This document shows, one piece after another, positions 1 through 64,000 of a stretch of 64,000 nucleotides of DNA. The position numbers and the translations under genes are program-made. Within the stretch, counting starts at the first letter, position 1, and every line of letters begins with the position of its first letter. Source of the stretch: Amoebophrya sp. A120 (lineage: Eukaryota > Protista > Dinoflagellata); contig CAJINV010000009.1 in the NCBI GenBank assembly GCA_905178155.1, positions 2,643,373-2,707,372 of the forward strand. Reading direction: 5' to 3'. The notes below the pieces were generated by a model. The model was not told the DNA's origin. It saw only the letters and a list, made by a program, of their open reading frames with translations, and did not search any database.

Positions 1-252
1 ATATGTGTGGGTCTGGAAGCATGCGAACTTGTGATGCGCATTTCACACCACAGATAAATCTCTCATGCATAGGCAGCAAAAGGCGCCCGCTTCCTGTCAC
101 CAAAATGGGGGATTTGTCATACGGATTAAGCAGTGCGGAAGCTTCTCGAAATCTGTGATGCTAGGGCTTCCATGACAGACATTTTGTGTCATGCAAAAAC
201 AGCATGACAAAAATCTGCACTCTTCCAGACCCAGACACTTTTGCATTTAATA
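1..252. mobile_element. Introner family A (left end outside window)
   Basis: GGGTCTGGAA ... TTCCAGACCCAGACACTTTTGCATTTAATA TIR. Confidence 0.85.
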
Positions 253-3200
253 CTGTTTTCGTGGGACTGGTCGGGTTGATGCTGGAACACCGTTGTTCGC
301 CGCGCTTGCCGCAGCAAAAGCACCACGCTGATGCGTAGTTCCAGTCGCCGCACCACCGGGAACATATCGACCGGAGGCGGCGCCACCAGTGCTCGAATGT
401 AAAGACGCCGTGGGGGAAGTTTGCCCCTGAAGATTTGGGTCTCCAACACCCCCAGCTGCACGATGTTGATCCCTAGAAGTTGTTGTAGTTGTCCCTTGAG
501 GATGACCTCCTCCCTTTGCAGCAGTAGAACTCACCTGGATATTGTGCCACGTTCGCATCCACCGAACCGGAATCTTCGCAGTCTGTCTTGTAATCTTCGA
601 AGATTTCGTACTGTAGCCGATTCTGTATATCGTTTGTGGTTTGCCCTTCTCAAATTCTTCCTCCTCCTCATCGCTCCTCAGCACGGTCGTGCTGCCAATC
701 GTGCCTTCCGTGCCCGTCGTCGCTGACCGGAGACGGTTCTCGGTTAGGGGAGGGTGGGTCGGAGGAACTATTGTTCCAGAAGATCGTACACCTCCTGCGG
801 CGGACGAGTCTTGCTTGTGCTGTTCCTGGTGATCGAAAGCTTCATCATCTTCCGCAGTAAAATGAAAAATCGCTTCATCCTCATCATACACCTTCGGCAC
901 AGAAATCGGCAACGAATACCGACTTTCCTCTTCCCTCAAAGCCGGATTCGACGCGGCGAGGATTGACGGTTTCTTCTTCGTATGCAGTGCAAAAGTATCG
1001 CGCTCGTACTACTTAACTGCACTAATGCATTAGATATTCCGCATCGCAAATCTAATCTGTAACGCTGAGCCAAGTTGCATTGCACGTTTATACTAGTACG
1101 ATACTTTTGCAATTCATACTTCGGCGCATTTGCGTACAAATAGTGCTCGACTTGCTTCTTCCACGAATCAAACTTCCGGATCAACCGCTTCCTCCTTTTG
1201 TACTCTTGAACGGCCGCGGGAATCGACTTCGTCTGGGGGTAGTTGCTGTGGAGAGAGTAGGCGTCGTCGACGAGTTTAGTAGAATTTTGATGCGTCTTGA
1301 TGTTCTGGTGGCCTTCTTGCTCTTGAAATTTATTGGTATTTTTACCACCCCCGTCAGCTCCACCTGATGTTGTTGACACAGACGCTGCGAACGGCCACTC
1401 CCCCACGGTTAACTTCTTTTTCACTTTTCGCTGCTCCAGCTTGTCTTTTTCGTTTATCGGGACAAGGACAAAAACAATCGACCGGAGCACCGAGCGGAGT
1501 CGATACCAGGGAAAATTCTGCTCGGTGGCTTTCTTACTGGCAAGGGACAAGCTGGAGGCAACAGCACGCGACGTAGCACCCTCTCCAAGTAGGTCGCCGT
1601 CACTGCCGACGAAATTCTTTTCATACAAAAACGCCGGCGTCGCTGCTGGCATATGGGGTTCTCAAACGTTCCATTCTCAACTGTTGCATGAATTTGTCAT
1701 GCAAAAATACCATTATCATCCACAAGACCAAGCCGCCTCGCATGACAAATTTGCGAAGGGCTACTAGGCAGCACCTAAATCTGTTCGGGATTTGTGATGC
1801 TACAGGCGCAACCTTCCCCCTTTCACTTTTGCCATTCTTGCATCACAAATCCATGTAATCGGTGAGAATGTAACAGTTGAGAACGCCATATGGCAAAGGG
1901 TGTGCTTGGGACACGATTTGGTCCACTGTGTTCCACGGGATGACGTCCGGTTGGCAGAAAGTCAAATGCAAATGTGTCTGGGTCTGGAAAGTTGGAACTT
2001 GTAATGCTAGCTTTCCATACCTAGAAAATCTGTATTGCATAACCAACATCAAAAGTCGCACCCTCTTTTCTCATTACAAAAACGCAGTTTCTCATGCTGA
2101 CTGACTATGAGAATGCGTTCCGGAAAGTTGTCATACTGGGTCCCATTCGGAACTGTTTCGATCATCCACATTTTAGCATCAGAAGTTTCCAGACCCGGAC
2201 ATATTTGCATTTGATACAGAAAACGCGTTTCTGATTCGTCCACGATTCCCGTTATCAAGTGTAAAAGTGTCTGGGTCTGGAGAAGTGTAGACTTGTCATT
2301 TTCCATGACCCGTGAGGTCTGGAACGCGGGACTTAGCATGACAGACTCTGCGAGGTCTCTGCCATGCCTATCCTGCATGAGAAACTCCCTTCCAACTACT
2401 TGAACAAAAGCTTACAGCTTTTGGCACTCATGCAACACAGATTTTTGCATGCTTCAGATTTACCATGACAAGTTCCATCCTTCCAGACCCAGACATTTTT
2501 GCATTTGATACCCGTTTCACATAGTCAATTTTCGTCGTGAGACCGCGCAAATTGTCGTATTCGTAGCGGAAGTAGAAGTGTTCGGTGGAGGAATTGTGGG
2601 CGTAGTAAGGTTCTTTTTTGTAGCTGCTACCTCTGCCGCGAAGGGCGACGCCATTGGTGTTGCTGTTGCAGCTGCCTTGTGGAGCAGGAACGTCGATCAT
2701 TCCCCCTCCTTCTTGGGTTCTTGAGGTATTCATCCAATTGTTGATGTTGTCCTCCTGCTGATGAAACAAATGCGCACCGCTCTCGTCGCCGGTAAACACC
2801 GTCCCCGCGCTGTTTGGGCTACTGCTGCTGCCTCCACCGCCGTACTTGTTCTGGAAAACGGATTCTTGGTAAGACCCCGGGGTGGGCGTTGGCGAGGGAA
2901 GCATGCTATCCGCGCTTGGACTTGACGCGCCGGTAGTTCCTGATCCAGAGCTGACATTCACGAACTGGCTGGTAGGCTGCTGCTGCAAACCTGCTGGATC
3001 ATTATAGCGCGGATCATTGCCGTAATCTTGCCGCGTCCACGAGTGGGACATCGGATCTGCCGCGCCCTCTGGCTTTACACCACGCGGCGGTCGTACGATT
3101 TTATTTCCGTGTAGTTGTCCCTGAGGCCTCCGCGGAGCAAAATCTGTAGCAGTAGGATCAAGGAGTATTGTGAGGAAAAATCCCCCCTCCCCATATCGAA

Positions 3201-6200
3201 AGCGGAATGTGTGTTGCTGTATTTGAGTACGCAAATCATATCTGTCTTGCTGGAGAGGACTGCAGACCCATATCAAGCCTGAGCAGAGAGGCTTTGACTT
3301 AGGCGCATAGCATGAAAAGCGTCCGTGGTGTTGGCTCAACAGCATGACAAACCGCCTCCATAATGGGACGGAAGCTGCTGCCCTTGTCTTCTTGCAACAC
3401 AAACGTGATTTGTGACCTCAAATCAGCAACACAAATTTTCGAAAACCTACCTTTTCAATATGGGGTGGGGGGATTTTTCCTTTTGATAAGTAGACCAGGT
3501 TCTTCCGAGATGGCGCTCGCCTTGCTACCCCGCTTGTTGTTAACGGTAGAATTGACGCCGGCAACCAGGTCCTCACCGCCGGTTGTACCACCGCCAATGC
3601 CGATTTTGCTACCCCTCTGACTGCTCGAATGGTGGTCATTTATTTTGCTCTCATTGTACATGTACGCGCGTTTCTGCAACACTCGCAAGATCGACCTACG
3701 GAGAACGTATTCGTATCCTGTGCAAAAGTATCGTATTCGTATACATGCATTACAAATTTCCTCAGCATGAGAAATAAAATTTGTAATGCTGATTTACCTT
3801 AAGGCAAAGATTTGTATATGCATGAATGCAATACGAGTACGATACTTTTGCAGTTCATAATTCGTAGCTGACCACGATGTCGTCGACGTGCTGTTTTTGC
3901 TCTATGGCGTTCTCAACTGTTCCATTCATTCCCAACTGTCACATGAATTTGTGATCCAAGAATGGCAAAAGTGCTAGGGGGAATCTTGCGCGTCCTGCAT
4001 GACAAATTTGGCACCGATTGTCAGCCTGTTTGATGGCCCTCTAAGAATTTGTCATGCGAAGCAGCTTCATAGTGTCGATTTTGAAGGCAATTTTGCATTA
4101 CAAATCATGTAACAGAAACAGTCGAGGATGTAACGTTTGAGAACGCCTTATGCTCCTTCGCCAACTTCGGACTTCTGTCCGTGTCCGACGCAGACGCGGA
4201 GAACCGCATTGTGTGCTGCGCTATCAAGTGCAAACATGTCTAGGTCTGGAAGAGTCCAAGGTAAAGGTTTGTCATGCAAAGGCCAGCATGACTCCAAAGC
4301 CTGTCATGCACATTACCCGAAAGGACCACTTTTCTGTCATGCAGAAACGCGCTTTGTCATGCAGAATACACAACACGTAGGTACTCAGAAACTTGTCATG
4401 CTGCGCTGCCAATTAACGCGTCCTCATGGTTCTTGTCCTACCCGCATCACAAGTTTCCAGACGCAGACATATTTGCGATGCATATGCGCAGCTTTTGCGC
4501 TTTCGTTTTTCGAATCGGTTTTGCTTCTTTCGCCCGGGAGGTGATGTTGCGCGGCTGCAATCACGGATGTTGATTGCGGTAGCCGGAGGCTTGAGGTTGT
4601 GGCAGACGAAACTGCGGCCACTCCGGCGGTCTTCCGTAACCTGGTGAATCCATCAGGCGCTGCTGTTCCTGCAGCAGCTCCCCCATGATGCATTCTTGTC
4701 CGCGAAGATGAGACTTGGGGCTGGGTCGCAGCAGGAGCAGTTGCACCATGAGCAAGATGTTGCTGTGTACTAGCTGCTATCCCACTGTTGCTGTTTCCGT
4801 TCTGACTGCCCCCCAACATGCTCAAGCTTTGCGACTCCGCGATCATACTTCCCTCCGGTCTCGCGACCCTGTTCAGAGTGCTTGCATCGCCAGATGGAAC
4901 ACCTCCTGTCGTAGTTCCTGCTACCATACCTCCAACCGTACCTCCGTTAACACTCGTTAAAGTCGCGTTATTAGGGGTCAGATTCTGTGCACCAGCACCT
5001 CCGATGTCACTGGTTGAGTTGTTGCTGCTACGTCTGTCGGGTTCTAAAACTCCCGCCGAGTTTAGTGTCTCCTCGTTCATCTGCAGCAGCTATGAAGGCC
5101 TCAGGTTGGAAATCCTCACAGTGAAAATGATTTGTAATGCAAAAAAAACGACACCAGTTGAAGCACCATTTCTAGTCGGCGCATGACAAATTTCTTGGGC
5201 ACTCAAAGCGTGTCTGTCATGCTAGTGAGGCAAAGGGGTGCCCTTCTCTCGTGCTAATCTGCAGCCCAATTCTGGACCCGTAGAAGCACAATAGTCGGCC
5301 TCCATTGCGTTCTCTGCAATACAGTTTTTTTGGTGTAGCATTCCATGCACTACAAATTATTTCCACTTTGAGAATTTCCTTTCTGAGGCTTTCATAACAG
5401 CTCGTTTGACCTGGACAAAGAATCGTCCTCTTGATTCAACAGGTTTACAGCGTTCATATCAGCTCCGGAGGGACTCGAAATCGCAGAAGCAGACGCACCA
5501 CCTTGTGGTTGCTGCTGCAACCCACCAAAGCTTAAAGACGTCGCGGAGTGGTCTTTCGTCCTATCTTCCCCAAGACTACCGGAATGCGAGCTCCTATCAT
5601 CCTCATGTGCACCAGCGCCGGCTCTGGTTGAAGATATGTTTTGTTGCAGTCTCCGGAGTTGTTCCTGGTCTAAATTTCGTGTAACCAAATCCAAATTGAC
5701 ATTTAATTCCTCCTATGCAACGCAAAAGCATCATACTCGTATAAATGCATGACAAATTTCCTCAGCATGAGAAATGAAATTTGTCATGCGGATTTACCTT
5801 AAGAGAAAAATTTGTAATGCATGATTGCGATTACTACGAGTACGATACTTTTGCACAGGATACCTCCCCGCTGGTAGAACTGCTGGCGGAAGTACGAGCA
5901 GTGCTTCTCATCAAATACTGCGATATCCTGTGTAAAAACGTCCCCACCCCAGAGTTGTCGTGCAAGTGCGCGACGACAGGAACATTTGTAATGCGCGGCT
6001 CCATGTAAGGCATTTGCATTTCCAACCGTGTTTTGGAATTTGTAATGCTGTAAACAGGATGAGAAAGCGGCTCCCTCATGCAGATTCCCTTGCTAACCAG
6101 CACGAAGCTGCAGAGGCAAACTTGTCATGCGCAACTCCCAAAACTTGGAGATTTGTCTAGCAGATTTCCCATCTTGACTATGGGGTGGGGACGTTTTTAC

Positions 6201-9200
6201 TCAGGATATGCGAATTTTCATGCACATCAGGCGAAACTTGTTGCCCTTCGCCCTGCACCGCCCGACGAGAGGAGGAAGAAGCGCCTCCTGTGCCGCCGAC
6301 GCCCAGCTGGTGCAGCAGCCCTCTGGAGGTTTGCGCGTTCGTCGGGGTGACAGCCGCAAGATGACCAGTAGCGCCGCCGGACAGCGCATTTGCTCCCGTA
6401 GAAGTTCGCGGCGGATACGTGTTTGACGACGAATTCGTCTGCGATAGCACCAATTTCGGTGTCGTGCTTGATCCAGCTGTCGCTAAATTGGAATTCGCCC
6501 TTGCTGGATCCGACGATATTGTGTTCGAACCGGAAACAAGTCGGGGGGAAGAAGACAAATTATACGTGCCTGCCGTATGCTTGTTTTTCAAGCTCGAGGT
6601 CGCTAGCCTCGTCGCGCCACCCGTAGTTGAGCTTCGACTGTTCTGCAGTTGACCCACAGATGCAGAAGTGCCACTACTTGTCGAGACTTTCATTGTCGTG
6701 GTTTTTGACGACGTTTTCGTGGTTTTCGAAGTTGTGAAAACAACAGAGGTTGGGTGCTTCCTGTCGTGTTGCGTGATGAAAATCTGATCGGTGTTAGCGC
6801 TGTAGCTCAGTTATGCATTGCAAAAGTATCGTACTAGTACAAATCGCAATACAAATTTTTCCAGAAGGAAAAATGGAATTTGTAGTGCTGATTTCGCTAA
6901 GAAGGAAGATCTGTCATGCATGATTGCAATTAGTACGAGCACGATACTTCTGCACAGGATATCAGTTCCCAATTGTGGTCCCAGTTACAAACCACCAAAT
7001 TCGACTTCGTGATCGTAGTCGTCGTGGTGGTGGTAGTGGTTTGATGCTGGTTGATAGAGGTAAGTGCCGACTGGGACTGATGATGTCCCCCGAGAGGTGG
7101 ACCACCGCCGGCATGATCCTTGCCAGGTAGATGCAAAGTCGCACTCGAGCCGTGCTTCGGCAACATGCCACTTACCGCGGACGCTGAGCCTGTTCCCGCA
7201 GTGGTTGATGTCGCAGCAGCGGCCGCACCTGCTCCCGATGAAGGTCCTAGCATTTGCATCGCTGTTGGACTCGCAGTAGAACTACTACCTCCTGCACTGA
7301 TGATGTTGGCACCACTTGAGGACATATTAGCCGTCCCGGTTTTATTTCCACCACTCGTCACACCAGCCTATCCCACGAAAAAACTGTTTCACTGTGATGA
7401 TCTTGCAAGATCTGCATCACAAGTTTGTTACACATGACACAGAAAATTTGGCATGCGCGCTTCCAAAGGGAAAACACCGGTAAAGAGACGAGGAATTGCA
7501 GGTGTGGCAAGACAAATAGTTCTGTCTTCCATTCTATCCATCACAAGTTCACAGCGAAACAGTTTTTTCTTGCGATACAGCCCCAGCGTTGTACATGACT
7601 TGTTGGTCCGCAATGGCCGTCGATCGGAACAGTTGCATCCCACAGACCAACCTTGTTCCAACCAAATCTTCGAACAGCTGTCTACTTTTACAGTGCGACT
7701 GCACCACCGGCTGTTCCTTGCCCTCTTCGTCTAGAGTTCGGAATTGTTCTGCGTTCGCCGCGACGCAGGACCAATTGTCGGATTTTTTTCCCAGCATGGA
7801 ATCTCTAAACCCCTTCCCGCTTCTCGTACTTGAGCGGACGTTTAATTTTCGTTCTACGAAAATCGGCAGCAACGGTGGCGAATGTAACACCGACCACAAG
7901 GCTTGTAGGGACAACAGCTTGGCTTTCTTGAAGTAATTCGGATTCTCCTTCGTAATTTCAAAACGCGTCGCGAGCCAACGCTCGGATTCTTCCAAAGTCT
8001 CCGGGGAAATCGGCCCATTTTGTGCGATGAACTCCGCTAATGCCGCTTTGCGCTCCTTCTGGTATTCGAACTGTTGCTGGATTTGCTGCTCTTTGACATT
8101 GGAAAACTTCCTGTACTGTTGCACCGGTTTAGTAGCTGGTTTGGAAGTAGTGCGGCGAGCAGCGGTGGTAGAAGTCGGAAGTGGTACTGCACCAGGAGGT
8201 GCCCCGCCTGTTCGACTTCCTGTTGCAGCGCCGCTGGCTGATGATCCATGAGATAAAGTTTGCTTATCAATAGCAAATATGTCTGGGTCTGGAAGAATGG
8301 AACTTGTAATGCTAGTCCTGCATTCCTGTAAAATCTGTGTTGCATCATGACTAGCAAAAAGACGCCCTCTTTTGTCATATTACAAAAGCGCAGCTTCTCA
8401 TGCTGACTGCGCATGCGAAAGTGTGCGGCAAACTTGTCATGCTTGGCTGCATTCGGAAGTATTTCAGTCATCCACACTTCAACATCACAAGTTTCCAGAC
8501 CCAGACATATTTGCAATGCATATTGCTGATGTTCTTGCAAAGTTGGTGTGGATTGATGCGAAACTGCCCTCCGGTTATTCATGCCTGATTGCATTGCAGG
8601 AGGTAGAGGTAGAGACTCCTGCAGTGGAGATGATCTTCCTGCGCCAGCATCCTGTGCAGTACTAGTACAACTCGGGAAGCTGGTCTGAATCGCAGCAAGG
8701 GGTGTTTTCTTCCCCTTTTGACCAGCTTTCGCGGCGCCAGTCGTGCCACCAGCTGCACCTGGGGAAGTCGCAGGCTTGGTCGCTTGTTTATTTCCCGTCG
8801 CAACGAGGACTCCGCTGGACGTCTCAGTTCGTTTTATTGTCGCAACATCTTCTGAGGCGGCAGAGGAACTCAAATTGACCGTATCGCCGGTGGACAGTTC
8901 TCGGATTTCCAATTGTGTGCTAGATTCAGGACCAGACTGCTTCAAAAACCCACCGGCGGTGGAACTCGCCGCACTATTAAAAGTCGCCGGACTCGGGCTG
9001 GTTGTCGAGGGGATTCTGTTTGTCCCCCTGCTCCCACTCAACGAGTCCAAATTTCCTCGCGAGCTATTCAGCCCACTCCCCGAAGCTGCGGAAGACAGGC
9101 TGGGGTGCGCGGTTACGACCATGCCGCTAATCGCCGCGGTAAAAGGGGCGGAGGACGCGGAGGAATGCAGTTGTTGTCCAGCAAGCATCATGTTCTCATT

Positions 9201-12200
9201 TGAACCGCTGGGCGTGATTTGATTCGACGCTCCAGAGCCACTGCCCGTTTTTGTAACCGAAGGTTTGTTCTTCCCTATGTTCGTGTCCTGACTAGCACCT
9301 GTTCCGTATACTTCTCCCGGAAAGGGAAAAAACGCATCGGAAAACGCGCGGCTCTGCGCGGCAAAGGGCGAGGGAGCGAGCAAGTCCGCGGGCTGGTTAG
9401 TTGCGGACCGCTTCAACGCGGATCGTCTCGCCGTGGAGGAAGAATTTCCGCCGCTCGCGTGCAGTGGGGTCAAAGTTTGATTCGCGGTAAGCAAATCGAC
9501 TTGGTGATGCTGGTGATGGACACTTGCTCTCGTACTTCCAGAGGCTTGCCTTTGCAAGCCGCCGAGGGAATTAGAGGCCGATCCATTGTAGGGAAACGCC
9601 AGCCCGCTGTCACTCATATGAACCCGCAAACCTGTCGGGGTGCTGCGCGGGCCACGGGGCGGCAAACCGGAAGTAGTTGTAGTACTAGGGCCTGCAGAAG
9701 TTGTTCCTCCAGCACTACTCAGTGGCGGCTTGTTCTGCACAAGTTTTCCCCTCGTAGAAGCTGAAGCACCAAACGCCCCGCCAGTATTGTTGAGCGTCCC
9801 TTGTTTATCCCACGAAAAAACTGCTTCACTGTGATGATTTTGCAAGATCTGCATCACAAGTTTCTTACACATGAGACTAAAAACCTGTCATGTGCGTTTC
9901 CCAAGGGAAAACACGCTTGAAATTCCCATGCCTTGCAGGTGTAGCAAGACAAATACTTCTGTGTTCCATTTTCTGCATCACAAGTTCACAGTGAAACGGT
10001 TTTTTCTTGCGGTATTGTTCTGCCACGGTGGTGTTACCGGACAACTGCTTCAAGGCTTCCTTTGCTTCCTCCTGGTTCAAAGTGCTCTGATTAGACACGG
10101 GCGTCGTTCCAGTGGTTCTACTCACATATCCTGTGCAAAAGTATCGCACTCGTACTAATTGCAATCATGCATGACAAATCTTGTTTCTTAGCGAAATCAG
10201 CATTACAAATTCGATTTTTCCTTCTGGAGAAATTTGTATTGCGATTTATACTAGTACGATACTTTTGCAATGCATATCACAATATTACCGGCAATTTGGT
10301 TCGTTTTCGAGTTGTTCCGACTACTAGTGGTCATCTCCTTCGATGAAGACGCGGAAAAAGCTGTCAGAGTTGTGTTCGATTGATCCTGGTCTTGATCCGT
10401 CAAAGTTAAGTCCGCCTGGTCCAAGTCTGAAGTGACCCCGACGCTCAAAATCGACTCGGGTAAAATCGGCGGCCCGCGAGACGAGGATGGAGCCACGACT
10501 TCCACGTGCGCCGCGGGGATGTTCAGTGGCATTTGTGGCCTGCTGTTGATCGCAGGATCATCCAACGGCGTCGCCGGGGTTGTCCCGGCGGTGCCCTCGG
10601 TGGAGTAGCTTGTCGTAGGAGAAGGTTCCTGTGGCGGGAACTGCTGGTTAGGACGGACCCGCTGGTTGACAAGAACCGGTGAGCTTTGGTTGGACAGCTG
10701 GTCTACTCCTGTGCTTCCGGGTAAAAATGGTCTACTGGTTGCTCGTTCTTTCGACGACGCCCGGGAGGAGCTGTCGCCGCCAGCCTGGTGCTGCTCCACT
10801 ATGGCGTTCTCAAATGTTACATTCTCAACTGTTACATGAATTTGCAATGCAAGAACGGCAAAAGTGAAAGGGGAAAGATTGCGCCTTTTGCATCACAGAT
10901 TTGGCGCAGATTCAGCTGCTGTTTGGCCCTTCGGAGATTTGTCATGCGAAGCAGCTTAATCGTGGCGATCTTGCTTGTAAATTTGCATTACAAATCATGT
11001 AACAGTTGAGAATGTAATGTTTGAGAACGCCATATCCACTCTCACTTCTTTCGAAGAAGTTTGGGATTTGCTTGAGTCGCCCTCAGCCACGTGACCTCCC
11101 GGAGTGCTGCTGGTTTCCTCCGCAAGTTGTCCAGGAAGTCCTCCATCTCCCACCTCCACAATATCCTCTAAAATCGATTTTGTCAAGTCTGGGGAGGATT
11201 CGCTCCGGATCTGCTTCTGATGCCGTGCCTTAGCTTTCGGTACAGCTGCTGTGCCCGCAGAAACATCTGCAGCTCGTCCTGCAGAAGTTGTAGTTGCAAG
11301 GTCGTGCCGACCGGAAGTTCTCTGTACTTCACCAGTCATCGCAAGACCTACCTCAGCACTTCCAAGAACTCTTTGTTCCCCTCCGCTTTTCATCTTCTCG
11401 TTCTCCGTCGTGGTCACATACTGCTTCCCGAACTCAAATACGTCCATCTGCCCGCCGACGTAGATGCCTGCGTTGGTCTCAAACTGGTAATCATCCGTGG
11501 GCTCCACCCTGGTCGTCGTCGGTCGCCACTTCACATCGTGAATCCCCAAATCGTGTACGTTCACCATGTCCTGAAGCTTCACATTCATTTGACTCGCTTG
11601 GGATGAAGCTGCTGCCAGGTTTGCTTGAGGCGTAGTTCCAACCACAGGGTAGGGAAAGCTGATTGCGGAAAGTGCCGCTGCAATCGGCGCGGGTTTCATC
11701 CGAGTTTGCTGCTCGACGAGAGTCCGGTATTGGAAATGGTCTCTTGGTGACGTAGTGTGTTGCGCGTTCCAGTTGTCTAACATCTGCATGCGCATCATGC
11801 TCTCCGCTGAACTGAATCCATCGCCGGCTAAGGTACTACTGCTGGCGTCACCGTTTGTTCCGGTGCCAAAAACGGTCGCGTTCAATTTCCTCTGCGATTC
11901 CAGGTAATTATTCACCTTCGCAATCGCGTTCGCCCCGAAAAACGCCTCGCGGAAGTGGTTTGCGGTTTCGAGGTCTTCGGTATTTAAAATGTTGTCGGGT
12001 TGGATCGACTTGTAGAGGTTTTCGTTGGAGAGATAGTACGCGGACAATGGATCTGGTAGCGCAGGAGCTTCTCCATCTGTACTGCTTGTTTTCTCAGCGG
12101 CCGCGGCCCCACCACCAGGTACAAAAAGCGCAGTCAAGCTTCTTTTCACGACAGAAGCCGCGGTGGGGATCTGCGACAAGCCGGCAATTGAGGACATTGG

Positions 12201-15200
12201 GGAAGAGATTGTCAACGAAACATCAGTTGCAGAAGACGAAGCTGCTGCTCCGGCGCGGCCATCTGGGGACATCAACGCGCTGTCCGACGATGACAGATTT
12301 TCATTTTGAAGATTATCCCCAGGAGACAGGGACGGCGTGCGCAATAAACTGGTGTTGTTGTAGCTGCCGGAGTACGTTTTCAGTATGTTCTCGGCATTGT
12401 CGCCCCGTGCGTCGTAAATTTGAACTTTTTGTTGGTTTTTCTCCTGCGGCGGTCCTCCTCCCCTGCTGGGGGGTGAGAAAGCGAACGAAGATGGTGGCGA
12501 ACCAGGGGCACCGTGTCGGTCCGCATGGAAATCTCCGCCGTCGACATTAAGCGGCGAGGACACCGTGTGTGGGGGGAAGGGAAGCTCTTGCAAGTTCCCA
12601 GATTTCGTCTTTTCCAACGGGATTTTCTGTTCGTCGGGAATTTTGATCGGGTCCATGACCTGAATCTTGTACGCCTCGCCATCAAACTCCTCTTCCTTCA
12701 ACGAAAAGTGGACTGACTCTTTCGACCCTTTGCGGATTTGATTGTCCTTCGACCCTTTTTTCGTCTTTGATGCAAAAGTAGAAGAATTTCTACTACCGCT
12801 TGTTCCAACAAGCGGGGGCACGCGGTAGGGGTAGTCTGTTGGTGAAATCTCGTCGTCCGCCGAGTAGCCGAAGTTCGTTCCCGCCGCTGGTCTCAGCGTC
12901 TGATCATCATCAGCAATCTCCTCCTCCTCTTCCCCATCTACTTCGTTTATCGTTTCCCAGGCACTTGGTACGTCAGGGTTTTCTGCACAATATTTTCTCA
13001 GTTCCTTGTAAATCCGCTTCTCCTCTTCGTATTTCTCCAACAACCTCGGGTCGACCACCGGAAACATTTTCAATAATTCCGCCTTCCGCTCCTTCTCCAT
13101 CTCGTTAAAGAGCGCGTCCAACGGTCTCAAGCTCGACACGTTTTCGGAGAAAGATTTCGCTTCGGGCATTTCCAATTCTGGAAAATACACTGTCGCGAAG
13201 AAGTTCGCGTCGCATTCCTCGTACTTCTGCTGAAAGCGGCAATCCTCCAGAATCTTCGGCTGCAGGTCGAGTAATTCGTGCAATTTCGTTTCAAGAAGGT
13301 CTTGCTCGTCGAAGTCACTTGCGTTGTCCGCCTGCAGCAGAAACTCCTCCACTTCGGGGATCCCTGCCAAGTGGTGGCTGCTTGCACCAGTTGCCCCAGC
13401 GCCAGCATACGCATAGTTGTTATGCATTGCAAAAGTACCGTATTATAGTGGAAATAGCATTACAAATTTTTCCAGAAGCAAAAATGAAATTTCTAATGCT
13501 GAATTCGCTAGAAAGCCAGATCTGTCATGCTGCATGACTGCAATTCATACGAGTACGATAATTTTGCAGTGGATAGTTGTGCGGCGCCACACCAATCCCG
13601 ACGTTCGTTGGTACTACGTGAAGAAGTTGCTCCACCGAGTGCTCCGCGGACAAAGTTTCTCCCCCAGAAGCGGATCCTAGCGTCGGCGCCCCGACTATCC
13701 AGGAAAAAACACCCATCCCCATCCAGTTTGTCATGCAAAACATGCATAAGCTCCTTTGTTTGTCATGCAAAAAATGGATGGGGATGGGTGCTTTTTCCTG
13801 GATACCGACTAGAGACAAAGCGTTCGTCACGATCGCCTGTCCACCCCCGACGGAGGACGATTGGCTCGCGTTTAGGAGGTCTTGCAGTGAGGAACTGGAT
13901 TCCCCAGCCGTGTTGGCGGAATTTATCGTCAGCATGTTCGGGTTGCTGCCCATTGTCCCGAGCAAAGACGCGGAGCTATCGTGGTTGTGTTTCGGCATTT
14001 TCGAGGATTGGATCACGCGAATCTGCGTCAGGGCGGAGGTTCTGTTCATTCCTTGGGCAGCGGCGGCGGAAGATTTGTTGTTCATGCCCCAGAGGAAATT
14101 GCCGTCGGATGGGGAGGAAGGAATCATCCCCGTTGCGGTGGATTTCTCGTCCTTACTTATTTCCCCGGAATTGTCCTTATTTTCTCCGCCAATCAGCGCT
14201 GGCTGTGAACTGGAGAAATTTACGGATTTGGAGACCACTGTTGAGGTCGCGGAAGTTGTCTGTTGATGATGGGCTACTTCTGTTGATGTGACAACAGTAG
14301 TCCCTGCTCCTGCTACGACTGCTCCGCCCGTCGAACTCGCGTTCACCGATCGCGGACTGGCGGACAAGGCGCCAAATTTACTGCTGGAAGCGGATCTTGA
14401 TTGGTGTGAGGCGGAGGGGGTAGAGGTACCGCCGCCGGAAAATTCGAGATGAGTTTGCTGCTGCGGGTGCTGTCGTTGACCTGCTGCTGTTATTCCCAAT
14501 TCGGGGTCCGATCCCGAAACCGGGATGCTGAGTTGCAGCTGGTCTACTCCTGCACCAGATGTTCTACTTTCGGTGCCTTTTACAACAACCGATTGTCTGT
14601 CATCCAGAACTGCTGGAATCAAAACCGGCTTCTTCTCCTCCTTTTTCTTTTTCTTCGGAACCAGAACTAGGGGCACTCGATGCAGCGGGCGGTCCCGGAA
14701 GCAGATCAAGAAACATCGCGCTCCCATCTTCGAGAACCTGCGTTGGGTTAACAGGAATAAATCCTTCTTCGTGTAAACCACCCCATGGTTCGCGGACAAA
14801 ACGAAAATACCCTGCCCCGTGATCGTCAACGATCTATCCAAAGCGTGGTGCTCGAACGCGTCTAAAGCGAGGTTCAAAGCCTCTAGCAATGGCAGATTCT
14901 TCGTGGCCCCGGCCATCCTTGTTTCCTCCAAATCGGGGAGAATTGCGTCTTTGTCCCGGTTTGACTTGTCGAGGGATTCTTGCTCTTTCTGTTTGACTAA
15001 ATTCCGGTAGTAGTTGTTCCTCGCCCGGAGGTTTCCACTGCTGAAGCCGCCGTCGGAACTTGCAGAACTTTGTTCTCCGAAGGAAGAGGAAGGGAATAGG
15101 GTGTTGCTGAACTGGTTCTGATATTGATGATGTTGATGTTGTCCACCTCCAGAACCACCTGCTCTCGACGTTGTACTAGAAACACGGTTAATATTCAAAT

Positions 15201-18200
15201 TCGTCGCTGACACCGGCCCACTGCTGGGCGAAGCGAAGTCGTTTCCGAAGCTCGTCTGACTCCCACGCCCACTGAAATTCGCGAAGTGCCCGGTCAAACT
15301 CCCGTCCGAAGCGTTGGGGGAGGAATCGGGCAAGTTTCCGAAATCCGGACTGGAAAGCATCAAACCTCCAGAGCCGGTACCAGTTTGATGTTCCTGCTGC
15401 TCGGTTGTAGTCATGCGGCCCGGGATAGAAATTTTCAACGGGTCAACGACGTTTGGGCTGGACGAGAACGACTCGTGATCTTTGGACAGAATCCCCTTTG
15501 GAAACAGCGGTCGCACCTGCTGGGCATGTGTACTGTCCGCTCTGCCGGTCCTAAATCCTATCTGCACATTCGCGGGCGACTGCACACCGTCCTCCGAGAG
15601 CAGGTCATCGAGATCGCCGATACCGGGAATTATAGTAGCACCACCTGCACCACCAGTCGTAAGAACATCCCGACTCTGATTTACCGGACTAGAGGCCAGC
15701 AGACGGAGGTTGGCACGGAGACCTGTGCCTGATGTTCCACCTCCTCCTATCCGGCTGGTTGCATAATTCCCGGCACTTCTCCCAGCTGCTTGGTTCCTGC
15801 CCGGTCTATTCCCTTCGCCGCGCGGATGCTGATTTATGTCATCAACACCATCACCTGTTTCCTGGATGCGCATTTGCATCTCGACGAACTTCTCCTGCGT
15901 CTCCACGTGTTGCCGCATCATTTCCATCCTTTTCGCCTGAGCTTGTTGCTCGTGGGAGAAGGAGCTGAGCATTTTAGTGCCATGTTGAGGTCCACCAGCT
16001 CGCTTCGAGTTCGACCCGCTCGATCTCGAAAAATCCGTCAGCTCCTGCTGCTGGATAATGTTTGCAAAAGCGTTCGCAACTACGCCAGACCGCTGGCTCG
16101 TGCTCCGGTTCCCGGAAAGGGAATATCAAATGTAAAAGTGTCTGGGTCTGGAAGAATGCAACTCGTCATGCCAAATCTGAAGCATGCAAAAATCTGTATG
16201 GCATGACTGCCAAAAGTCGTCCAGTTTTGACCAAGTCGGGAGGGAGTTTCTCATGCAGGATAGGCATGAGAGAGATCGCACAGAATCTGTCATGCTAGGT
16301 CATGCATTCCAGACCTCATGGGTCACGAAAAAGCTGCATGACAAATCGCGCATTCTTCCAGACCCAGACATTTTTACATTTGATAGGGAAGATATGCCAA
16401 CCAAACCGCCGATAGACGTGGGCGTTTGCTCGGTCTTCCTGCTCGATTCCGTCTTCGTCTGGCTTGGCATGGAAATTTCCGACTGCTCTTCCGTCGGGAA
16501 AAGAAGGGAATTGACGTTCAAATTCAAATCGATTTTAGGCGCGGATAACGGCCGAGTTAGTCGTGTAGTAGTAGTTGATCTCATCTTTTTAATGTTCGAT
16601 GGCGCGACGTCGAGAGACACAACTCGCTGTGCCGGCGGTGCAAGAGCTGCGATGTTGTTGGCCGGCGCTTCTCGTTCAATATTTTTCCCGGCATCGAACT
16701 TCGCGTCTGGTAACGGCGACGGGGTAAACGGCTCGAAATCGGATTGCTCTTTTTGAAACTTTCTGACGTCCTGCCAGGCAATTGGGTCCTGGGATTGATG
16801 CACGAGAGCGGGGGACATTGTAGCTATTTGCGGCTCCGCGTCTGGCTCCTCTTCCTGCCCGTGCTCTTGTTGGCCTAGCACTTGCTCTCCGGGTAGAATG
16901 AACCCTTGCTGCTGCCGCTGTGTAGTTAAAGTTATTGTTTTCTTGCTTCTTGCATCAGAAATAAAACGTTCCTCTTTATTGTAGTAGCTACTTCTAATCA
17001 ACGCCTCCCGCACTGCCGGATCTGTGTGATCGAACGGAGCGTCGTGACGGGCGATGCCGATATGTTCTTGCGATGGACCTCCGACACCACCACCTTCCTC
17101 GTCCAAATTGTTGAAGGGCCGGATAATGTTATCCCAAGAAAAAACTGTTTCACTGTGATGGTTTTATTGCAAGATCTGCATCACAAGTTTGCTACACATG
17201 ACACAGAAAAGTTGTCATGCGCGTTTTCCAAGGGAAAACACGCCTAAAAATCCGCTGTGTTCTTGCAGGTGTAGCAAGACAAACACCTTGGTGCTTCGTT
17301 CTCTGCATCACAGGTTCACAGTGAAGCAGTTTTTTCTTGCGATAAATGTAGTCTTTGTCCGAATCAAAATCCTCCATGTTCGTCCTTTTCCGTATCCAGG
17401 AAAAAACGCCCATCCCCATCCAATTTGTCATGCACAGCATGCATGAAGTCCACTATTTGCCATGCAAAAAATGGATGGGGATGGGTGTTTTTTCCTGGAT
17501 ATCCCGCTGCCTCGTACTACTGTTTGCGTTTCCCTCCGCAGCTGCTCCCGCCTGCTGCGGCCCCTTGCGGTTGTCGTACTGCCCGATCTTGTTCCACAAA
17601 CCTTGGATAAAGTCGTTTGGATGGGTTATCAAGGATACCGCTCCAGACCAAACTACGTCGTACCAATCCAAAGGGATCTCTGGGCCGGATTTTACCGATT
17701 TAGAATTTGAGGGTCTTGAACTCGATTTGTCGTGGGGAGGATCTTCGGGGGCCTCGTCCCCTACAGAGGCCGACGCATCGAAAGTTCTTTTCCTTTCAGG
17801 CAACATGGGAGCTGTTTGGCTCGCGCCGACCCCATAGTTTTTCGTAGTCGTGGTCCCTGTAGAGGTTGTGAAGTCGTGCTGTGTGGAGGTCATAATTTGC
17901 AGCCGAGAGGAGGACTGTTCCTCTCCTTTAGCACCTCGTGAAGACCGATTCTGATCTTCCAAATTCGCTGTGTAATTCAACGCCTGTTGAATCATCGATC
18001 CAGACGGGACGCCACCGGGCAAATCGTCACAATCATCTGCTTCTGCCCCCTTGTTCGTGTTTACATTTACAACAGCTTCCGGTACTGCAGACGAGGATGA
18101 AAAGTGTTTCTCCTCGGTTAACGGCCCTTGATCCGAATTCTGGCTGTTCAGCGAGCTTCTACTGGTGTTACTGGACTCGTGCGGGGAGAAGGAGAAGGCT

Positions 18201-21200
18201 GGGTCCGATGCGCTTCTGTGCTGCACGACTTGCACAACGTTCTCCGTGCTGGAATTCTGGGAGGAGGAATTTGTTTTCGGCGTATTCTTCTGCTGGACCT
18301 GGGTCAACATCGTGTTAGACTTGTTAGAACTTGCTTGTTTCTTTCTGCTTGCAATTGCTGCCGTCCCGGAGGTGCCTTGTTGGCTACCGCCACGACCACC
18401 TCCGCCGGCTCCTGGTGCCTCGTCTGCAAATGAAGATTCTCCTCCAGCAACATCTTGTGCTGCTGTTGTAACACCAGAAGCCACAATGTCCTCCTCCTGA
18501 TCTTTCTTTGCCTCCTTCCATTTGCACCTCCGTCCGAACAGAATCAGCACCAGCTCGTGCTCACACCCCGCTTGCTGCTTATGCAATACAAATTTCTCGT
18601 ACACGACGTACAAAATGCATCACACATAATTTCGCCATACTCAGAATGTAACACTTGTCATGCTGATTAGCATCGCAGGCAAGGTCTGTTATGCAGACTC
18701 CATATTTTTTGTATACTGTATGAGAGCGTTTGAGCAATTAATTTTTCCGCAATTCAAAAAATCGCGTATTTAAGATTAAGGTATCTGTCAATCCCCACGG
18801 TATGATCGTTTTTGCAGTCGCCGTTGCGGAGTGGAAAAGCTGGTGTCTCCGGTGCCGGTTTTGGGTGAGTTATGCAATGAGATAAATAGGGAGATTCCAA
18901 CTTGAGCTAGCTAATTTAGGTATCTTGGTATGTATGTTTTTGATGTAGATATTGATGGCGTTAGGATACGCATTTAGATTAGACCAAGCGACGACCCTTT
19001 GAAGACCGGCGATTTGACGTCGCGGGGCCCCGTGCACGGGGCCCCGCGACGTCTTGGCCACCGTCTTACCTGGCTACCTAGGAAGCAACCTCCAGAAGGC
19101 AGCTGAATAGCGGCCGCAGTTCTTGATTTGTCATGCATAAATACTTCTATCTTAATTAGCTAGCTCAAGTTGGAATCTCCCGTATTTGACAACCATACCT
19201 TACAGCCGGATCACCAAACAACCGGATCATCAGGCTTCGACATCACCAGCGTGGCGGCGGCGATAAAAGAAACAAAATGGAATGATTTTATTACAAAAAT
19301 CTATTTTTTGAATTGCGGAAAAATTAATTGCTCAAACGCTCTCATATACTGTACGTCGTGCACAACGGGAAATTTACTGTGGATACTTCTGCCGTTCGAT
19401 GCACTCTTTAAGAAACCGCAGCATGTGGTGCAGGATCATCTCACCAGAGGAACTGTATTCGTAGATCTCTTTCGAGACTTCGATGAACATGTAGATCTCC
19501 GCGGCGGTCGACCGGAAGGAGATTTCTGTCTTCTCCGTCACAAGACCGGTTAGCAACTTCGGCGGTTTGGGCTTCGGCTTCGCTGCTATTCCATCTTGAT
19601 GCGACTCGGTCGGTGATGGTTGAGCGGACACGATATTGGACGAGGTCCCAGCGGGAGATGAAGCTGCCACCACGGCGGCGGCTCCCCCGACGACCGGGGA
19701 TGGCATCGGTGGCGTTCCACCGCCAGCTGAAGTGGTTGATCCCTGCCCGGATTTTGACTTCGAAGCAAGGGCTGCTCTGATTCCAGTCTGAAGATCCTTC
19801 GTGTTAGAAGTACTACCATCATTTTGCGCAGAATTATCTTCCACGTCCATGATCGCCACACTTGTCGCCAGCGCGTGCTCCACCAAGTAATCGGACTCTG
19901 GCGGGTTAAATCCCTGGTAGAAAACCGGTGCGATACCGGATTGCTGGAGATCTAGTAGCGATTTCTGGTAGTACCAAATATCGCGCTTGCTCATCTGCCG
20001 TCTCGCAGTTAGCGTGATTTCCAAATTCTCCAGAGTGTACTTCTTCTCCTCCTCCAATGGGATCAAAATCAGTTCCAACGAGTTTTCTGACAGTTGTAAA
20101 GTGGAGAGATTTAGATTCAGGAAGTTCTGTTGCTGTTGCTGCATAAACTCAATGTCCTTCGCATTCGGGTTGGCAACATTCGTTTGCGAAAACATCTATG
20201 CATTGCAAATATGCCTGGGTCTGGAATAAACTTGTGATGCTAATTTATGAATTGTGGGGTCACTATAATAGGCAGCCACGCATGAGAAGTTTCTGGGCCC
20301 CCTTGTGTTCTTTCGCTTTCCGCATGACAAACTACATTTTTGCATGACACGCAAGAGGCTCTTTTCGTGCTCACGCATTACAGCTTCACTAGTGATGAGA
20401 GACACGCATGACAAATAACTTGCATTCTTCCAGAACCAGACACATTTGCATTGGATAACATCCCTCCCGGCGCGCCCGACGGGTTCACGACAATCGTGTT
20501 TGCGCCGGGGATATCAAATGCAAATATGTCTGGGTCTGGAAAGTTGCAACTTGTGATGCTGCCTTTGGATTCTACACAGAATCTGTTTCGCGTGACCAGC
20601 AAAAGAGGTCCGCTTTTTGTTACACGGAGAGGGCATTTCTCATGCAGTACAGGCATCACAAAGCCCTCAACAAATCTGTGATGCTAGGGCATGCATCAGA
20701 GACATCAGAGGTCATGCTAAATATGCATTACAAGCGCTGTTTTTTTTCCAGACCCAGACATTTTTGCATTTAATAGGGGAGTTGGTTGACAATCCCCTGC
20801 GGCCCGATCGCGATTGAGCTGTACCTGGCGTTTAGACTGTATCAAGTGCAAAAGTGTCTGGGTCTGGAAGATTCTGAGACTTGTCACGCACGTTTTGCAT
20901 GAGCCTTGATGTCTGTGACGCATGCCCTAGCATCACAGATTTTTTGAGGGCTTCTTGATGCCTATTCCGCATGACAAATGCCCTCTCGTCCGCGGAGCAA
21001 AAAACGCGTTCCCTTTGCTGCTCATGCAATACAGATTTTTTTGGAATCCAAATGCAGCATCACAAGTTGCCTTCTTCCAGACCCAGACACTTTTGCATTT
21101 GATAGACTGTCGTAGCTGGCATTGTTTTTGTTGTCCGGATTCCCGAGGTCCTGGATCCGGTTCTTTTTCATGACCTGCTCGAAATTCCGATACAAAAATT

Positions 21201-24200
21201 TCCAATCAAAAGCCGCCTGGGCGAGTTTGGTGTCGATGGAAATCGCCGCGTTGTTGTTGGACTTAGGGAAGGAGGTGATGAGATTGAAGTTCGCGTAGGA
21301 ATAGGGGTCGGTGGAAATCAAGACGGTGGATGGTTGGTTTTGTTGTGATGTAGAAGTCAAAGAGGTCGAAGCGGCTCCAGAGCCCAGGCCCCCGCTAGTG
21401 CTGGAAGAAGTTGCACCACCGGTAGTTGTACTACCAAAAGAACTGCTCGGCGGCCCGCCTCCAGGACCACCATATCCCACGAAAAAAGTGTTACAGTTAC
21501 ACATTTGTAGCCAATTCAGCAACTGCATGAGAGAGAAAACTTGTAATGCAGAAATCCTACGGGAAAACAGCTATGAAACGAGGCTCCTATGCATATCCGG
21601 CATGACAGAGCTTGTCTGTCTTGCTTGGCCTGCAACACAATGCGTAACTGTAACACTTTTTTCTCACGATACACCACCGTACAAATTCACTGCCGAGTCC
21701 ACCATCATTTCTGGTTCTGCGCGGATATGGAAGCGTCAGGATTGAAATCGTCAAAGTTGAAATAATTTCTCATGCATAAAATGCAAGGCATGAAGTGCCT
21801 GTCTTGCCGGGATGGCAAGTGAGGCCGACTGTCAGCCTGTTTAGGGTTTGAAATAGAGCTGCTAAAGTAGCATGGCAAAAGCCTTCTTCTATCCCTAAAC
21901 AGCATGACAAACCGGATTTAGACGGTGCCGAAATTTGTCATGCGCCGCTTGGAAATTGGGCTTCCAACTGGTATCGATTTTCTGCATTACAACTTACTTC
22001 AATTTTGACAAAGATTTCAAACCTGACACTTCCATAGCGGAACAGCAAATAGTTGTCCCGGTCTGCTTCAAACTGCAAGCGGTACAACCGTATGCATTGC
22101 AAAAGTATCGTAAGTACAAATTGCATTACAAATCTTATCAGAAAGAAAAATGGACTTTGTAATGCTAATTCAGGTAAAAAGGTAGGTTTGTCATGCAAGA
22201 TTGCAATTAGTACGAGTACGATACTTTTGCACAGGATAAACCGACCGACTTTCAACGATCGGATTCTGGTTTTGTCAAAAAGCAGGGACTGGCGGTACCC
22301 GGTTGGTAGGGTAGAGTCTTTAGAAACGCTCGGACCTCCAGAGGCTGCAGAAGAAAGCAGAGCGCCGGCGCTGCTAGTGGTAGCCGAGGACGAAGCAACA
22401 TTCGCGGCAGCGGAAGCCGTATCAAATGTAAAAGTGTCTGGGTCTGGAAGAATGCAAGATTTGTGACGCAGCTTTTCCATGACCCATGAGGTCTGGAATG
22501 CGAGACCCAGCGTGACAGATTTTTTGAGGTCTCTATCATGCCTTTCCTGCATGAGAAACTCCCTCTCAACTTGGTCAAAAGCGGACAGCTTTTGGTACTC
22601 ACGCAACACATCATCATCATGTAGTGGACACCCGCTCCCAGCGCCACAGGTCAAGGATCCCCTCCCCGGGGGGTGGGCGAGGAAGCACTTTCGGCGACCT
22701 CAACATACAAAAGCCGAGCGCTACCACGGCAAGTCGCCCCAATACAAGTGCCAACCAGTCGGGAGCTACCCACCACACCTGATCAGCACAACCCGGCCAG
22801 CTAGCCGAGCGCGACAGCCCAACATACAGAACGATCCAGGACCCGACCCATAATTTTACGCCATAAGTTTTTGCTCTCACGGAAGAGACGACGTACCCCT
22901 TTGGGCTAAGGGGCGAGACTCTCCCTTAAGCCGCAACCCCACCCGGACAGGGGAGGCTGGACCATTTGTGCCTTACCTGCGGCACGGACGAAAAAGGCAA
23001 GGGCCGCGGACCACAGACGTCAAACCATTGGCCAGTTGTTTGTCACTGCTGACTGGCAACCCACCTGGGGCACAGCGACAACTTAAAGGTTTAGTTTGTG
23101 CGTGGCAGTCTTAGTGCAACTACTTGACTTATTCTGCAACAGAAGCAAAGGGGGAGAGGGGGGGCGGGGGTCTTACGCCAGAGTCGCGACGGGACTTACC
23201 TGGACGTAGGGTGCCTGGCAATCCCCTACTAACCCCATAACCCTTGCGCGCCCGTAACTTCGTCTTCGTCAGCACCGCGGCCAGGAATTTCGACACACCA
23301 TTTCCAGCATGGCGGCCGCCGTTTGTACGAAGTCCCACACGCAACTCCGTGGCCAGAAAGTCCGATACGAATCTTTCACGCCATGTCCATGGCGGCGGTA
23401 AGACTGCGCGTCGTGCCTGGTTAGCTCGTGATAGTCGTGCTGGAGTTGCTCGTGGTAGTCGTGCTGGTGTGCTGCAGTTGCTCGTGGTAGTCGTGCTGGT
23501 GTGCTGCAGTTGCTCGTGGTAGTCGTGCTGGTGTGCTGCAGTTGCTCGCGGTAGTCGTGCTGGTTAGCGTGACAGTCGAGGACGAAGTTGGAAATTGTGG
23601 CTCTCGAAACCGTCGAAAGTGTTTCAGAAAACGTGTAAATCTCGACCGGTCGGGCGCGCTTCCTTTTGGTTTGGCGTCGTAGTACTCGATGCCGCTGCAC
23701 TCGCAAAAGTTGCCTTCAGTCCTAGTCTAGCATGACAAGTTGGACACTGCAAGTTAGCGAAGTTTGTACATGTACAGGAAATTTACCTTGCATAAGGGGC
23801 ACTCCGTGTCTATGATCGCGATAGGGAGGAGCGTCGCGCAGAAGAGTTTCACGAAGCCCGTTCACTTCATGACCTCCAAATCGTAGCCGTAGGATTGAAA
23901 TTCTTGCAGCAGCGACTGTGAATTTCGGGCGCGGAAGGGCGTTTGCTTGTTAAACCGCCAGGTCCACACCGAGAAAATCCAGAGATTGGCGATCGCTTGC
24001 GCCAGGACGACTAGGATGGCGCCCAACGCACGGCTGTCTTCCTTCGGAATCTGCATCTTGGGCAAAACGCCGTCCTCTTCCCCGATCAGGAAGAGAGGGA
24101 GGACGCAGGCCATGTTGAGGAATGAATGTTGGAGCTAAAAAGGATAGAAGTGCACAACTTCAAGAACTTCTAGGTTGTAGACCGAATAGCGCCGGTGTCT

Positions 24201-25392
24201 GACCAAATGTAGATGGTCCTACTTGGAAAAAAATGAAAAAAAAAAACAATGGAAGCTACACAACAGACGACACTATCACTAACCTTGCTCCTCGTGCGCC
24301 TGTCTCATTAGTGTTGAGGCAGAAAATTATAAATCACAATGCTTGAGCCAAAAATAAATCACACAGATTTTTTTTGCATCATTCGGATTTAGCATGACAA
24401 GTTCTAATCTTCCAGACCCAGACATTTTTACATTTGATAAGCCGATGACGGGCCGCCCTGTGCGCCGCCGGAGGAGGTGGAAGAGGAGGCAGCTGCACCT
24501 GGAGTTGTTTGTAATGCAAGAATACTATAAAGGTCTTACTGCAAACTTGTCGCGCTCATCATGCTGATCGATGATGCTCAAGCTCATGCAAAGAAATACA
24601 TATAAGGCATCGCGTTTAATTGGTCTAATGGTAATGCGCTCCTCAGCGGCAGGAGAATTACAATTATCTCTGTTCTTGTTTCGTACCTGCCCCACCAGTA
24701 ACACCTCTTCCTCCCTTGCCGTCCTTTTTCGACGCCGGGTCGTCTTCATCATCTTCTGCTATCCGGTCTTTCGCGTAAACCTCGTGCGTGGTAAATTTGT
24801 GCGCCCGCGGGGTCGCAGCTTCTTCCCCCGTGGGCCCGGCAATTTGTTTCGCCGCCGCGGTTTGGTTGAACCGAGCGGGGTATGCATTGCAAATACGTCC
24901 GGGTCTGGAAACTTGTAATGCTGGGTTGGGAATGGTGAATGCTCTGCAATGCACAGCCAAGCACGAGAGGTTGTATCTGCGCTGCTTAGTGCTGTTGCAG
25001 ATTCTGCATGGCAGGCTGCGTTTTTGCATCACAAGGAAAAGAGTATCTTCTTGGACGCGCATCACAAGTTCTTCAGTCATGCCAGACAAGCATGACAAAC
25101 CTCGCATCCACCTTCCAGACCACCCAGACATAGATATTTGCATTTCATACGGCGATGGTGATTTGAGGACGGTTGAAACGACCCATAATTCCTTATGAAG
25201 TACTACTGGATATGCCAAATGAATGTAGTTCGTTGATGTTCTTGGTCGGTGACCTACGGGGGGGGTCAGGAAGCAAGGTATAGGAAACAAATACTGCTGG
25301 AATCCTTACATAGAAATACGAATTACAAGCAGTGCCACGGCAAGAGAAGTGAAAGACTTGCTGTGACGCTGACGCGTAACATCAATACCCAT
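1..25392 (-). CDS. DEPDC5: DEPDC5/IML1/SEA1-like GATOR1 subunit; multi-exon gene (32 introners plus canonical introns 24499-24686 and 25254-25388), 3' end beyond window start
   Basis: Joined exons give LVTEKTEISFRSTAAEIYMFIEVSKEIYEY..HELVLILFGR, LLEALNLALDAFEHHALDRSLTITGQGIFVLS..LICFRDRPLHRVPL and QLFEDLVGTRLVCGMQL, recognisable IML1/DEPDC5 motifs in the expected order. Frame checked across several junctions (981, 10800, 13421, 13696, 22420, 24499). Start ATG at 25392 is inferred. Confidence 0.8.
981..1118. mobile_element. Introner family B
   Basis: TAT..TGCAAAAGTATCG TIR; DR CTTCG both sides; removal gives APK|KKPSIL in frame. Confidence 0.9.
1652..1890. mobile_element. Introner family C
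   Basis: TATGGGGTTCTCAA/TTGAGAACGCCATA; DR TGGCA. Confidence 0.9.
1960..2216. mobile_element. Introner family A (left end degenerate, AGT)
   Basis: TIR; DR CAGAA. Confidence 0.85.
2253..2510. mobile_element. Introner family A
   Basis: TIR; DR CCCGT. Confidence 0.9.
3166..3488. mobile_element. Introner family I
   Basis: GGAAAAATCCCCCCTCCCCATA TIR; DR AGGAG/AGTAG. Confidence 0.85.
3714..3859. mobile_element. Introner family B
   Basis: TIR; DR ATTCG. Confidence 0.9.
3903..4150. mobile_element. Introner family C
   Basis: TIR; DR TGCTC. Confidence 0.9.
4222..4484. mobile_element. Introner family A
   Basis: TIR; DR TGCGC. Confidence 0.9.
5091..5396. mobile_element. Introner family J (single copy here)
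   Basis: TATGAAGGCCTCAG/CTGAGGCTTTCATA TIR; DR GCAGC/ACAGC. Confidence 0.85.
5714..5862. mobile_element. Introner family B
   Basis: TIR; DR CCTCC. Confidence 0.9.
5924..6208. mobile_element. Introner family F
   Basis: TATCCTGTGTAAAAACGTCCCCACCCCA TIR; DR TGCGA. Confidence 0.9.
6812..6961. mobile_element. Introner family B
   Basis: TIR; DR TCAGT. Confidence 0.9.
7369..7577. mobile_element. Introner family E
   Basis: GAAAAAACTGTTTCACTGTGA TIR; DR CAGCC. Confidence 0.9.
8265..8522. mobile_element. Introner family A
   Basis: TIR; DR TTGCT. Confidence 0.9.
9806..10014. mobile_element. Introner family E
   Basis: TIR; DR TTGTT. Confidence 0.9.
10127..10276. mobile_element. Introner family B
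   Basis: TIR; DR TCACA. Confidence 0.9.
10800..11034. mobile_element. Introner family C
   Basis: TIR; DR TCCAC; frame restored (VRV|EQHQAG). Confidence 0.9.
13421..13575. mobile_element. Introner family B
   Basis: TIR; DR GTTGT. Confidence 0.9.
13696..13804. mobile_element. Introner family D
   Basis: TATCCAGGAAAAAACACCCATCCCCATCCA TIR; DR CCGAC. Confidence 0.9.
16124..16385. mobile_element. Introner family A (opposite orientation to 2253 copy)
   Basis: TIR; DR GGGAA. Confidence 0.9.
17130..17344. mobile_element. Introner family E
   Basis: TIR; DR AATGT. Confidence 0.9.
17393..17501. mobile_element. Introner family D
   Basis: TIR; DR TTCCG/TCCCG. Confidence 0.88.
18580..19385. mobile_element. 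Introner family K carrying a nested element
   Basis: TATGCAATACAAATTTC/GAAATTTACTGTGGATA; DR CTGCT/CTTCT. Confidence 0.85.
18719..19346. mobile_element. Nested TAT..ATA TIR element (44-bp perfect TIR)
   Basis: TATGAGAGCGTTTGAGCAATTAATTTTTCCGCAATTCAAAAAAT at both ends (inverted); DR TACTG. Confidence 0.9.
20197..20457. mobile_element. Introner family A
   Basis: TIR; DR ACATC. Confidence 0.9.
20512..20775. mobile_element. Introner family A
   Basis: TIR; DR GGGGA. Confidence 0.9.
20840..21104. mobile_element. Introner family A
   Basis: TIR; DR GACTG. Confidence 0.9.
21473..21671. mobile_element. Introner family E
   Basis: TIR; DR CACCA. Confidence 0.9.
21726..22036. mobile_element. Introner family G
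   Basis: TATGGAAGCGTCAGGATTGAAATCGTCAAAGTTGAA TIR; DR GCGGA. Confidence 0.9.
22091..22238. mobile_element. Introner family B
   Basis: TIR; DR AACCG. Confidence 0.9.
23425..23563. repeat. 32-bp tandem repeat (GTTGCTCGTGGTAGTCGTGCTGGTGTGCTGCA), about 3 full plus partial copies
   Basis: Direct reading. Confidence 0.85.
23862..24113 (-). CDS. Possible 83-aa ORF with one hydrophobic segment inside the retroposed insert
   Basis: ATG-initiated ORF downstream of the relict SL; no recognisable family. Confidence 0.3.
   Translation of the reverse strand: MACVLPLFLIGEEDGVLPKMQIPKEDSRALGAILVVLAQAIANLWIFSVWTWRFNKQTPFRARNSQSLLQEFQSYGYDLEVMK
24342..24355 (-). other. Relict dinoflagellate spliced-leader (DinoSL) 3' segment
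   Basis: ATTTTTGGCTCAAG; 12-nt exact match to the 3' end of DinoSL (DCCGTAGCCATTTTGGCTCAAG), at the insertion boundary. Confidence 0.75.
24499..24686 (-). other. Canonical GT-AG intron
   Basis: GCAG|GTACG ... CTCCAG|GTGC; frame preserved. Confidence 0.75.
24881..25149. mobile_element. Introner family A
   Basis: TIR; DR CGGGG/CGGCG. Confidence 0.88.
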
Positions 25393-26300
25393 GATTAAAT
25401 ACCGAGCTGGTCGTCCGGCCAAACGGACGGACGACTAGCTCTCGACAAAATGTGATGGCAACAAGTCAAGCGCGCTTCCTGATCCTGTCTACATATTCAT
25501 CGAAAAAAATGAATCACAATCATGGATGAAGAGAGATCGCTGAAAATGGAAAAGAAGAAGACCACATCATAACAACCAATTACATTTTTCATCCACCACG
25601 AAACGCGTAATCGCATATTGCGACATGATGCGTTCTCCAAACCATAAAATCAAAACTATCCTTCGGCCGCGTCATGACAAGAAGGTACCGAAAAAGCAAA
25701 AGGGTATCGGCATCATGATCCGAATTCAGCAAATTACAACCAGTGCGGCGGCAGCGGCACGGCGGCAGCGGCATGGCGGCAGCGGCACAAATCACGATTA
25801 CAACCAGAACTAAAACTTGACTCAAAAAGCCCTGGATAAAAAGCGAGCAGACGTCAAAGGTCAGCGCGTTGAGATCATTGCGAAAAGGCGGGGATAGATC
25901 GAAAGAACCAGTCACTGTTAAAAACCGCTTTCGCTTTTCGAAGAACTGCAACTGCAAACTGGAACGAAAAAACAAAAAGAAAAAGCGCAGAGCCTATCGC
26001 TACTTTGAGAATCGGTACCTGTATCTGAACTATAGAACGTACGAAGAAGATGAGCGGCAAACAATTAGAATTAATATCACAAGAAGCGCGAACATTAGCA
26101 TTACTTCTTAGGGGGTGCTTTCCGTATTTTTGCGTCGGGACCACTACATCAGCATCGTTTTCTCAATTGCACGAGCCTGATTGCTTAAATCATCGCGCAG
26201 TTGCATTTTTTTCGAAAATTGTTACACCTAACTCCGCGTAGTAGCAAGGCGTGCAACAAAACAATTTTCCAGTGTCTGTATCTCGCAGGCTACGTCAACA

Positions 26301-26513
26301 TCACCTGCATTGGTCACCTGCATTGGTCATATGCATTGATCATATGCATTGGTCATATGCATTGGTCATATGCATTGGTCATATGCATTGGTCATATGCA
26401 TTGGTCATATGCATTGGTCATATGCATTGGTCATATGCATTGGTCATATGCATTGGTCATATGCATTGGTCATATGCATTGGTCATATGCATTGGTCATA
26501 TGCATCGATCATA
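26301..26513. repeat. 13-bp minisatellite (TGCATTGGTCATA)n, about 16 copies, intergenic
   Basis: Direct reading. Confidence 0.95.
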
Positions 26514-26948
26514 TCAAAATTTCAGTGTCTGTATCTCCTCATCTTCAACAGCGAGGACATCGTGCGTCGTCGTCGTCGTCGTCCCGTGGTGCACGACAGC
26601 ACAAATCATGAACCAGTTGTCTTCTTTTTCTCGTCATAGTCGAATTCGTATCTTCTGAAAAATTGATTACGTACACTGCTAGCAGTGAACAACACGTGGA
26701 GCTGATGAATCTTTGCACGTCTACTTCCCCCGAAAAAGAAGCATCTGGCCGAGGAGCAGTTTCCTCATTATCAAAATCTAAATCAAACAGTAACAGAATA
26801 TAATGGTGACGATGATTTTTATACGCATCGTAACTAGTATGAATTATCAGCCAGCATTTGCATCTGTTTCTGCTCTTCCTCTTGTGGAAGGAACAAAGGG
26901 CAAGTAGGTAGAGGAAAAGCAAAGCCTTTCTTGGTGCACTAAGTGGGT

Positions 26949-28887
26949 TTAGGGCTTAGGGTATCAAGTGCAAAAATGTCTGGGTCTGGAAACTTGTAAT
27001 GCTGTGTTGGGAATAGTGAATGCTCTGTAATGCACAGCCAAGCATGACAAATATCTCCGCTTCTTTGTGTTGCGTTTTTCGCATCAGAAACTGCGTTTTT
27101 GCATGACAGGCAAAAGGGTCTCTTCTTGGACATGCATCACAAACTTTTTGGTCATGCCAGACAAGCATGACAAATCTCGCAATCTTCCAGACCCAGACAT
27201 TTTTGCATTTGATATAGGGTATATCAGTGACGGACCATGCCGACTGCGCGGCTTGTTTTCCTTGTGTCCCATCTCCATAATTTTCATAATCTCTTTATGG
27301 TGTTCTCAACTGTTACATTCTCAACTGTTACACGAATTTGTAATGCAAGAACGGCGAAAGTGAAAGGGGGAAGATTGCGCCTTTTGTATTACAGATTTGG
27401 CACAGATTTAGATGCTGTTTAGCCCTTCGGATATTTGTCATGCGAAGCAGCTTGATCGTGGCGATCTTGGTGGCAAATTTGCATGACAAATCATGTGGCA
27501 GCTGAGAATGTAACAATTGAGAACGCCATACTCTTTTGCTTCCTTTTTCGCACTGTCCGTAGGCACCATGACGAACACCTGCTCAACACCATCTCCTGCT
27601 GGTGGACCACTGTCCTGATCATTGCTGGCCATGATCTTCATCTCATTTTCGCGCAAAAGCTTCTGAACCGACATCTTTTCCATCCTCCCATCTGGGTAAA
27701 TCTTGAGCGCAACCTCTTGCCGCAATTCTGGGTATTTCAACTTCCCTTCATCCCGGAGTTTTGTTTCCGCACCGTATCTTTTCTCGTACCGAACCCACTC
27801 TGGCCTCCCGCGCCCCGATTCTACGTCCTTCGGGTGGGTGCGAATCGTATCGCCGGCCGACGGGTAGGTGCGTCGAAAAACGTCGGTTGTCGAGGGGCCG
27901 TGGATAAGAGTGATGATGAGCGGTTTTTCTTTTTCTGCACTTGCTTTAACATCTTCCAAGTCATAGTAGTGGTTCCGCTGTTCCCAGGACGGGTCCTCGT
28001 GCTGTCCCACGACCGGTGTCAGATGGAGCCATCCAGGAAGTAGATCATGATGAACTTGATCATCACTCATAATTGCGATATCGAAATCCGTGTATTCGAC
28101 AGTATCCACGTTGTACGAGTACCCTTTGAACGTTTCCGGCTCGCGAGAAGCAATCAGTTGCAGCACCACCTGGTCACGATGGTAGACGAAGCGGTAGATT
28201 TGGTCGTAGTACATGCCAGTTGTGCGACCAACGTCGCGGTTGAGGAACTGATGGTCGTGGAAGTACTTGAACACCTTTTCCTTGGCCAACTCCATTTTGC
28301 TCGGCGAAACGGAGCGACGACGATCATGATGTTGTTTTTTATCCACCTGAGCAGTCCTCGCGTCTTCTTGATGTTTTTCTGCGGAAGAAGATGGTGCTCC
28401 CGCTTGTTCAACATGATCCGCCGGATCACCAACCTCCAAGTCGCGGCCCCCCGGTATGGGGTTCTCAAACGTTCTTACACTCTCAACTGTTATACATGAA
28501 TTTGTGATGCAAGAACAGCGAAAGTGAAATCTTGCAACTCTTGCATCACAGATTTGGCACAGATTCAGATGCTTTTTGCTGCCCGCCTTCGAGAAAAATT
28601 TGTCATGCGCAGCCACTTGGCCGTGTGCTTGCTTATGGTATTTCTGCATGACAAATTCATGTAACAGTTGAGGATGTAACGTTTGAGAACGCCATACCTC
28701 CCGGGCGCAAAAAAGAAGGAAGTCCTCGTCCTCGCGAAGGGGTAGTACTGCTGGAAGAAGATCCAGCGGCGCGGCAGCTTTCCGAGCAGAACATCAAAAT
28801 GATGCTCGTAAAAGCCGCAACCGCAAGTCCACCTCGTGCTAGAGCAGGTGCACGCCCACGCTGCCGCATTGTCTTGTTGTCTTTCAT
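26949..28887 (-). CDS. Hypothetical, probably secreted or membrane-anchored protein; 3 introners
   Basis: MKDNKTMRQR..LAVAAFTSIILMFC hydrophobic N-terminus joins in frame to 27531-28454 exon; stop TAA at 26949. Confidence 0.65.
26962..27214. mobile_element. Introner family A
   Basis: TIR; DR TAGGG. Confidence 0.9.
27296..27530. mobile_element. Introner family C
   Basis: TIR; DR CTCTT. Confidence 0.9.
28455..28696. mobile_element. Introner family C
   Basis: TIR; DR imperfect (8-bp CCGGGAGG/CCGGGGGG on minus). Confidence 0.85.
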
Positions 28888-30485
28888 CAAGTAGTACGGA
28901 AAAATTATACTTCGCCCAGGTTTTTTTAGATGCTGTTGCAGTTCTTGCAAGCACGGATAGGAAAAAGAAAAACGTATTATAGCGAAAACGATAGCTCCTG
29001 TAGTAGGTGATCTTGAGTTAAGTACTTTTGTTTTTCTAGTGCTAATTTTACGTCGTGAAAAATGATCTAAAGATAGAACCAAAAGTTGCGGAAATCAAAG
29101 AGTTGCGCTTTCCTCGTTCTTGTGTAGAACAAAGCTGAACAAATTCTGATGACCTGAAAGTTTGTTGTAAGGAAATCTTCAATATCTTTAGAGGTTACTG
29201 CTAGCGATAGTACTTAATAATTGTAGTTCTTTTTGGATCGATTCAAATACAGTGAAAAATGAACGCGATGAAGTTAAATTTGATTCCATACCACAACGTC
29301 GTTGTACAACAATTTATTACGACCTCGTCACAAATCATAGTGCTCGCTGCGAGCGCAGAATTTACGAAAAATATCGAATTCGACACAAATACTTTTTCTT
29401 TTTTGCCATTGCAAGAACGTTTTGCGGGGATCGAGTTTCGCAGGAGGTGGATCGGTCATTACATACAAATCGTGCTGATCGTTTTCTTTACTTTGCCGTT
29501 CTGTTCGCCATGGGCGGGATTCGAAAAAGTATGGAGAGCTGCGCTAGCACGGCCAAGGTTCTTCATTTTCAACCGAAGAAGATGATCCCTTTGTTCTCGT
29601 CTTCGTTCCCTAGTTGATCATCCGTGTTTATTTGGATGCCCAATTTGTTCGACCCAAGAACAAGATTTTCTCTTCATCGACACGGCGACGGTCGTGAAGG
29701 CCTTGTTACTGCTACCCGCTCCCGCACGAGGACTGGTAGGGGCAAAAAATAATTATTTCTCGTCTTATCCAAAATTTTTTCCCGGTTTTTTGTTGATTAT
29801 ATAAGGGGGCTCACGTCGGGCACGAAGAAATTATTTTTTCCTCGAAAGCAGGCACCAGCCACTGCGCCGTTCCGCTAGGCGTACGGCTGGAGCCTGGCCC
29901 CGTACGTGATTAATCTTCTCTACTGCTAACAGTCATTGCACGCGTGGTGCTCGAGAAGTTGTGCAAAAGTGTACACGTGGTATGAGTCTCCTGGACTCAT
30001 ACGCAATTCTTGCTTCCATAGCTCATCGTCCACATGGACACGACGCTGCTCCTCATTACTTACTCGATGGACAAGAGCTCTTGTTGTCCCGAAAGCTTAG
30101 CTTTGCGCTCCGTAGGTAGTAAAGTCTTCACGCTTAGAAGTTCACGCGCGCGCAGGATTGCGGGCGCCGCCCTTCTTCAATCGCCAGGAGCAGCGGCGTA
30201 CTGCCGCTTAGTTTGCGCGATTTAGTCTTTGCGTCTACTACCACCTCTAGTAGCGCAACTGGGCAGCACAAGGCCCCTGTCACGCCTGCCCCTCTCCACA
30301 CCAGGGGCGGACGAAGGGTGTGACGTCGATGAAATGAAATAATTATACAGTGGAAGTGGATCCTAAAAAAAAATTAAAATAACACATATACTAGCTACCA
30401 TGTGAAGAAATAAAACCCTGTCAGAACGTAATCACGCGACCTGCGCGACCGACAACAGTCGCACGGAATGGCGTGTTAGCTCAAA

Positions 30486-30839
30486 TCACTGTTCGGGCAA
30501 CATCCCTTGCTGTCCGAGCATCACTTGCCGTTCCGGTGGTCCTCGCACAGCGCGCTTCCAGTCAATGTAAGCTTTTCCGGTAAGGCACCCTAGCTCGAAA
30601 GTGGCGAGCCCGTGCAGGCATGCAGATCCAGGTGAGAGGCCGTGGACGTGCTGTGCTTCGTACTGTTGAGACGCTTTGTGCATGGTATAGCATGCACAAG
30701 AACCGCAGCAAACCGCGGCGCTGGCCGCGGCCCCGCAGCACGCCCTCCCCGAATTCTCCGCGAATTCCTCCGCGTATTTTTTCGGGGTCCAATGTGCTGC
30801 AGCTGCACGGCAGCTGCAGCTGCCGTGCAGCTGCAGCAA
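30486..30839 (-). CDS. Small Cys-rich hypothetical protein (start uncertain)
   Basis: GC-rich ORF (CCGAAASAAVCCGSCACY) in AT-richer flanks; no ATG identified. Confidence 0.35.
   Translation of the reverse strand: MLQLHGSCSCRAAAAHWTPKKYAEEFAENSGRACCGAAASAAVCCGSCACYTMHKASQQYEAQHVHGLSPGSACLHGLATFELGCLTGKAYIDWKRAVRGPPERQVMLGQQGMLPEQ
30795..30838. repeat. Perfect 44-bp palindrome
   Basis: TGCTGCAGCTGCACGGCAGCTGCAGCTGCCGTGCAGCTGCAGCA equals its reverse complement. Confidence 0.9.
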
Positions 30840-31755
30840 AGTGGTGGTCGTAGTGGTGGAAGCAGTAGTTGCACTACTAGTGCCCTCTTGCTTCGTTCTC
30901 TCGACTTCGATTAGTAGTCTTGCGATTGGCGTTGTCCAGGACAGGGTGGTCGCCTAAATTCCCTTCCTACTACCACTAGCGGTCGAGTTTTCTTTATGTT
31001 ATCATTCAAAACTGTGTAGAAGTGCTACTGTTCCTGGACTAACTTCTTGTGTCGTGCTGTGCCACTACTTGGCTAAGGCTATTTGTTCAATTCTACTTGT
31101 AAACTTAAACTCATGTCAATTTGATGTTTCATTTGTAGATGGAGCTTCCGCTTGCACTTCTCGTCATGATTCTTACTGTGTTTTGTTAACGAAAACTAAA
31201 AGTTTCAATAAACAGTGGAGGCACGATGAAGGTTGGGAGTCATCTCGTCAGAAACTTCTTGAAGAGAGAGCAGCTACAACTTCTTCTACTAGCCTCAAAT
31301 AATTTGTTTATAACGCTTGTTGGTGTCCTGTTTGCAGCGTTTTGTGAAGATGATATGTGTCAGACACATTAGACACAGGGTGGTCCTCTCTTGGTAAAGT
31401 TTTTTTTTCTCTCGCAGAAGCTGCTTAGCTTCATCTAGAGCCCCTCTCGTTCACCTTCTATTGCCCTCGCTCGGTTAATACGGTTTTATTGCCTTTGGCT
31501 TTCTTGGACATCATCCCTCATTGCAGCACGCCCTTTCTTGCTGCAGCTTTTGAATAATTCGATTTTGTTTCATTTCCTTTTCCATGACGCTCTCTCGCCC
31601 CTTTTATTTGGAGCACAGGCTGATGATGAAAAAAAAAGAAAAACGCTCCGGAAAAAACGAAAATTTAGCGACTCCTATCTAAATGAGAACAGCGCGGCGA
31701 CGTGACCATCCGGACGGAGAAATATTTTTATACACAACATTGTATAATATTACGG

Positions 31756-33844
31756 CTAGTCATCTTTTTCTTCCACTTCTTGCAAACAGACATGTGCGGC
31801 TACCAAACTGCCTAAATCTTCGCACTTCACCCGGTCCTCATAGTTCAATTTTTTCCCCGGGTTCAAAATTGTTTTTTTCGTCTGCTTATGAATTGCAAAA
31901 GCAACGTACCAAATATAGCCGCCGGGGCGGGGGTAGTGAGGTCGTGGGCGTTTTCTTGCCGGCCATCGCCTTGGCCGTGGCTTTGCTTTTTATGGGCTCA
32001 CCATACCGCCGCGAGTAACGTTAGGCCGCACGGTATGGCGGCCGCTTCATAAACATCGCAAATTTTGGCAAATTCGCGAAATTCCTTTCCGAAGGCCAGC
32101 CCCCATGCTATGGGGCCGATCCGGGTGCCACAGGGGGCGCCCAAAAAGCGAAGAAAAATTGGGCCCGTAGCATGCGGATTGGCTTTGCGCGTCTGGGGCG
32201 CTTTTTCTTTTTCGCGTTTTTATTTTTCACGCCGGCGCTTTTTGCAAAGCTTCCCAGGCTCTAAAGCCGGCGAAAAGGCGGCCGCTTTCGCGGCCGCCCA
32301 AAATGCTCCGAAATCGCGGCCGCGCCATGCTGTTTCGCTGTTCTGATTTTGGGCGCGTTTTTTGCGCGCCCCTTTTTGGGCGCCCCAAATCGCCAGAAAC
32401 CAAGGCGGTGGGCGCCTCAAAAGGGCGCCCCTTTTGCCGGCTCCCCTGCGTCGTTTTATCAAGTGCGAATCGATAGTTTTCGACCGGGCTTGTTTGCTAT
32501 CAAAGCCCCGGCCGCTTGATAAGTGAAAACTTTTTATGTCCAAAAACGCTTCCACCCGCTTGAAAACTGGCGGCCGTTTTGCTGTCTGGCTGGCAAAAAA
32601 ACTCCCCGGTTAGAACCGTTCGGTGACCTCACTACATACTAGTATAAATGCATTACAAATTTCCTCAGCATGAAAAATGAAATTTGTAAATGCGGATTTG
32701 CCTTAAGGAAAGGACTTGTATGTAATGCAAGCCGTGTATTTATACGAGTGCGATACTTTTGCACAGGATACTGCTTTATTCCTTTGTCGAGCTGGATCGC
32801 CTCCTCGCGGCAAATGAGAAAGGGCAAGGGTCGTGCAGCAGCTCCTTCGCCAGAACTTTTATGTTCTTCGGCAGAGCTGCAGCTGTGAGGAGCATTTACA
32901 TTCTTCAAGACGTTCCGTACCCGTATCCACTGCAAAAGTATCGTACTCGTATGAATTGCAGTCATGCATGACAGATCTGGCTTCGTCCTAGCGAATTCAG
33001 CATTAGAAATTCCATTTTTGCTTCTGGAAAAATTTGTAATGCTATTTGTACTAGCACGATACTTTTGCAATGCATAAACCGCCAGCCAGTGCAAATCCGC
33101 TCGACTTGCCTGCTATGCTGCGCAAATGTCTCGCACTCGTACAAATGCATTACAAATTTCCTCAGCATGAGAAATAAAATTTGTAATGCGGGTTTACCTT
33201 TAATGCATGACTGCGATACGAGTACGATACTTTTGCACAGGATACCTCCCCGCATTCTCCCCGTCGCTTCCTGAGCTGATCGCGATTCCGCACGGTCTGT
33301 TGCGAAGTGTCGGTTCCTCATGTAGTTCATGATCTCCGTTGTAATCATTTGTCATGCTATCTTGAAACATGTGGTAGTAGTACTGATCGAAAAACTCTTT
33401 CATCATTCCCGACATTGCTGCCAAATTCTCCGGACACACGAAGACGAAGCCGGCGGCTGATTTCAGTAACTCCGTTGCTGGTGGGGGAAGCATGATCTTC
33501 GGCGGGTTCTTTCGCGAGGAGGAAGATGACGCGGATGCAGCTGGAGCGGAAGGCGCAGGTCCCGGCGCCGGGGTACTTGTTCTCAGTTGTGCCGCGCCGG
33601 ACATCGTCTTGAGCTGCAGCAGTCTTTCACAACAGATCCGTTCGACGTGGATATTGCTTTCCTCGTTCTTTTTTGTGGCCCTGTAGTCCTTATCGTGCAT
33701 CATGACGCCTACCGTCCGTCTCGCGCCGCTCGCCACCGCACAGGACATTTGCGCGGCCAGGTTCGTACGGGAGTGGTAGAGGACCAGGATACGCCTTGCT
33801 GCTGACGACGCAGCTCCTGTAGGGGTTGCGCCAGATGAAGCCAT
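31756..33844 (-). CDS. Flavodoxin-fold NAD(P)H-dependent FMN reductase (WrbA-like); 3 introners
   Basis: ILVLYHSRTNLAAQM, GFVFVCPENLAAMSGMMKEFFD, SGSDGENAG|RQVERICTGWR, KCEDLG motifs; stop TAG at 31756. Confidence 0.8.
31887..32770. mobile_element. Introner family B with ~730-bp GC-rich nested insert (about 31910-32638)
   Basis: TIR halves at 31887 and 32770; DR CTGCT. Confidence 0.82.
32924..33076. mobile_element. Introner family B
   Basis: TIR; DR ACCCG/AACCG. Confidence 0.88.
33114..33244. mobile_element. Introner family B
   Basis: TIR; DR CCTGC/CCTCC. Confidence 0.88.
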
Positions 33845-34735
33845 CTTGTTTTGCTACTTTGCAGCCCTGTTATTTTTCTTGGTCGCCTTGATGTGCCTAC
33901 GGGTATGGCAGGCAGGAGTGGCTTCCAGTTGATAATAAGAAAATGTACGAGGAACACGACGACCTCCTTCATCCTTCCGTCATCGGAGGCGATTGTCGGC
34001 ATATTATGCTCGACGAAACTTCTGCCATGCAGCTAGAAGATCTTCACGCTATAAGCAATAAGTACATGCTGTCGCGATGAAAGTCCGGCTCCGGTGGATT
34101 ATTTATTCCATCTAGGTTGCAATAAATTCAGTCGGTTGTAGCAAGTATTTAACTCAAACCCACTCGCTGGCGAGAACGGCAAGAGAATCGCGAGAGTTCA
34201 AAATTTTGGTTGCAAGTCATTACGTTCACAAAGCTTCAAAATAGTTCCGCCGCGCTTGCGAACCTGATGCCAAACTTCAAAAATTATATAATGTGTTTAC
34301 TGACAGTGCGACGTAGTATGACGACAATTCCTCAGACGAAGCTCTAGAAATAAATAGCTACTACTGGCGCAGCCAAGATGAGGCTGTTGCGTCTTGATAG
34401 GTGTGCAAAAAGATAACTTGGTTGCGTTTTTCCTTTTTCTACTTGATTAAAGAAGTTCTACCCAATCTATAGTCATGGTGTCAAGAACATGCGTAGCAAG
34501 GCAGATGTAGGTAAAAGTAGAACAAAAGTAGTAGGTGAGTATGCTCCTTCTTATGCTCCTAGCAGAATAGGATCCTTCTGATGCTCCTTTCCAGACGGCT
34601 CGGACTCTAAGCACCATGATCGGGCTCGGAGTCACTCTGCGCTTCCTCTCAGCTTTTCAACATCTTTGAGACGAGACGTCCCCGGCAATTTTATTTATGT
34701 GCCGCACCACTCATATTTGATGTGCTCGGCCAGAC

Positions 34736-35395
34736 TCATGGAATTCCGGACCTGCAGGTAGAATGAAGAAACCAATTCGACTTCCCCCAAAAAAAATGCA
34801 CGTCCCAGCACGACGCCGGGACCTTGATCGCACCCGGCTCCATGCCCGTGTGATCCCCTGCTTTGCGGCAGCGCAGAATGCGGCCGGGAGGGAACATCTT
34901 GTACGTCCACACGTCGCATTGCTTCCCCTGATTGTCAACTGCGCGCTCGCAGTCGTGCGCCTTCTTCCCGATCTCGCGATATGATGAAAGAACCTTCCCC
35001 GACATTGTCGCCAATTGTGCTCGAAAAAGCGACAGCGTTTCATCCAAGTCGCCGCAGTTCTCTACCTTCACAGACTCAGGCACAGAACTGGCCAGCGGAC
35101 CCGGGATCGGCTCGACCGGAGAAGCGGGCAGATCAGGCTGAGAAATGTGGGTCGAACCGCGAGGGTCGATCGGCTCATCTTCAGGAGTAATGGGCTTCAG
35201 CTTCTCCTTGTTCTTCGCAGCATCTTGATCTTTATCACCATCCACCTCTTGCATCTTCGTCTTGTGCACCAGGGTGGACACCATCACTCCCGCCACTTCT
35301 CCCAGCGGGGAAATATAACCCCCGTAGTATTTTTCGCCGCCAAGAACCAGGAAGGTCGCGGCCGTGGTGAGCATTTTTTTGGTCTTCATTGGCAA
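34736..35395 (-). CDS. Intronless hypothetical protein, hydrophobic N-terminus and Cys-containing C-terminal domain
   Basis: 219-aa ATG ORF with coding-like composition. Confidence 0.55.
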   Translation of the reverse strand: MPMKTKKMLTTAATFLVLGGEKYYGGYISPLGEVAGVMVSTLVHKTKMQEVDGDKDQDAAKNKEKLKPITPEDEPIDPRGSTHISQPDLPASPVEPIPGPLASSVPESVKVENCGDLDETLSLFRAQLATMSGKVLSSYREIGKKAHDCERAVDNQGKQCDVWTYKMFPPGRILRCRKAGDHTGMEPGAIKVPASCWDVHFFWGKSNWFLHSTCRSGIP

Positions 35396-36409
35396 GGAGC
35401 GCGGTTTTTTTTTGTGCTCGAATTCTTGCCCTTGCGTTGGAGCGCGAGGATTTTTGCTTTTATATTTTCTCTACTGCAACGAAGTCTGAGTTTGTTATGC
35501 TTGTGTGGCGATGCTGAGCGCGGGGGTTCGTTGGGTTCCTCCTGTTTTTCGCACACGCGACCTGTGTGCTTCTAGTTGCCTTGCAAGTATTTTTATTGTC
35601 CAACTACAATGAGGTGACAAGCCGTAGCAGCGCTTCTGCTCGACAGGCACCAGCTTTGCAAGATTCTATTACACGACAACCGAAAGTCGACGGACTGATT
35701 ATCAGATGGCCGACAGTGCTGAGAGGCAGTCATCAATTTTAATTTTTCACCGACTTCATCAGCCCTACTTACTTACTACTTCTAGTTTCAAAATTTATTA
35801 AACCCGACATAGCTGACGCGCCAGACCGAAGTTTGCAAATTGGGCCGCACTTCGAGCAGCTGTCTTGAACAACATCAACAAATCAAGCCATTCGACAGGG
35901 TGATGTAGGGAGCACGACTGGACGTCGGACCGACTTGAGAAGATGTTGGCCGAGTTTAATCTATTTCATCTATAGGAACAATGGATCTACTGCCGGAAAC
36001 TTCTACCCGAGCCTTAGTGGGTTTCCACTCACTTGTACGAGGACGAGTGCGTGTACTAACTTTAGGGGGCAACAAAAACTCTGTTGTAATTTGATCGAGC
36101 CGAGGTTTGTTGAAACAGACAGGCCCGCCTATGCCAACTACTACTCTTGCAGAATCGATTTTGAAGGCCGCTGCCGCTGCGTTCATCTGTGCGTCGACGT
36201 AGTTTGTCGCTGTTCGCATCACAGGAGCTGCATCAGCAAATTACACAAACAAGTAGAGTGCTGCCCGCTTCATCGCGTAGCCTCATGATGATCTTCGCAG
36301 TTGTTCTCCTGTTGAACTCTTCACCGAACTAACTTCTCCTTCGTGAAGAACACTTTTTTTTTTTCCTGCCCTTCGGCGGAGGGGAACCAGCAGGAACACA
36401 CTTCGTCTA

Positions 36410-39400
36410 CTATCTCGACGCAACGCGGTCGTTTGTTCTTCTACTTAGTCTTCCCATGGTCACGTGCATGTTCGCAATGTTTATCTTATGTCTGGAAAAT
36501 CCGCGCAGACTCCCGTCCGCAATGGCGCCAAAGCGTAGAGCTGAGGTGCGGACCTTCGGAAATTGGAAAATAGGCGATTTCTCGAGGGTCTCGTGTATCT
36601 CTGTTGAAGCAGAAGCGGTAGCGCCGTCAGGTGTAAGTGTAGTTGCTCTTGGGCTTGGCTCTTGATTTTTCACATTCACTGATGCGTTGATGCCATTCGG
36701 CGTCCAAACAGTAGCTGCTTGCCTTTGCGTCTCAAGTGGCTGTGTGGACGCCTCGACGTCTGGTATGGTAGTATCGGGGGCTCGTCCAGATAGCACCTCT
36801 AAACCTCCTCTGTCCCCGAGGCTCAAAACGGTAACCGCAGGAGAACTACTCGCACTCGCTGCTACTGGGGACGAGGCTGTTGTATCTGTATTGCGGCCCG
36901 CTAATACTTTTGGTTGAAAAAAATCTCCGATGCCGGAAACCTTTCGCGAAGATGGCACTAGTTGTCCCACCTGTTCTATTTGTTTGAGCTTCGCGTCGCT
37001 GCTTTTGGGAGCGGATTCTTGTTGTGGAGATGTAGTCGTGGCCCCGATGGTCTCGTCCTGCCCTGAAACGCTACCCGTTTTCGCTTTCTTGAAACACTCA
37101 TTCAGATACAGCCACGATGTGGTTTGGCCTGCTTGAAACGGACCACCAACATCTTCTCTGCCAGTTGCTGCACCAGCAGCAGCCACAGCCGCGGCCGGCT
37201 GAACATTTACGACGCCAAACCGCAGTGGTAAAAATATTTGCTTGACTACTTGTTCATCTTGTTCACGCGTTTTCATGTTCCCTTGACCTTGTGCAGCTGG
37301 TCCTCCACCTGGGTCGACCTCGACAAGGCACTATCAAATGTAAAAATGTCTGGGTCTGGAAGAATGCAAGATTTGTGACGCAGGTTTTTCATGGCCCATG
37401 AGGTCTGGAATGCGAGACCCAGCATGACAGATTCTTTGAGGTCTCTATCATGCCTTTCCTGCATGAGAAACCCCCCCTCAACTTGGTCAAAAGTGGACAG
37501 CTTTTGGCACTCACGCAACACAGATTTTTGCATCATTTAGATTTAGCATGACAAGTTCTAATCTTCCAGACCCAGACATTTTTACGGTTGCTAGGCACTC
37601 TATCGTGTTGGCCTGCTTCTGTTTGTCCACAACTCGAAGTAAGAGAACGATTTCAGTCGTGATTCTAGATCGGTAGTGGCTGTTAGTGCTAGCGGGACCA
37701 CGAAGAGGCACATCACCAGCATGATCTATGTGCACTTTGTCCTCACAGAGCCAAACCGTGAACCCCTCGATATTGCTGTACACCGCGTTCTTCCCACTGT
37801 TTTCTATCGTGAGGAAAAATCCCCCCTCCCCATACCGAAGCGACCTACTTCTGAAAATTTGCGATGCTGATCTGTGGCCACAAATCGTCTCTGTATTGCA
37901 AGAAGGCCAATCCAGAGACCCCGCCGCATTATACAGACGGTTTGTGATGCTATGGAGCCTACAGAGTACACATTTGCCGTGCTATGCGCCTACGAGAAAA
38001 CCCCTCTAGGTAGGCTTGGTATGGGCCTGCAGTCCCATACTGCAAGACAGACCTGATTTATTTGTGTACGCAATAAATCCAGCATGAGAAACTTCCTTTT
38101 GATATGGGGAGGGGGAATTTTTCCTCTCGATATATTCGGAAAAAACTTCTCTTTTCGACAACACGATGGAGCAGGTCCGGGCCGGCTTCGCGTCCGTGAG
38201 TGTGGATTTCACCAGTTCCGAGTTCATCTGCGTCTTTTGCTGCGGGGTTAGGTGGTTTTGAGCCTGAACGACCACTGCTGGACCGCCGTGGTCGTGGTTT
38301 TTTTCGGTTCCTCCAGCTCCTTGTGAGATGGCTTGATTTTTTTCCTCTCCTGGATTATACTTTGCTTTTTCACTCGTTCTACTTCCCATATAATCCTTCT
38401 GCAGCATCGTCCGCGCGCCGGTTTTGCCGTCGGTGACCACCTGCACTAAATTCACCTCAGCGTTGCGGTGGTAGAGACCCATGTTTATTCCGTCTTCAGT
38501 AGTAGAAGAGCTAGAGCTTGTTTTTGAGCTACTTCTTCTTGCCGCATTGATATTTTGGTACTCGACGATCCGTTGCTTGAGTCTCTCTACGAAAGAACTC
38601 GATCCAGAGGAATTCCTGGGTGGAGCATCAGCACTTCCTTCCACTGCATGAGCTGCTGCTGATGCAGTCGGCTTCCCCCACGCGACTTCCTCGACCACAG
38701 TATGAGAGTGCACAACTCCCCCTCCCCCTCATTTGTAATGCAAAATACCCAATCCACCCTTTGCCTCTTGGCACTGTTTGCATGACAAGTTCTGGTCGCC
38801 CAAATAGCACTAGACTCAAGTGAAAATCTGTCATGCAAAACCGGCACTCTTGCTGATGCTTGTATTGCCGTTCATGCTACACAAATGAGGGGGAGGGGGA
38901 GTTGTGCACTGTTATACACAGCATCGGAAAACGTGAACTCCGGACTGGAAGAAAACTTCTCAACCGTCAAAACCGCTTCAAAATGTTCTAATCGGTCCTC
39001 ATCGGAGTATGGATTGCAAATATGTCTGGGTCCGGAAACTTGTAATGCTAAAAGTGAATGATAGACGCACACGCACTGCAATACGCAGCTATCGCGATGC
39101 ATGAACTAAAATAATTTGGTTGCCATGTCTTACGTGTTCCGCATGGCGAACTGCGTTTTTGCATGACAGGCAAGAGGACTTTGTCGTGCCTATACAACGC
39201 AGATTCTCGAGTCATGCCAGACAAGCCTGACAAACTTGCATTCTTCCAGACCCAGACATTTTTGCTTTTGATACAGAGGTCCCATTGTCAATGTCAAACT
39301 CGACCACGTCGTGATTTGTTGTTCCCTCTCCTTGCGTTGTTTGTGTTTCCAAACCAAGGATTTCATCGCTGTTTCTTTCAGCAACATTAAACGTCGGTGG

Positions 39401-42400
39401 CTGTCGGATCACCAAAGCAGCCGGGGTGGGTTGGCCGTTGAGCAGAAAGTGTGGCCAAGAGGAAGATGTGGACATCTTCGACATCATGCTATCATGTACT
39501 AAAGCTTCTTCAGGTTCTTGTGTCGTCGCATCAGAAATTTTTGTCGATGTCGAAAGGGCAACATCCGCAAGAACCTCCTGCTATCCAAGAAAAAAACTGT
39601 TTAAGTGAAACTTTTTTGCAGGAACAGCATCACAGATTTGTTTTACATGACAGAAAACTTGTCATGCGTAGCTACTACGCGAAAACACGTATTAAAATAA
39701 CCTCTGATGCATATCCGGCATGACAAGTGTAACTGTATTGCAACATCTGCAAGACAAAGTTACACTTACACAGTTTTTAACTTTTTTTCTTGCATACCTG
39801 CTCTGCCAAATTTGTGCAGAAGTTCTTCTCGAATGCGACTCCGACTGCCCCCTGTCCTGTTCAGAAGTATCGCACTCGTGTTGCAATCATGCATCATAAG
39901 TCTTTTTCTTAAGGTAAATCAGCATTACAAATTTTCTTTCTCATGCTGAGGAAATGGAAATTTGTAATGCATTTTTACGAGTACGATACTTTTGCAATTC
40001 ATACTCCCCTTCCGCCACCAAGTGAGGATGCTGCGTTATTATTTCCATCGTACTCCACGGCGATCCTTTCCACCACGCGATCATCGTTCTCCACCGCACC
40101 CTGCCAAATCGCCAACACATCGCGCTGCTTTTTGTGGTTGAACCTCTCGTAATACGTGAAAAACTCGTGCTTCATGATCACGGTGCTTTCCTCTTCTATG
40201 GAAGTGTCAGAATCGAAATTGACAAAATCGAAAAATTTGCGATGCACAAAATCGATACCAGTTGATGCCTCAGCTTTCAAGTGGCGCATGACAAATTTCG
40301 GGAGCACCAAAATCCAGTTTGCCATGCTGTTTGGGCAAAGAGGACTGCTCCTGTCATGCTACTCTGGCAGCACATTGCATACCCCTAAACAGGCTTACAA
40401 TCGGTCTCATTTGCCTGCTCCCCAATACAGGCCGCCAGTGCCCTACATTTTACGCATCACAAATTTTTCGATTTTGTCGATTTCGATCCTGACATCACAC
40501 CCATATCTTCCTCAATCAGCAGATACCTATCAAATGTAAAAATGTCTGGGTCTGGAAGATTGCCAGGTTTGTCATGCACATTTTGCATGACTCCTGATGT
40601 CTGTGATGCATGCCCTAGCATCACAGATTTTGTGAGGGCTTCCTGATGCGTATACCGCATGACAAATGCTCTTTCCGTGTAGCAAAACTTGGGCTCTCGT
40701 CTTTGCTGCTCACGCAATACAGATTTTTTTAGAATCCAAAATCACCATGACAAGTTGGATTCTTCCAGACCCAGACATTTTTACACTTGATAATACCCGT
40801 GCCGGTGCAAAAAGGTTAAAATCTGCCAGATCTGGGGTTTGTCCGGAAGTTTTTTCTCCAGCAGGTGCGGACACAGCTCGAGTTTGATCTTGGGAATTTT
40901 GCCCGTGCAGAGAACGTTTTTGGGTATTGATGTCTGCGCGGCCGTTCTTTCATCGGAAGTAGAAATTGTAGTAGAAGATGACATCATCCCTTGCAGCACA
41001 TCGAACTCGCTTCCCTCTGCGTCGATCTTAATCAACCCAATGGGAATCGATTTTGTCACTTGCTCCGCCATTTCCAGTAAATCTGCGAGGGCGAACTGAG
41101 GCACGAATCGGCTTTTGTCGTAACTCAGAGGTTGAAAATTGCTTGTGTCTGGCACTGGCTGGACAACTTCTTGGGGCTGGCCTGCAGGATCATTACTTGT
41201 CGAACTCGAAGCACCACCGCCGACGGTACTTCTATCAGAAGATTCGGAAAAGAAAACCACAGAGCCCGTTTTCGGCTCCACCCCGGTCGACAAGAGGTTC
41301 ACGTTGAAAGGAGGTGGGGTTTTTTCTCTTTGTGATGCGTCGCCGCGCATGACGGTCGTTCTTTCTATTGCTGATCCCGATGACATCAAACCAGTGCTGC
41401 TTACCACTCTAGTGTTCCCGCGGTTTCCGATCCGGCCGGTGTCCATGGTGACGAAGTTCCCACTGCTCTTCCCCAGTGCGACATTAAAGAGCAATACCCT
41501 GTTGTCCATTTTCGGATTTAACGCCACAGACGCCTTAATCAGCTCGAAGGACTCGAGTAAAGGCTCAAAGGACAACACAAGGTACCCCAGCGACGCCATA
41601 AGCAACGTACAGTAGCCAACGTTCGCACCAACGTCGAGAAACATTTTCGGCGATTGACGCTCCCGGTCGTGGTTGTGTTCTTCATTTTCTTGGGATGTTC
41701 TTCCACCATGTTGCGCAAGAACGAGTTCTGGTAGGTGCTTGCAGTCCTGGGTGAATCCCGAAGTCTTCAACTGCTGCTCCGGAACTTCAAATCTCTGATG
41801 TAAGCACATGTAGAAGAAGTTGTCTTTTTCCAGCGTTTCGCCCTTAGAGTTAGCTATCCCGGCGTAGTTATCGGTTCGTAAAAAACGAAGCTGTGGCCCA
41901 GTCCTCCCCCCGGCCTCATATCAGTCACGATAGGTGGAAAATGAAGAACTTGATGCTAATAGCTGCAACACAACAACAACGGAACAAGACAGGGCTGTTG
42001 CGCGTGACATCAAGTCTGGAGTCGCACCAAAATGGCCATCTTGGTTAGCCCACTGCAGCGGAGTGACATACACATAATATCGACTCCCCATCAACATCAT
42101 CCTGTTCCTGCCTCGGATAGCATAAACAAATTTCAATACACCAAGAGACACCGGAGCCGATTGAGCTGCGCATGAAAGACATCCAGTGCTGGAGCATGCA
42201 AGTCCGCATTGCAAGTCTGGGGGGGGGGGGGGGGTGCGGACGACCACGACCACGTCTATACAGCTTCTCAGCATACTAATTCCCATATCCGTTGAAGACC
42301 TTGACGGCAAACGCGTTTTTTGGACACCTCGGGTCTTCCAAATTGTGGTAGAACATCTGCACCGGCGCGACCACGTTCCGCCCAATATCAATCGCCTGCC

Positions 42401-43794
42401 CCAGCGGGATATGCATTGCAAAAGCATCGAACTACGTATACAGCGTAAGTATAGATCGCATGACAAATTTTCTCAAGAAGAAGACTGAGATTTGTCATGC
42501 AGATTCGGGTAGGAAACCAGATTTGTCATACATGACTGCAATTTCTACGAGTTGTGCGATACTTTTGCATTGCATACGGGATCTCCGCCTGCTTCAACAC
42601 CTTCGCGTAGATCTGGTCTTCGATGTTCTTCCGCGCACGGAGAATCGCGTTATGGAAGCGTAAGAATTGAAATCGTCAGAGTTGAAATAGTTTGCCATGC
42701 AGGAAAAAATGCAACGCAAAGATTGCCTCTATTGCAGAGGACGCAAGGGAGGCAGATTGTAGTGCTGGCAAGGGTCGAGAATTGAGCTGCTGATTAGCAT
42801 CACAGAGGGGAGCCCCTTTTCCCTGAACAGCATGACAAACTGGCTTCCGGCACGGACAAACTTTGTCATGCACCGACTAGAAACTGTGGATCCAATGAAT
42901 TGGCATTGATTTTATTATGCATTACAAGTTATTTCAACTTTGACGATTTCAATCCTGACGCTTCCATACGCGTCGAAAGCGCGGTAAAGCTCGGAAACGG
43001 AGGCGTCTTGGTAACGAAGTTGCAGATACCAGTCGGGGACGGCGAAAGAAGATTTTTGTTCTGTCTCGTCCTGTATGGATTGCAACTATGTCTGGGTCTG
43101 GATGAGTGTAGATGTTTGTATTGCTGCTCTTGCATGACCCAGAAAGTCTCGCATGCAAGCCCTAGCATCACGAGTCTTGAGAAAGTGTCTCAATGCCGAA
43201 TCCGCATGACAAACCACCCATTTTGGTGCCAAGTTCTGAGCCGCATTTGCTGTCTACGAATCATGACAGATCTTTGTGTTATCTGAAATCTGCATCACAA
43301 GTTGCATTCTTCCAGACCCAGCCGTATTTGCTGTTGATATTCTGTCTCGTCGTCCTCCAAACCCCATAGTTGGAATTCGGATCGAAGTCGGTAAGCTGTA
43401 AATGCGGCCAGGGCGGGTTGTGGCCGATTTTTATGGGACGCTTTTCATCTGATGTGGTCCCCGATGAAGATGCGGGCGGTGAGTCTTTGTCTACAAATCG
43501 CAACTGGTCATGCAGCCGGCTCTCCGGCTGGAGCAGCTCCCGGCTCATCTCGGTGTCAAGTTGTGCGAGAATGGTTGTCAGCTTTTCCTCGAAGTATGCG
43601 AGCTTGTTGCGTTTAGTTGGCGCTGGCGGTGACGAGTCGGAGTCCTGCACCTGCTCGCCATTGTTCGTGCTAACTGCGACTGCGTCAGCTGCAAGAGCAA
43701 GTGTAGTTCCAGTACAAGATGTGCTCAGTGAGGGAGCTAAAATAACCGCGGCGCAGACGACTAAAATATTCGGAATTCGACGGGAAAGTGCCAT
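36410..43794 (-). CDS. FkbM-family (Methyltransf_21) SAM-dependent methyltransferase with signal peptide and long C-terminal extension; 11 introners plus 1 TIR-less non-canonical intron
   Basis: FLDVGANVG, SFEP, FNVALG, LIKIDAEGSEFDVLQG motifs. Frame followed by hand from 40004 to 36410. 35956-36222 may be a further exon. Confidence 0.8.
37332..37593. mobile_element. Introner family A (right end CTA)
   Basis: TIR; DR GGCAC. Confidence 0.88.
37805..38132. mobile_element. Introner family I
   Basis: TIR; DR TTTTC/TATTC. Confidence 0.85.
38701..38916. mobile_element. Introner family H
   Basis: AGTGCACAACTCCCCCTCCCCCTCATTTGT TIR; DR CACAG. Confidence 0.9.
39008..39273. mobile_element. Introner family A
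   Basis: TIR; DR CGGAG/CAGAG. Confidence 0.88.
39582..39796. mobile_element. Introner family E
   Basis: TIR; DR CCTGC. Confidence 0.88.
39853..40003. mobile_element. Introner family B (left end TGT)
   Basis: TIR; DR CCCCC/CTCCC. Confidence 0.82.
40197..40505. mobile_element. Introner family G
   Basis: TIR; DR TCTTC. Confidence 0.88.
40528..40792. mobile_element. Introner family A
   Basis: TIR; DR ATACC. Confidence 0.9.
41923..42289 (-). other. Non-canonical intron without TIR, bounded by 6-bp direct repeat GATATG
   Basis: Removal joins VKVFNG|YEAGG in frame into the FkbM exon. Confidence 0.6.
42410..42576. mobile_element. Introner family B
   Basis: TIR; DR CGGGA. Confidence 0.88.
42651..42968. 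mobile_element. Introner family G
   Basis: TIR; DR CGCGT. Confidence 0.9.
43074..43339. mobile_element. Introner family A
   Basis: TIR; DR TCCTG/TTCTG. Confidence 0.85.
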
Positions 43795-46733
43795 TATTTT
43801 GGTTTGTCGCAATTATCGTTTCAACATGAGCTTCACACATGAAGGAGCACAGCACCCACTCTGAATGAAAAAGAAAAATCTTTTTATCGGGGTTCTTCAT
43901 CGTTCACACACAGCCGAATACCATGCTAAATTTATGGGAGCCAATGCCAAGCTCAATACTTAAAAAAATTCAAGGCAAATCAATGCGGCAAGCTTTGCAG
44001 AACCAGAAGCGAAAAGTTGAAGTGTAGTAACTGTAACGGTAACCGCATCTAGTAAGAAGTTTTAGTTTATAGATACGTAGATCCTCCATCTGCTTGATGA
44101 TCTTCCCCTTCTCTTGTTCTGGAGAAAAAAAAATGATGCTGGTCGTCCGTGTTGATCTGGGTTCCGATGCGGATCATATTACGCAAAAGCCGCTGAAAAA
44201 ATCTCAAACGATTACCTCCACTATAAACGAAACACAAAAGCTCACGCAAGAGATAGAAAAAGCGGTCATGTGCGGACTGCAAGAAGCCAAGCCCTCCTTG
44301 TTAGAAGGTACATCGCCCCGAGACAACTACAAGAAAAGATCACGACCGACATACGCATAGTATCCAGATGCAACTAATGAAGCGCAAGCTACGTGAAAAA
44401 GAAAGCAGGTCCACGAACGCCGCCTGTTTGCAGTAAGTTGCAACAGGACACACGCACAAAAAAAGCGAAAGCAATATAGGGAGATGAGAAGACGCACTCG
44501 CTCACTCTCATGCGAGAGGTGCAGAAGGCACGCCATCCCCGAGCCCACCGCGGGTGGGTGGACAAACGTGGCTGATTTCTCATTTTATTAATAATGAGCG
44601 ACAACGCGCCGTGAAAATGGCACATCGGTCCTTGTTGCGCAGGAGAGCGAGGACAACGACAGACGGCTGGCACGGGGGCGCCTGGCACACAGGGGTGCTT
44701 GCGTTTGTTGCCGGCCGCCGGGCTGTACGAATGGGCCTGATTAAAAGGCCGACGAGTGGGGCGCCGAAAGTCTGCAACCAAAAGCCAGGAAGGTCAGGCA
44801 ACCTTGCGCGCCAGCCTGCCTCCCTCCGCGGCGCCCCGAACTTGCAAGCAAGCGACCCGAAGCAAGGAAGAAACCCGAGACCGGGGCGACCTGCGCCCCA
44901 TGCGCGTGCCTGCTTACGAGGCTGCCAAGCAGTGAAGGGCGGGCAAAGGCTGCCCACCCACACAGACACCACCCAAAAAGGGCAACGGCGCGCCCCCTTC
45001 CCCAAGGAGTGGAACCCAACGCGGCCGCCCCCTGGATCGGCGGGCGGCGCCGCCTGCGTTTCACGCTGGCGCGCGCCACCCAGCGGCGGGCGGGCCTGCC
45101 AGCCTACGGCCAGACTGGCGCCGGGCTCTGCTACGGACAACCAACCCAAGGCGCCGCGGGCGGGCGCGGGCAGGGAGCAACCGGGGCGCGCTCCTGCCTT
45201 GCGGAGTCTGTGCGAACAGAACAGGACGAGGCGCCGCCTGCGCTTTCCTTATTCTGCAAGCAGGCCGCCGAGCTTGCTCGAGCTCCTCCCTGGCCTCCTC
45301 CTTCGCCACAAGGCCGGGGCGAGGCGGCGCAAACTGCCCGGCGGGAAGCTTGGCGTGCGGGGCAATGGCGCCGCGCATCCGGCCGGAGGCGGGGGAAACT
45401 CCCGAACGGTGGGCCCTGGTAAGTGCCGCGCCCTGGCCGGCCGCTTTGGCGCCCTGCCTTCTTGCCAATCATGCAGGCCGGGATCTTTTTCCCCCCCCCG
45501 TCCCCGTCGCGATACCCGCTGCGGGCGGCGCCGGGCTACTTCTGCGGCCACGCAGCATTCTGGGCGGCGCCAGCGGACGGGCAGAGTGAGGGCGCCCCAC
45601 CCGGCCGGGCAGCCCGCGGGGGCTCCCAAATCAGAACGCCGGCGCGCCTCTTTCCCAGGCACCACCAGAACGCGGCCGAAACGAGACACCTGCGCACCAC
45701 TGGCGTCCTGGAGTGCTCCGCAGCCTTGAGCCGCTGCGCCGCAGCGCGCTCAAAGTGTTCGACAGCTGCACCAAGCGCAGCCCGCTCCGCCCGCGGGCTT
45801 CGTAGAGGGATCGAACTCCGCTCCCGTCTCGGCTTGTCCGAACGTCCGCGCGCACCGGTCGAATAGCTCGGCCATCACCCCGGACGTGAGGCGCCCCCGC
45901 GTCAGCTTTCCGGAGGACATGGCGCGCACAATTACCGGGCGCCGCCGAGTGCATGGCCTAAATGCGGACCCGTCTGGTGGCTGGAGTCTCAGGCGGGGGG
46001 TCCGTCTCGTTGTGCTTCTTTGCTGAGGACCAAAGTCTCACCGGTGAGTCGTAGCCCACTCATCTAATGTGAAGTTGAAGAAGAACACAAATGTAATTAT
46101 ATCAAGCAGTAACGACAGGGACCTAACCCAACATGCTTCGTTGCGCTTCCTATACTGCTTCACAATCGTTTTTGCTTCTCGTATGATTCTTCATCAACTG
46201 CCAGTCCAGTACTTAGAGCCAAAATTTCCCGTGTCTAAGAATCGAAGAGAGAGTTGTAGCTTGCGTTTCTTTTGCAGAAATCTTAAAGATCATACTCATA
46301 GGCCTTAAGGCTTTTCATCACTTATCACTTTTTCTTTTTGCACTTGATCGCTGTGTAACATGTACTTTTTTATCTTCGCAAAAACGACATCGACATCGCT
46401 AGTACTAAGCTTGTTTACGCAAAGCACCAGGGTAACTTTGGATCCACGTGTTCGACGATAAACGACGCCAGCGTGTCTATCTGGCACTAAACCGCGGTCT
46501 ACTTGCACTTATTTGCTGCGTACTTCGCTAAAAAAAAGAGAGATCAGTGTGCATGAAATTTTGTTTTGAAAAAAAACCGGGCTACTCGTCACTAGCTGCA
46601 TTTCAAACCTAGCTGCTAAACCAAAGACTGTTGTTACTGTTTATAGACACAACAAGCACAAGCTACTTCGTCGCAAAAGCTCACACTTAAGGATGATGCC
46701 AGTACCGGTTTCACTAAACCGAAAACCACCTCC

Positions 46734-49700
46734 TCAATCCTGATGCCGTTTCAACGGCACCGCATCTACTTCCCCAGCAGCAGAGACAGCCGCTTCGCCT
46801 CCTCCACCAGTTTCCCTTTCTCCACTGCCCCGCTGCTGTTGCTCTCTACTCGACGACGTCGCAGACGGTCCATTGGTAGAGCGAGGCTGCGCTCCTGCTG
46901 CGCCAGCAGCTGTATTTTGCGCAGTCGCTGTTCCTGTTGTAGTGGTTGTTGTACTTGTTCCACCAGCAAGCGGCTGAGCAACGGGATTTGCACTGCTCCT
47001 TTCCTCTCCACCAACATCGTTCCTTCCCGCACTACTTCTCAAGCAGTCCTGAAACATGATCTTCGGCAACACCTTCTGCTTAAAAAACGCGATCAGATTC
47101 TCCCGACTGGTCGTGTTCAAATCTTTAGTATTTCCATGCTTCTCTTTGTCTTTCTCCCCAGCATGTTGATCACTGTTGCCGGTTTTGTTCCCTCTCTGAT
47201 TACTATTTTGTTGAAAGAACGCGGCAGCCCCGGGGAAGTTTTTGAAATTTTGCATTCCGAAGTTCTGCACCCGGTCGAGCATGAGTTTTTTGTACTTGTT
47301 CAGTTTCGTATCCTGGAAAAAACAGCCATCCCCATTCAGTTTTTGCATGACAAATTAATAGTGGATTTTATGCATGTTTTGCATGACAAATTGGATGGGG
47401 ATGGGTGTTTTTTCCTGGATATTTCGACGTCGCTTTCTTGTCTTTTTTGTTCAAGTCATCATTCCTCCCACCGTTCATCGCGTTTTCCAACTGCTGGTCT
47501 TGCTGTTGAACGAACGTGCGGTTGAGTATCCACGAAAAACAAAAAAACACCCATAGGCATTCCCATCGATTTTCTGCATGGCAGACACGAGCACTAGTGC
47601 ACGTTTTGCATGACAAATTGAATGGGGCGGATCATGGGTCTTTTTCTGTGGGTATTGAGCCACAAATTCTCCAAACACGTTTGCTGCACTTCGGGAAGAA
47701 ACTGACCCAACACCGTGAATAGGGGGAGGACCACCACGTCGATGAACCCGAGCTGGCATTTCGGTGTGGAAGTGGACTCCCGATCGAAAAACATCGACAC
47801 CGGAAGATTCTTGTCTCGTTCGATGTCTCCCTGTCGGAAATATTCTTCCATCGTCCGGCTCACGTGAGTGAAATACAACTCCGATTTTCTCGTTGAGTTG
47901 CTGATGTCCGCCGCGTGAAGCAAAATGTTCAACAAAACCTGTTTATCCTCCGCCGACCGCGGGTCCGGAAAGGTTTCCCTCGCGGAAGCCAACTTCGTCT
48001 TAAAACTGCTCAGCTCCGCTATCCTGAGTAAAAACGTCCCCACGCCAGAGTTGTCATGCAGATTTTTTTTTTTTTGATTGGGCCCCGCTCTGTTGACGCA
48101 TATAAATTCATCACTAAAACTAGGAGGCCGGTGTGCGTTACTTAACATGTGAAGCAGTTCTACGAATTCACCTGCCTGCCGCAGCAGGTGCAGGTCAAAC
48201 AGGGCCGACACCTTTCACACAGTTAAGCAGTGCGCGCGTATGCGTGCATTTTTCATCTTGTTTTGATATTCTTACTATCTGCTCTTGTCCTCTGCTCCAG
48301 CACATTGTACTGCGCGTCTTGTTCTCGCCTCGCTTCCGTTTTCCCCCTCCTCTCCCGCGTGCGTGTCCACCGGGGCCTAGTCCCCCCCGTCCTGTAGCTC
48401 GAGCGGCTCGCCGATGTCCCTCGATTGCATCCGCGCGGGGCTCGGGCTCGTGGCTGTTTTCCGTCATATCTCCTTATCATGACTCCCCACTTTGCCGCGC
48501 TGACTCCGCGCCCGCTTTCGTTTTTCATGATGTTTTCTTCTAAGCTTCGTGTCTGTTAGCGTGGGTTAGTCTGTAGAGTAAAAGTAAAGTAAAGCGATGC
48601 GGAAATCTTCAAGAGGTTACGCCTGATTTAAACTCGCGCTAGCATCTTGTTCCTATTTCTAATCCCCGTCTTTTCCCCACAACCCACGACCAGCCTCTGC
48701 TGGAAAAAAAGAAGTTCCCTGGTGTGTTTTTTAATAGTCGCAGCGGGTGGGGGGAGACCGCATTGGTCTCCCCCCGCACGCTGCTAGTCTGTTGTAGTAT
48801 CTGCTTTGTATTTCTACATGAGCTAGTGCTGTTGTGACGCATCATTTGAATTGCTTTACGAAGTGCTCTGAAAAAACGAAGTGCTCTGAAAAAACGAAGT
48901 GCTCTGAAAAAAACGAAGTGCTCTGAAAAAAAACGAAGTGCTCATTGTTTTACTCAACAGCATAACAATGGATTATGAATCTGAAATTTTTCGCACGAAG
49001 AAGCGGAAGCCGTCACCAGAAGCGCAGCTAATAAGTAACGACAGGAACATTTGTAATGCGCATCGCGAGGAGAGGCCTTTTTAGTCGTGTTTTGGAATTT
49101 GTAATGCTGTTTTAAACAGGATGAGCAGATGGATTCCTGATGCAGCTGGCCTTGCGAACCTGCACTACACTACGAGTTGCAACTTGTGATGCGTGACCCC
49201 CAAAAGTTCTAGGCTTGTGTTGCAAAATCCCCATCTTGACTCTGGTGTGGGGATGCTTTTACTCAGGATATCCGCGAAGTGCGCGCTGGTATCGGTCGCT
49301 AACACCATCTGGATCACGATCTTCCGGGCCTCGGCGTATTGTTTCTCATTCAGTGTCGCGAAGATGTCGTACTCCGGGGAATTTTCCAACATGAGGTAGA
49401 AGGCCGCAGCAACGTGGTGGTTCTCCAGAATCGCGGAATCGTTGTAGCGTAACGCGATCGGGTGTTTCGTCCTGACCAGAAACGCGTTGGACACGCCTGG
49501 ATGTTGGTAATCGTGAATTGCCGCCGCGAACAAGCCGGCTAAAACCTCATGCGGGGACAAAATTGGGTCGATCGAGCTGTTTTGGTTCTGCAGCATCAAG
49601 TTTTTGTCGGTTCCCTGCCCGCCGCCGCCAACGTTAGTCGCGTTCGTGGCCATTTTTGACACAAAGCTGTTTTCCCTCAAGTCCGACATGAAACTTGAAC

Positions 49701-52700
49701 TGCCGTGCAACCCCCCGCCGCCGTAGTGGCCGTAACTGGCGTTATTCGCGTTCATACCGCCCAAAACCCAGAGCAGCATGCAGTGGAAACCTTGCAAGAC
49801 GTCGCACGCGTGTAAAGCGTTGTGGTACGGGTTTTCCGCCACGTGACCACCGGAAATCGCCTTCATCAACAGAAAACAGGGATCCAACGTCATCTCCAAG
49901 TGCGCGCAAAGCTCGTGGAAAATCACCAGTTCACAGAAAACTAACGGGAGGCAATCTAAATGCGGGTTGGCGAAGGGGATGCGGTTTGATGTGATGAGGT
50001 TTTGGTGGTGTTGCTGATGATTATGTCGTGGTCCTGTTGCTGCAACGCCGGGTTTTGATGCTCCTGATGCTGCACCTCCATGATCGCTGCTGCCGCTACT
50101 CGTCTATGAACTGCAAAACTATCGCACTGACGCGTGTAAATGCATTACAAATTTCATCCTCAGCATGAGAAAGAAAATTTGTAATGCGCATTGACCTTAG
50201 CAAAAGGATTTGCAAGGCATGAGCATGATTGCAAGACGAGTACGATACTCTGGCACAGGATATCACCCCAGCGAAGGCGAAAACGTCAAAAGAGTCCCAG
50301 TTGTGTAAGTCGTGCTCCAAAATCCGTAGGATTTTCTGGTAGATCTTCGTCTTCTGGTACAGGATGTAGTCTTCCTTTTGCAGAAACCCCATGTCCTGCC
50401 AGATATGATTTTCCGCTTCTGCGGCGGTATCAGCGTCCTCGTATTGGTTGTTGTTCCTCCCACTTCCATAGTACTGACCGGCACCAGAACCTGCTCCGCC
50501 TCCACCCACTCCCAAAAACCCGCTGCAGTCGATCTCAACCTCGGTTTCCAATATCTCGATCAGCCTTTTCCTCGCCTGCTCTAAATTTTCTGCGTGCTCC
50601 TTCTTTTTACTCTGCCCGATGAGAAATTTTTCCAATTCCGAATCAATCGCGCCGAAGGAGCTGCTGTTAAATTGGTTGTCTTATGGATTGCAAATATGTC
50701 TGGGTCTGGAAAGTTGGAACTTGTCATGCAGATTTTCCATCATCATCATCATGTAGTGGACACCCACTCCCAGCGCCACAGGTCAAGGATCCCCTCCCCG
50801 GGGGGTGGGCGATGAGGTCCGGAATGCGGGACTTAGCATGACAGACTCTGCGAGGGCTCTGACATGCCTATCCTGAATGACAAACTCCCTTCCAACTTGG
50901 TCAAAAGTGGACAGCTTTTGGCACTCATGCAACACAGATTTTTGCATGCTTGAGATTTACCATGACAAGTTGCCACCTTCCAGACAGACATATTTGCAAT
51001 TGATATATCTTCCGCGGACACGATTTTTACCCACTCGGAAATCTCCTGCTCTAACAATAGATTTTGGTTGTTCGCACTCGCGTTGTTTTTCTGGCCGGAA
51101 TTGTAGTCATTCCCGTCGACGGAAATGCTGTACAGCTTATTCGATCCAACCACATCCATCGACCACGTGATCTCCTCCTTCAAACTGTTCGGAATTACCT
51201 TCATCGCCCGAACTTCCCGAAAAATCTCCAAAACCCGCTCGACTGGGGAGGAGAAGGAAATGGAATTAGAGTTCTTGTCCAACTGATTCCGCCCCGTTTT
51301 TCGCGTGTTGCGGTTTGCCGACGCAGTGAGTTTCCGTAACCCGTTGACCAACCGCAGCAACCGCAACAATCGCAACAGAGCCAACGTCGTGCTACTGGTC
51401 GCCTCTTCGGGGTTCGCGTACCGCTGTAGCGCGAAAACCCAGGAGATAAAAACGATCGTGAAGTCGAACAGATTCCAAAGGTCCGCGAAGTAGCTGAAAA
51501 TGGAGTTTGTCGCCGTGTGAGCGAGAAGTCGGATCACAATTTCTAGCGCGAATAAGCCGAGAAACACCGTGTCGGTGTCTTCAAACGCCATTTTTTGACT
51601 GTTGCTCAGGTAATCCTCCACCGCGATTAATGTCAGTAGGAAAATCGCATACAGGCCCAAAATGCTGTAAACGATCAAATCGAACAATTTCCACTCGACA
51701 CAGCGAATGCAGAGCTTCTGGATGATTTGCAGCGGCCCCGGGTCTTCTGGCTCCTGGTCTGGTCCATTTGGGTTGTAGTCGTATCAAATGTAAAAATGTC
51801 TGGGTCTGGAAGATTGTCAGACTTGTCATGCATATTTTGCATGGCCCCGGATGGCTGTAATGCATGGCCTAGCATCACATATTTCTAGAAGGCTTCCTGA
51901 TGCCTATTCTGCATGAGAAATGCCCTCTCTGTGTAGACCAAACTGGACTCCTCTTGCTGGTCATGCAATACAGATTTTTTTCGAATCCGAAGACAGCATG
52001 ACAAGTTGCAATCTTCCAGACCCAGACATTTTTACAATCCATAAGTCAGGGGATGATGCTATGCCAGCAGCTCCGTACTGCAACTGGTACATCTCATTTG
52101 CCATCAACTGTAAAAATGTCTGGGTCTGGAAGACTCATGGTGCTTTTGCATGACACAGAAGATCTGGCATGGAAGCGCTAGCATCACAGGTTTGGAGAAG
52201 CTTCCGCAATGGCAAATCCGCATGACAAGTGCCCCATTTTGGTGACAGAAAGGGGGCAGCTTTTGCTGCTTGTGCATGAGAGATTTTTATGTGTTGTAAA
52301 ATGCGCATCACAAGGTGCATTTCTCCAGACCCAGACATATTTGCATTCCATATTTGCATCCAACTCCGTCATGCCGGCCATCATTGCGAATTGTAGGTTG
52401 TTGGTCTGAAAATACCGCCTCTCCTCTTCCGCCGTGAAAACCGGGACTTGCCCGAACCGACGAATCAAGCAGTACCAAATGAGGGTTTGCGCGATGAGAT
52501 TTCGGATTTGGTCAAAGATGACTAAGACGAACCAGTATGAACTGCAAATATGTCTGGGTCTGGAAATCAGTGATGCTGAATTGAGCATGATTGAAGCGCT
52601 TGCAACGGCTGCCAGGCATGACAAGTTTTGGAGACGCCTGCTGATGCCTACCACGCATGACAAACTGCGTTTTTGTATGACAAAGCAAGCTCCGCTTTTG

Positions 52701-55700
52701 CTGCTCATGCAGCACAGATTTTCCAGGAATGCAAGACACGCATCACAAGTTCCACTGTTTCAGACCCAGCCCACATTTTTGCATTTGATAACCAGGAAAG
52801 GAAAACCATCTCGACGCGGCCGAACGCGTATGACCTGCAAAAATGTTCGGGTCTGGAAACTTGTGATGCTAGTTTGTGAATGGTGGGCGCACTGCGTTAC
52901 CACGCAGCCACGCATGACAAGTTTCTGAGCGTCTAATTCTATGTGTTTCGCTTCCATCCCGCATGAAAAACTGCGTTTTTGCATGACAGGTAAGAGGCTG
53001 CTTTCCTGCTCACGCATTACAGATTCAAGAGTCGTGTCAGACAAGCATGACAAACTTGCAGTCTTCCAGACCCAGACATATTTGCAGTTGATAACGCGGC
53101 GACTTTGACCAACACGGCGGAAAGGTACAGCAGGATCTGGATGGTTTGGGAGAGTGGAATTTAGTTATTTTTGTGGTGCACCATCAATTGCAATAAAGCA
53201 CAGACTCATGTAACGAAAATTTTTGTGATGCAAGAAGAACGATGAACATGCTATGTTACCCCGACAGTCAGGATCGACACCACCCACTGCAGCCCGCATT
53301 TCAAACACGCCTGCTCCAGATAGCTCAACGACTGGTGCTTCTCTGCCTTCATCAAAAATGCCTGCGTCGTCGTCGCAGAGACAACGGCATTTTGAAGATT
53401 CGCAGAAGCTGGCGCAGCTTGATTCACCCCGCCCGGAGGTCCTGCTCCGGTTAGTTGGTTTGGCGAGTTGCTAGAAGTTCCAGGTGCGCCAACGTTGTTT
53501 ATTCCGCCCCCACCACCCGCGACAGGCCCTGCAATCGCGTTGCCGCCATTACTCGCGGAGCCACCTCCACCTGCGCCATCGCCGGTCCCAGCAGGAACAG
53601 CTCCTGCACCGCCCGGACCACTCCCTTGGGCGCCGGCCGAGGCGATTAAGTGTAAAGACCGATCGTCTAGAATTGTCGTCCAGAAGATATGACCTGCTCA
53701 AACGTTACAATCTCAAACGTTACAATAGAATCCGAGATTTGTCTTGCATGATCAACATGACAGACTCGGACAGCATTCCACTTTCTGCAATACAAATTTC
53801 GCCAGATTGTAGTGCGGATTGGGACTCCAGAACTTGTCATGCGTAATCCTGTGGGAGTAGGGTAGATCATGCACTTCTTGCAACACAAGTCCCAGATTCT
53901 ATTGTAACGCTTGAGATTGTAGCACCTGGGCAGGTCATAGAAGATCAGCACGTTGTAGAGAAACAGGATCTATGAAATGCAAAAATGTCTGGGTCTGGAA
54001 GGATGCAACTTGTGGTGCTACCTCTGGATTCTACATAAAATCTGTATTGCGCGAGCAGCAAAAGAAGTGCAATTTGTGCTACGCGGAGAGGGTATTTCTC
54101 ATGCGGTATGAGCATCGGAAAGCCCTCGCAGAGTCTCTGATGCCAGGGCATGCATCACAGACCTCATGGGTCATCGTCATGCAAAATCTGCATGACAAAC
54201 TCCTGCATTCTTCCAGACCCAGACATATTTGCATTTGATAGGATCGGTAGCGCGATCGACATCGCCAGGATGATGTGCTGCACCGTGAAACACCAGGTGT
54301 TATCGCTATCGAAGCAGATTTCGTTCTTGTAAACAATTTTCTCGCACTCATCGCTGTCGTCGACGCAAACCAAGTGGTTTGGGTTGTAAATCGAAATTTC
54401 CGTCCCCGTGGAGTCCAGTATGCAATACAAATTTCCCGCTCAACGTCCACATGTACAAAAGGCATGAGATTTTGATTTTTCGCTAACTGGGATTGTCATT
54501 AAACTTGTCATGCTGGTGACTAAGATTGAAGGCACGTTTTGTCCTGCAGCTGCAGAAACAGCAACAGCATCTGTACGCGTCCGGGAATAGATATACTGTG
54601 AATATCCAACGTGACAGCGCAACTTGGTCTGCTGTCCCCCGTCAACGTGTAGTACTGGACTTGTTCGTTTTCCAGGTCCGTGACGGCGGACACCACCGCC
54701 TGCACTCCACTTGGTAATTCCGAAAATTCCGTCTCGTGGGGGAAAAACGTTTTCAGTGATGCGTTGAACGTATGGGAGTGCCAGGATCGAAATCGTCAAA
54801 GTTGAAATAACTTGTAATGCATAAAATCGATACCAGTTGGAAGCCCAAATTGTAAGCGGTGCATGACAAATCTCGGCACCGTCTAAATCCAGTTTGTCGT
54901 GCTGTTTGGGGACAGCAGGCGTCTTTTGTCATGCTTCCTTAGCAGCTCTATCCCAAACCCGAAACAGGCTCACAATCGGCCTCGCTTGCAATCCCTGCAA
55001 GACCGTCTTTTCATGCCTTGCATTTTATGCATCACAGATTATTTCAACTTTGTCGACTTCAATCCTGACACTCCCATAGAACGGCCCCTGTTGGTAATTC
55101 ACGAACACGGTGTTCTGCTCCAACGCAGCTTTCGAATACTGCTTTCCGAACAGTGACTCCCCGGGTATCCAGGAAAAAAACTGTGTAAGTGCATAGTTTC
55201 TTGGAGGACTAGCATCACAAGTTTGCTCTGCATGACACAGAAAACCTGTCATGCGTAGCTGGTACGTGAAAACACGCGCGAAAATTGCCTCTGATGCATG
55301 TCCAGCATGAAAATGTAGCAGTTTTGCATTTTATGCAACACAAAGTTACAGCACTTACACAGTTTTTTTCTTGGTGGATACCGGGATAGGAAGGAACAGT
55401 CGCTCGGCAGTTCGGGAAACAGACTTGCGTCCTCGGTAGCCTTCCCTGGTAGCTTTGCAACGAGTTGGTGTTTCGTGTTTCCGGGAGGCTGCTGGTCAAA
55501 AACCGGTCCTCGTCCACGAGCGACGTTTTCTCATTCGGGAACGCGACGTAGCGGCACTCATTGAAAGCCTTGGAAGATTCGAGTTCCGCATCGGCTGCGA
55601 TGGCGGAGGTGGTTGTCACGGATTTCGCTTCGTGCCGTCTCCCGAGGTGGAAGTCGTAGAGTTTGGAATACTCGTTATCGCCGTAGTAGATCGAAAAACC

Positions 55701-56275
55701 GGTTTTCAGGAAGCAGGAGAGCGTGGGGTATCCAGGAAAAAATATCCATCCCAATACACTTTGTCATGCAAAACATGCATAACATCCACTATTTGCCATG
55801 CAAAAAAATGGATGGGATGGGTGTTTTTTCCTGGATATGGGAAAGTTTTCCAACACACAGCTGATTTTGCAGTCCAGGCGTCGCTATCCTGTGCAAAAGT
55901 ATCGCACTCGTACTAATTGCAATCTTGCATGACAAACCTACCTTTTTACCACCTGAATTAGCATTACAAATTCAATTTTTCTTTCTGATAAAATTTGCAA
56001 TGCAATTTATACTAGTACGATACTTTTCCAATGCATAGTCGCATGCACAGCTTCCCATTTTCCCAATTCGCATAGTCGACCACGTGGGAGGTGATGATTA
56101 GGTAGATGGAAAGCGCGAGAAACAGGCGTATCAAACGAAGCAACGCGCCGGAGCGACACCGGGGCGGGAGATAGTTTTCGCGGAACCAGTAGCGGAGAAA
56201 AAGGTTGTTGGCTTTCAGGTGCGTCAAATAGGTTTTTGCAACCGGCTCAGCGTTCAAGAAGTCGGAGGCCCACAT
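46734..56275 (-). CDS. Multi-pass membrane protein: Cys-rich loop, voltage-sensor-like (S1-S4) domain and class I 3',5'-cyclic nucleotide phosphodiesterase; 16 introners plus canonical intron 53137-53259
   Basis: PDE motifs NPYHNALHACDV, IHDYQHPGVSN, LENHH, LATD, LHAADISN, EYFRQGD, QLGFI; VSD motifs FALEIVIR, WNLFDF, LLRLLRLLRL. Confidence 0.85.
47309..47421. mobile_element. Introner family D
   Basis: TIR; DR TTTCG. Confidence 0.9.
47527..47654. mobile_element. Introner family D (diverged)
   Basis: TIR; DR TTGAG. Confidence 0.82.
48020..49270. mobile_element. Introner family F with ~1-kb nested insert (about 48062-49037)
   Basis: TIR halves; DR TCCGC; interrupts the PDE catalytic domain. 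Confidence 0.88.
48858..48944. repeat. Tandem repeat ACGAAGTGCTCTGAAAAA(A), 4-5 copies
   Basis: Direct reading. Confidence 0.85.
50105..50262. mobile_element. Introner family B
   Basis: TIR; DR TCGTC/TCACC (degenerate). Confidence 0.8.
50682..51005. mobile_element. Introner family A with nested ~70-bp truncated retroposon (50738-50812)
   Basis: TIR; DR TGTCT/TATCT. Confidence 0.85.
51782..52043. mobile_element. Introner family A
   Basis: TIR; DR AGTCG/AGTCA. Confidence 0.88.
52102..52352. mobile_element. Introner family A (left end CAT)
   Basis: TIR; DR TTTGC. Confidence 0.88.
52536..52790. mobile_element. Introner family A
   Basis: TIR; DR ACCAG. Confidence 0.9.
52829..53093. mobile_element. 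Introner family A
   Basis: TIR; DR ACGCG. Confidence 0.9.
53688..53939. mobile_element. Introner family L (single copy here)
   Basis: TATGACCTGC..TACAATCTCAAACGTTACAATAGAATC TIR; DR GAAGA. Confidence 0.88.
53971..54240. mobile_element. Introner family A
   Basis: TIR; DR GGATC. Confidence 0.9.
54419..54604. mobile_element. Introner family K
   Basis: TIR (degenerate); DR TCCAG/TCCAA. Confidence 0.8.
54771..55078. mobile_element. Introner family G
   Basis: TIR; DR GAACG. Confidence 0.9.
55166..55380. mobile_element. Introner family E
   Basis: TIR; DR CCGGG. Confidence 0.9.
55729..55837. mobile_element. Introner family D
   Basis: TIR; DR TGGGG/TGGGA. Confidence 0.88.
55885..56037. mobile_element. 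Introner family B
   Basis: TIR; DR GTCGC. Confidence 0.9.
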
Positions 56276-58239
56276 AATTGATGTTTTTGAATTTTTTGGT
56301 ACGGTCGACTACCAAGAGTTTCTTTCTTCAACTACTCATGTGGTGCTCTCTCGTTATTTTAGAGGAAGTGGCACGACCACACCGACTGCGTATACCACTC
56401 GTTCCGCCTGGGTGAAATGATCCTCCGTCAACTACGTGCTTTATAATTCACTTCAAAAAGCTCCCCTGCTCTAGCACGAGCCGGAACCGCCTCAAGAACC
56501 TCGATCCCCCTCATCTTCAAGTGCGAACATGAGCGACTCGCACCATGCGTCCTCGTCAGCTTGTTGACGAAGGAAGAAAAGCGCGCGGACTACTTGCAGC
56601 TTCGCCGCCACCCCCCACCTCCGCGGTCGCTCGCGCGGCGCTCCACAAAAGCCATGGGCTGCGTGTGAGCGAGCATTGATTTCGCGCCACAGCAGGTGGG
56701 GCGAGCGGTGCGTGTAAAGCCGGGCAAACGAAAACACAACCCCAATCATTCAGCGACAATGCGTGACACGCGGTAGGCGTGTAGCTACAATAACGAAACA
56801 GCAGCCACACACCGCTGCATCAATAAGCTTAAGCTTAACGCGAGGAGAAGCACGGCGCGGGCGCACTATTTAGGGCGCGCGCGCCTTCTTTTTAGTACCT
56901 GCTGCGGAAAGCACATAGAACCCCCCCGCGGCGCCACAGGCAGCCGCCGGGAGTTGCCGGCGCCGGGGCTCGACACGGCCGAACGAACTGCCCCAAGAGC
57001 TCCCGCGGAGAGCTTGCCCACACCGTGGACACAACACAACAGGCGCGGCGCGCCAAAACCAAGAAAGCAAGGGAGTGCGCCGCCAACAGACACACCGGGG
57101 CGAAAGGTGATAGGGCGGGCCCGGGCGCCGCCCCCCTCCCGCGAAGAGGGGGCCGCGTCCGCCCGACCTGCGCGGAGGGTTGGCGGGCGCCACGAAGGCG
57201 GGGCCGCCCGGGGGCAGGAAGCGAACAGCGCGGCCGCCCCCCCGGGCCCGCCCGCCTCCACGGCGCGGCCCGCGCAACAAAGAGCAGGGGGCGCAACCGG
57301 GAGGGGACGCCGTCCCCGGCGGCGGCGCGCTTGCGGCGCTCCGCGGGGTAGACTGCGCCGCCCGGGGCCCGTTTGGTCGATGGCGCGCAGCTGCCAGCCT
57401 GGCGGCCTTCTTCGCCGTTCCCATACCCATCCCCGCCACGCTTGAAGGCTGCCCAAATAAAAAACGGCCGGGCCGACCCGCCTCGCAGGCCCCCTGCTTT
57501 GTTCGCATAAGCCTGCGCGAGTGGTCGCGCTCGCAATGCCGGCCGGGCGCCAGTGCCTGGCCGGGTAGCGAACGCGCTAAGCCCGCCCGCCTGCCCGATG
57601 GGCGCAACAAGCAACCGCCCCCCGCTGGCCCGAAAGCTGTCGCCCGAGTGCCCGCAACTGAAAGCGCCAGGCCGCCGCCCTTTTCGTGCATCGCGGCAAA
57701 ATTCGCGCGGGCATTTCGAGGCGGGTCGCTGGGGTATCCCTCCACTGCGAGCCTACCGCCCTGCATCTGGGCCCATTCCTGTGCCCGCGCCTGTGGCTGC
57801 TGGCGAAGGCGGCGCACCAAGGTCGTCGGGCGACGCGGCGCCCCCGCGATGCGCGCGCGATCCCTCACAAGTAGCCCCGGCCCCAGCCCGCGTCTGTCCA
57901 GTCTCTTCCGCTAATGCTGTGCATCAGTCTGGCGAAGTTGTGCAGCGCTTTTTGTTTGTTCCTGGGTGCTGATCTCCCGGAGGAGCAGCAGCTTGACGGC
58001 ACTGTGGCCGCGCGAACACATCATAATCTTCACACGCGCTGCTTTGTATATTGACAGAGCCAAGGCTAGCAAAAAAACATGTGTCCGCAATCGTCTTGAA
58101 TCTTCAAATTCGAACGACAGGAAACACGGATGCTATCGTCCTTCGGCTTTAATATCGGAGCTCAGAGTGAAGATAAAAAAATTCGAAACAAACAAGCGGT
58201 TGCTATCGCTAACATCCTCCCCATTTTCAATTTATATCT

Positions 58240-59804
58240 TCATCCATTATTGAACCCCAAGCTGTTCGTCATCAACTCCGCCAGACTACTGCCCGCGTTA
58301 TTTCGACTGTTCCCAAACCGCCTGGTCCCGCCAATGCCCGCGAAAGCCCCGCCTTGGTTCCCGCTAACGTTGTTTGGATTGCCGGACCCGGCGCCCGAGC
58401 TGCCGCTGTTGGACTTGCTGTGGTCGTTTGCGGACCGGTTTCCGCCGGTGCTGGTGGGGTTTGTCGTAGACCCAGGCTTGGAGCTCGTTCCTGAGGAACT
58501 GGCGTTTTCCTGGATAGTTTTTGTTTGATTTTTGCAACTGCAAGTGCTAGCAACACACAACTACACTACTACATGAACATGTACATCTTCATGGGTCTGG
58601 GTGCTGCATGACAAACAAAAACCCAATCTTCGCAGTATCATTCTCATCGTACCGAAGTGTCCACCGCGTCCAAGTACGGGTGCTTCAGGTACTCCATCCA
58701 GCTCATGGCTTTTATTGACCTGTCTCGGATGATATGAATTGCACAAGTATCGTACTCGTATAAATGCATTACAAATTTCCTCCGCGTGAGAAATAAAATT
58801 TGTAATGCAGATTTGCCTTGGGAACAAGATTTGTAATGCAAGACTTGCATTTGTACGAGTACGATACTTTTGCACAGGATAGATGAACGTGATCTCCGGC
58901 TTGGTCAGAAACGTGCAGTCCAACAGGATGTTGTCCCCGATCATCCGCAGGCCCTCCTTCGCTTTGTGTTTATGCAATACAAATTTCCCGCACATGTACA
59001 AGATGCATCACAAATTTCACCAATTTGGAGTGTGTCATGCTAAACTAGGAAAGAAGACAAGTTTTCTTGCCATGCAGAGACCGCATTTGTAGGTGTACGG
59101 GAAATTTACTGTGGATAGTGTCTCCTGAAATTCACCAGTTCGTGAAACCTGTCGGTGATTTCCTTCCGCGGATTCACCCGGAAGTAAATGCTGTGCATCA
59201 GGAACGTGTGCGCGATATGAGAGTGCACAACTCCCCCTGTCCTTCATTTGTCATGCAAAACCCCAAATCCAAGGGCTTCCCTGTGGCACTCTTTGCATCA
59301 CAAATTCCGGAACAAGCCCGAACAGTACTACAGCAGGCGCATAAATTTGCCATGCACAGGCTCGACGTGTGCTGGTGTTTGTGTTGCTGTTCATGCAATA
59401 CAAATGAGGGGAAAGGAGAGCTGTGCACTGTCATACGCGATCCAGATGAACCACTCGTCTACGGGTTCAAATTTGTGCGGATTTCGCTTTTCGTTCAGCA
59501 ACACCTGCTTCAATTTCCGTTCGGTCAGCCAGTGCGGTGGCCACAGCATGCCGTGCTTCCGCTGTTCCAACTCCAAGCCGAGCCAAATGGGGATCGCGGT
59601 CTTCTGGCCCTTTTTGAACGGGCCGTGCTTTTTCTTCAGCGTGGCGAAAATCTTGTCCTCGGAATTGTAGAAGTTGTCAGACTGGAATATCGGCGAGTCC
59701 CAGTGGAACTCGCAGAGCGCCTCGAGCGCTTCCCGCCGGTCCTCCTTCAACCATTTTTCCAGCGGCTGCGACCAGATCTTGTGCTTCCCGAGGCTGGAGG
59801 CCAT
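58240..59804 (-). CDS. PSF2: GINS complex subunit Psf2-like; 3 introners plus canonical intron 58510-58652
   Basis: HGPFKKGQKTAIPIWLGLELEQRKHGMLWPPHWLTERKL resembles the Psf2 GPF..VPLWLA..L.QR..PPEW motif; LDCTFLTKPEI resembles LDNLTLMEIN. Confidence 0.65.
58733..58881. mobile_element. Introner family B
   Basis: TIR; DR GATGA. Confidence 0.9.
58971..59117. mobile_element. Introner family K
   Basis: TIR; DR GTGTT/GTGTC. Confidence 0.85.
59216..59435. mobile_element. Introner family H
   Basis: TIR; DR CGCGA. Confidence 0.9.
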
Positions 59805-61300
59805 GGTCGTAGAATTCTGGGCGTGAGTGCGCAGGTTGTGTTTGTAAGTCTAAGTCGGTCGGCAGGCTATCTTTGCATGATCGATGTGTCGCTTTTAAGT
59901 TTAATCACATAGAACTACTGGAAAGAGATTCAAATTGAGCCCACAAAGATAGCGCCTTCACCAAAACCGGATGCGATAATTAAAGCTGAGATTTACAATT
60001 CTTGCGATGGTGCTGCCGTGTCTCCAACCGTTCAAAGTACTAGCCCCAAGTTGTACCAGCAGAAGTCAATCTTCATTCGTGAGTAGGCTGCGCTCTTTTA
60101 TGCTGATTTCGCAGCAGTCTTTTGTAAGCAGTTCGTCCTTTTCCACACAGGGAACTACATCAACAAAGAAGAGAACCCGTTTCATCTTCTTCAACTTCTA
60201 ATTCGTCCAACACGCACACGCACTCCACGCAGAACGAATCATCAGATTCTTGTTCGTGGCCAACGATTCCAGACTGTTCTAACCTCGAAGACTGATGGTG
60301 TTGGCGATCATGCCTTTCACGGAAGAGGTGGATTTTAGCAGCCTCGAGCACATACCATCCGAAGCGAACACTCCTCCTGTGAGCGAAAACAATATATCCG
60401 TGCGCTTCGCCTGAAAAAGCAAACACAGAATATATAACTCTGCAGCCAAATCACAGCTCGTTGGGATTGCGTGCTGTCCCCGTTTCCTTTTTTCCTCATA
60501 GATCCTTCCTCTGCGTAGGTAGAACGAAACAAGAGTCGCGAATGTCGCTAAAGAGATTGTTCGTCGCGCACTGCAAAGGAAGATTGCAACGCGAAGGATT
60601 CATTTTGCTTGGTTAGGTTGCATTTTTCATTTTTTTGTACTTCATAAAGTAAAACTTCTTCGAACGTCGAAGTACAGCTATCCGATTCCGATCGACACAT
60701 AGAAGTGCTCGTTATATTTTCTTTCGCACTTTAAGTTTCTTTTCGTGTTTGATGGAAGGTCGCAGCATTTTTGTCTCCCGCTAGTGGTCGAGTAGCAATA
60801 GTCACGACTGGTGGGCCCCCCGACGAAGTCGAAAGTGAAGAAGAGCGAAACGTCGCGTCGGCACGCGATTCTTGTGAACGACCTGTGAGAGTGTGGTCGT
60901 GTGGCAGAATTCCAAATTGATGGGACGGTGAGGATGATGAATTGGGTGCTTAGGAGATGAAAAGCAGCAGAACGAATTCTATCTGAAAAAAATTGTATAA
61001 AAACATAAAGCGTCTTCTTGTGTTGTTGAAAGGGACCGCAGCATGCTACTCAAAACAAATTCAGATGAGAGCGTTTAAGTACCTGCAGCTGGCACCCTTT
61101 TATCTTTGCCCAGCGCGACGCGTACCTGCCGCGACTGCGACACAACAGAGTAGAACCCAGTCGCCGGGGTCCATTTTTCAAACACAGCGAGCATAATCAA
61201 GACCATGAAGCAGGCACCAAAATCTACATCATCTGACTGTCCACTCGTCCTAGCACAAGCTTGTTCCTCTTTATGCCGCAGACCCCGCCATGACCCGCTA

Positions 61301-64000
61301 CTAATTCGAAGGTTCGATCTCCAAAACCGGGTGGTAATACTTCTTGACGAACAAGTCCATAAACGTCACCAACTCCCGGAACAACGAACCAAACGAATCC
61401 AACTCGTTGTCAAAATCTACCCAATGCTGTTCGTTTTTTGTCACCTTCTCCACCCCGGGAATGCCCTTCAGCTTCACGAGGCAGGATATGGAAGCGTCAG
61501 GATTGAAATTGACAAAGTTGAAATAGTTTGTGATGCATAAAATGCAACCCACAAAGTGGCTGTCTTGCAGAATAGGCAAGGGAGGCAGATTCGAAGCCTG
61601 TTGAGGGGTAGAAATAGGGCTGCTAAAGTAGCATGACAAAAGGCGTCTTCCTTACCCAAACAGCATGACAAACTGGATTTCGGTTCTACCCAAATTTGTC
61701 ATGCGCCACTTGGAAACTGGGCCACGCCTGGCATCCATTTTATGCATGGCAAATCATTTCAACTTTGTCGATTTCAAACCTGACGCTTCCATACAGGAGT
61801 TTTTCATCAGAGGCACCCATCCGGTTAATATCCTGAGTAAAAACGTACCCACACCAGAGTCAAGATGGAAAATCTGCTAGACAAATCGGCCAACTTTGCT
61901 TGTTTCGCATGACAAATTTGGACGCGTAGTGTAGTGCTGTTTGAGCTAGTTCAGCAGCATTACAGATCTAGTCTCTCATGCTGATTGGAGCATGACAAAT
62001 TTCAAAACACCCTTAGAAAATGCTTCTCATGGGGCTCCGCATGACAAACATTTTAAGCATGCAGATTTGCATGACAACTATGGTGTGGGTACGTTTTTAC
62101 TCAGGATAGTTAACTTCACGTAGTTCTCCCGGTACCGGTCTCCGTCAGAATCGAAGTGTTTTTTACTGATCCCAAGGCGCTCAAAGTGCTCCAGTGTTTT
62201 CTCATCCTTGGCCTTCCGGGCGATTTTCGCGAGGTCATCCACGGAAAGACCGTTGATTGTAGTATTTCCCCCGCCTTTAGGATTAGGTGGAAACGACCCG
62301 GTCAAAGACGCAACTGCGGCCTTCTCCGCCGCGGCATTCTTCGCGTCAATCATTTTGGAAAAAGTCTCGAAGGAAGCGCCTGTTTCGCTGAACAGTTGGG
62401 ACTGCGGAATCGTGAATTGGCTCTTGACGATGGTGTGGTAGAGGTCTTTGTCGTTGATTTTTTCTGCGGTGGACAACGCGGCCAACGCGTTGTTGTAGTC
62501 GTTGACTAAAACTTCGTACTCCGGTTGGAACTGCGCCTTCACCCTCGCAAGGTCGTTATAATTTTCTGCGTTCATATCATGGTCGTCGTCGTCAAAATCG
62601 TCCTCTTCATCCTCTACTATCTCCACTTTATCAAACGCCTTCGAGTCCACCAGACTCAGCAATTCCATCGCTTTTAACAGCAAAAGCCCGGACCGGAGTT
62701 TGAAGTTCTTCATCAACCACTCCTTTTGCAGCTCCTGTTCGCTCGGGCTAGCGGTTGTTTTTCGGGTGTTGCGACCACGGCGGCGGGGGTCTTCAAGGAG
62801 ATCCTCCCCTCCGGTTGCCGTTGCGTTCGTTCCGACCACGAAGTATCAAATGCAAAAATGTCTGGGTGTGGAAGAGTGTAGACTTGTCATGCAGATCTTT
62901 CATGACCCATGAGGTCTGGAATGCAGAGCCTAGCATTACAGACTCTGTGAGGTCTCTGTCATGCCCCCAATCCACCATGAGGAACTCCCTCCCAACTTGA
63001 TCGAAAGTGGACAGCTTTTGGCACTCATGCAACACAGATTTTTGCATGATCATTCGGATTTAGCATGACAAGTTGCAATCTTCCAGACCCAGACATTTTT
63101 GCAATCCATACGAAGCACGGATCAACGACTTTCAATGGTTGTGTGCAGTCGTACAGCGTCTTGTTGTCCTTTAGCAATTCATACACTTCCTGTTGTTTCG
63201 TGACGCAATAGTTTAGGACAAAATGTGCCTTGTCTAAAGCGTCGTGGAACAAGTAGACGTTTTTGTAGAGAATCGTGTATTCCCTCGCTTTCTTCTCAGC
63301 TAAACTCGCTCCCACCGGGTTCTTTATGCTGTGCAAAAGTATCGCACTCGTATAATGAATGCATTACAAATTTCCTCAGCATGAGAAATGAAATTTGTAA
63401 TGCGGATGTATATTTGTAATGCATGACTGCAATACGAGTATGAAGGTCGCGCCCGGAGGGCGATATTGGTAACCAAATGCGTGCGCGAAAATCTAACCAG
63501 CGCGAAAGCCTAACCAGCCGCGCGGCGAAAACGCGGCCCTGCGGGCCGCGCTTTGGGGCTATTTGTTTTTGATTACAGTCCCACTACTTCTTCTTCAAGC
63601 CCCCTGCGTGAGAAACTGGCCCCCTGGCCAGGAAGGTATCTGGGTCATCGAGGGCTTCCGGATTCGCATTCAAAGCTTATCGGGGCCGCGGGGAAGTGGT
63701 GGAGCCCGCGGCGGCCCGCAGGCTCCTGCGATAAGCATCGCAGGCGAAATCCGGTCTGCTATTTCGCAGCGGGGCATCCTTTCTAGCCCCCTGCATGACA
63801 AACTGGCCCCCTGGCCAGGAAGGTATGTGCGAAACCACAAACCCGCGGACCCTGCTGGGCCACCAAAGTCGGGCATTTCAGACGCGGCGGAGGTCCCGAA
63901 TTGGTGCCCACAACCCAGAGCAAACGTGGATTTTGGGACATGCCTCCGCCCGCTTCTAATGCATTTTTTTTTCCCCAATCGCGATGGTATGGCGCAAGCG
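61301..64000 (-). CDS. Hypothetical protein, 3' part (5' end beyond window); at least 4 introners
   Basis: Exons 63111-63324, 62109-62843, 61794-61828 and 61301-61486 lie between elements; no family recognised. Confidence 0.6.
61487..61793. mobile_element. Introner family G
   Basis: TIR; DR CAGGA. Confidence 0.9.
61829..62108. mobile_element. Introner family F
   Basis: TIR; DR GTTAA. Confidence 0.9.
62844..63110. mobile_element. Introner family A
   Basis: TIR; DR CGAAG. Confidence 0.9.
63325..64000. mobile_element. Introner family B interrupted at 63439 by a nested TAT-starting GC-rich element (runs off window)
   Basis: Left TIR at 63325; right TIR broken after TACGAG by TATGAAGGTCGC. Confidence 0.7.

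What the first reader, a model, noticed from the sequence alone, without database searches (positions are those of the whole stretch)
1..64000. A genome-invading system of DNA-transposon-like introns removed without GT-AG signals
Seen: 72 short TIR elements in about 12 families interrupt coding exons. Nearly all begin TAT, end ATA and are flanked by a 5-bp direct repeat with no consensus (CTTCG, TGGCA, CCCGT, GGGAA, AATGT...). At the junctions I checked, removing the element plus exactly one repeat copy restores conserved reading frames, and sliding the junction within the repeat does not give GT...AG. Established: non-canonical introns with inverted and direct repeats (introner elements) are reported in Amoebophrya, and how they are excised is unresolved. 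Inference: MITE-like elements made harmless by a precise, non-standard excision machinery.
Basis: partly seen in the sequence, partly recalled or inferred. Interest (0 to 1): 0.92.

Follow-up and report, generated by a model that had tools for sequence, protein, structure and literature searches.

The report
Transposon introns of a parasitic dinoflagellate
About 70 small transposon-like elements interrupt the protein-coding genes in this stretch of a parasitic dinoflagellate genome and are missing, to the base, from assembled contigs that are likely RNA, although most lack normal splice signals; the system is already published, but the cut points here likely follow one fixed rule that points to a modified spliceosome.

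Summary
Observation confirmed: 71 complete TAT…ATA elements with a 5-bp duplication, none in shuffled controls. All 70 top-level ones lie in coding exons. Removing element plus 5 nt opens all seven gene frames. Contigs of a likely RNA run skip exactly that length at 16 junctions; contigs of a DNA-like run keep the elements. Two window proteins match 100% records named Amoebophrya sp. A120, and the ends match the published A120 introner motif (PMC7789003). So the system is already known.

Added here: imperfect duplications place the cut 1 nt before TAT and 4 nt after ATA (intron = N·TAT…ATA·NNNN). The upstream cut rests mainly on one decayed element. In an independent set the first two element bases are better conserved at the transcript-5′ end than at the 3′ end (1 vs 9 deviations, p=0.011). 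This favours directional RNA recognition with a degenerate NUA donor, likely by a modified spliceosome (about 0.5), over a hairpin-guided cut-and-join enzyme (0.3). No transposase or branch point was found. This scan noted similar hairpin introns earlier in other genomes.

The parts
254..25186 (-). Iml1/DEPDC5-like gene (5124 codons open, continues past the window start). 31 top-level elements: 981-1118, 1652-1890, 1960-2216, 2253-2510, 3166-3488, 3714-3859, 3903-4150, 4222-4484, 5091-5396, 5714-5862, 5924-6208, 6812-6961, 7369-7577, 8265-8522, 9806-10014, 10127-10276, 10800-11034, 13421-13575, 13696-13804, 16124-16385, 17130-17344, 17393-17501, 18580-19385, 20197-20457, 20512-20775, 20840-21104, 21473-21671, 21726-22036, 22091-22238, 22420-24439, 24881-25149
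   Evidence: no stop over 32 cuts; Pfam IML1 on two exons; no RNA laid here
1..252 (.). element of the ~260-nt family cut by the window start (only one end present)
   Evidence: similar loci align to 3-253
18719..19346 (.). 628-nt element with long perfect inverted ends and its own 5-bp repeat, nested inside element 18580-19385
22420..24439 (.). ~260-nt family element expanded to 2020 nt by a nested insertion; no transposase domain found in the five insert ORFs scanned
24499..24686 (-). canonical GT-AG intron (188 nt) in the same gene
   Evidence: restores the frame; no RNA check
26949..28887 (-). 397-aa gene of unknown family; elements 26962-27214, 27296-27530, 28455-28696
31756..33844 (-). 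flavodoxin/FMN-reductase-like gene (weak Pfam hit); elements 31887-32770 (with nested GC-rich insert), 32924-33076, 33114-33244
36410..43794 (-). FkbM-methyltransferase-domain gene, 1384 aa; elements 37332-37593, 37805-38132, 38701-38916, 39008-39273, 39582-39796, 39853-40003, 40197-40505, 40528-40792, 42410-42576, 42651-42968, 43074-43339
41865..42276 (-). intron formed by a decayed element (TAT…ATA at 42275-41869, mirrored match only 2/19, repeat 3/5); starts GT, ends TA; fixes the upstream cut at -1 because keeping that base gives a TAG stop
   Evidence: (contig piece ends at 41864)
46734..56275 (-). membrane/Ion_trans/phosphodiesterase gene (1612 codons open); elements 47309-47421, 47527-47654, 48020-49270 (nested ~975-nt insert), 50105-50262, 50682-51005, 51782-52043, 52102-52352, 52536-52790, 52829-53093, 53688-53939, 53971-54240, 54419-54604, 54771-55078, 55166-55380, 55729-55837, 55885-56037
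   Evidence: (direct skips of 329 and 163 nt)
53137..53259 (-). canonical GT-AG intron (123 nt)
   Evidence: matches P0001 N-terminus and opens the frame
58644..59804 (-). GINS PSF2-like gene (209 aa; weak Pfam hit); elements 58733-58881, 58971-59117, 59216-59435
61301..63324 (-). 3′ part of a gene of unknown family; elements 61487-61793, 61829-62108, 62844-63110
63325..64000 (.). ~150-nt family element interrupted at about 63435 by a GC-rich insertion that runs off the window

Best explanation
These are the published Amoebophrya introner elements: short elements with TAT…ATA inverted ends and 5-bp duplications that sit in coding exons, were likely inserted by a DNA transposase encoded elsewhere, and are likely cut out of the pre-mRNA by a modified U2-type spliceosome at a fixed register, leaving no footprint. 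Shown: the anatomy; location in coding exons only; both orientations; loss of exactly element + 5 nt in likely-RNA contigs and annotated proteins; retention in DNA-like contigs. Inferred from imperfect duplications: the upstream cut is 1 nt before TAT and the downstream cut 4 nt after ATA, so the intron reads N-U-A-U…A-U-A-N-N-N-N. Inferred mechanism: the symmetric ends present U at +2 and A at +3 (a GUA donor without the G) in either orientation. The acceptor has no sequence of its own and would be set by distance from the 3′ inverted repeat, helped by end pairing. The duplication would make the joined exon identical to the pre-insertion sequence.
For: RNA level: X3 contig 12 skips 50677-51005 (324+5) and 50100-50262 (158+5) with no other letters. 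Contig lengths 2470, 2153 and 1616 are predicted exactly over 14 more junctions (the 1616 figure assumes a 30-nt contig overlap). X1 contigs run from exons into elements and span two elements whole. Footprint: P0001 equals the k=5 model over 9 junctions, and homologs align without gap only for k=5 at 4 conserved junctions. Register: the contigs keep the transcript-upstream copy at repeat positions 2-3 (50105) and 4 (50682, 37805, 43074, and 39853 by length), and the downstream copy at position 5 (decayed element). P0121 is matched only when 4 upstream bases are kept; 0-3 give 2 differences and 5 gives a stop. At L004 a 91%-identical ortholog has the residue of the downstream copy (weak). Direction: first two element bases deviate in 0 of 70 5′ ends vs 3 of 70 3′ ends in the window, and 1 vs 9 among 210 strand-assigned elements of 340 in other loci (one-sided p=0.011). 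A decayed element with a 2/19 mirrored match is still removed at the same register. Canonical introns share these genes. PMC7789003 found 83 of 89 spliceosomal proteins and did not detect U1. The tunicate preprint states that the U2 spliceosome is needed for TIR-derived non-canonical introns in Fritillaria.
Against: Nothing here touches the enzyme. The +1 base is free (G 23, A 22, C 13, T 12 of 70) and the acceptor dinucleotide is random (AG in 4 of 70); from general knowledge, normal spliceosomes need G+1 and AG. An invariant adenosine at -7 seen in the window (70/70) did not replicate (3 deviations in 210). The repeated GCATNACAA motif is as common antisense as sense (53 vs 47 of 71), so no branch signal was found. 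57 of 66 elements fold their ends together, which suits a structure-guided enzyme equally well. Exclusion of a cut exactly at TAT rests on one decayed, GT-starting element. X3 being RNA is the tool's guess. P0001 and P0121 are annotation and may derive from the same transcripts. No transposase was found, and PMC7789003 reports none in A120.
Confidence: 0.5

Rival explanations
1. Same RNA-level removal and register, but by a non-spliceosomal, hairpin-guided cut-and-join activity, like euglenid nonconventional introns (a stem with short fixed unpaired ends: 1 nt at 5′ and 4 nt at 3′).
For: 57 of 66 elements pair their ends in the minimum-energy fold. Seven of 10 multi-member groups occur in both orientations. 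Donor +1 and acceptor are free. The Euglena code is a paired motif with fixed spacers (PMC12501133 abstract), and those introns are released as circles without lariats (PMC11282704 section 6).
Against: Directional conservation of U+2/A+3. A decayed element with a 2/19 mirrored match is still removed. The ~150-nt family keeps fixed mismatches between its two ends at positions 4-7.
Confidence: 0.3
2. RNA-level removal at a different or variable register (for example exactly at TAT, with the whole downstream duplication removed); the decayed element is an unrelated odd intron.
For: Only one junction excludes a cut at TAT. Its ends score only in the top 5-9% of background TAT 16-mers. The PMC7789003 Fig. 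3 legend calls splice sites variable relative to the hairpin. The NT donors of its Table S4 (9 of 9 top A120 pairs) may be a BLAT artefact (BLAT used).
Against: That intron's contig-defined ends have TAT at +2..+4 and ATA at -7..-5, exactly the element geometry. L004/P0123 agrees. All five position 2-4 cases give one pattern.
Confidence: 0.13
3. Ciliate-like programmed DNA elimination: the elements are cut from a somatic genome and the skipped contigs come from that DNA.
For: Transposon anatomy and footprint-free removal. Only one DNA-like run was laid, life stage unknown. 1037 of 1052 joint rows were not shown, and the cross-run joined-form table was not given.
Against: The 8 listed X1 contigs at depth about 42 cross exon-element borders without a break. 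X3 has no depth in intergenic 44354-45687 and has gene-specific depths of 9-20. End conservation follows transcript direction. PMC7789003 supports these introns with RNA-seq.
Confidence: 0.04
4. The genes are pseudogenes, or use nearby cryptic GT-AG sites.
For: 5 of 70 elements can be read GT-AG within the repeat.
Against: All seven frames open with no stop. Exact skips at element ends. Conserved PDE domain intact.
Confidence: 0.01

Closest known systems
Introner elements among non-canonical introns of Amoebophrya sp. A120 (Farhat et al. 2021, PMC7789003)
   Same: IR begins TAT + 7 variable nt + AAA; direct repeats at the borders (5-bp example in the Fig. S19 legend); about 240 nt; non-GT-AG; window proteins 100% identical to records named A120.
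   Different: No difference in kind. The paper describes 3-5 nt repeats and variable splice positions. Here the duplication is uniformly 5 bp and one -1/+4 register fits all informative junctions. Their figures could not be seen and may already show this in part.
Non-canonical TIR introners of the tunicate Fritillaria borealis (as described in 10.1101/2025.08.15.670264 Introduction and PMC11282704 section 6)
   Same: MITE-derived introns with TIR and TSD, non-GT-AG ends, abundant; removed by the U2 spliceosome.
   Different: Fritillaria ends have preferred dinucleotides (AG-AC, AG-AT) and U1 is conserved. Here +1 and the acceptor are free, and U1 was not detected in Amoebophrya.
Nonconventional introns of euglenids (PMC12501133 abstract; PMC11282704 section 6)
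   Same: Paired ends with fixed spacers to the splice sites, TSD-like repeats, proposed MITE origin.
   Different: Euglenid core is CAG/CTG at +4..+6 and -8..-6, released as circles. Here the core is TAT/ATA at +2..+4 and -7..-5; the released form is unknown.
Canonical introners of Aureococcus, Micromonas, Symbiodinium (PMC9860276 passages)
   Same: Non-autonomous TIR/TSD elements; splice sites can be recruited from the TSD; enriched in genes.
   Different: Those keep GY/AG splice sites; these need neither.
IS3EU/GingerRoot DNA transposons (PMC10045372 passages)
   Same: TA..TA termini.
   Different: TSD usually 6 bp there, 5 bp here; no transposase to compare.

Membership tests
Amoebophrya A120 introner elements | IR starting TAT, 7 variable nt, then 3 or more A | tested here: met
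   PWM of 70 ends: TAT at 1-3, A-rich at 11-13; 142 further elements
Amoebophrya A120 introner elements | direct repeat of 3-5 nt at the exon/intron border | tested here: met
   5-bp repeat, perfect in 52 of 70
Amoebophrya A120 introner elements | repeated, in families | tested here: met
   12 groups; 65 of 71 have a relative among other loci, median identity 85%
Amoebophrya A120 introner elements | absent from mRNA, non-GT-AG ends | tested here: met
   16 junctions in likely-RNA contigs; no GT-AG register in 65 of 70
MITE (non-autonomous TIR DNA transposon) | short, TIRs, fixed-length TSD, no coding capacity | tested here: met
   no Pfam transposase hit in the 14 insert or GC-rich ORFs scanned
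MITE (non-autonomous TIR DNA transposon) | cognate autonomous transposase sharing the TIRs | tested here: inconclusive
   none in the window; among 340 elements in other loci the longest is 1104 nt and its two ORFs scanned had no Pfam hit; no genome held
U2 spliceosomal intron | GU (or GC) donor and AG acceptor | tested here: not met
   +1 free, AG in 4 of 70 at the inferred register; only U+2/A+3 conserved
U2 spliceosomal intron | branch adenosine and lariat | not testable with these tools
   two candidate signals rejected by sequence; lariats not observable
IS3EU/GingerRoot | TA..TA termini with a 6-bp TSD | tested here: not met
   termini fit; TSD is 5 bp
Euglenid nonconventional intron | CAG/CTG paired core | tested here: not met
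   core is TAT/ATA; defining motif
Ciliate-type IES (DNA elimination) | element absent from somatic DNA | tested here: inconclusive
   kept in the listed contigs of the one DNA-like run; other stages untested

The most novel reading that the evidence does not exclude
Amoebophrya runs a second splicing code, N|UA…AUA-NNNN|, with no G donor, no AG acceptor and no U1. It is executed by a new enzyme or a rebuilt spliceosome that measures the acceptor from the transposon end. The elements' presence only in coding exons (70 of 70, none in 13.3 kb outside) reflects insertion coupled to transcription or to this machinery.
Probability: 0.3. Interest if true: 0.85.

Novelty: already known. Interest (0 to 1): 0.45.

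Why it matters
The elements and their unexplained splicing are in print. What this window adds makes the open question testable. A fixed -1/+4 register with conserved U+2/A+3 says exactly where lariat or circle junctions should lie and which bases to mutate. It separates a relaxed spliceosome from a new enzyme, and it gives a simple rule for annotating genes in these abundant marine parasites. If right, a spliceosome can work with neither the G of GU nor AG, which would let transposons flood coding exons at little cost.

Tried and rejected
No whole genome is held, so there was no genome-wide transposase or snRNA search.

No listed holder was on record as RNA. Raw RNA runs X9 and X10 (same species label) did not cover the exons at 95% identity and gave no evidence. 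Contig evidence covers only 36350-56340; the Iml1-like gene has none.

k=2 and k=8 removal open frames too but add or lose a residue per junction against P0001 and homologs: rejected.

An invariant branch A at -7 was rejected on the independent set. GCATNACAA as a branch motif was rejected because it is orientation-neutral; it is more likely a subterminal repeat (142 in 19.7 kb of elements vs 11 in 44.3 kb outside).

The break at 53137-53259 first looked like a decayed element but is a canonical intron. The only position-5 mismatch among intact window elements (5091) is synonymous, so proteins cannot test it. Of three non-synonymous position-5 cases in other loci, L038 had no homolog, L004 gave weak support and L014 was not tested. 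130 of 340 other-locus elements got no strand and were left out of the asymmetry count.

Pfam of GC-rich and nested-insert ORFs and Rfam of 18000-64000 gave nothing useful. Roy et al. 2023 is not held.
Full report
Observation. A strict search found 44 elements that start TAT, end ATA, have inverted ends and a perfect 5-bp flanking repeat; 8 Markov-shuffled windows gave 0 each. A relaxed search found 62, with 0 in 3 shuffles. Nine more were added by hand, giving 71 complete elements, 70 top-level, covering 30.9% of the window. One more is cut by the window start and one is interrupted near the window end. 63 of 70 have both TAT and ATA, and 52 of 70 have a perfect repeat. With no repeat required, its length is 5 in 32 of 46 pairs here and 191 of 265 elsewhere. 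Clustering gives 12 groups; 7 of the 10 multi-member groups occur in both orientations relative to the genes. GT-AG can be read in some register for only 5 of 70.

Genes. All genes are on the minus strand. Removing element + k nt opens frames for k = 2, 5 and 8. With k = 5, two canonical introns and one decayed element, all seven interrupted genes are stop-free, including 5124 codons over 32 cuts. Pfam finds IML1, FkbM, Ion_trans and PDEase, and weak FMN_red and PSF2 hits. All 70 top-level elements lie in coding spans and none in 13.3 kb outside (P about 4e-12 if random); my spans may miss unannotated genes. Exons of the PDE and FkbM genes are 100% identical to proteins named Amoebophrya sp. 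A120 by their sources.

Removal is exact and likely at the RNA level. Four runs were laid on 36350-56340. X3, guessed by the tool to be RNA, has gene-specific depth and none in intergenic 44354-45687. Its contig 12 skips 329 nt (324+5) and 163 nt (158+5) with no other letters. The lengths of contigs 9, 10 and 11 (2470, 2153, 1616) are predicted exactly by k = 5 over 14 more junctions, including a 1251-nt element with a nested insert (contig 11 assumes a 30-nt overlap). The 8 listed X1 contigs, at depth about 42, run from exons into elements and span 47527-47654 and 55729-55837 whole. None of the 15 joint rows shown is a precise excision, but 1037 rows were not shown. X9 and X10 did not cover the exons. 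P0001 equals the k = 5 model over 9 junctions, and homologs align without gap only for k = 5 at the 4 conserved junctions. These annotations may derive from the same transcripts, so they are not independent.

Where the cuts fall. Imperfect duplications show which copy survives. The downstream copy is kept at position 5 in the decayed element 41869-42275, where the upstream base would give TAG. In the 12-intron FkbM gene, only 'keep 4 upstream bases' reproduces P0121; 0-3 give 2 differences and 5 gives a stop. At locus L004 a 91%-identical ortholog carries the downstream-copy residue, which is weak support. The intron is thus N·TAT…ATA·NNNN. The -1 cut rests mainly on one decayed element whose ends score only in the top 5-9% of background, although its contig-defined ends have exactly this geometry. 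Table S4 of PMC7789003 lists NT donors for 9 of 9 top A120 non-canonical pairs, but BLAT was used and may have produced that.

Directional signal. In the window the first two element bases never vary at the transcript-5′ end (0 of 70) but vary at the 3′ end in 3 of 70. I tested this on other DNA. A TIR pattern matched 159 stretches of metagenome contigs; the listed ones are all JACKZZ01 contigs. These gave 340 elements, 210 with a strand, and 1 vs 9 deviations (one-sided p = 0.011). A second idea from the window, an invariant A at -7, failed (3 deviations). The +1 base and acceptor are free. A 9-nt motif is strongly enriched in elements (142 in 19.7 kb vs 11 in 44.3 kb) but orientation-neutral, so I read it as a subterminal repeat (inference). 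57 of 66 elements pair their ends.

Mechanism. Insertion by a transposase making a 5-nt staggered cut is inferred from the uniform duplication. None was found in the window or in the insert ORFs scanned, and PMC7789003 reports none in A120. For removal I favour a modified U2-type spliceosome (0.5): U+2/A+3 are what remains of a GUA donor, the constraint follows transcription, a nearly unpaired decayed copy is still removed, and Fritillaria is a precedent. Against it: G+1, AG and a branch signal are all missing. A hairpin-guided enzyme as in euglenids is the main rival (0.3). A different register (0.13) and DNA elimination (0.04) remain open.

Comparison with the literature. PMC7789003 (abstract, sections 10, 11, 12, 16 and 25, passages, supplement legends and Tables S4, S5, S7; figures not visible) describes A120 introners with TAT + 7 nt + AAA ends, 3-5 nt repeats, 29,850 copies, undetected U1 and unknown splicing. 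PMC12130899 (passages) assigns A120 introners to diverse transposon classes. Also seen: PMC11282704 (passages, section 6), PMC12501133 (abstract and opening), 10.1101/2025.08.15.670264 (passages, Introduction), PMC9860276 and PMC10045372 (passages). Searches found no paper that resolves the mechanism or states a fixed register. The library lacks most subscription papers, including Roy et al. 2023. [quoted passage not shown] Earlier notes of this scan report similar hairpin introns in other genomes; I did not test them.

Verdict. Real, already known, mechanism unresolved. The fixed register and directional U+2/A+3 conservation are a modest, testable addition. Interest 0.45.

Noticed in passing
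window 46734-56275: One open frame of 1612 codons once the canonical intron 53137-53259 is removed; annotated P0001 (1147 aa) starts inside it, and the A25 ortholog aligns from its residue 373, so the annotation may be 5′-truncated or split.
   Followed up: partly
window 22609-22683 and 50741-50815: Two copies of the ~260-nt family carry the same 75-nt insertion start (97% identical); in one it extends to about 1.7 kb.
   Followed up: partly
window 48066-49040, 31913-32640, 63435-64000: Unrelated insertions nested inside elements; the first begins with a long T run, like a retroposed tail, and other copies of the family lack it (X1 joint 48065-49041).
   Followed up: partly
window 37509-37585: RNA run X9 (same species label) has about 200 reads matching this element end with foreign flanks, while no exon is covered at 95% identity: an element shared with a diverged strain, or an unspliced copy.
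   Followed up: no
window, exons between elements: 19 of 62 internal exons are 70 nt or shorter (smallest 17 nt), against about 10 expected if random: insertions cluster.
   Followed up: partly
window 26306-26514: Tandem array of a 13-nt unit in intergenic DNA.
   Followed up: no
window 44354-45750 and 56777-57972: GC-rich (0.63) intergenic blocks with overlapping open frames and no Pfam match; the first has no X3 depth.
   Followed up: partly
window 28455-28696: Flanks fit an 8-nt repeat with one mismatch better than a 5-nt repeat.
   Followed up: no
L001-L078 (contigs JACKZZ01): The same element families occur in this assembly (median 85% identity to window copies); a protein from L004 is only 91% identical to its nearest database hit, so the families likely span more than one strain.
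   Followed up: partly

Follow-up and report, generated by a model that had tools for sequence, protein, structure and literature searches.

A short motif with helical spacing recurs inside otherwise differing introner families of Amoebophrya sp. A120 and is a candidate DNA-binding site

The introners of Amoebophrya sp. A120 carry inside their ends an array of one short motif, GCAT(G/T/C)ACA(A/G), which recurs in families of differing TIR and whose copies keep helical spacing; judged from sequence, we consider it somewhat better than an even bet that this array is a binding site, on double-stranded DNA, for the protein that mobilises these elements. The window (i.e., the whole stretch of 64,000 nucleotides analysed) holds 71 curated TAT…ATA elements with 5-bp target duplications, falling into 12 families and matching the published A120 introners in structure and lengths. 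TAT is found at 68 of the 71 left ends and 67 of the right ones, and an A-run at positions ~9-14 of most family consensus TIRs, both being features of the ends that element detection favoured. The target duplication is an exact 5 bp in 53/71 elements and agrees at 4 of 5 positions in 16 more, and an exact 6-bp duplication occurs in none of the 71. TIR positions 9-28 are family-specific and conserved, and element lengths show no phase at 10.5 bp.

Family A has 22 copies of 251-270 bp (1960-2216, 2253-2510, 4222-4484, 8265-8522, 16124-16385, 20197-20457, 20512-20775, 20840-21104, 22420-24439, which is interrupted, 24881-25149, 26962-27214, 37332-37593, 39008-39273, 40528-40792, 43074-43339, 50682-51005, also interrupted, 51782-52043, 52102-52352, 52536-52790, 52829-53093, 53971-54240 and 62844-63110) and a partial one at 1-252. 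The 15 copies of family B, of ~150 bp, lie at 981-1118, 3714-3859, 5714-5862, 6812-6961, 10127-10276, 13421-13575, 22091-22238, 31887-32770 (interrupted), 32924-33076, 33114-33244, 39853-40003, 42410-42576, 50105-50262, 55885-56037 and 58733-58881, with a partial copy at 63325-63442 and consensus motif sites F34, F52, R76 and R107. Six copies of ~210 bp form family C (7369-7577, 9806-10014, 17130-17344, 21473-21671, 39582-39796, 55166-55380) and five of 109-128 bp form family D (13696-13804, 17393-17501, 47309-47421, 47527-47654, 55729-55837), where two sites, R41 and R73, share a strand. Family E has six copies of ~308 bp (5091-5396, 21726-22036, 40197-40505, 42651-42968, 54771-55078, 61487-61793; consensus sites R50, F91, R132, R164, F227 and F259), family F five of ~238 bp (1652-1890, 3903-4150, 10800-11034, 27296-27530, 28455-28696), family G three of ~280 bp (5924-6208, 48020-49270, interrupted by ~975 bp, and 61829-62108) and family H two of ~325 bp (3166-3488, 37805-38132). 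Family I occurs at 38701-38916 and 59216-59435, family J at 18580-19385, 54419-54604 and 58971-59117, and the single copy of family L at 53688..53939 (sites R60, F68, F100, R155 and F193). The exception is family K (18719..19346; 628 bp, with TAT ends, a 24/24 TIR match and a 5-bp duplication), nested in the first copy of J, which has one internal motif, no array and no long ORF.

The strict motif matches 191 times in the window, 105 on the plus and 86 on the minus strand, with 177 matches in the 71 curated elements, 8 outside them and 6 in two partial elements, which were masked. Against 200 dinucleotide shuffles, the density within elements (10.9 per kb over 16.2 kb) corresponds to 177 matches where a mean of 2.1 and a maximum of 7 are expected, an enrichment over a composition-matched background that had been set beforehand as the test; outside elements it is 0.17 per kb (8 in 47.4 kb; shuffle mean 2.4). 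These counts bear out the first-pass annotation, according to which the motif is rare in exons and intergenic DNA and repeated, in both orientations, in families of differing TIR: it is seen in 12/12 families and 70/71 copies, with 2-9 sites per element, in either orientation, in the families with an array, and the several motifs per copy ascribed to family A come to 66 matches over 22 copies. The two example sites given for family D are also there, one base to the right of the quoted starts (13726 and 13758), at 13727-13736 and 13759-13768. When interior 8-mers are ranked by the number of families sharing them, GCATGACA comes out on top with 12/12, and the fuller consensus of the 11-base word is GCAWBACARRT. 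A position weight matrix (PWM) finds 21.8 sites per kb in elements versus 0.7-1.1, the shuffle level, in exons and intergenic DNA. The motif is quasi-palindromic and may resemble ApiAP2 (TGCATG) or bZIP sites; a search of Rfam gave 0 matches.

What is new in this work is the geometry of the array, which consists of direct pairs 31-33 bp apart, a phase of 10.4-10.5 bp and fixed distances from the element ends. The type example is the family D copy at 13696-13804, where two direct motifs lie 32 bp apart (13727..13768, minus strand). Such 31-33 bp pairs are found in 7/11 family representatives, as opposed to a mean of 1.25 and a maximum of 5 in 500 random placements; family F has none. An origin of these pairs from a 31-32 bp unit duplicated in tandem is rejected, the adjoining spacers being unrelated (identity 0.23-0.34). 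Sites in family consensuses are phased about the G|C step in either orientation, with a best period of 10.4-10.5 bp that only 0-4 of 300 placements reach in all 12 settings, under a null that takes no account of mirror symmetry within elements, and the phasing holds with homologous families collapsed and with family A omitted. On single representative copies it is weak (p 0.02 at a fixed period, 0.19 after scanning and 0.16 without the 29-35 class). Outward sites lie 40-41, 48-52, 60-63 and 70 bp from the ends (Rayleigh R 0.77, 16 sites). The same geometry recurs in 232 elements of a metagenome assembly, four further families among them: the 31-33 bp pair is present in 14/15 families, including 4/4 of the further ones, and the general phasing in these four alone is reached by 134 of 2000 placements. 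In a viral collection, the 8 matches to the pair pattern are put down to chance, each locus holding just those two sites, and the family A TIR pattern has 0 matches.

The families had been called otherwise unrelated, which is true of most pairs, whose masked local scores are at shuffle level, but not of F-I-L and B-J, for which decoy-controlled profile scores indicate homology beyond the motif, nor quite of several other pairs with weak residual similarity. Even so, the spacers have diverged, whereas motif and spacing were kept. Within families, column conservation is 0.90 in the motif core versus 0.76 in the spacers, and position 5 is free (0.74). The ratio of private to shared changes is 3.9-7.4 in the core versus 1.9-2.9 in the spacers, shared counts being somewhat lowered by labelling the core from the consensus; the cluster-bootstrap interval of this excess lies above zero in 4/4 settings (Fisher p 0.0004-0.057), and in 3/4 of them the TIR is free of any such excess. 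That motif mutations are mostly private would fit a failure of mutants to copy. Yet even private changes are depleted in the core, at 0.37-0.46 of the spacer rate, which allows for selection after insertion as well, and the comparison as a whole supports purifying selection on the core. This selection, together with the spacing kept across unrelated spacers and the helical phasing, backs the earlier suggestion that the motif is a common recognition code.

The elements are also removed from RNA. RNA contigs skip the element plus one 5-nt duplication in seven families (7 joints among those listed, from one sample: A 62844, B 58733, D 47309, E 61487, G 61829, I 59216 and J 58971), and in a host gene with an IML1 domain (250..24535, minus strand) a frame of 5063 codons is restored by removing 30 elements and 5 nt each, while removal with 0, 3, 4 or 6 nt leaves a longest frame of at most 950 codons. 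Restored frames hold 69/70 of the top-level elements. Three raw-read RNA runs gave no exon cover in 36.5-56.2 kb and no joints, and among TIR mismatches the excess of G·U over A·C that would point to an RNA stem is not significant (38 vs 27, 57 vs 43). The motif could be a mark by which the element is recognised for excision from the transcript, via a factor bound to DNA during transcription or to RNA. An unusual excision signal must exist, since just 6/71 elements offer a GT/GC-AG register, and depleted private core changes would suit such a role. A strong site is found in 3/4 GT-AG introns (two of the four supported by RNA, two deduced from frame fusion), among them one without TIRs, skipped in RNA contigs, at 58509..58651 (minus strand), with a perfect motif at 58606, although these sites may be relics; a fifth candidate, at 41913-42276, was dropped, as it overlaps a G-like relic and has a chosen end other than AG. 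This reading is retained mainly for the three TAT/5-bp elements without an array (K, R and Q), two of which are nested in other introners: the array is absent in 2/2 nested TAT elements versus 1 of ~300 non-nested ones, as if motif-less elements survived mainly inside introns. However, the exception, Q (1456 bp, with a TIR starting like that of family A), sits in an open frame. The motif does not show the fixed polarity expected of a strand-specific RNA splicing signal, being unbiased in mRNA, with 151 sense and 180 antisense sites in one count and 249 vs 252 in a second: the D copy at 47309 has antisense sites only and yet is skipped, and those at 13696, 17393 and 55729, like the G copy at 5924, have sense sites only and lie in restored frames. 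Nor would selection acting chiefly on copies already inserted be expected to yield the private-over-shared excess in the core, and we consider an excision mark improbable.

Alternatively, the motif may be bound by a host protein, DNA-binding or architectural, which helps the ends to pair in transposition, with family-specific enzymes reading the differing TIRs. This would account for one motif across 16 TIR families, for TIR positions 9-28 being both family-specific and conserved, and for the lack of an array in the long K and Q, possibly closer than the rest to autonomous parents; the geometry and the private-to-shared results fit it equally well. Such a protein, however, would have few ordinary targets in the window, since exons and intergenic DNA contain the motif no more often than shuffles do, and the TAT ends and 5-bp duplication common to all families point to one enzyme type, which makes this reading unlikely, though not negligible. 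The motif could also have no reader at all, as a remnant of common ancestry or kept by pairing between copies in an RNA hairpin. The homologies and weak residual similarities between families are in line with this, in predicted folds 41% of the bases within motifs are paired to a second motif, and this pairing extends to the direct copies of family D, as the motif is quasi-palindromic. But the spacing is fixed across spacers whose identity is random, and hairpin pairing predicts neither the 31-33 bp direct spacing nor the phase to the ends; position 5 agrees between mirror-placed sites at 0.19 versus 0.40 expected (~8 family-weighted pairs), and in family G, with mostly same-strand sites, motif-motif pairing is at 15%. 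We regard this as very improbable.

The first-pass annotation had left the choice between a transposase site and an excision mark, and the transposition side fits better, given the strand-neutrality in mRNA, the skipping of an antisense-only copy and the enrichment of core mutations among private changes. Its idea of one transposase for all fares less well: none was found, and the array-less K, R and Q imply that ends can move without the array or that a second enzyme exists. No transposase or integrase domain was detected in the 38 ORFs of the window or in 148 of 384 metagenome ORFs, and the proposed search for long ORF-bearing elements with the same ends and motif returned none in 417 kb, for lengths up to 7 kb. 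Farhat et al. report putative transposases only in A25 (PMC7789003), and supplement file 8 of PMC12130899 gives A120 family 38 the entry 'Ginger, 5-bp TSD, TA/TA termini'. Under the mobilisation reading, one transposase (in view of the TA ends and the 5-bp target duplication, probably of the integrase-like kind), or a DNA-binding partner dedicated to it, would load as several protomers on one helix face from ~35-70 bp inside each end and draw both ends together, with cleavage at TAT to follow. Copies losing core bases would no longer serve as templates, whilst the family-specific TIR (positions 9-28) would be free to drift, as it may mainly need pairing with the other end, probably as an RNA stem for excision.

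With ~30,000 repeated non-canonical introns split into 1,954 families in A120 (PMC7789003), a single motif with helical grammar spanning at least 15 TIR families suggests that one machine may serve most of these introns. Two sites 31-32 bp apart would be an exact bait for finding the array-reading protein, and changes in the core versus the free position 5, or in spacing by +5 versus +10 bp, exact mutations separating copying from excision. It is hard to refrain from adding, as a long shot, that one DNA-binding protein might read the phased array both for copying and for co-transcriptional licensing of precise non-spliceosomal RNA removal, in which case tens of thousands of Amoebophrya introns would be defined on DNA and motif-less transposons would survive only within other introns.

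The A120 introners already described share the TAT-start IRs with about seven variable bases and an A-run, the short direct border repeats and the non-canonical junctions (PMC7789003, PMC12130899), and the published table also has family lengths near 109, 149, 209, 234, 260, 278, 305 and 320 bp. An internal motif common to families, or its spacing, is described in neither paper as far as the parts consulted go; Farhat et al. (2021) grouped families by IR and argued against general transposase-mediated mobilisation (PMC7789003). Euglenid non-conventional introns likewise have a TIR-based RNA stem and TSD-like borders, with no common phased internal motif in the sections consulted of PMC11282704. 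Among transposons, IS3EU/GingerRoot has TA..TA ends, as introners do, and usually 6-bp duplications rather than 5-bp ones, IS481EU has TNT..AYA ends, and Ginger2/TDD has duplications of 4-5 bp, a range that includes the introners (PMC10045372, in the portions seen); the likeness to Ginger2, IS3EU and IS481EU is one of ends and duplication alone, no coding sequence having been found in introners here. Several short motifs inside the ends, repeated at fixed phase as in introners, are known from IS607/IS1535, hAT (Hermes) and Emigrant/Lemi1. According to the excerpts consulted, the motifs bound by IS607 TnpA are helically phased and lie 20-60 bp from the end, IS1535 has four 9-bp motifs so phased over the same distance and depends little on its terminal 19 bp for synapsis (PMC6188088), and Lemi1 proteins bind subterminal motifs of the Emigrant MITE cooperatively (PMC1636448). 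IS607, however, has a serine enzyme and neither TIRs nor duplications, both of which introners have, and in all these systems, from what the excerpts describe, the motif is tied to one element family, whereas that of introners spans at least 15 TIR families. Unlike subterminal repeats, the introner motif occurs in both orientations and throughout the interior, with a three-turn step, in elements that are also excised from mRNA.

The motif GCAT(G/T/C)ACA(A/G), in this strict form, has 191 matches across the window, and its fuller consensus reads GCA(T/A)(G/C/T)ACA(A/G)(A/G)T. The elements, 16.2 kb in total, hold 177 of the strict matches against a shuffle mean of 2.1, and the 47.4 kb outside hold 8 (six more lie in two masked partial copies), which bears out the enrichment claimed in the first-pass annotation. 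Scanning for inverted termini bordered by repeats yielded 63 candidates; with two internal ones removed, three interrupted ones redefined and ten added by inspection or under looser search settings, the curated set comprises 71 elements in 12 families (A-L) split by terminal inverted repeat (TIR). They start with TAT in 68 and end with it in 67 of 71 cases, and 53 have an exact 5-bp target duplication, whilst none has an exact one of 3, 4, 6 or 7 bp. All 70 top-level copies lie within or adjoin coding frames, neighbouring elements being at least 22 bp apart (26 bp in the metagenome loci); neither the roughly 13 kb of intergenic DNA nor the inside of another element holds an intact motif-bearing element in the window. 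Profile search also recovered degenerate G and J remnants (41994-42227 and 23691-23794), and the window further contains a tandem array of about 15 copies of a 13-bp unit (26300-26510). Between genes, two segments (44500-46000, 56500-57900) reach 62-75% GC and lack Pfam matches.

Removal of each element plus 5 nt opens a 5063-codon frame spanning 30 elements (at most 950 codons for other removal lengths), and leaves 69 of the 70 top-level elements lying in frames on the minus strand. Among the genes they occupy are ones for an IML1-domain protein, a phosphodiesterase, a methyltransferase and Psf2. In contigs from one sample, presumed to be RNA, exactly the element plus 5 nt is missing at the seven joints listed, in families A, B, D, E, G, I and J (52 joints were counted beyond these). 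That two GT-AG introns are skipped in them too shows that these contigs are spliced transcripts. Three of four GT-AG introns, all three without TIRs, hold a strong motif site (24499-24686, 53137-53259, 58509-58651), and are possibly old introners turned spliceosomal, with the sites as relics.

Within the elements, direct motif copies recur 31-33 bp apart, with spacers of 20-22 nt unlike the neighbouring spacers (identity 0.23-0.34). Such a pair is present in 7 of 11 family representatives, the null giving a mean of 1.25 and a maximum of 5 in 500 trials, and a best-window null a maximum of 6 in 150. Measured from the step between G and C of the motif, all pairs of consensus sites up to 130 bp apart, direct and inverted, are in phase at 10.4-10.5 bp. 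Random placements, which take no account of mirror symmetry, reached the observed phase in 0-4 of 300 cases in each of 12 settings, including a period scan, homologous families collapsed, family A omitted and only pairs of at least 45 bp. General phase is weak in single representative copies (p 0.02 at fixed period, 0.19 with period scanning, 0.16 once the 29-35 class is left out). From the element ends, outward-facing sites are 40-41, 48-52, 60-63 or 70 bp away. To contact B-DNA from a single face, a protein would need just such a phase of 10.4-10.5 bp, whichever way the sites point.

The pair pattern was also used to scan metagenome contigs, giving at least 130 stretches, and most of the matches listed come from assembly JACKZZ01; our counts concern 55 of its loci that do not overlap (417 kb), leaving out four overlapping loci, loci of other records and 50 short ones. 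They contain 232 elements with perfect 5-bp duplications, and the strict motif is present in 220 of the 228 shorter than 700 bp. Because families A-J and L recur, these are new loci of the same or a close organism and do not represent another lineage. Four further families (M-P) all carry the motif and the 31-33 pair, none being the scan pattern's own match, with no significant phase in these four alone (134 of 2000). Altogether the pair is found in 14 of 15 metagenome families, with a family-weighted period peak at 10.4.

The families had been called otherwise unrelated, which is only partly right. Motif-masked local alignments score at shuffled-control level for most pairs, with F-L clearly higher; profile scores controlled by decoys with sites kept and spacers shuffled show F-I-L and B-J to be homologous, several other pairs sharing a few bits of residual similarity. 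Remote common ancestry of the families is plausible. Full-length homology fails to explain the motif, because conservation is higher in core columns than in spacers (0.90 versus 0.76).

As to whether the motif is read in DNA or RNA, its sites show no strand preference in the mRNA: 151 vs 180 in the window, and 249 vs 252 in the metagenome, counting the 111 of 231 elements whose strand could be called. The D copy at 47309-47421 has antisense sites only and is skipped in the contigs, other D copies having sense sites only. Being quasi-palindromic, the motif has 41% of its bases paired with further motif sites when folds are predicted; at mirror-placed sites the free base, position 5, matches in 0.19 of cases versus 0.40 expected. 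Motif-motif pairing can thus occur, yet it is apparently not what constrains the sequence. The first-pass annotation had allowed for a transposase site or an excision mark. In tight subfamilies the ratio of private to shared changes is 3.9-7.4 for the core against 1.9-2.9 for spacers (Fisher p 0.0004-0.057; bootstrap of the core excess above zero in all four settings): core mutants seem to arise but seldom get copied. TIR positions 9-28 show no such excess in three of four settings, the TIR being kept equally on all branches, as if each inserted copy needed its stem. Private core changes nevertheless run at only 0.37-0.46 of the spacer rate. Excision as the motif's role is kept alive because nested TAT elements were detected just twice, and both lack the array: one of 628 bp with a single internal motif, inside the J copy at 18580-19385 (K), and one at 649-759 of metagenome locus L010, inside an E copy (R). 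With a third such TAT/5-bp element (Q; L067 1980-3435, 1456 bp), they show that the array is not universal. Q, whose TIR resembles that of family A, lies close to the 3′ end of an open frame and is a natural test of whether excision needs the motif.

TIR positions 4-8, unlike the conserved TAT and positions 9-28, change as fast as spacers or faster in all families, and the two ends frequently disagree there; A and B share variants at these bases. Introner copies also harbour insertions. A (CAT)n-tailed one, probably a non-LTR retroelement, is present three times (22609-24360 and 50739-50811 in the window, 6347-6913 in locus L023), so that introners seem to be safe landing places. There are also a 975-bp poly(T)-edged insert in a G copy (48066-49040) and a 723-bp GC-rich one in a B copy (31913-32635), the last two without a second copy in the window or metagenome sequence examined.

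The elements themselves are already known: those of the window match the introners that Farhat et al. (PMC7789003) described in A120, and the family lengths match rows in the full set of 58 A120 rows of supplement file 8 of Gozashti et al. 2025 (PMC12130899). Literature searches, mainly of openly accessible papers, gave no description of motif or spacing; neither appears in the available text of PMC7789003, PMC12130899, PMC9860276 and PMC11282704, nor in the Farhat supplement as far as its running text goes, as distinct from the logos and example sequences of Figs S19-S25.

Most likely, the array would load several copies of a putative mobilising protein onto one helical face; these would pair the element ends, and cleavage at TAT would be followed by 5-bp staggered insertion. 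The enzyme is probably integrase-like, because A120 family 38 is labelled Ginger and listed with a 5-bp duplication and TA/TA ends (PMC12130899 supplement file 8); the ORFs of that family are similar to Copia and Gypsy sequences, according to PMC12130899. Among 38 ORFs of the window and 148 of 384 ORFs of the metagenome loci no integrase-like gene was found. By the IS3EU criteria in the accessible sections of PMC10045372, membership of that group is ruled out by duplication length, and Ginger2, compared through the same sections, is a candidate class only. Binding repeats in subterminal position are already familiar as a type of arrangement, and the proposed working of the array would be like that of the subterminal repeats of IS607 (PMC6188088) and hAT elements (PMC9921582; see also PMC1636448), as far as the available parts of these papers describe them.

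Follow-up and report, generated by a model that had tools for sequence, protein, structure and literature searches.

The window, the whole 64-kb stretch of Amoebophrya sp. A120 DNA analysed here, carries one long gene on the minus strand that is interrupted by inserted elements, and further elements lie beyond it. The features used below are as follows, where k is the cut register and length+5 denotes removal of an element with exactly one copy of its duplication, which restores the pre-insertion message.

250..24535, minus strand: host reading frame, IML1/DEPDC5 (GATOR1)-like, 5063 codons once 30 elements are removed
1960..2216, orientation -1 (weaker call): family A element; transcript 3' end ACT, not ATA
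2253..2510, orientation +1: family A element, 258 nt, perfect 5-bp duplication; shifts the frame if kept
4222..4484, orientation -1: family A element
6812..6961, orientation -1: family B element; its closest relative is 10127-10276, in opposite orientation in the same gene
8265..8522, orientation -1: family A element
10127..10276, orientation +1: family B element
16124..16385, orientation -1: family A element, 262 nt; adds two in-frame stops if kept
18580..19385: element with a second one (18719-19346) nested in it, which has TAT...ATA ends and a 5-bp duplication of its own
20197..20457, orientation +1: family A element
20512..20775, orientation -1: family A element, 264 nt; shifts the frame if kept
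20840..21104, orientation +1: family A element, 265 nt; adds four in-frame stops if kept
22420..24439, orientation +1: family A element split by a roughly 1.7-kb insert; frame open with the whole removed
28455..28696: family F element; duplication copies disagree at 3 of 5 letters, and the transcript-upstream copy is kept in probable RNA (k 3-5)
37332..37593, orientation +1: family A element; starts with TAG in the transcript; probable RNA skips it at length+5
37805..38132: family G element; cut fixed at k 4-5 by a duplication mismatch
39008..39273, orientation +1: family A element; cut fixed at k 4-5 by a duplication mismatch
39853..40003, orientation +1: family B element; 3' end ACA, ends poorly paired; skipped in probable RNA, k 4-5
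53137..53259, minus strand: ordinary GT-AG intron sharing a transcription unit with non-canonical elements
53971..54240, orientation -1: family A element; public model P0122 removes it at length+5

The host frame far exceeds its null expectation (mean 848, maximum 2940), and the longest unspliced open reading frame in the window is 866 aa. PF12257 matches were found in its exons 19392-20195 and 13810-16122, and comparison with P0001 gave 7 collinear blocks. Opening the frame requires the removal of each of the 30 elements together with one duplication copy; removing the element length itself, or length+1, +3, +4 or +6, left a longest frame of just 865-953, and removing length+2 or length-1 is compatible with the frame and contradicted by the RNA joints described below. 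The element at 18580..19385 is located within a conserved IML1 block, and a Pfam search of the 1.7-kb insert in 22420..24439 gave nothing over the cut-off. Public proteins of 1351-3855 aa included no model of the host protein, a range that a model of 5000 aa would fall outside.

Four family A copies (2253, 16124, 20512 and 20840) had been singled out in the sequence-only reading as lying in opposite orientations within one gene, and their coordinates proved exact, since all four run from TAT to ATA inside a perfect 5-bp direct repeat. Comparison of interiors, with 50 nt trimmed off each end and z calculated against 500 doublet shuffles, bore out the opposite orientations: 2253 matched the reverse complement of 16124 in 133 of 166 columns (z 20.4; same-strand z 0.8), 20512 matched that of 20840 in 134 of 170 (z 19.4; same-strand z 3.4), and all four share the minus-strand 5063-codon frame. 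That copies of both orientations must be removed for the frame to stay open holds for these four, but 2 of the 30 elements of the gene (13696 and 22091) could be retained without introducing a stop. Judged from the reading frame, the four copies would be excised from the transcript.

These are the A120 introner elements already described in the literature. The public A120 proteins P0002 and P0122 are 100% identical to exons of the window, indicating the same organism, and Farhat et al. 2021 (PMC7789003) describe introners of about 240 nt with a hairpin and non-canonical borders, inverted repeats that start with TAT and carry an A-run seven bases on, and direct repeats of 3-5 nt, all of which recur here. 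Relative to that description, the window shows a uniform 5-bp duplication, removal at length+5, a cut at k 4-5 and both orientations. The A120 elements and two-way introners as such were already known; the cut position and the orientation counts are added here. The genome contains roughly 30,000 such elements. The 2021 paper reports having found no cognate transposase or autonomous element in A120 (PMC7789003), and in a later paper TIR-type and integrase-like introners are reported for it.

Our scan returned 69 candidates, of which 5 were dropped (2 in tandem repeat, 2 long low-score pairs and 1 shifted duplicate), and 7 elements that it had missed were added by hand, giving 71 in total; border registers, the arm-pairing profile and the G-U/A-C counts refer to 69 elements (31887 and 54419 not included), and the elements at 1-252 and 63325-63443 were excluded as incomplete. 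Across the window, each element consists of TAT...ATA inverted repeats within a 5-bp target duplication that is perfect in 53/71 and in which all four bases are common at each position, with no bias toward G or AG. The 5' arm begins with TAT in 67/71 elements, consistent with the published A120 repeat. Arm positions 11-13 are A in 53-65/69 elements and positions 9-13 are paired in 64-66/69, whereas positions 4 and 7 are paired in just 39 and 35 of 69, position 4 being C or G in each arm independently (paired in 39/71). The elements fall into 9 families with 2-22 copies each in the window, whose differing arms share only TAT-C/G and the A-run. Terminal inverted repeats, a duplication of fixed length, short size, multiple copies and both orientations mark them as MITE-like. 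Across the 64 kb, Rfam gave no match at gathering score to any family of structured RNAs or self-splicing introns.

Evidence of removal in probable RNA came from contigs of runs X6 and X7, which we took as RNA from an automated guess and their gene-wise uneven depth. Among the joints listed, 11 of the 17 elements of the compared stretch were skipped at exactly length+5; 15 of 31 joints were listed, these showed one orientation per family, and 5 of the 15, which fitted no element at length+5, were discounted as matches between repeats. Public gene models, which were built from transcript alignments (PMC7789003), remove 16 of 16 elements (9/9 and 7/7) at length+5, including copies facing both ways in families A, B and E, and the phosphodiesterase gene aligns with its orthologues without gaps over four junctions. 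Elements with few predicted arm pairs (median 29.7 of 66) were also removed, namely 39853 with 13.6 in probable RNA and 50105 and 54419 with 6.0 and 7.0 in models. TAT/ATA ends are not indispensable, since 37332, with its TAG start, and 39853, with its ACA end, are both skipped in probable RNA.

Mismatches between duplication copies fixed the cut register at k 4-5 at three joints, with a fourth compatible, and P0002 at 50105 fits a model in which the upstream copy is kept. The cut is staggered at these three joints, lying 0-1 nt ahead of TAT at one end and 4-5 nt past ATA at the other, and since the mRNA retains the upstream duplication copy, it is polar to the transcript. TA is kept in 71/71 5' ends (the 4 changes there all fall on base 3) and A at -3 in 71/71 3' ends (3 elements changed at -1/-2), a difference in end polarity with a post hoc Fisher p of 0.029 drawn from 7 elements, one of them hand-added; beyond base 3, the deviation rates of 5' and 3' arms did not differ. 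Canonical borders could not be recovered by shifting the register, as GY..AG was possible in 6/69 elements at any register, a GT/GC donor with an AG acceptor in 3/69 at k 4 and 0 at k 5, and an AG acceptor in 4/69 at k 4 and 3/69 at k 5. A missing acceptor dinucleotide is a difficulty for the normal second step of splicing. GT-AG and non-canonical introns coexist in one gene here. According to Table S4 of PMC7789003, the nine commonest non-canonical border pairs of A120 all begin N-T and 8 of the 9 end A-N, an ending that k 4 does not predict.

Signals specific to the sense strand were sought as well. Four branch-point-like motifs showed no sense-strand excess (for example, 12 sense versus 17 antisense of 71), in a test that the symmetric arms make blunt, and an internal CAT-N-A-C/G-A motif was rejected as a branch point, occurring on both strands at variable positions with no sense excess. 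G-U and A-C mismatches numbered 47 versus 45, showing no excess of G-U, and the sense strand was the more stable in 34/65 elements, giving no sign of strand-specific hairpin selection. The suggested role for the RNA hairpin is plausible, but these tests detected no strand-specific signal of it.

Both orientations are present in 7 of the 9 families, and the counts, which all come from the 64-kb window, are uneven (16:6 in family A and 6:0 in family C, with p 0.043 for heterogeneity). Since each arm nearly copies the other, the transcript meets the same 5' and 3' ends whichever way an element faces, and the four family A copies considered above all offer it nearly identical first and last 30-35 nt. 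Elements are likely removed from RNA facing either way, and the likely reason is that their two ends are mirror copies. Orientation independence, as originally proposed, stands as regards removal both ways (reading frame; transcript-based public models for families A, B and E), but the counts are not fully even. The step from both orientations to non-polar recognition does not follow, since near-copy arms show the same ends in either case and two-way introners with GY/GA-AG sites are published. Recognition of a symmetric hairpin with TAT/ATA ends rather than of polar signals agrees with the lack of GT-AG borders (6/69), but not with a cut that is polar to the transcript.

We favour, with moderate confidence, the view that these are MITE-like introners inserted in both orientations and removed by a modified U2-type spliceosome that pairs their ends through the inverted repeat. 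The repeats and duplications suggest that a trans-acting transposase would insert the element, facing either way, at any 5-mer. Whichever way it faces, the transcript presents the same 5' arm (TA-T-C/G ... AAAA) and 3' arm (TTTT ... ATA), with a variable interior that can accommodate inserts of more than 1 kb. The element leaves with exactly one duplication copy, as in 11 cases in probable RNA and 16 in public models, through a staggered cut that, judging from three joints and a compatible fourth, leaves the upstream copy in the exon. The arm duplex, or an arm-bound protein, may join the ends in place of U1/GT-AG recognition; N|TA would then act as a relaxed form of the G|TA donor, and distance from the 3' arm would determine the acceptor. 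We infer the spliceosomal nature of removal; A120 is described as keeping nearly all spliceosomal proteins plus U2, U4, U5 and U6, with U1 RNA reported as not found (PMC7789003).

A non-spliceosomal endonuclease and ligase might instead recognise the base of the inverted-repeat hairpin and cut at a constant stagger, a mechanism suspected for the nonconventional introns of euglenids; we regard this as unlikely though still a serious contender. It represents the strongest form of the sequence-only reading. The absence of a donor G and an acceptor AG, the use of any 5-mer as target, the consistent pairing of arm positions 9-13, the U1 RNA not found in A120 and the euglenid introns themselves, which have staggered inverted repeats (+4..6 with -8..-6) and leave circles (PMC6221363; PMC11282704), would all suit such an enzyme. 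It is harder to reconcile with the lack of a G-U excess or of sense-strand stability, with the loose pairing of positions 4 and 7 and the removal of weakly paired elements, with the hint that the two ends differ in their sequence needs, and with the presence of a near-complete spliceosome. We consider it doubtful that A120 possesses a further RNA excision machinery, independent of the spliceosome, that would treat the transposon ends as a symmetric signal, cut by a ruler (0-1 nt ahead of TAT, 4-5 nt past ATA) and remove exactly one copy of the duplication regardless of its sequence; if it existed, an insertion of these families, in any exon, phase or orientation, would be immediately silent. 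Quite unlikely, too, is a purely sequence-based polar recognition of mirror-copy donor and acceptor signals in the arms, in which the hairpin would be left over from transposition and play no part in splicing. Identical ends in both orientations, the null strand tests for pairing, the independent choice of C or G at position 4 and the published two-way introners speak for it, but at least 9 families share just TAT-C/G and the A-run, which is little to specify a pair of ends over up to 2 kb, and arm deviation beyond base 3 does not differ between the 5' and 3' arms.

Excision from DNA at some life stage, as with the internal eliminated sequences of ciliates, so that RNA never contains the elements, would fit their DNA-transposon anatomy and symmetric ends that suit a DNA enzyme. 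We hold it very improbable, as X1 contigs (even depth 40-46, no differences) span element, exon and next element, with 16124..16385 contiguous with exons on both sides, although contigs drop rare forms and a minor excised pool may exist, and as the skipped forms in X6/X7 come with a depth that varies from gene to gene and with an intergenic bin that is empty. The idea that the host genes are dead, MITE-riddled copies from which nothing is removed is largely refuted and hardly credible. Three small raw RNA runs, X3-X5, gave no reads over the exons of the host gene but partial element matches from other loci, which is uninformative; against the idea stand the 5063 stop-free codons, the exact skips in probable RNA and the gap-free alignment of the phosphodiesterase gene at four junctions.

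How A120 removes tens of thousands of non-GT-AG introns was left as an open question in the discovery paper (PMC7789003), and the window narrows it to signals within symmetric arms, a free target sequence and a cut that is staggered and polar to the transcript. Clean splicing from any site in either orientation would explain how transposons came to fill coding sequence. In Polarella glacialis and Aureococcus anophagefferens, TIR/TSD transposons are reported to form introns either way, one orientation being favoured (10.1101/2020.10.14.339549; Huff et al. 2016), and intron formation in either orientation is common to the A120 elements, as seen in the frame and in models of families A, B and E. 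Those introners need particular targets because they carry or recruit GY/GA and AG sites, in contrast to the A120 elements, for which GY..AG is possible in 6/69 and no particular target sequence is needed. Euglenid nonconventional introns are described as sharing non-canonical borders, TSD-like repeats and staggered ends, and as having end-joining inverted repeats of the kind predicted here (PMC6221363; PMC11282704); their CAG/CTG motifs and Y|R junctions are different, and they are released as circles. The MITE-derived, non-GT-AG introners of Fritillaria borealis, reportedly removed by the U2 spliceosome, are a precedent for the modified-spliceosome explanation rather than a test of it, and AG-AC/AG-AT borders dominate there, while the A120 elements have no dominant pair. 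Elements with mismatched duplications, such as those found here, are natural rulers for the cut site, and existing RNA-seq could therefore map the cut genome-wide.

Taking out each element together with one copy of its target duplication (length+5) from the minus-strand IML1/DEPDC5-like gene at 250-24535 gave a frame of 4704 codons over 26 elements, which reached 5063 codons over 30 elements once further elements were included; across 2000 trials with random removal lengths, the frame averaged 848 codons and peaked at 2940. The product matches the IML1 domain and aligns with protein P0001 in seven collinear blocks, one of them gap-free across element 18580, and the frame by itself is compatible with removal of length-1, +2 or +5. 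Four of its elements were examined in particular:

2253-2510, family A element, TAT...ATA ends, perfect 5-bp direct repeat at both sides
16124-16385, family A element, TAT...ATA ends, perfect 5-bp direct repeat at both sides
20512-20775, family A element, TAT...ATA ends, perfect 5-bp direct repeat at both sides
20840-21104, family A element, TAT...ATA ends, perfect 5-bp direct repeat at both sides

The sequence-only reading had described these as opposite-orientation pairs within one gene, and its pairs and coordinates proved correct when interiors were compared with 50 nt cut off each end: 2253 matched the reverse complement of 16124 in 133/166 columns (z 20.4; same strand z 0.8), and 20512 that of 20840 in 134/170 (z 19.4; same strand z 3.4). 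It also held that both orientations must be removed for an open frame, and retention of a single element indeed introduced stops in 28/30 cases, including all four. Family A as a whole stands 4:5 by orientation inside this gene. An outer element (18580-19385) interrupts a conserved IML1 block and contains another, 18719-19346; both have TAT...ATA ends and a 5-bp duplication of their own. The family A copy 22420-24439 holds an insert of ~1.7 kb (about 22610-24360) whose minus strand bears an ATG-repeat tail, possibly the end of a non-LTR retroelement; a Pfam search of it gave no match above cut-off, and its first ~60 nt recur in a short insert (about 50735-50800) in 50682-51005.

A scan of the window for end-paired, duplication-flanked elements yielded 69 candidates, with two shuffles giving 2 and 4 at the lowest kept score and 0 at ≥27; removal of 5 and addition of 7 by hand left 71, of which 53 have a perfect 5-bp duplication. 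Neither G nor AG was favoured in the duplications. These elements are real members of the published A120 introner system, for which the available text of Farhat et al. 2021 (PMC7789003) describes inverted repeats of 8-20 nt starting TAT, direct repeats of 3-5 nt, hairpins and 29,850 repeated introns. Nine families with at least 2 copies comprise 65 elements, and the per-family count supported both orientations in 7/9 but revealed a mild bias (heterogeneity p 0.043).

Orientation counts per family in the window
Family A, 16:6
Family B, 5:9
Family C, 6:0
Family D, 3:3
Family E, 3:2
Family F, 1:4
Family G, 1:1
Family H, 2:1
Family I, 2:0

The family C copies (7369, 9806, 17130, 21473, 39582, 55166) all share one orientation (6/6, binomial p 0.031, uncorrected), which could be a true limit on orientation. 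Every host frame found is a minus-strand one; for element 24881 the host is uncertain. Other genes with elements were:

31759-33853, minus strand, flavodoxin-like gene (match below cut-off)
36413-41920, minus strand, FkbM methyltransferase gene, 1152 codons
58647-59849, minus strand, Psf2-like gene (E 1e-4, below cut-off)

Evidence for removal in both orientations came from the public A120 proteins P0002 and P0122, which are 100% identical to window exons and leave out 9/9 and 7/7 elements, respectively, at net length+5. In these models family A is removed as +1 (five copies) and as -1 (53971), and families B and E likewise in both orientations. This evidence stands at one remove from reads: the accessible text of Farhat et al. 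2021 states that, since ab initio tools failed on introner introns, A120 models were derived from transcript alignments, and the models may share data with runs X6/X7. Both proteins fall within the 509-codon frame 56308-53254 (P0122 is partial). A GT-AG intron (53259-53137) connects this frame with an ion-transport/phosphodiesterase frame, with 16 elements in all; the two proteins appear to be one gene split into two models (56308-46737).

Runs X6 and X7, one sample and probable RNA by automated guess, were read as RNA because their depth varies gene by gene and bin 35460-36043 is empty. Their contigs skip at least 11/17 elements in 26700-44200 at exactly length+5, including one with a TAG start and one with an ACA end. 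All RNA joints come from this region, the raw RNA runs having no reads on the IML1-like gene, and the joints listed (15 of 31) show a single orientation per family, so two-way removal is not seen directly in reads. A micro-exon of 22 nt (40506-40527), bordered by the duplication copies of its two neighbouring elements, is retained in the probable RNA. Raw RNA reads of X3 and X5 join family A and family H ends to foreign sequence from loci outside the window, so some copies elsewhere are retained or unspliced.

Elements whose two duplication copies differ reveal the cut register, since the joint shows the surviving copy. Of the transcript-upstream copy, the exon retains 4 or 5 letters at 37805, 39008 and 39853, and 3 to 5 at 28455; 50105 in P0002 is consistent with the same rule. 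This places the intron start at N-TAT or TAT and the intron end 4 or 5 nt past ATA, and the cut is polar relative to the transcript. According to the text available from Farhat et al. 2021, the nine commonest non-canonical pairs of A120 all begin N-T and eight end A-N; the starts fit 4 retained letters but the A-N ends are not predicted by them, and the table may be shaped by aligner choices inside the repeat. End changes are polar too: the 5' triplets (67 TAT, 2 TAC, 1 TAA, 1 TAG) and 3' triplets (68 ATA, 1 ACT, 1 ACA, 1 ATG; n=71 each) differ at a post hoc p of 0.029.

The step from two orientations to an absence of polar signals did not survive. The first and last 30-35 nt given to the transcript are almost identical among the four named elements, and because the arms are near copies, the ends look alike either way and polar signals there are not ruled out. 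Occurrence in both orientations does show that no necessary polar signal resides in the interior, and removal of insert-bearing 48020 as a whole (net 1256 nt in P0002) agrees with this. Large secondary inserts occur in 48020-49270 (1251 nt overall) and 31887-32770 (884 nt overall). Whereas Polarella and Aureococcus introners, as far as the sources cover them, function in either orientation with GY/GA-AG-type sites (preprint 10.1101/2020.10.14.339549; PMC10228655), A120 elements neither carry nor recruit a canonical site, one being possible in only 6/69.

On our analysis, the most likely mechanism, with about an even chance of being right, is a relaxed U2-type spliceosome that would remove the elements, an arm duplex or arm-binding protein standing in for U1 and GT-AG recognition. 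It is supported by the precedent of Fritillaria (PMC11282704 section 6; preprint) and by the near-complete spliceosome of A120; the consulted text of Farhat et al. 2021, which reports the latter, found no U1 RNA and left the removal mechanism open. A euglenid-like, non-spliceosomal cutter (as in the portion of PMC6221363 available) would be a serious contender, though on the unlikely side. Mirror-copied sequence signals, with the hairpin playing no role, are improbable. Most elements have a predicted hairpin, the median being 29.7 arm pairs in 66, with arm positions 9-13 paired in 64-66 of 69, and weakly paired copies are removed all the same (39853 in probable RNA; 50105 and 54419 in models). 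Mismatches of the G-U and A-C types are about equally numerous, at 47 and 45 within 24 nt and at 86 and 71 within 35 nt (p 0.26). Drift is alike in the 5' and 3' arms, and the sense strand is the more stable one in just 34/65 elements. Since transposition alone would keep arms matched, a hairpin role is neither shown nor excluded.

Excision at the DNA level is very improbable: run X1 behaves as DNA of the A120 genome, with even depth at 40-46 and zero differences, and its contigs pass from element to exon to next element, as they do on either side of 16124. That the host genes are dead we discount almost entirely, given the long IML1-like frame.

Two-way insertion is expected for a TIR transposon and already published for other introners; the uniform length+5 rule, the polar cut register and the route to genome-wide register mapping are what this analysis adds. 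The main and supplementary text of Farhat et al. 2021, as available, lacks the word "strand" and, in the passages listed, speaks of "orientation" for genes, though its Figures S19-S25 may be relevant to element orientation; a literature search thinly covering subscription journals gave no paper on A120 element orientation or cut register (further related papers, in the parts available: PMC12130899, PMC9860276, PMC12005148, PMC8469720). Between genes, the window also holds a tandem array with a 13-nt unit (26330-26500) and two GC-rich stretches (about 0.72; 44500-46000 and 56600-57950) in which both strands have long open frames.

What the first reader, a model, noticed from the sequence alone, without database searches (positions are those of the whole stretch)
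981..63110. Conserved terminal architecture: TAT + ~4 free bases + long stem (bulged hairpin at the junction)
Seen: in families A, B, E and K the first 3 nt pair (TAT/ATA), positions 4-7 often differ between arms (e.g. TATGCATTGCAAAAG versus TATCCTGTGCAAAAG), and pairing then resumes for 15-30 bp. Inference: the pre-mRNA folds into a short helix, an internal loop and a long helix with a 5-nt overhang. This recalls structure-defined introns (bulge-helix-bulge tRNA/archaeal introns, IRE1/RtcB-type splicing, euglenid nonconventional introns). Transposase tolerance at these positions is an alternative explanation.
Basis: inference. Interest (0 to 1): 0.7.

Follow-up and report, generated by a model that had tools for sequence, protein, structure and literature searches.

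The report
Known Amoebophrya introners with tolerant ends
The genes of this algal parasite are interrupted by dozens of already described transposon-like introns that are cut out of the RNA exactly; the few unpaired bases near their ends vary freely, are not needed for removal, and likely just mark a stretch that the mobilising protein does not read.

Summary
The window is Amoebophrya sp. A120 DNA. It holds 72 TAT…ATA inverted-repeat elements with a 5-bp target duplication, the introners of Farhat et al. 2021, who already report TAT followed by seven less-conserved bases.

The dip is real: positions 4-7 pair 174/288 versus 934/1080 at 8-22. It is not a conserved loop. Family A pairs 17/60, but E, K, F2 and F7 pair 85-100%, and 18 of 72 copies have no mismatch. 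Re-dealing arms within families reproduces the mismatch (156 vs 158±5), whereas stem positions 8-13 covary.

RNA contigs (8 junctions) and matching database proteins (12) show removal of element plus exactly 5 nt, so cuts lie in the duplication, not the loop. Perfect, bulged and frayed tips are all removed. Bulge-helix-bulge and euglenid signatures fail.

Best reading: a tolerant spacer in a transposon end. The long stem likely guides splicing by unknown chemistry. Two leads point to a double-stranded-DNA reader: position 4 is G/C in 140/144 arms, and one 9-mer recurs in all 67 short elements at about 31-bp spacing. The scan noted similar hairpin-bounded introns in other genomes.

The parts
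1..252 (-). family B element cut by the window start
   Evidence: right arm ends at 252
981..1118 (-). introner, family A
1652..1890 (-). introner, family E
1960..2216 (-). introner, family B, degenerate tip
2253..2510 (-). introner, family B
3166..3488 (-). introner, family F8
3714..3859 (-). introner, family A
3903..4150 (-). introner, family E
4222..4484 (-). introner, family B
5091..5396 (-). introner, family F2
5714..5862 (-). introner, family A
5924..6208 (-). introner, family F7
6812..6961 (-). introner, family A
7369..7577 (-). introner, family F3
8265..8522 (-). introner, family B
9806..10014 (-). introner, family F3
10127..10276 (-). introner, family A (the quoted arm pair)
10800..11034 (-). 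introner, family E
13421..13575 (-). introner, family A
13696..13804 (-). introner, family K
16124..16385 (-). introner, family B
17130..17344 (-). introner, family F3
17393..17501 (-). introner, family K
18580..19385 (-). introner, family F6, carrying nested elements
18719..19346 (.). nested TAT-TIR element with its own 5-bp duplication
18871..19197 (.). second nested TAT-TIR element, no duplication seen
20197..20457 (-). introner, family B
20512..20775 (-). introner, family B
20840..21104 (-). introner, family B
21473..21671 (-). introner, family F3
21726..22036 (-). introner, family F2
22091..22238 (-). introner, family A (the quoted arm pair)
22420..24439 (-). introner, family B, with a ~1.75-kb insert
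24881..25149 (.). family B element, the only one not inside a long spliced ORF
26962..27214 (-). introner, family B
27296..27530 (-). introner, family E
28455..28696 (-). introner, family E, duplication 2/5
31887..32770 (-). introner, family A, with a ~0.73-kb insert
32924..33076 (-). introner, family A
33114..33244 (-). introner, family A
37332..37593 (-). introner, family B
37805..38132 (-). introner, family F8
38701..38916 (-). introner, family F9
39008..39273 (-). introner, family B
39582..39796 (-). introner, family F3
39853..40003 (-). introner, family A, degenerate tip
40197..40505 (-). introner, family F2, indel in one arm
40528..40792 (-). introner, family B
42410..42576 (-). introner, family A
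42651..42968 (-). introner, family F2
43074..43339 (-). introner, family B
47309..47421 (-). introner, family K; 1 mismatch at 4-7
   Evidence: RNA skips 118 = 113+5; P0001
47527..47654 (-). introner, family K; one tip is not TAT
   Evidence: RNA skips 133 = 128+5; P0001
48020..49270 (-). introner, family F7, with a ~0.97-kb insert, inside the PDE domain
   Evidence: Pfam profile position 121 on both sides; P0001
50105..50262 (-). introner, family A; imperfect duplication fixes the register at 3 or more bases kept upstream
   Evidence: P0001
50682..51005 (-). introner, family B, with a 73-bp insert
   Evidence: P0001
51782..52043 (-). introner, family B
   Evidence: P0001
52102..52352 (-). introner, family B; one tip is not TAT
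   Evidence: P0001
52536..52790 (-). introner, family B
   Evidence: P0001
52829..53093 (-). introner, family B
   Evidence: P0001
53688..53939 (-). introner, single copy F10
53971..54240 (-). introner, family B
54419..54604 (-). introner, family F6
54771..55078 (-). introner, family F2
55166..55380 (-). introner, family F3, indel in one arm
55729..55837 (-). introner, family K
55885..56037 (-). introner, family A
58733..58881 (-). introner, family A; 4 mismatches at 4-7
   Evidence: RNA skips 154 = 149+5; P0121
58971..59117 (-). introner, family F6; 2 mismatches at 4-7
   Evidence: RNA skips 152 = 147+5; P0121
59216..59435 (-). introner, family F9; 1 mismatch at 4-7
   Evidence: RNA skips 225 = 220+5; P0121
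61487..61793 (-). introner, family F2; no mismatch at 4-7
   Evidence: RNA skips 312 = 307+5
61829..62108 (-). introner, family F7; no mismatch at 4-7
   Evidence: RNA skips 285 = 280+5
62844..63110 (-). introner, family B; 3 mismatches at 4-7
   Evidence: RNA skips 272 = 267+5
63325..63440 (.). family A element whose right end is missing (end approximate)
250..24535 (-). host ORF of 5,063 codons after removing 30 elements + 5 nt each; Iml1/DEPDC5-like
   Evidence: PF12257
46737..53352 (-). host cyclic-nucleotide phosphodiesterase gene (P0001), 9 elements
58240..59804 (-). host GINS Psf2-like gene (P0121), 3 elements and a GT-AG intron (3' end approximate)

Best explanation
These are the A120 introner elements, short non-autonomous transposon-like inserts bounded by TAT…ATA and a 5-bp target duplication and removed from the RNA with exactly one duplication copy; positions 4-7 are likely a tolerant spacer in a two-part transposon end rather than a splice-defining loop. 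Shown: the anatomy, exact removal, cuts within the duplication, independence of removal from the 4-7 mismatch, and chance-level pairing at 4-7. Inferred: a DDE-type transposase reads each end separately as double-stranded DNA. It would read the TAT tip, a G:C pair of either polarity at position 4, the inner G-N-AAA block and a shared internal 9-mer, leaving 5-7 free to drift or to differ between left and right ends. Also inferred: in the pre-mRNA the long stem brings the two duplication copies together, and a U1-less, divergent spliceosome most likely cuts at a fixed place next to the stem.
For: Organism: the exon is 100% identical to a protein named Amoebophrya sp. A120. The published A120 motif is TAT, seven less-conserved bases, then three or more A (PMC7789003, passages). 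Removal is element+5 at 8 of 8 element junctions listed in RNA contigs X8/X9, which also skip two GT-AG introns (15 of 28 joints were shown). It is element+5 at 12 of 12 junctions in P0001 and P0121. 69 of 70 top-level elements lie in long ORFs after that removal. Left/right-preserving permutation, 65 elements: 4-7 pair 156 vs 158.1±5.0; 8-13 pair 360 vs 348.1±2.7; 14-22 pair 493 vs 483.9±4.3. Among copies, 4-7 diverge about like the interior (A 0.63/0.66 vs 0.75; B 0.66/0.52 vs 0.60) while 8-13 stay at about 0.9. Position 4 is G or C in 140 of 144 arms but pairs in 40 of 72 copies. Both orientations relative to the gene occur in 7 of 10 families. A shared 9-mer lies in 67 of 67 short elements (15.2 vs 0.9 per kb), with tandem spacing 30-34 bp in 9 of 11 families. 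Transposase binding to MITE subterminal repeats has precedent (PMC1636448, abstract).
Against: No transposase was found here: no transposase family in the ORFs scanned against Pfam. Farhat et al. found none in A120 and argued against general transposase mobilisation (section 16), though Gozashti et al. report an A120 TIR family with integrase-like ORFs (passages). The two-part model of transposon ends is recalled; searches gave no supporting passage. Family A arms mismatch more than pooled re-dealt arms (17 vs 29.8±5.2, p=0.007); this drops to p=0.14 once left/right identity is kept, so selection for a loop in A is not excluded. RNA-level selection on the stem is not shown: G·U excess 46:28 does not exceed the interior strand bias 279:227 (p=0.26). 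Nothing here tests the splicing chemistry. RNA evidence is one sample, as assembled contigs.
Confidence: 0.7

Rival explanations
1. One reading: a conserved short helix, internal loop and long helix is the signal for a TSEN/IRE1-type endonuclease and an RtcB/Trl1-type ligase.
For: Pairing at 4-7 is lower overall. Removal needs no GT-AG: 6 of 70 can be read GT/GC-AG in any register. U1 snRNA was not detected in A120 (PMC7789003 section 10).
Against: Cuts are outside the loop. Keeping 3-7 nt of each arm puts in-frame stops at 17-22 of 69 junctions in the nine frame-keeping combinations. 18 of 72 copies have no loop, and three of these are among the RNA-verified eight. The tip helix is predicted at p>0.5 in 0 of 5 four-mismatch copies and at 0.04-0.21 in two RNA-verified ones. 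Exon-side pairing shows no excess (max z 1.24 over 64 offsets).
Confidence: 0.05
2. Removal is non-spliceosomal but not bulge-helix-bulge: an unknown nuclease and ligase read the long stem and tip and cut within the duplication, as proposed for euglenid nonconventional introns.
For: No base preference at any duplication position. Either orientation occurs inside open frames. Arms up to 2 kb apart still bound removable units. Euglenid introns leave as circles without lariats (review PMC11282704, passages).
Against: A120 keeps 83 of 89 spliceosomal proteins, PRP8 among them, and U2, U4, U5, U6, though these also serve its GT-AG introns. Noncanonical introns of Fritillaria are spliceosomal (review). 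The Euglena signature is met by 0 of 70. This rival is compatible with the tolerant-spacer reading of 4-7.
Confidence: 0.25
3. The elements are cut out of the DNA in the expressed nucleus (ciliate-style precise excision), so the RNA never contains them.
For: Removal of element plus one duplication copy is what precise DNA excision would leave.
Against: In run X1, which looks like DNA by its even depth of 40-46, eight listed single-copy contigs cross 14 element tips without a break. Contigs drop rare variants, and other life stages were not examined.
Confidence: 0.04
4. The junctions are reverse-transcriptase template-switch artefacts at hairpins flanked by direct repeats.
For: Hairpin plus 5-nt direct repeat is the setting for such artefacts (recalled; papers listed, not read).
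Against: The genes cannot be translated without removal: a 5,063-codon frame across 30 elements, and 69 of 70 elements in ORFs. PDE and Psf2 domains run across the sites.
Confidence: 0.02

Closest known systems
Introner elements / non-canonical introns of Amoebophrya sp. A120 (Farhat et al. 2021, PMC7789003)
   Same: Same organism, TAT-led inverted repeats with a less-conserved stretch and an A run, short direct repeats, hairpin, non-canonical ends, repeated families.
   Different: Nothing in kind. Added here, and not in the passages I read (figures were not visible): within-copy pairing by position, a uniform 5-bp duplication, G/C at position 4, and a shared, apparently phased internal 9-mer.
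Euglenid nonconventional introns (PMC12501133, PMC11282704)
   Same: Inverted repeats bring the ends together; slidable direct repeats; no GT-AG; probable MITE origin.
   Different: The 5'-N3CDG…CH'GN5-6|R signature is met by 0 of 70 in six registers; ends here are TAT…ATA.
Archaeal bulge-helix-bulge introns cut by TSEN (PMC10485636)
   Same: Structure near both splice sites; can occur in mRNA.
   Different: Cuts here are not in the unpaired stretch, no exon-side helix, no fixed geometry.
IS3EU/GingerRoot and Ginger2 integrase-like DDE transposons (PMC10045372)
   Same: TA..TA termini (IS3EU/GingerRoot); 4-5-bp duplication (Ginger2).
   Different: IS3EU/GingerRoot usually make 6-bp duplications, here 5 bp; no transposase seen in the window.

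Membership tests
A120 introner elements | Found in Amoebophrya A120 | tested here: met
   277-aa exon 100% identical to P0001, named A120
A120 introner elements | Inverted repeat: TAT, seven less-conserved bases, three or more A | tested here: met
   TAT at 137 of 144 tips; A at positions 11, 12, 13 in 112, 115, 134 of 144 arms; families E and F2 deviate
A120 introner elements | Direct repeat of 3-5 nt at the borders | tested here: met
   5 bp exact in 53 of 72, 4/5 in 16
A120 introner elements | Removed from RNA without GT-AG | tested here: met
   8 RNA junctions; 6 of 70 readable as GT/GC-AG in any register
A120 introner elements | Repeated families | tested here: met
   10 multi-copy families in the window
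Bulge-helix-bulge / TSEN introns | Cuts inside the bulges (geometry recalled) | tested here: not met
   cuts within the 5-bp duplication; stops at 17-22 of 69 junctions under loop-cut models
Bulge-helix-bulge / TSEN introns | Fixed bulge geometry with an exon-side helix (recalled) | tested here: not met
   0-4 mismatches among copies; exon-side pairing max z 1.24
Bulge-helix-bulge / TSEN introns | 2',3'-cyclic phosphate and 5'-OH ends; TSEN and ligase dependence | not testable with these tools
   no genome held; RTCB, TSEN and DBR1 do not occur in the held supplement text
IRE1/XBP1-type introns | Sequence consensus in a stem-loop at each cut (recalled) | tested here: not met
   all four bases common at each duplication position
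Euglenid nonconventional introns | 5'-N3CDG…CH'GN5-6|R signature | tested here: not met
   0 of 70 in each of six registers
Euglenid nonconventional introns | Stem joining the intron ends | tested here: met
   predicted: positions 9-13 paired at p>0.5 in 57 of 62
Euglenid nonconventional introns | Excised as non-lariat circles | not testable with these tools
   no raw RNA reads covered these genes
IS3EU/GingerRoot transposons | TA..TA termini | tested here: met
   positions 1 and 2 are T and A in 142 of 144 arms each
IS3EU/GingerRoot transposons | Usually 6-bp duplication | tested here: not met
   0 of 72 exact 6-bp repeats
IS3EU/GingerRoot transposons | Cognate DDE transposase | tested here: inconclusive
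   none among ORFs scanned in the window; rest of the genome not held
U2 spliceosomal introns | Branch point and lariat | not tested
   needs raw reads of this strain

The most novel reading that the evidence does not exclude
All A120 introner families, unrelated in their inner sequence, share one end grammar: TAT, G/C, free spacer, A run, and a helically phased internal 9-mer. One unidentified protein reads it on DNA to move the elements, and their RNA copies are removed by a non-spliceosomal cut-and-join route guided by the stem alone.
Probability: 0.2. Interest if true: 0.85.

Novelty: already known. Interest (0 to 1): 0.33.

Why it matters
How about 30,000 repeated non-canonical introns of A120 are spliced and spread is an open question (PMC7789003). 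This window removes one candidate answer, a tRNA-like bulged junction, and narrows the rest. Cuts sit in the duplication (at least 3 of its 5 bases kept upstream in the one informative case), removal tolerates any state of 4-7 and non-TAT tips, and the shared 9-mer and the G/C at position 4 give concrete baits for finding the mobilising protein. The elements themselves and their weakly conserved tips are published.

Tried and rejected
No whole genome is held, so TSEN, RtcB, Trl1 and Prp8 could not be examined, and statistics rest on 72 copies.

No RNA holder was listed for 9000-17000. Raw RNA runs X5, X6 and X7 gave next to no reads on exons; nearly all laid reads fit only partly, on repeats. 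They were not used.

A homolog search with the large Iml1-like exon found nothing at E<=1e-5 among longer proteins. Pfam found no transposase in the nested inserts or GC-rich stretches. Rfam had no match.

G·U versus A·C test for RNA-level selection: 46:28 in the stem (p=0.047), not distinct from interior strand bias; inconclusive.

Excess of synonymous differences between the two duplication copies, 9 of 15 single mismatches: p=0.1-0.2 under plausible nulls; not claimed.

Phasing of outward-facing 9-mers: none (R=0.33, n=9).

Rows dropped: 5 elements with arm indels from permutation, wobble and folding tests, 2 single-copy ones from permutations, those over 340 bp from folding, and 2 nested ones from ORF tests.

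Literature: searches listed no paper on the splicing chemistry of these introns. PMC13630536 (passages) was irrelevant. Farhat's Fig. 3 and Figs S19-S25 could not be seen and may already show some tip features.

Full report
Identity. The window is eukaryotic DNA with genes on the minus strand. A phosphodiesterase exon is 100% identical over 277 aa to P0001, named Amoebophrya sp. A120. Farhat et al. 2021 (PMC7789003; I read the abstract, sections 10 and 16, passages including section 11, and supplement legends and table rows) describe A120 introner elements. They have inverted repeats starting with TAT, seven less-conserved bases and at least three A, 3-5-nt direct repeats, a predicted hairpin, non-canonical ends, and U1 snRNA not detected. 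The finding concerns these elements.

Catalogue. Searches gave 65 elements and 7 were added by eye: 72 in 10 multi-copy families and 3 single copies. A strict version of the rule finds 59 pairs in the window and 0-1 in each of 10 shuffles. The flanking direct repeat is 5 bp: exact in 53, 4/5 in 16, and no exact repeat of 3, 4 or 6-9 bp; the search asked for a 5-bp repeat, so this is partly built in, but the ORF and RNA tests below confirm it independently. 137 of 144 tips read TAT.

The observation. Arms pair at 208/216 for positions 1-3, 174/288 for 4-7, 934/1080 for 8-22 and 481/576 for 23-30. Selection used 8-22, but 23-30 were free and are still far above 4-7, so the dip is real. It is family-specific: A 17/60, B 51/88, F3 14/24, F6 6/12, F8 3/8, F9 5/8, against E 17/20, K 19/20, F2 21/24, F7 12/12. 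Outside A and B the contrast is 96/120 vs 390/450 (p=0.08, 30 elements). 18 copies have no mismatch at 4-7 and 20 have one.

Is the loop selected? Re-dealing right arms among copies of the same family gives 158.1±5.0 pairs at 4-7 against 156 seen. Positions 8-13 pair more than re-dealt arms (360 vs 348.1±2.7) and so do 14-22 (493 vs 483.9±4.3, p=0.024) (65 elements). In family A the mismatch exceeds a pooled shuffle (p=0.007) because most copies carry different left and right tips; keeping left/right identity it does not (p=0.14). Among copies, 4-7 diverge about as much as the interior, while 8-13 stay near 0.9 identical. The covariation in the stem could come from subfamily descent as well as from selection. 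A wobble test did not separate RNA-level selection from strand-biased mutation.

Where are the cuts? Contigs of runs X8 and X9 (one sample; RNA by a guess of the tool, and they skip two GT-AG introns) skip exactly element+5 nt at all 8 element junctions among the 15 joints shown of 28. P0001 and the unnamed P0121 (100% identical over 121 aa) fit only removal of element+5 at 12 of 12 junctions; together these cover 15 elements. Removing element+5 everywhere puts 69 of 70 top-level elements inside long ORFs, one of 5,063 codons across 30 elements. Models that cut inside 4-7 give in-frame stops at 17-22 of 69 junctions. So TAT, ATA and the loop all leave with the intron and the cuts fall in the duplication. 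The RNA-verified set has 0, 0, 0, 1, 1, 2, 3 and 4 mismatches at 4-7, and one member has a non-TAT tip. Imperfect duplications limit the register: at least 1 base kept upstream at 58971 (RNA and P0121) and at least 3 at 50105 (P0001 only). A 5-nt 3' overhang is therefore allowed but not shown.

Folding. In 62 folded copies with flanks, positions 9-13 pair at p>0.5 in 57. The TAT:ATA helix does so in 41, in none of 5 four-mismatch copies, and at 0.04 and 0.21 in two RNA-verified ones. The tip is continuous, bulged or frayed depending on the copy. Exon flanks show no excess pairing at 64 offsets. The Euglena signature (PMC12501133, passages) is met by 0 of 70, and 6 of 70 can be read GT/GC-AG in some register.

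Signs of a DNA reader. Position 4 is G or C in 140 of 144 arms yet pairs in 40 of 72 copies: each end keeps a G:C pair of either polarity, which makes sense on duplex DNA and not in a hairpin (inference). One 9-mer, TTGT(C/A/G)ATGC with up to one mismatch, lies in all 67 short elements, 15.2 per kb inside against 0.9 outside, in both orientations. Tandem copies are 30-34 bp apart in 9 of 11 families. Inward-facing first copies centre at 36-37, 44-47 and 56-59 bp from the tip (period 10.5, R=0.79, 13 family ends). This test is post hoc, the two ends of a family are not independent, periods 9-12 all score, and outward-facing copies show no phasing. Transposase binding to MITE subterminal repeats has precedent (PMC1636448, abstract only). 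The two-part model of transposon ends is recalled and was not found in searches. TA..TA termini recall IS3EU/GingerRoot, which usually make 6-bp duplications (PMC10045372, passages). Gozashti et al. 2025 report an A120 TIR family with integrase-like ORFs (passages); Farhat et al. found no A120 transposase. None was seen in the window.

Verdict. The elements are known. Positions 4-7 behave as a relaxed spacer; the long stem likely defines the intron. Whether a U1-less spliceosome or another enzyme pair does the cutting is untested here and, in the searches named, not settled in print.

Noticed in passing
all elements, e.g. window 10127-10276, 16124-16385: A shared internal 9-mer in 67 of 67 short elements of unrelated families, about 31-33 bp apart in tandem and apparently phased to the tips; not mentioned in the passages of Farhat et al. 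that I read.
   Followed up: partly
position 4 of all arms: G or C in 140 of 144 arms regardless of pairing.
   Followed up: partly
tips of families A, B, F3, F6, F7, K: The same 8-base tips recur in otherwise unrelated families, and at either end within a family, which may mean tip exchange between elements.
   Followed up: no
window 22610-24365 and 50741-50813: Two inserts inside family B elements share the same end with a (CAT)n run, like a long and a 73-bp truncated copy of a non-LTR-type element; no Pfam match.
   Followed up: partly
window 18580-19385: Apparent triple nesting of TAT-ended elements; the middle one has a 52-bp inverted repeat at 94% identity and its own 5-bp duplication.
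   Followed up: partly
window 31905-32640 and 48066-49040: Inserts of 0.7-1 kb inside elements; the host elements still bound removable units, one within the PDE domain.
   Followed up: partly
window 53137-53259 and 58509-58651: Two GT-AG introns carry the same 9-mer and may be decayed introners.
   Followed up: no
window 44500-46050 and 56800-57950: Two intergenic stretches reaching 72% GC with overlapping ORFs and no Pfam match.
   Followed up: partly
window 26300-26510: Tandem array of an 11-bp unit.
   Followed up: no
window 53254-56308: The spliced ORF extends about 500 codons upstream of the start of P0001, so the database protein may be 5'-truncated.
   Followed up: no
window 63439-63472: About 800 raw RNA reads of run X7 match only this 34-bp stretch, where a family A element loses its right end.
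   Followed up: no

Follow-up and report, generated by a model that had tools for sequence, protein, structure and literature searches.

A long-TIR TAT..ATA element nested in an introner of an IML1/DEPDC5 homologue of Amoebophrya A120

Introners of Amoebophrya A120 have been described as non-canonical introns with inverted ends, composed of TAT, about 7 variable bases and AAA, and with direct repeats of 3–5 nt (Farhat et al. 2021, PMC7789003). In the same account ongoing spread was argued from 64 and 97 identical pairs, and two matters were left open for introners of this type, namely their mode of movement and their splicing without canonical ends. The introner described here fits that account at both ends, its flanking duplication and repeated family included. 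Inside it lies a further element that differs from the described introners: it has no A run, its terminal inverted repeats (TIRs) are perfect over 44 bp as against inverted-repeat motifs of 8–20 nt, and it sits inside another introner. The word "nested" does not occur in the text of the supplement to PMC7789003.

The closest structural class to this inner element is A120 family 38, tabulated by Gozashti et al. 2025 (PMC12130899) as Ginger with "5-bp TSD, TA/TA termini", 5 copies of 808–810 bp, TIRs of 49–53 bp and integrase-like homology; the integrase-like ORF homology was not found in the element studied here. Also tabulated are family 196 (4 copies, 810–811 bp, TIRs of 54–57 bp; supplementary file 8) and family 65 (4 copies, 625–627 bp, TIRs of 42–46 bp). 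Compared by description only, family 65 is near the inner element in size and is annotated differently in termini and target-site duplication (TSD), as Mutator with GG/CC termini and an 8–9-bp TSD. The family table gives no sequences, and the TIR string was absent from the 14 supplementary files of that paper. The TA..TA termini given for Ginger-like elements and IS3EU are found in the TAT..ATA ends of the inner element. In the descriptions consulted, IS3EU usually has a 6-bp TSD (PMC10045372) and Ginger1 one of 4 bp; the 5-bp TSD observed here fits Ginger2 (4–5 bp) and A120 family 38, not IS3EU.

In its TIRs, fixed-length duplication, lack of an ORF, relatives of differing length and insertion into another repeat, the inner element is like miniature (MITE) and other non-autonomous TIR transposons; a MITE in the narrow sense is marked by high copy number, whereas the copy number here is very low. 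As a structure, the composite is an ordinary insertion of one transposon into another, and such elements abound in this genome. Nesting of introners was already described in Micromonas CCMP1545 (PMC3879977), where the elements of this green alga are canonically spliced; in the present case host and inner element belong to different families, and the host intron is non-canonical. Stwintrons of the Hypoxylaceae (PMC8469720) likewise have one intervening sequence within another, with terminal inverted repeats of 45–55 nt and internal symmetry. There, however, the inner intron interrupts a splice signal that the outer one needs, and no duplication is described, whereas here a duplication is present and the host stem is predicted to be unbroken. 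Literature on nested Amoebophrya elements was not found in a search in which most matches were judged by their listing, and supplementary figures (Farhat S19–S25, Gozashti S9) may show such elements; a narrow search for a MITE combining a central palindrome, an internal inverted repeat and a deletion derivative also returned none.

The composite introner and the interrupted gene

The window, i.e. the whole 64-kb stretch of DNA that was analysed, was scanned for TAT..ATA pairs, and the 101 candidates were reduced by hand-picking to 59 nearest-pair elements. The 5-bp duplication agreed at 5/5 positions in 46 of these elements and at 4/5 in 13, counts that are biased because the duplication had been used in the selection. 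Without its insert, the host introner (Table 1) comprises 173 bp, with 139 bp on the left (including one TACTG) and 34 bp on the right, and has AAA at positions 11–13 of both TAT ends. A 147-bp sibling at 58971–59117 aligns to it, and further members of its family were seen as loose ends in DNA contigs.

At positions 11, 12 and 13 of introner ends, A was found in 83, 87 and 102 of 106 cases, respectively. The motif GCAT[GCT]ACA[AG] was present in 52 of 53 simple introners, occurring 141 times in 11,795 bp, or approximately 12-fold over background, as counted in the same introners from which it had been chosen. Both this motif and the A at terminal position 13 are common to unrelated introner families and are candidate splicing or mobilisation signals, a role in splicing being a guess. 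One introner, at 37332–37592, has CTA instead of ATA at its right end and a GGCAC duplication, and lies outside the TAT..ATA catalogue.

Table 1. Coordinates of the composite introner, its parts and the adjoining exons (window positions)
Feature	Position	Strand	Remarks
Downstream exon	17507-18574	-	conserved IML1 segment goes on in frame
Host 5-bp duplication, left copy	18575-18579	+	CTGCT
Host introner	18580-19385	.	TAT..ATA; interrupts IML1/DEPDC5 gene read on minus strand
Target-site duplication of inner element, left copy	18714-18718	+	TACTG
Inner element	18719-19346	.	628 bp, TAT..ATA; non-autonomous TIR element, no coding capacity found
Left TIR	18719-18762	+	44 bp, perfect
Subterminal inverted repeat, left arm	18889-18916	+	28 bp, perfect; 126 bp inside left TIR
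Central palindrome	19016-19053	.	38 bp, perfect; spacers to the subterminal arms 99 and 100 bp
Subterminal inverted repeat, right arm	19154-19181	-	exact reverse complement of 18889-18916; 121 bp inside right TIR
Right TIR	19303-19346	-	44 bp, perfect
Target-site duplication of inner element, right copy	19347-19351	+	TACTG
Host 5-bp duplication, right copy	19386-19390		CTTCT; 4/5 alike to CTGCT
Upstream exon	19386-20195	-	IML1/DEPDC5 (GATOR1 subunit) homologue; Pfam and PDB

All coordinates that the first-pass annotation had given for the TAT..ATA element, its perfect TIRs and its perfect TACTG duplication were confirmed, and the inner inverted repeat and palindrome that it had reported were found to be exact. 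The subterminal repeat can be extended to 34 bp at 94% identity. Together, TIRs, subterminal repeat and palindrome are concentric, with centres at 19032.5, 19035 and 19034.5, respectively. When the 540-bp interior was shuffled 1000 times, no reverse-complement self-match exceeded 16 bp (mean 9.2), compared with 38 bp observed. The 44-bp perfect TIR is an outlier among the TAT..ATA elements of the window; in the other 58 catalogued elements the perfect TIR was at most 15 bp in 57 and 28 bp in one.

Where four nested layers had been proposed, two remain. The subterminal repeat and the palindrome were each considered as a separate nested element and rejected, as both are without TAT ends and without a flanking duplication; they are best read as concentric parts of one inner element. 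Folding back of the element over its whole length was also rejected. Complementarity is weak between its outer spacers (22 of 500 shuffles scored equally well) and absent between its inner ones (317 of 500); with spacers not clearly complementary, the inner element is not a simply decayed fold-back. The sole other palindrome of at least 16 bp in the window, at 30795–30838, is likewise long and perfect (44 bp) and is made of GCAGCTGC units.

The longest stop-free stretch within the inner element is 67 aa, and none of its 12 stop-free pieces matched Pfam above the cut-off (best E 0.19). The element had no match in Rfam or among phage sequences. Neither metagenome nor viral contigs contained a 30-mer of the TIR, and the 38-bp palindrome was likewise absent from metagenome contigs.

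For the upstream exon, PDB matches were to DEPDC5/IML1, and the IML1 domain PF12257 was found (E 1.1e-10) over residues 213–268 of 270, a match that reaches the edge of the element. The downstream exon piece, searched alone, had no PDB or Pfam match. One search for homologous proteins also returned nothing. After removal of the composite with 2 or 5 additional nt the frame is open over 626–627 codons; with 0, 1, 3, 4, 6 or 7 additional nt it contains stops, and when the inner element alone is removed a stop remains in frame. The junction with 5 nt was gapless in 10 of 14 homologues, 1 preferred the junction with 2 nt, and 3 were uninformative. The composite plus 5 bp exactly interrupts a conserved IML1/DEPDC5 segment, and the gapless alignments indicate that element plus 5 corresponds to the pre-insertion state.

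As judged from frame and homology, splicing probably removes the composite, since the rest of the gene is intact. For A120 family 2, 6681 of 9716 introns start N-T and 6598 end A-N, by our own sums from the table of Gozashti et al. 2025 (PMC12130899). By analogy, such ends would place the cut one base outside each TAT..ATA end, i.e. element plus 2, with one added codon. In tblastn searches, homologue P0002 (5340 aa) gave ordered matches on the minus strand from 20078 down to 1197, and homologue P0001 also matched at 21270 and 22186. The IML1/DEPDC5 gene may thus exceed 20 kb (about 1200–22200, minus strand) and hold some 25 introners.

Copies, origin and removal of the inner element

Within the 64-kb window the TIR is present once. 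Further copies were seen in DNA contigs of runs X1 and X2. These runs and X4 come from one sample, possibly the source of the window itself, and are not independent. Contigs of X1 and X2 break within both TIRs. Depth of the interior contigs was 65.8 and 83.7 in X1 (flanks 46 and 43.8) and 50.5 and 44.5 in X2 (flanks 29.4 and 27.4), approximately 1.5–1.9 times that of the flanks, contig depth not being equal to copy number. Single-letter variants in the X1 and X2 contigs at 18952, 18959, 19035, 19235 and 19318 fit a second copy approximately 99% identical to the inner element, which would keep the palindrome except for its central base (C>T at 19035). A foreign flank of 27 letters precedes 18716 in DNA contigs, and record 15 of X2 continues for 26 letters past 19348; these junction contigs hold 30 TIR letters, one short of the threshold for bridging.

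In addition, a 1230-nt contig with flank-like depth starts inside the TIR; it aligns to 18733–18998 (43 differences, 8 gaps) and has further matches at 19037–19073 and from 19156. This contig appears to represent a longer relative of at least 1.23 kb, approximately 83% identical and about twice as long, the extra sequence of which would probably lie in its middle; an autonomous element would probably be longer. Taken together, the contigs suggest about two near-identical genome copies and at least one longer relative, pointing to a handful in all. Dispersed copies with different flanks are thus indicated in this one DNA sample by variant bubbles, two foreign flanks and the longer relative, and the TIR is not single-copy.

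With a near-identical second copy in the contigs, the view that a TAT/ATA element with a 5-bp duplication was recently inserted into an introner is supported, and it is plausible from the sequences that the family moved recently. The first-pass annotation had gone further in calling the system still active, for which no backing was obtained: no empty-site joint (18718 to 19352) was found in contigs of X1, X2 or X4, which drop rare variants. Its suggestion of a deletion derivative of an autonomous element holds insofar as a longer relative exists; no autonomous element was seen, nor any transposase in the window or the relatives, and eight frames from other parts of the window, selected as long or rich in GC, contained no transposase domain.

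We consider it likely that the inner element, as a young non-autonomous DNA transposon of low copy number, entered an older introner and is spliced out passively along with it. A DDE transposase encoded elsewhere would recognise the TAT..ATA ends and make a 5-bp staggered cut; that this enzyme is probably Ginger-like is a guess prompted by A120 family 38. The 628-bp form could have arisen when a longer element lost internal sequence, at a junction that the palindrome may mark; conversely, the long form could stem from insertion into the short one. The 28-bp repeat, lying at a similar distance from each end, may be a subterminal feature, perhaps a transposase-binding site. The insertion may have survived because it fell in sequence that was already being spliced out.

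With regard to removal, the insert lies 34 nt from the 5' end of the host, at the inner edge of its terminal stem. Owing to the duplication, this stem would be restored: folding, a soft prediction at 800 nt, gives 28 end-to-end pairs whether the insert is present or absent. In pre-mRNA the insert would close on itself and leave the host stem intact, so that a composite of approximately 810 nt could be removed in one step. RNA runs X5 to X8 did not cover the inner element or its junctions, and nothing from X10 aligned, outcomes that say nothing about expression or splicing. The first-pass annotation had considered that twintron-like excision may occur. In such a route the inner element would itself be an introner and be cut out first (approximately 630 nt), and a host of 173–176 nt would be spliced thereafter. 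That the inner element shares TAT..ATA ends and a 5-bp duplication with the introners of the window speaks for such a route, as does the very high stability of the closed stem that it forms (z −17.4, as DNA); the element would be a substrate if splicing reads only a TAT..ATA hairpin. Furthermore, the A120 introner lists contain intronic families of 625–811 bp with TIRs of 42–57 bp, according to which long-TIR elements can be spliced (PMC12130899). Against this, the host stem is not broken by the inner element and sequential removal is not required; a twintron is defined by an inner intron that breaks an excision element of the outer one, and no such break is predicted in the terminal stem, the part covered here. 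The inner element also starts with TAT but has TTT at positions 11–13, where introner ends have A, and holds 1 copy of GCAT[GCT]ACA[AG] in 628 bp compared with 7.5 expected from introners (Poisson P 0.005; background 0.6). Since the host stem is predicted to be intact and the inner element is unlike the introners of the window, passive removal with the host intron appears likely, and two-step excision is considered unlikely.

Fixed termini together with a target duplication of constant length are marks of DDE-type transposition. The TAT..ATA elements of the window have both, albeit in a biased catalogue (46 of 59 at 5/5, 13 at 4/5), which argues against spread at the RNA level, by reverse splicing or retroposition, or by hairpin-driven copying without a transposase, the nested symmetry then serving RNA folding. 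Several reports speak for a route of this kind: no transposase was found in A120 by Farhat et al., who were doubtful of transposase mobilisation as a general mechanism (PMC7789003), nested introners in Micromonas were taken as evidence for an RNA-level route (PMC3879977), and symmetric, proliferating stwintrons are known in fungi (PMC8469720). The fungal stwintrons, however, are described as without duplications (PMC8469720), and A120 family 38 combines TA..TA ends and a 5-bp TSD with integrase-like homology (PMC12130899); on balance, such a route seems improbable for the present element. Still further from our expectation is an old fold-back, the arms of which have decayed but for three patches, or an artefact of assembly. 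The concentric arrangement of the three repeats and the weak complementarity of the outer spacers are in keeping with a decayed fold-back; yet complementarity is absent from the inner spacers, and the arms are perfect. Speaking against an artefact are X1 and X2 contigs that tile the element and both flanks with 0–2 differences, and retention of the palindrome but for one base in the second copy counts against both; we regard either as very improbable.

Beyond a young transposon removed passively with its host, a more specific proposal is offered tentatively, as one that we doubt more than we believe. The inner element may be a non-splicing, recently mobile sibling of the TAT..ATA introners, which would share their transposase chemistry but, being without the A run and GCAT[GCT]ACA[AG], would survive only inside introns. 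The TIR and the longer relative would then lead to a Ginger-like transposase, and the missing motifs would be cis-signals for splicing without GT-AG. Without settling how introners move or are spliced, the locus provides a young family with long TIRs by which the transposase might be traced. It also sets up a natural experiment on the splicing rule, namely recognition of the outer stem alone or of any TAT..ATA hairpin.

Other inserts and sequence features of the window

Two GC-rich islands, at 44400–46000 and 56700–57950, stand out in the window (2-kb bins of 63%, open frames of 68–75% GC) and are apparently intergenic; their long frames overlap and had no Pfam matches.

Inserts of 0.6–1.8 kb were found in 4 of 58 host elements, i.e. 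18580–19385, 22420–24439, 31887–32770 and 48020–49270, and introners would thus seem to be places where inserts can land safely although genes are densely packed. The other three inserts (0.7–1.8 kb) are without TAT..ATA ends. That in introner 31887–32770 is a GC-rich sequence of approximately 730 bp (31907–32636), in which one inverted repeat of 11 bp lies close to the ends (31933/32635) and another, perfect over 15 bp, lies further inside (32134–32148/32372–32386); neither TAT..ATA ends nor a 5-bp duplication were found for it, and its size and TIR length are like those listed for A120 families 26 and 71 (721–730 bp, TIRs of 10–11; PMC12130899). The insert in introner 22420–24439 (22611–24360, approximately 1.75 kb) has ACACA flanks and a 32-bp tandem repeat at 23405–23564; two of its frames had no Pfam match above the cut-off, and its first 72 bp recur at 98.6% identity at 50741–50812, inside introner 50682–51005. 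The remaining insert, in introner 48020–49270, spans approximately 980 bp (48061–49037) and has a T run at its start, an 18-bp tandem repeat and a 20-bp hairpin; the T run may be the poly-A tail of the minus strand, and the insert is possibly a retroposed element.

Follow-up and report, generated by a model that had tools for sequence, protein, structure and literature searches.

The window, a 64,000-nt stretch of a contig of Amoebophrya sp. A120, is gene-dense, with minus-strand genes that carry IML1, phosphodiesterase, ion-transport and FkbM domains. A strict script recovered 45 TAT...ATA inverted-repeat elements with 5-bp direct repeats from the window. Two inverted-repeat elements, at 48020-49270 (1251 bp) and 18719-19346 (628 bp), are unusually long and may hold further nested inserts. 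The 9-mer GCATGACAA occurs 82 times, on both strands of the window and across different introner families, and is a shared internal motif. Elsewhere, a 13-bp unit is repeated in 16 copies at 26306-26514 (96% matches), and two GC-rich (63%) intergenic islands, at 44500-46000 and 56600-57900, gave no Pfam match in the scanned frames and bear no likeness to the element described here.

One introner of family A interrupts an exon of a minus-strand IML1/DEPDC5-like gene, whose IML1 domain lies downstream. The repeats of this host introner start with TAT, and 31 of the 32 nt of its TIRs are paired; TAT-starting TIRs, a 3-5-bp direct repeat and genomic repetition, all found here, are the criteria for an Amoebophrya introner. 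Once the host introner and six others are removed, with one direct repeat kept each, the frame is open from the upstream exon into the IML1-domain exon. In the raw RNA run X10, matches are confined to the host introner.

A 1.75-kb insert (22611-24360, minus strand) splits this 265-bp TIR introner at a 5-bp duplication, ACACA. The 5′ third of the insert is a dead copy of part of a DoxX-like gene. The other two-thirds, on the 3′ side, are assigned to a family of repeats tailed by (TGA)n. The features of the locus, together with a second copy of the 3′ end in the window, are as follows.

22420-24439, no strand assigned: host TIR introner of family A, 265 bp without the insert, with the direct repeat AGCCG on both sides
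22606-22610, plus strand: tail-end copy of the target-site duplication ACACA, from the sequence and the sibling alignment
22611-23276, minus strand: 3′ core of the repeat family, non-coding, 88-99% identical to other copies, with the (TGA)n tail at 22611-22620
23437-23564, minus strand: tandem array of four 32-bp units, grown from the end of the module in the next line, with one unit in locus L008
23538-23727, minus strand: module common to the insert and L008, 80% over 197 nt, without codon-position bias
23701-23794, minus strand: retained 5′ half of the parent's second introner, about 90 bp, of which the last ~27 bp overlap the start of the element
23795-24113, minus strand: codons 1-106 of the DoxX-like protein P0001, 100 of 106 identical, with a premature TGA at 23862-23864 that is TGG in the parent
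23834-23838, minus strand: lone copy of the 5-bp direct repeat of an introner present in parent-type DNA contigs and absent from the insert, with loose ends of X1/X2 contigs before 23834 and behind 23838
24114-24341, minus strand: 5′ untranslated region of the DoxX-like gene as captured, bearing short tandem duplications specific to the insert
24342-24353, minus strand: spliced-leader remnant, the last 12 nt of DinoSL (TTTTGGCTCAAG, exact match)
24354-24360, minus strand: seven additional bases at the 5′ end, of which the first five repeat the target flank in inverted form
24361-24365, plus strand: leader-end copy of the target-site duplication ACACA, from the sequence and the sibling comparison
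50740-50812, minus strand: second copy of the 3′ end, 5′-truncated, in a family-A introner at ~50682-51005, with a target deletion of ~6 bp

An insert of this size, flanked by ACACA and splitting a family A element, had been proposed in a sequence-only reading of the locus, and the empty siblings bear it out. Specifically, the target pentamer is present once in five aligned intact siblings (as ACACA, or ATACA in one), and the host introner minus the insert is 94.3% identical to the sibling at 37332-37593. The host T-run next to the leader-end ACACA is 8 long, compared with 5 in the four closest siblings.

The 83-aa ORF to which the sequence-only reading had drawn attention is present at 24113-23862, but it is a pseudogenised DoxX fragment and not an ORF of the element. 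The protein closest to it is P0001, a 328-aa DoxX-like membrane protein labelled Amoebophrya sp. A120, and the parent protein is 99% identical across the ORF; the ORF was accordingly rejected as an element protein. The captured copy is dead, with W84 changed to TGA and the frame cut off at codon 107 of 328, and is not a functional retrogene. We also rejected the TGA as a reassigned codon, because parent-type contigs have TGG, and a search for a short DoxX protein of 59-189 aa found none. Over 533 positions, 32 differences separate the DoxX part from the expressed gene. The contigs of runs X1 and X2, which represent one sample, probably DNA and possibly the source of the window, and hence not independent of it, contain two other loci with the 5′ region of the insert, neither identical to it, and three distinct versions of the 5′ UTR. 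These parent-type loci are known from short contigs and 30-base loose ends alone.

Comparison with the contigs of run X5, which is RNA by software guess only, and with the DNA contigs indicates that the insert lacks the parent's first introner and retains about 90 bp of the second. In particular, parent-type coding contigs from X1 and X2 carry a TATGA...TCATA element with a 5-bp duplication between 23834 and 23838, where the insert has one copy of the five bases and nothing else of that introner. An X5 contig of 1935 nt is also without the first introner. At 23795, this contig continues into P0001 codons WLLIFSSG of the next exon, whereas the insert and the DNA contig continue into the second introner; the junction of introner and element is fuzzy (23701-23727). 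The first introner appears to have been removed from the RNA precursor of the insert, the alternative being a later introner gain in the parent. The caution that 24223-24282 looks like an unspliced intron holds in part: the GT-AG-like stretch exists, but it is the half introner at 23794-23701 that was left unprocessed. The X5 contig, which lacks both introners, runs through 24223-24282 unspliced, so the candidate was not removed in that transcript, and its GT is still there after the listed X5 differences are applied by hand. A zinc-finger frame reached through a GT-AG splice at 23786 was rejected, the stretch being introner sequence.

The 5′ end of the insert carries the remnant of a spliced leader. 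At 24342-24353, TTTTGGCTCAAG is the sole exact match in the window, with 0.03 expected from shuffles. The DinoSL 3′ end had been read here as 14 nt; it is present and unique in the window, but the match to the 22-nt DinoSL covers 12 nt; the insert has A and five Ts where DinoSL has A and four Ts. In A25 and A120, the leader determined by RNA-seq is 13 nt. The AG that ends the remnant coincides with a genomic AG of parent-type DNA, where similarity between insert and parent begins. At one of the two parent-type loci of X1/X2, about 14 of the 30 loose bases that follow 24327 are still similar to the insert, with 11 of the final 12 identical by eye; immediately past the leader-ending AG, the sequence becomes unrelated, A-rich and leaderless. 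Trans-splicing at a genomic AG predicts this end of parent similarity at the AG, without the leader. The X5 contig reads through the AG with no leader on it. A leader remnant at the 5′ end that is missing from the parent DNA is one mark of a DinoSL-tagged retrocopy, loss of parental introns being another, and the insert has such a remnant.

None of the contigs listed for X1, X2 and X5 spans the insertion junctions, and 24328-24384 has zero cover in X1 or X2 among the contigs listed. This gap, and the retention of half an introner, would be compatible with a DNA-level duplication or an assembly chimera bearing a chance leader-like motif. We regard such an origin as very improbable, in view of the exact target duplication at the empty-site pentamer, the position of the leader motif (0.03 expected in the window) at the parent's AG, the precise loss of an introner, and a second leader-headed copy, L008, in another assembly. 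The insert is confirmed as a real feature of the window.

The 3′ part of the insert belongs to a dispersed family. The last 73 bp recur at 50740-50812 with 97% identity, and when metagenome_contigs were scanned once for a 25-base tail pattern, eight more loci emerged (L001-L008), all of one accession series; their identity to the insert is 88-100% over its final 39 to 640 bases. The viral_contigs contain no match to the pattern. The nine further copies with the same tail differ in 5′ truncation and measure 39 to 2277 bp (39-576 bp and one of 2277 bp), with the length of L002 limited by the contig end. An (ATG)4-6 tail, target overlap counted, is present in 10 of 10 copies, eight of which were picked by a pattern already including the first two tail repeats. 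The TGA-repeat tail expected in the insert is there, though short, as (TGA)3 with CA before it. Repeat tails are found in L2-clade LINEs. The tails of the copies continue in register into the target by 1-3 bases. Target duplications accompany the insert (ACACA), L008 (TTGCAT) and L004 and L007 (7-8 bp), and target deletions accompany the copy at 50740, L001 and L005. In X1, the summed contig depth from 22706 to 23375 runs 3233, 2249, 599, 187 and 51, against 24-31 in unique flanks, a qualitative trend and not a copy number. The 32-bp tandem array that the sequence-only reading had listed has a copy number of 4.0.

The longest copy, L008 (L008:1440-3716, 2277 bp, TTGCAT duplication), starts with TTTTGGCTCAAG, a leader motif found in one of the eight loci, and the leader remnants of L008 and the insert both stop at a T-run. 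L008 lies in a family-A introner of a CWC25-like gene, 1-4 bases from the insertion site in the window. Two stretches of the insert recur in L008, 23538-23727 (80%) and 22611-23276 (88%), but its 5′ 750 bp are different. Those 750 bp gave no introner, Pfam or Rfam match and may represent either the native head of the element or a further captured stretch.

Target duplications or small deletions, a fixed 3′ end with a repeat tail and variable 5′ truncation characterise non-LTR elements, and all are seen in this family. Pfam gave no reverse transcriptase or endonuclease match in the insert frames, 11 L008 frames and 52 of 144 long window ORFs; the label LINE therefore rests on the insertion hallmarks, and neither the insert nor L008 qualifies as an autonomous LINE with an encoded reverse transcriptase and endonuclease. 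No coding signal was found in the family, and the 3′ core has no third-position bias. The 3′ segments have no significant fold (z -1.3 to +0.7), and no Rfam family comes near the gathering score in the insert or L008. The open frame of the insert that ends in the tail, which we presumed to resemble an endonuclease, was rejected as an endonuclease remnant for lack of Pfam support and third-position bias. Likewise, the middle segment was rejected as a second captured gene, as it has no codon bias and recurs in L008; one of its three frames, compared with proteins of 260-2000 aa, gave no match. On the minus strand of the 3′ core, strong GT-AG intron-like signals at 23199-23134 and 22976 are unspliced in retroposed sense copies; they are conserved in L008, and the acceptor is also present in L004.

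The sequence-only reading had offered two options, mobilisation of an SL-capped transcript by a LINE or a chimera of LINE and mRNA, and had staked this on a parent, a family and an SL match beyond chance. A parent gene, a 3′-end family and a non-chance SL junction have all been found, and together they select the chimera. The insert very probably arose when non-LTR machinery reverse-transcribed a trans-spliced RNA. As to the route, we think it probable that the chimera was copied from one read-through RNA by target-primed reverse transcription, as a 5′ transduction from a donor DoxX paralogue. A truncated family copy would have landed, in sense, inside the second introner of this paralogue. 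The donor transcript would have gained a spliced leader and lost the first introner, and would have ended or been primed at the element tail, still within the second introner. A non-LTR reverse transcriptase/endonuclease may then have primed on a target end pairing with the tail (CA, in register), with copying extended up to the U-run of the leader. Because the host introner retains its terminal repeats, it would be excised whole, and the copy would be tolerated. We favour 5′ transduction because it accounts for a join within an introner and in sense orientation, the placement that other copies of the family also have. In addition, the 3′ core is less than 1% from its nearest relative and the gene part is more diverged from both loci seen, which fits a two-step history.

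Alternatively, copying of the element RNA could have jumped, by template switch or RNA ligation, to an unrelated leader-headed, partly spliced DoxX pre-mRNA within its second introner, comparable to U6/L1 and mRNA/L1 chimeras. Such a jump would need no donor, and a donor locus (a DoxX paralogue with the element in its second introner) was not seen among the X1/X2 contigs listed. Introner and element resemble each other loosely over ~27 bp where they meet, in keeping with a jump, but an ordinary 5′-truncation junction at a donor locus would fit this as well. We consider the jump unlikely, given a join with the setting typical of family copies (within an introner, sense orientation), the unequal divergence of the two halves, and a depth of 44 at 23205-23473 against 19-38 in the flanks, a weak sign that the middle part may exist twice. 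The 3′ core of the insert has 99.2% identity to L006, compared with 87.6-93.4% for the other long copies, and this, like the three 5′ UTR versions in X1 and X2, would agree with an established non-autonomous chimeric element, mobilised repeatedly from a master copy elsewhere, of which the insert is a daughter. The near single-copy depth at 23510-23643 and 23912-24045 and the different 5′ part of L008 make this quite improbable.

All ten copies have at least one 40-base flank that is entirely repeated sequence, and seven have two; on the other side, L002 ends at the contig edge, L003 has 15 of 40 repeated bases and L006 has 0 of 40. The script found a host with inverted and direct repeats for six of the ten. 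Outside the copies, repeated sequence accounts for 25% of the 137.6 kb analysed, and the chance of 10 of 10 copies falling in repeats is ~3e-4 with coding DNA (40.6%) excluded, or ~1e-3 if L001, L002 and L005 are counted once. These three (L001:6792-7248, L005:6778-7165 and L002:6476-6921) occupy one CATG site of one introner family, and look independent from hosts that are 88-92% alike, element ends that are 97-100% alike and truncations that differ. Repeats contain ATG at 2.3 times and CATG at 3.9 times the density outside them, and the tails are in register with the target, so the introner bias is partly compositional. In a rough codon model, flanks score higher in the sense of the host gene for all ten copies, clearly for seven and weakly for L001, L005 and L006. 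This placement could stem from targeting, from selection or from a replication-strand bias within blocks of co-oriented genes, and these data do not tell the three apart. It is rather unlikely that the family is a parasite of introners, with active targeting to them in host-gene sense. If it were, the introner would keep the insertion out of the mRNA, a capped RNA would come from the host promoter together with leader trans-splicing, and each read-through would carry away the front half of another gene, an engine behind the orphan leader remnants of Amoebophrya. Since every sampled copy is placed in an introner, the choice between targeting and survival is open to direct test, and the 25-base tail tag allows the whole class to be counted.

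The locus combines in a single molecule a leader, a parent gene and the hallmarks of non-LTR insertion, and most likely reflects a LINE-type route of dinoflagellate gene recycling that was previously only suspected. The insert also appears to freeze a processing intermediate, with the leader on, the first introner out (one direct repeat kept) and the second still in, which bears on the splicing and loss of non-canonical introns.

Leader-tagged retrocopies, some with introns, are well known in dinoflagellates, and PMC6050394 and PMC12014239 call the mediating element unknown; PMC6050394 favours LTR Ty1/copia elements as the mediator of mRNA recycling. The 'recycled cDNAs' tagged with DinoSL, as presented in PMC6050394 (and Slamovits and Keeling 2008 via that review), resemble the insert in the leader remnant, the identifiable parent and partial intron retention. 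The insert differs from those in that its gene copy is a non-functional 5′ fragment joined to the tail of an element, and in having a target duplication, a repeat tail and non-LTR hallmarks. Retroposition was judged rare in Amoebophrya, although 713 truncated leader motifs were counted in one genome (PMC6482013). Non-LTR elements have been reported in A25 and A120, without detail.

The host element resembles the A120 introners described in PMC7789003 and PMC12130899, with TAT-starting inverted repeats, a 5-bp direct repeat and a length of 265 bp. The word 'nested' is absent from the main texts of both, and we found no paper on retroelements nested in Amoebophrya introners in the largely open-access literature searched. 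The main text of PMC12130899 attributes some A120 introners to non-LTR retrotransposons, an attribution that nested copies like the insert could partly underlie.

LINE 5′ transductions and mRNA/LINE chimeras (human L1 and SVA) likewise join a cellular 5′ part and a retroelement 3′ end in one unit with a target duplication. In contrast to these, the cellular part of the insert is trans-spliced and interrupted in a non-canonical introner, the tail is (TGA)n and not poly(A), and no coding element has been identified. In trypanosomes, the L1Tc promoter is reported to yield unspliced transcripts. The L2-clade elements ZfL2-1 and ZfL2-2, as described in PMC4245944, share duplications of ~5 bp or target truncations, 5′ truncation, and microhomology or flank-derived extra 5′ bases with the insert, a likeness of insertion features and not a clade placement by sequence comparison or reverse transcriptase. 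Taken together, the insert is a well-supported variant of known processes, leader-tagged retrocopying and LINE-type chimera formation.

What the first reader, a model, noticed from the sequence alone, without database searches (positions are those of the whole stretch)
46734..56275. Voltage-sensor-like domain fused to a cyclic-nucleotide phosphodiesterase
Seen: after removing introners, an S1-S4 module (FALEIVIR, WNLFDF, S4 LLRLLRLLRL..RK) directly precedes a class I PDE with intact metal-binding motifs. No pore domain is evident, and an additional TM/Cys-rich region lies upstream. Established: voltage-sensing phosphatases and alveolate channel-fused adenylyl cyclases couple membrane potential to enzymes. 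Inference: a candidate voltage-regulated PDE. It is easily missed because 16 introners fragment the gene.
Basis: partly seen in the sequence, partly recalled or inferred. Interest (0 to 1): 0.75.

Follow-up and report, generated by a model that had tools for sequence, protein, structure and literature searches.

The report
Pore-less voltage-sensor phosphodiesterase of alveolates
A marine parasite's spliced gene joins an ion-channel-type voltage sensor with no pore to an intact-looking enzyme of the family that destroys cAMP/cGMP, a design shared with relatives from dinoflagellates to coccidian parasites, so membrane voltage likely controls this messenger's breakdown, though nobody has tested it.

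Summary
Confirmed. The minus-strand gene 56275..46734 (Amoebophrya sp. A120 by a 100% identical NCBI protein) has 16 inverted-repeat introners plus one GT-AG intron. One uniform removal rule gives a 1612-aa ORF. RNA-like contigs skip 11 of 17 predicted introns (further rows not shown), and one spliced contig joins sensor and PDE.

Architecture: a four-helix membrane module with a Cys-rich ectodomain, an S1-S4 voltage sensor without pore, a conserved helical linker, and a class I PDE with all metal ligands.

It is not unique. The layout is conserved across alveolates in two paralog groups, one mostly intact and one lacking the HD motif in 10 of 10 core members. Sensor charge residues are kept in 30-32 of 32 members. 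Through Chromera Cvel_9186 it ties to Toxoplasma TgPDE4/TgPDE16, whose 'ion transport domain' is in print but was not called a voltage sensor in the passages I read, and is untested.

New here: the pore-less sensor reading, the enzyme/pseudoenzyme pair, and a tentative fold match of the upstream module to polycystin-1 (Z 9.3-9.5, rmsd 7-8). Voltage control of catalysis is inferred (about 55%). The scan noted other sensor-PDE fusions on other DNA.

The parts
46734..56275 (-). Whole coding span, 18 exons, 1612 aa
   Evidence: model
56078..56149 (-). TM1 of the upstream membrane module (aa 43-66), after a conserved N-terminal segment predicted cytosolic
   Evidence: hydropathy; coordinates; fold of homolog P0050
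54284..56077 (-). Cys-rich domain predicted extracellular (aa 67-332, over exons 1-6); 12 Cys, 7 of them kept in at least 28 of 29-31 rows
   Evidence: no Pfam or PDB sequence match
53677..54283 (-). TM2 (aa 333-357, over three exons)
53353..53646 (-). Gly/Ala-rich insertion (aa 368-465) not seen in the homologs aligned; the public annotation splits the gene here
52460..53292 (-). TM3 (aa 486-509) and TM4 (aa 514-545) of the upstream module
51322..51690 (-). Voltage-sensor domain S1-S4 (aa 628-750): S1 Y641; S2 D667/F674/E677/R681; S3 D703; S4 R734/R737/R740/N743/R746/K747
   Evidence: Pfam PF00520 3-116/241; Cav/Nav sensors best PDB matches; census
51013..51258 (-). Conserved post-S4 helical hairpin (aa 772-816) and a second short Trp-containing helix (aa 840-853): candidate coupling and inhibitory linker
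   Evidence: homology to PDE4 UCR or PDE1 N-terminus not established
47515..50335 (-). Class I PDE catalytic domain (aa about 970-1392): H1086, H1090, H1189, D1190, D1306, N1309, Q1357, F1360
46737..47514 (-). Low-complexity C-terminal tail (aa 1393-1612)
   Evidence: no Pfam match on last exon
55880..56037 (-). Introner 1 (158 nt)
   Evidence: implied by spacing of pieces in X1 record 3
55724..55837 (-). Introner 2 (114 nt)
   Evidence: implied by X1 record 3
55161..55380 (-). Introner 3 (220 nt)
   Evidence: agrees with public model P0051
54766..55078 (-). Introner 4 (313 nt)
54414..54604 (-). Introner 5 (191 nt, weak inverted repeat 9/20)
   Evidence: joint in X1 and X2
53966..54240 (-). 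Introner 6 (275 nt)
53683..53939 (-). Introner 7 (257 nt)
53137..53259 (-). Canonical GT-AG intron (123 nt), no copy elsewhere in the window
   Evidence: joint in X1 and X2
52824..53093 (-). Introner 8 (270 nt)
   Evidence: joint
52531..52790 (-). Introner 9 (260 nt)
   Evidence: joint
52097..52352 (-). Introner 10 (256 nt)
   Evidence: joint
51777..52043 (-). Introner 11 (267 nt)
   Evidence: joint
50677..51005 (-). Introner 12 (329 nt), between sensor exon and PDE exons
   Evidence: joint in X1 and X2
50100..50262 (-). Introner 13 (163 nt)
   Evidence: joint in X1 and X2
48015..49270 (-). Introner 14 (1256 nt): a 280-290-nt family member carrying an insert of about 970 nt; splits the PDE domain
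   Evidence: joint in X1 only
47522..47654 (-). Introner 15 (133 nt)
   Evidence: joint
47304..47421 (-). Introner 16 (118 nt)
   Evidence: joint

Best explanation
This spliced gene encodes one membrane protein in which a pore-less S1-S4 voltage sensor precedes an intact class I phosphodiesterase, and voltage-driven movement of S4 likely switches cyclic-nucleotide (probably cAMP) breakdown through the conserved helical linker between them. Shown: gene structure, splicing, domain order, absence of S5-S6, intact catalytic residues, family-wide conservation of gating residues and of the linker. Predicted: eight-helix topology with the Cys-rich domain outside and the PDE inside. Inferred: S4 carries gating charge (about 85%); its movement is passed via the hairpin starting about 22 residues after S4 to a helix that caps or releases the active site, by analogy with the PDE4 UCR2 cap (recalled); cAMP preference from the PDE4-like Asn/Tyr/Gln pocket. 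The gene belongs to the enzyme-type paralog group of an old alveolate family that, by way of Chromera Cvel_9186, likely includes Toxoplasma TgPDE4; a sister group, including a second A120 gene, has a predicted dead catalytic domain.
For: Single ORF and RNA-like joints. In 32 long family members the S2 Asp, Phe and Glu, the S3 Asp and S4 R1 are invariant (32 of 32); R2 is Arg/Lys in 32, R3 Arg in 30, position 5 Arg in 28. These are the residues that define a sensor's constriction site (PMC13095418 passages). No hydrophobic segment between S4 and PDE in 32 of 32 (max 1.29); PF00520 matches end at profile position 127 of 241 or earlier in every member where it matched. Linker W, K, Y, W invariant in 17 of 17. 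Trees of the membrane half (31 rows) and the PDE half (30 rows) give the same two groups, so the fusion is old and inherited as a unit. Closest solved catalytic domains are PDE4. Precedent for sensor-enzyme coupling: VSPs and alveolate AC-alpha (PMC5746546).
Against: No functional data exist for any member; TgPDE4 and TgPDE16 activity is untested (PMC10865986 section 17). S4 has only three arginines, then an uncharged position in all 30 ungapped rows. The sensor is as well kept in the 15 of 30 members with damaged metal sites, so its output cannot always be catalysis in the same chain. About 220 residues, partly low-confidence in the model, separate S4 from the PDE. The linker gave no significant match to PDE4 UCR or the PDE1 N-terminus (1 of 17 at E 0.13 among 18 chance-level families). 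Substrate prediction from sequence is cautioned against in print. RNA support comes from one sample whose RNA status is a guess; two raw RNA runs under the same species label did not cover the exons.
Confidence: 0.55

Rival explanations
1. The membrane part is an anchoring, targeting or assembly module. The sensor fold is kept for structure or for binding a partner, and the PDE is constitutive or regulated by something else.
For: Sensor equally conserved in catalytically damaged paralogs; long spacer between S4 and PDE; most Toxoplasma PDEs are membrane-anchored with no regulatory domain.
Against: A mere anchor does not explain invariance of buried S2/S3 acids and S4 arginines in 30-32 of 32 rows, or the conserved hairpin right after S4.
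Confidence: 0.18
2. The Cys-rich ectodomain is the main input (a ligand, surface contact or mechanical cue). The protein is a receptor-PDE and the sensor only tunes or relays that signal.
For: Ectodomain with 12 conserved Cys folds with high confidence. The N-module was always followed by sensor and PDE in the long hits I scanned. Its best fold match is polycystin-1, a receptor-like protein.
Against: No ligand or known binding fold found. The polycystin match is modest (Z 9.3-9.5, rmsd 7.3-8.2, 7% identity).
Confidence: 0.15
3. The protein is a pore-less accessory subunit of an ion-channel complex, or itself leaks ions through the sensor, and brings PDE activity to a channel microdomain, close to the 'ion transport' reading given for TgPDE4.
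For: Published reading of TgPDE4/16; sensor closest to Cav/Nav; possible polycystin-1-like core.
Against: No S5-P-S6 and no pore motif (1 chance hit of 32, at the start of S4). The Hv1 motif RxWRxxR is absent in 32 of 32 S4 rows, and the S1 position is Tyr in 30 of 32, not Asp (criteria from PMC10377628).
Confidence: 0.1
4. Artefact: two neighbouring genes or a wrong splice model.
For: The public annotation splits the locus into two models; no listed contig spans the whole gene.
Against: The public split falls upstream of the sensor, and P0001 already holds sensor and PDE. A spliced contig joins them. Orthologs carry all parts in one chain.
Confidence: 0.02

Closest known systems
Toxoplasma TgPDE4 (TGGT1_229405) and TgPDE16 (TGGT1_258508), 'clade B' of PMC10865986
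   Same: Partial PF00520 domain plus class I PDE. TgPDE4 is 118 kDa, the size of family members here. Chromera Cvel_9186 (= P0010, same group as this gene) is listed two labels after TgPDE4 in the published tree. Besnoitia and Cystoisospora members fall one in each paralog group.
   Different: TgPDE4 has many catalytic substitutions, as does the Besnoitia member, whereas the A120 enzyme is intact. The papers call the domain channel-like or 'ion transport'; the word 'voltage' occurs 0 times in all three main texts. I did not have the Toxoplasma sequences, so orthology is indirect.
Voltage-sensing phosphatases (Ci-VSP, TPTE)
   Same: Pore-less S1-S4 sensor followed by a cytosolic enzyme; Ci-VSP sensor matched by fold over S1-S2 (Z 7.2, rmsd 1.3, 74 residues).
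   Different: Effector is a PDE, not a PTEN-like phosphatase; about 220-residue linker rather than a short one (VSP linker length recalled); four extra helices and an ectodomain upstream; sensor sequence closest to Cav/Nav.
Alveolate AC-alpha ion-channel/adenylyl cyclase fusions
   Same: Channel-derived membrane module fused to a cyclic-nucleotide enzyme in alveolates (PMC5746546).
   Different: AC-alpha has six helices resembling voltage-gated K+ channels and makes cAMP. Here nothing hydrophobic follows S4, the extra helices come before S1, and the enzyme degrades the messenger.
Polycystin-1 family (11-helix, PKD1)
   Same: Best whole-module fold match in two VIA runs: model 8-450 onto PC1 3244-4008 (Z 9.3, rmsd 8.2, 202 aligned; Z 9.5, rmsd 7.3, 213 aligned). 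PC1 has five helices before its six-helix channel fold (PMC12799467); four helices ahead of a sensor is the same order.
   Different: No TOP domain, no S5-S6, none of PC1's large N-terminal ectodomain. A Cys-rich domain sits between the first two helices, and a PDE follows. 7% identity, no HMMER support, and Z within the range common for helical bundles.
Human PDE4 (and PDE1)
   Same: Best sequence and fold match of the catalytic domain (E 1.5e-100 profile; Foldseek top hit long-form PDE4B). Pocket Asn, Tyr, Gln and Phe as in PDE4D.
   Different: Membrane-embedded; UCR homology of the linker not shown; the Trp and Ile near the pocket are His and Thr in both Amoebophrya proteins.

Membership tests
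Class I cyclic-nucleotide PDE | PDEase_I domain above Pfam cut-off | tested here: met
   245.8 bits vs cut-off 24.8 for P0001; exons
Class I cyclic-nucleotide PDE | Metal ligands (His, His-Asp, Asp), catalytic His, invariant Gln and Phe | tested here: met
   13 of 13 positions intact, aligned to PDE4D
Class I cyclic-nucleotide PDE | Hydrolysis of cAMP/cGMP | not testable with these tools
   needs an enzyme assay
Voltage-sensor domain | Four helices S1-S4 with S2 aromatic plus S2/S3 acids and periodic S4 Arg | tested here: met
   definition from PMC13095418
Voltage-sensor domain | Gating-charge movement | not testable with these tools
   needs voltage clamp
Voltage-gated ion channel (6TM) | S5-pore loop-S6 after S4 | tested here: not met
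   max hydropathy 1.29 or less between S4 and PDE in 32 of 32; no pore motif
Hv1 proton channel | S4 motif RxWRxxR | tested here: not met
   no Trp in S4 in 32 of 32 rows; motif
Hv1 proton channel | Asp/Glu selectivity residue in mid-S1 | tested here: not met
   Tyr in 30 of 32, Met in 2. Y641 aligns to the Cav S1 Asn; that this equals Hv1 D112 is recalled
Voltage-sensing phosphatase | PTEN-like phosphatase and C2 domain after S4 | tested here: not met
   only PF00520 and PF00233 on P0001 at E up to 10
Alveolate AC-alpha | Six-helix channel module followed by a class III cyclase | tested here: not met
   no cyclase domain; no helices after S4
TgPDE4/TgPDE16 family (alveolate sensor-PDEs) | Partial PF00520 plus PDEase_I in one chain | tested here: met
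TgPDE4/TgPDE16 family (alveolate sensor-PDEs) | Groups with family members in a tree | tested here: met
   groups with Chromera Cvel_9186 and Besnoitia at SH-aLRT 100; Cvel_9186 listed beside TgPDE4 in the published tree labels
TgPDE4/TgPDE16 family (alveolate sensor-PDEs) | Direct orthology to the Toxoplasma sequences | not tested
   no Toxoplasma protein appeared among the hits that carried names
Polycystin-1 family | Helical bundle preceding the sensor fold | tested here: inconclusive
   top VIA hit twice but Z 9.3-9.5, rmsd 7-8; Foldseek E 7.0; no HMMER hit
Polycystin-1 family | TOP domain, S5-S6 pore half, PLAT and large N-terminal ectodomain | tested here: not met
   S1-S2 loop is about 12 residues; nothing hydrophobic after S4; chain starts 42 residues before TM1
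PDE4 UCR / PDE1 N-terminal regulatory region | Significant match of the linker to PF18100 or PF08499 | tested here: inconclusive
   PF08499 in 1 of 17 at E 0.13; no PDE among PDB hits
Amoebophrya introner elements | Terminal inverted repeats, 3-5-nt direct repeats, repeated in the genome | tested here: met
   16 elements; all 16 have similar sequence elsewhere in the window; definition PMC7789003

The most novel reading that the evidence does not exclude
An ancient alveolate signalling machine built from a polycystin-1-like membrane core that lost its pore and gained a PDE: a voltage-gated and possibly ligand-gated cyclic-nucleotide phosphodiesterase that works as a pair of one active and one catalytically dead paralog, the off-switch counterpart of the channel-fused adenylyl cyclase in electrically excitable ciliates and flagellates.
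Probability: 0.15. Interest if true: 0.9.

Novelty: new variant of a known kind. Interest (0 to 1): 0.62.

Why it matters
A 2024 review lists channels, transporters and phosphatases as voltage-sensor-regulated and does not mention a phosphodiesterase. A PDE controlled by membrane potential would be a new route from electrical state to cAMP/cGMP, in a lineage where swimming and invasion depend on these messengers. It gives a testable meaning to the unexplained 'ion transport domain' of Toxoplasma TgPDE4/16, and identifies intact members (Amoebophrya, Chromera, Oxyrrhis) better suited to assays than the degenerate coccidian ones. It could also serve as a tool to set cAMP by voltage. The introner-laden gene structure itself is already described for this organism.

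Tried and rejected
No whole genome was held, so the second A120 paralog is known only from a partial public model (P0082) whose PDE part I could not inspect.

RNA support for six 5' junctions was not displayed directly. It rests on piece spacing and on public model P0051. One search listed no holder on record as RNA, and raw RNA runs X8/X9 did not cover the exons; neither is evidence on expression.

The N-terminal module had no Pfam match, no PDB sequence match, no usable Atlas hit and no Foldseek hit at E 0.001. This does not show a new fold.

Linker homology to PDE4 UCR or the PDE1 N-terminus: only chance-level hits. A resemblance of the short Trp helix to the PDE4D segment printed remains a lead by eye.

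A complex prediction of the Chromera group-1 and Vitrella group-2 membrane halves gave no verdict (alignments not used, cross-species pair).

The careful tree did not finish; I rely on a quick IQ-TREE run and FastTree.

Rejected by sequence: Hv1, 6TM channel, VSP and AC-alpha membership.

A flagellum-specific role was considered and left open. One review says TgPDE4/16 are expressed only in cat stages, but a preprint lists both among genes of the bradyzoite transition, and the review finds the clade only in coccidians among the apicomplexans it sampled.

A sequence look-up in the scan's notes with P0010 and a look-up by place found nothing.
Full report
Gene structure. The region is a minus-strand gene. 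Inverted-repeat and direct-repeat searches delimited 16 elements with terminal inverted repeats and 5-nt flanking direct repeats; a 17th intron is canonical GT-AG. In 0 of 20000 trials with junctions shifted at random by up to 2 nt did the frame stay open. All 16 elements have similar sequence elsewhere in the window; the canonical intron has none. A protein identical to residues 466-1612 is NCBI CAD7960326.1 of Amoebophrya sp. A120, and one identical to residues 1-407 is the adjacent model CAD7960327.1, so the public annotation splits the gene upstream of the sensor. Such introners are described for this strain (PMC7789003, passages).

Transcript evidence. Logan contigs of runs X1 and X2 (one sample; RNA status is the tool's guess) show joints that skip 11 of the 17 predicted introns with exactly the predicted lengths, including the 1256-nt one (X1 only); 9 more joint rows were not shown. 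X1 record 2 (2199 nt) holds the sensor exon, the linker exon and the first PDE exon in spliced form. Record 3 has a 42-nt gap between exon 1 and exon 3 pieces, equal to exon 2. No listed contig spans the whole gene, and the Gly-rich exon is not shown bridged. Raw runs X8 and X9 gave no exon coverage and say nothing.

Domains. PF00520 covers profile positions 3-116 of 241 (S1-S4) and PF00233 the later exons. The sensor's best PDB sequence matches are Cav2 and Nav sensors. The catalytic domain is closest to PDE4, and all 13 metal, catalytic and pocket positions checked are intact. The pocket Asn, Tyr and Gln agree with PDE4D, which suggests cAMP (inference; PMC10865986 warns against such predictions). 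Hydropathy gives four helices before S1 and none between S4 and the PDE. The predicted topology is N-terminus inside, TM1, Cys-rich ectodomain, TM2, variable inner loop, TM3-TM4, S1-S4, linker and PDE inside.

Family. Three word-index searches and one full HMMER scan with the N-module profile (224 proteins at E 0.001, 150 listed) returned the same layout. I looked up names for 30 hits: Amoebophrya A25 and A120, Oxyrrhis, dinoflagellate MGD, Chromera, Vitrella, Besnoitia, Cystoisospora, Rhytidocystis, Colponema and a Perkinsus fragment; the rest are unnamed. Every organism name among these 30 is an alveolate. Of 24 longer hits scanned, none showed another enzyme domain in place of the PDE; one fragment carried an unrelated BT1 match upstream. 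For the census I used my model plus 31 long members, one per cluster, leaving fragments out. The S2 Asp, Phe and Glu, S3 Asp and S4 R1 are invariant; R2 is basic in 32, R3 Arg in 30, the fourth position uncharged in all 30 ungapped rows, the fifth Arg in 28. No member has a hydrophobic segment after S4.

Two paralog groups. A quick IQ-TREE run and separate FastTree runs on the membrane and PDE halves agree. Group 1 (16 rows: this gene, A25, Oxyrrhis, Chromera, Besnoitia, Rhytidocystis) has intact metal ligands in 12 of 16. The core of group 2 (10 rows with a PDE domain: Vitrella, Cystoisospora, Rhytidocystis, Oxyrrhis, dinoflagellate MGD, unnamed) has lost the HD motif in 10 of 10. Two unnamed rows next to group 2 are intact; two rows, including the A120 paralog P0082, lack the PDE part in the record. 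Oxyrrhis, Rhytidocystis and A120 each have both groups. The fusion therefore predates the duplication (inference; trees are midpoint-rooted, without bootstrap, and have some long branches).

What is in print. [quoted passage not shown] TgPDE4 and TgPDE16 contain portions of pfam00520 (PMC8809380, passages). In the supplementary tree of PMC10865986 (leaf labels as PDF text, no branches), Cvel_9186, which is P0010, follows TgPDE4 and Neospora; Stentor, Stylonychia and Oxytricha proteins come next, then Vitrella, Chromera and TgPDE16. Neither enzyme has been assayed (section 17). 'Voltage' occurs 0 times in these three main texts. Six phrases for a voltage-sensing PDE found 0 papers, and broader searches (listings only) showed none describing it. 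The library lacks most subscription journals, and I did not open the supplements of PMC7720076 or PMC8809380, whose domain figures could bear on this. Other papers were seen as passages only: PMC13095418, PMC10377628, PMC5746546, PMC12799467, 10.1101/2025.09.10.674405. Weber et al. 2004 is known to me only through.

The upstream module. A 121-sequence model of homolog P0050 (module plus S1-S2) is confident (pLDDT 92.6, pTM 0.81). Foldseek found nothing significant. VIA-align against 48,161 chains ranked polycystin-1 first (Z 9.3, rmsd 8.2, 202 aligned, model 8-450 on PC1 3244-4008), and a second PC1 entry came first among 75 re-aligned chains (Z 9.5, rmsd 7.3, 213 aligned). Several sensor-only matches are within 1 Z, identity is 7%, and the tool warns that Z under about 13 is common for helical bundles. 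The helix order fits a polycystin-1 core without TOP domain and pore. I put homology at about even odds.

Mechanism. The simplest reading of invariant gating residues, no pore, failed Hv1 criteria and a conserved hairpin 22 residues after S4 is a sensor that drives a conformational change in the cytosolic part, altering cyclic-nucleotide breakdown (0.55). The coupling route is inferred; linker homology to known PDE regulatory regions was not established. The equally conserved sensor in dead paralogs is unexplained. Pairing of active and dead subunits would account for it but is a hypothesis only. Rivals are a structural anchor (0.18), an ectodomain-driven receptor (0.15), a channel accessory subunit (0.10) and an artefact (0.02).

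Verdict. The gene is a member of an old, published but uncharacterised alveolate PDE family. Reading it as a pore-less voltage-sensor enzyme with an enzyme/pseudoenzyme pair is a new variant of the sensor-enzyme theme. The scan's earlier notes describe other sensor-PDE fusions in Perkinsus olseni and Incisomonas with AC-alpha-type or channel-type modules; I did not test whether they are the same family. Interest 0.62.

Noticed in passing
window 48015-49270: The longest introner is a 280-290-nt family member (copies near 5921-6208 and 61829-62109) with an insert of about 970 nt that has short tandem repeats, a hairpin near 48740-48784 and no ORF over 139 codons; a contig joint in X1 shows it is still removed.
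   Followed up: partly
window 44400-45950 and 56850-58000: Two GC-rich islands (68% and 71% against about 49%) flank the gene; no similar sequence elsewhere in the window and no Pfam match in the two ORFs tested.
   Followed up: partly
window 13528-20195 (-): Exons matching IML1 (DEPDC5-like GATOR1 subunit, by recall) N-terminal domain.
   Followed up: no
window 40784-41920 (-) and 33203-33853 (-): FkbM-type methyltransferase exon downstream of the gene; weak NADPH-dependent FMN reductase match just under the cut-off.
   Followed up: no
P0082 (CAD7971308.1, A120): A second A120 gene of the pseudo-PDE paralog group; the public model is partial and stops before the PDE domain.
   Followed up: partly
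P0054 (Besnoitia), P0196 (Rhytidocystis), P0102 (Cystoisospora), P0195 (Rhytidocystis): In the apicomplexan members sampled both paralog groups have damaged metal sites, so these parasites may keep the sensor with no active enzyme at all.
   Followed up: partly
window 53353-53646: A Gly/Ala-rich insertion of about 100 aa in the loop between TM2 and TM3, not seen in the homologs aligned.
   Followed up: no
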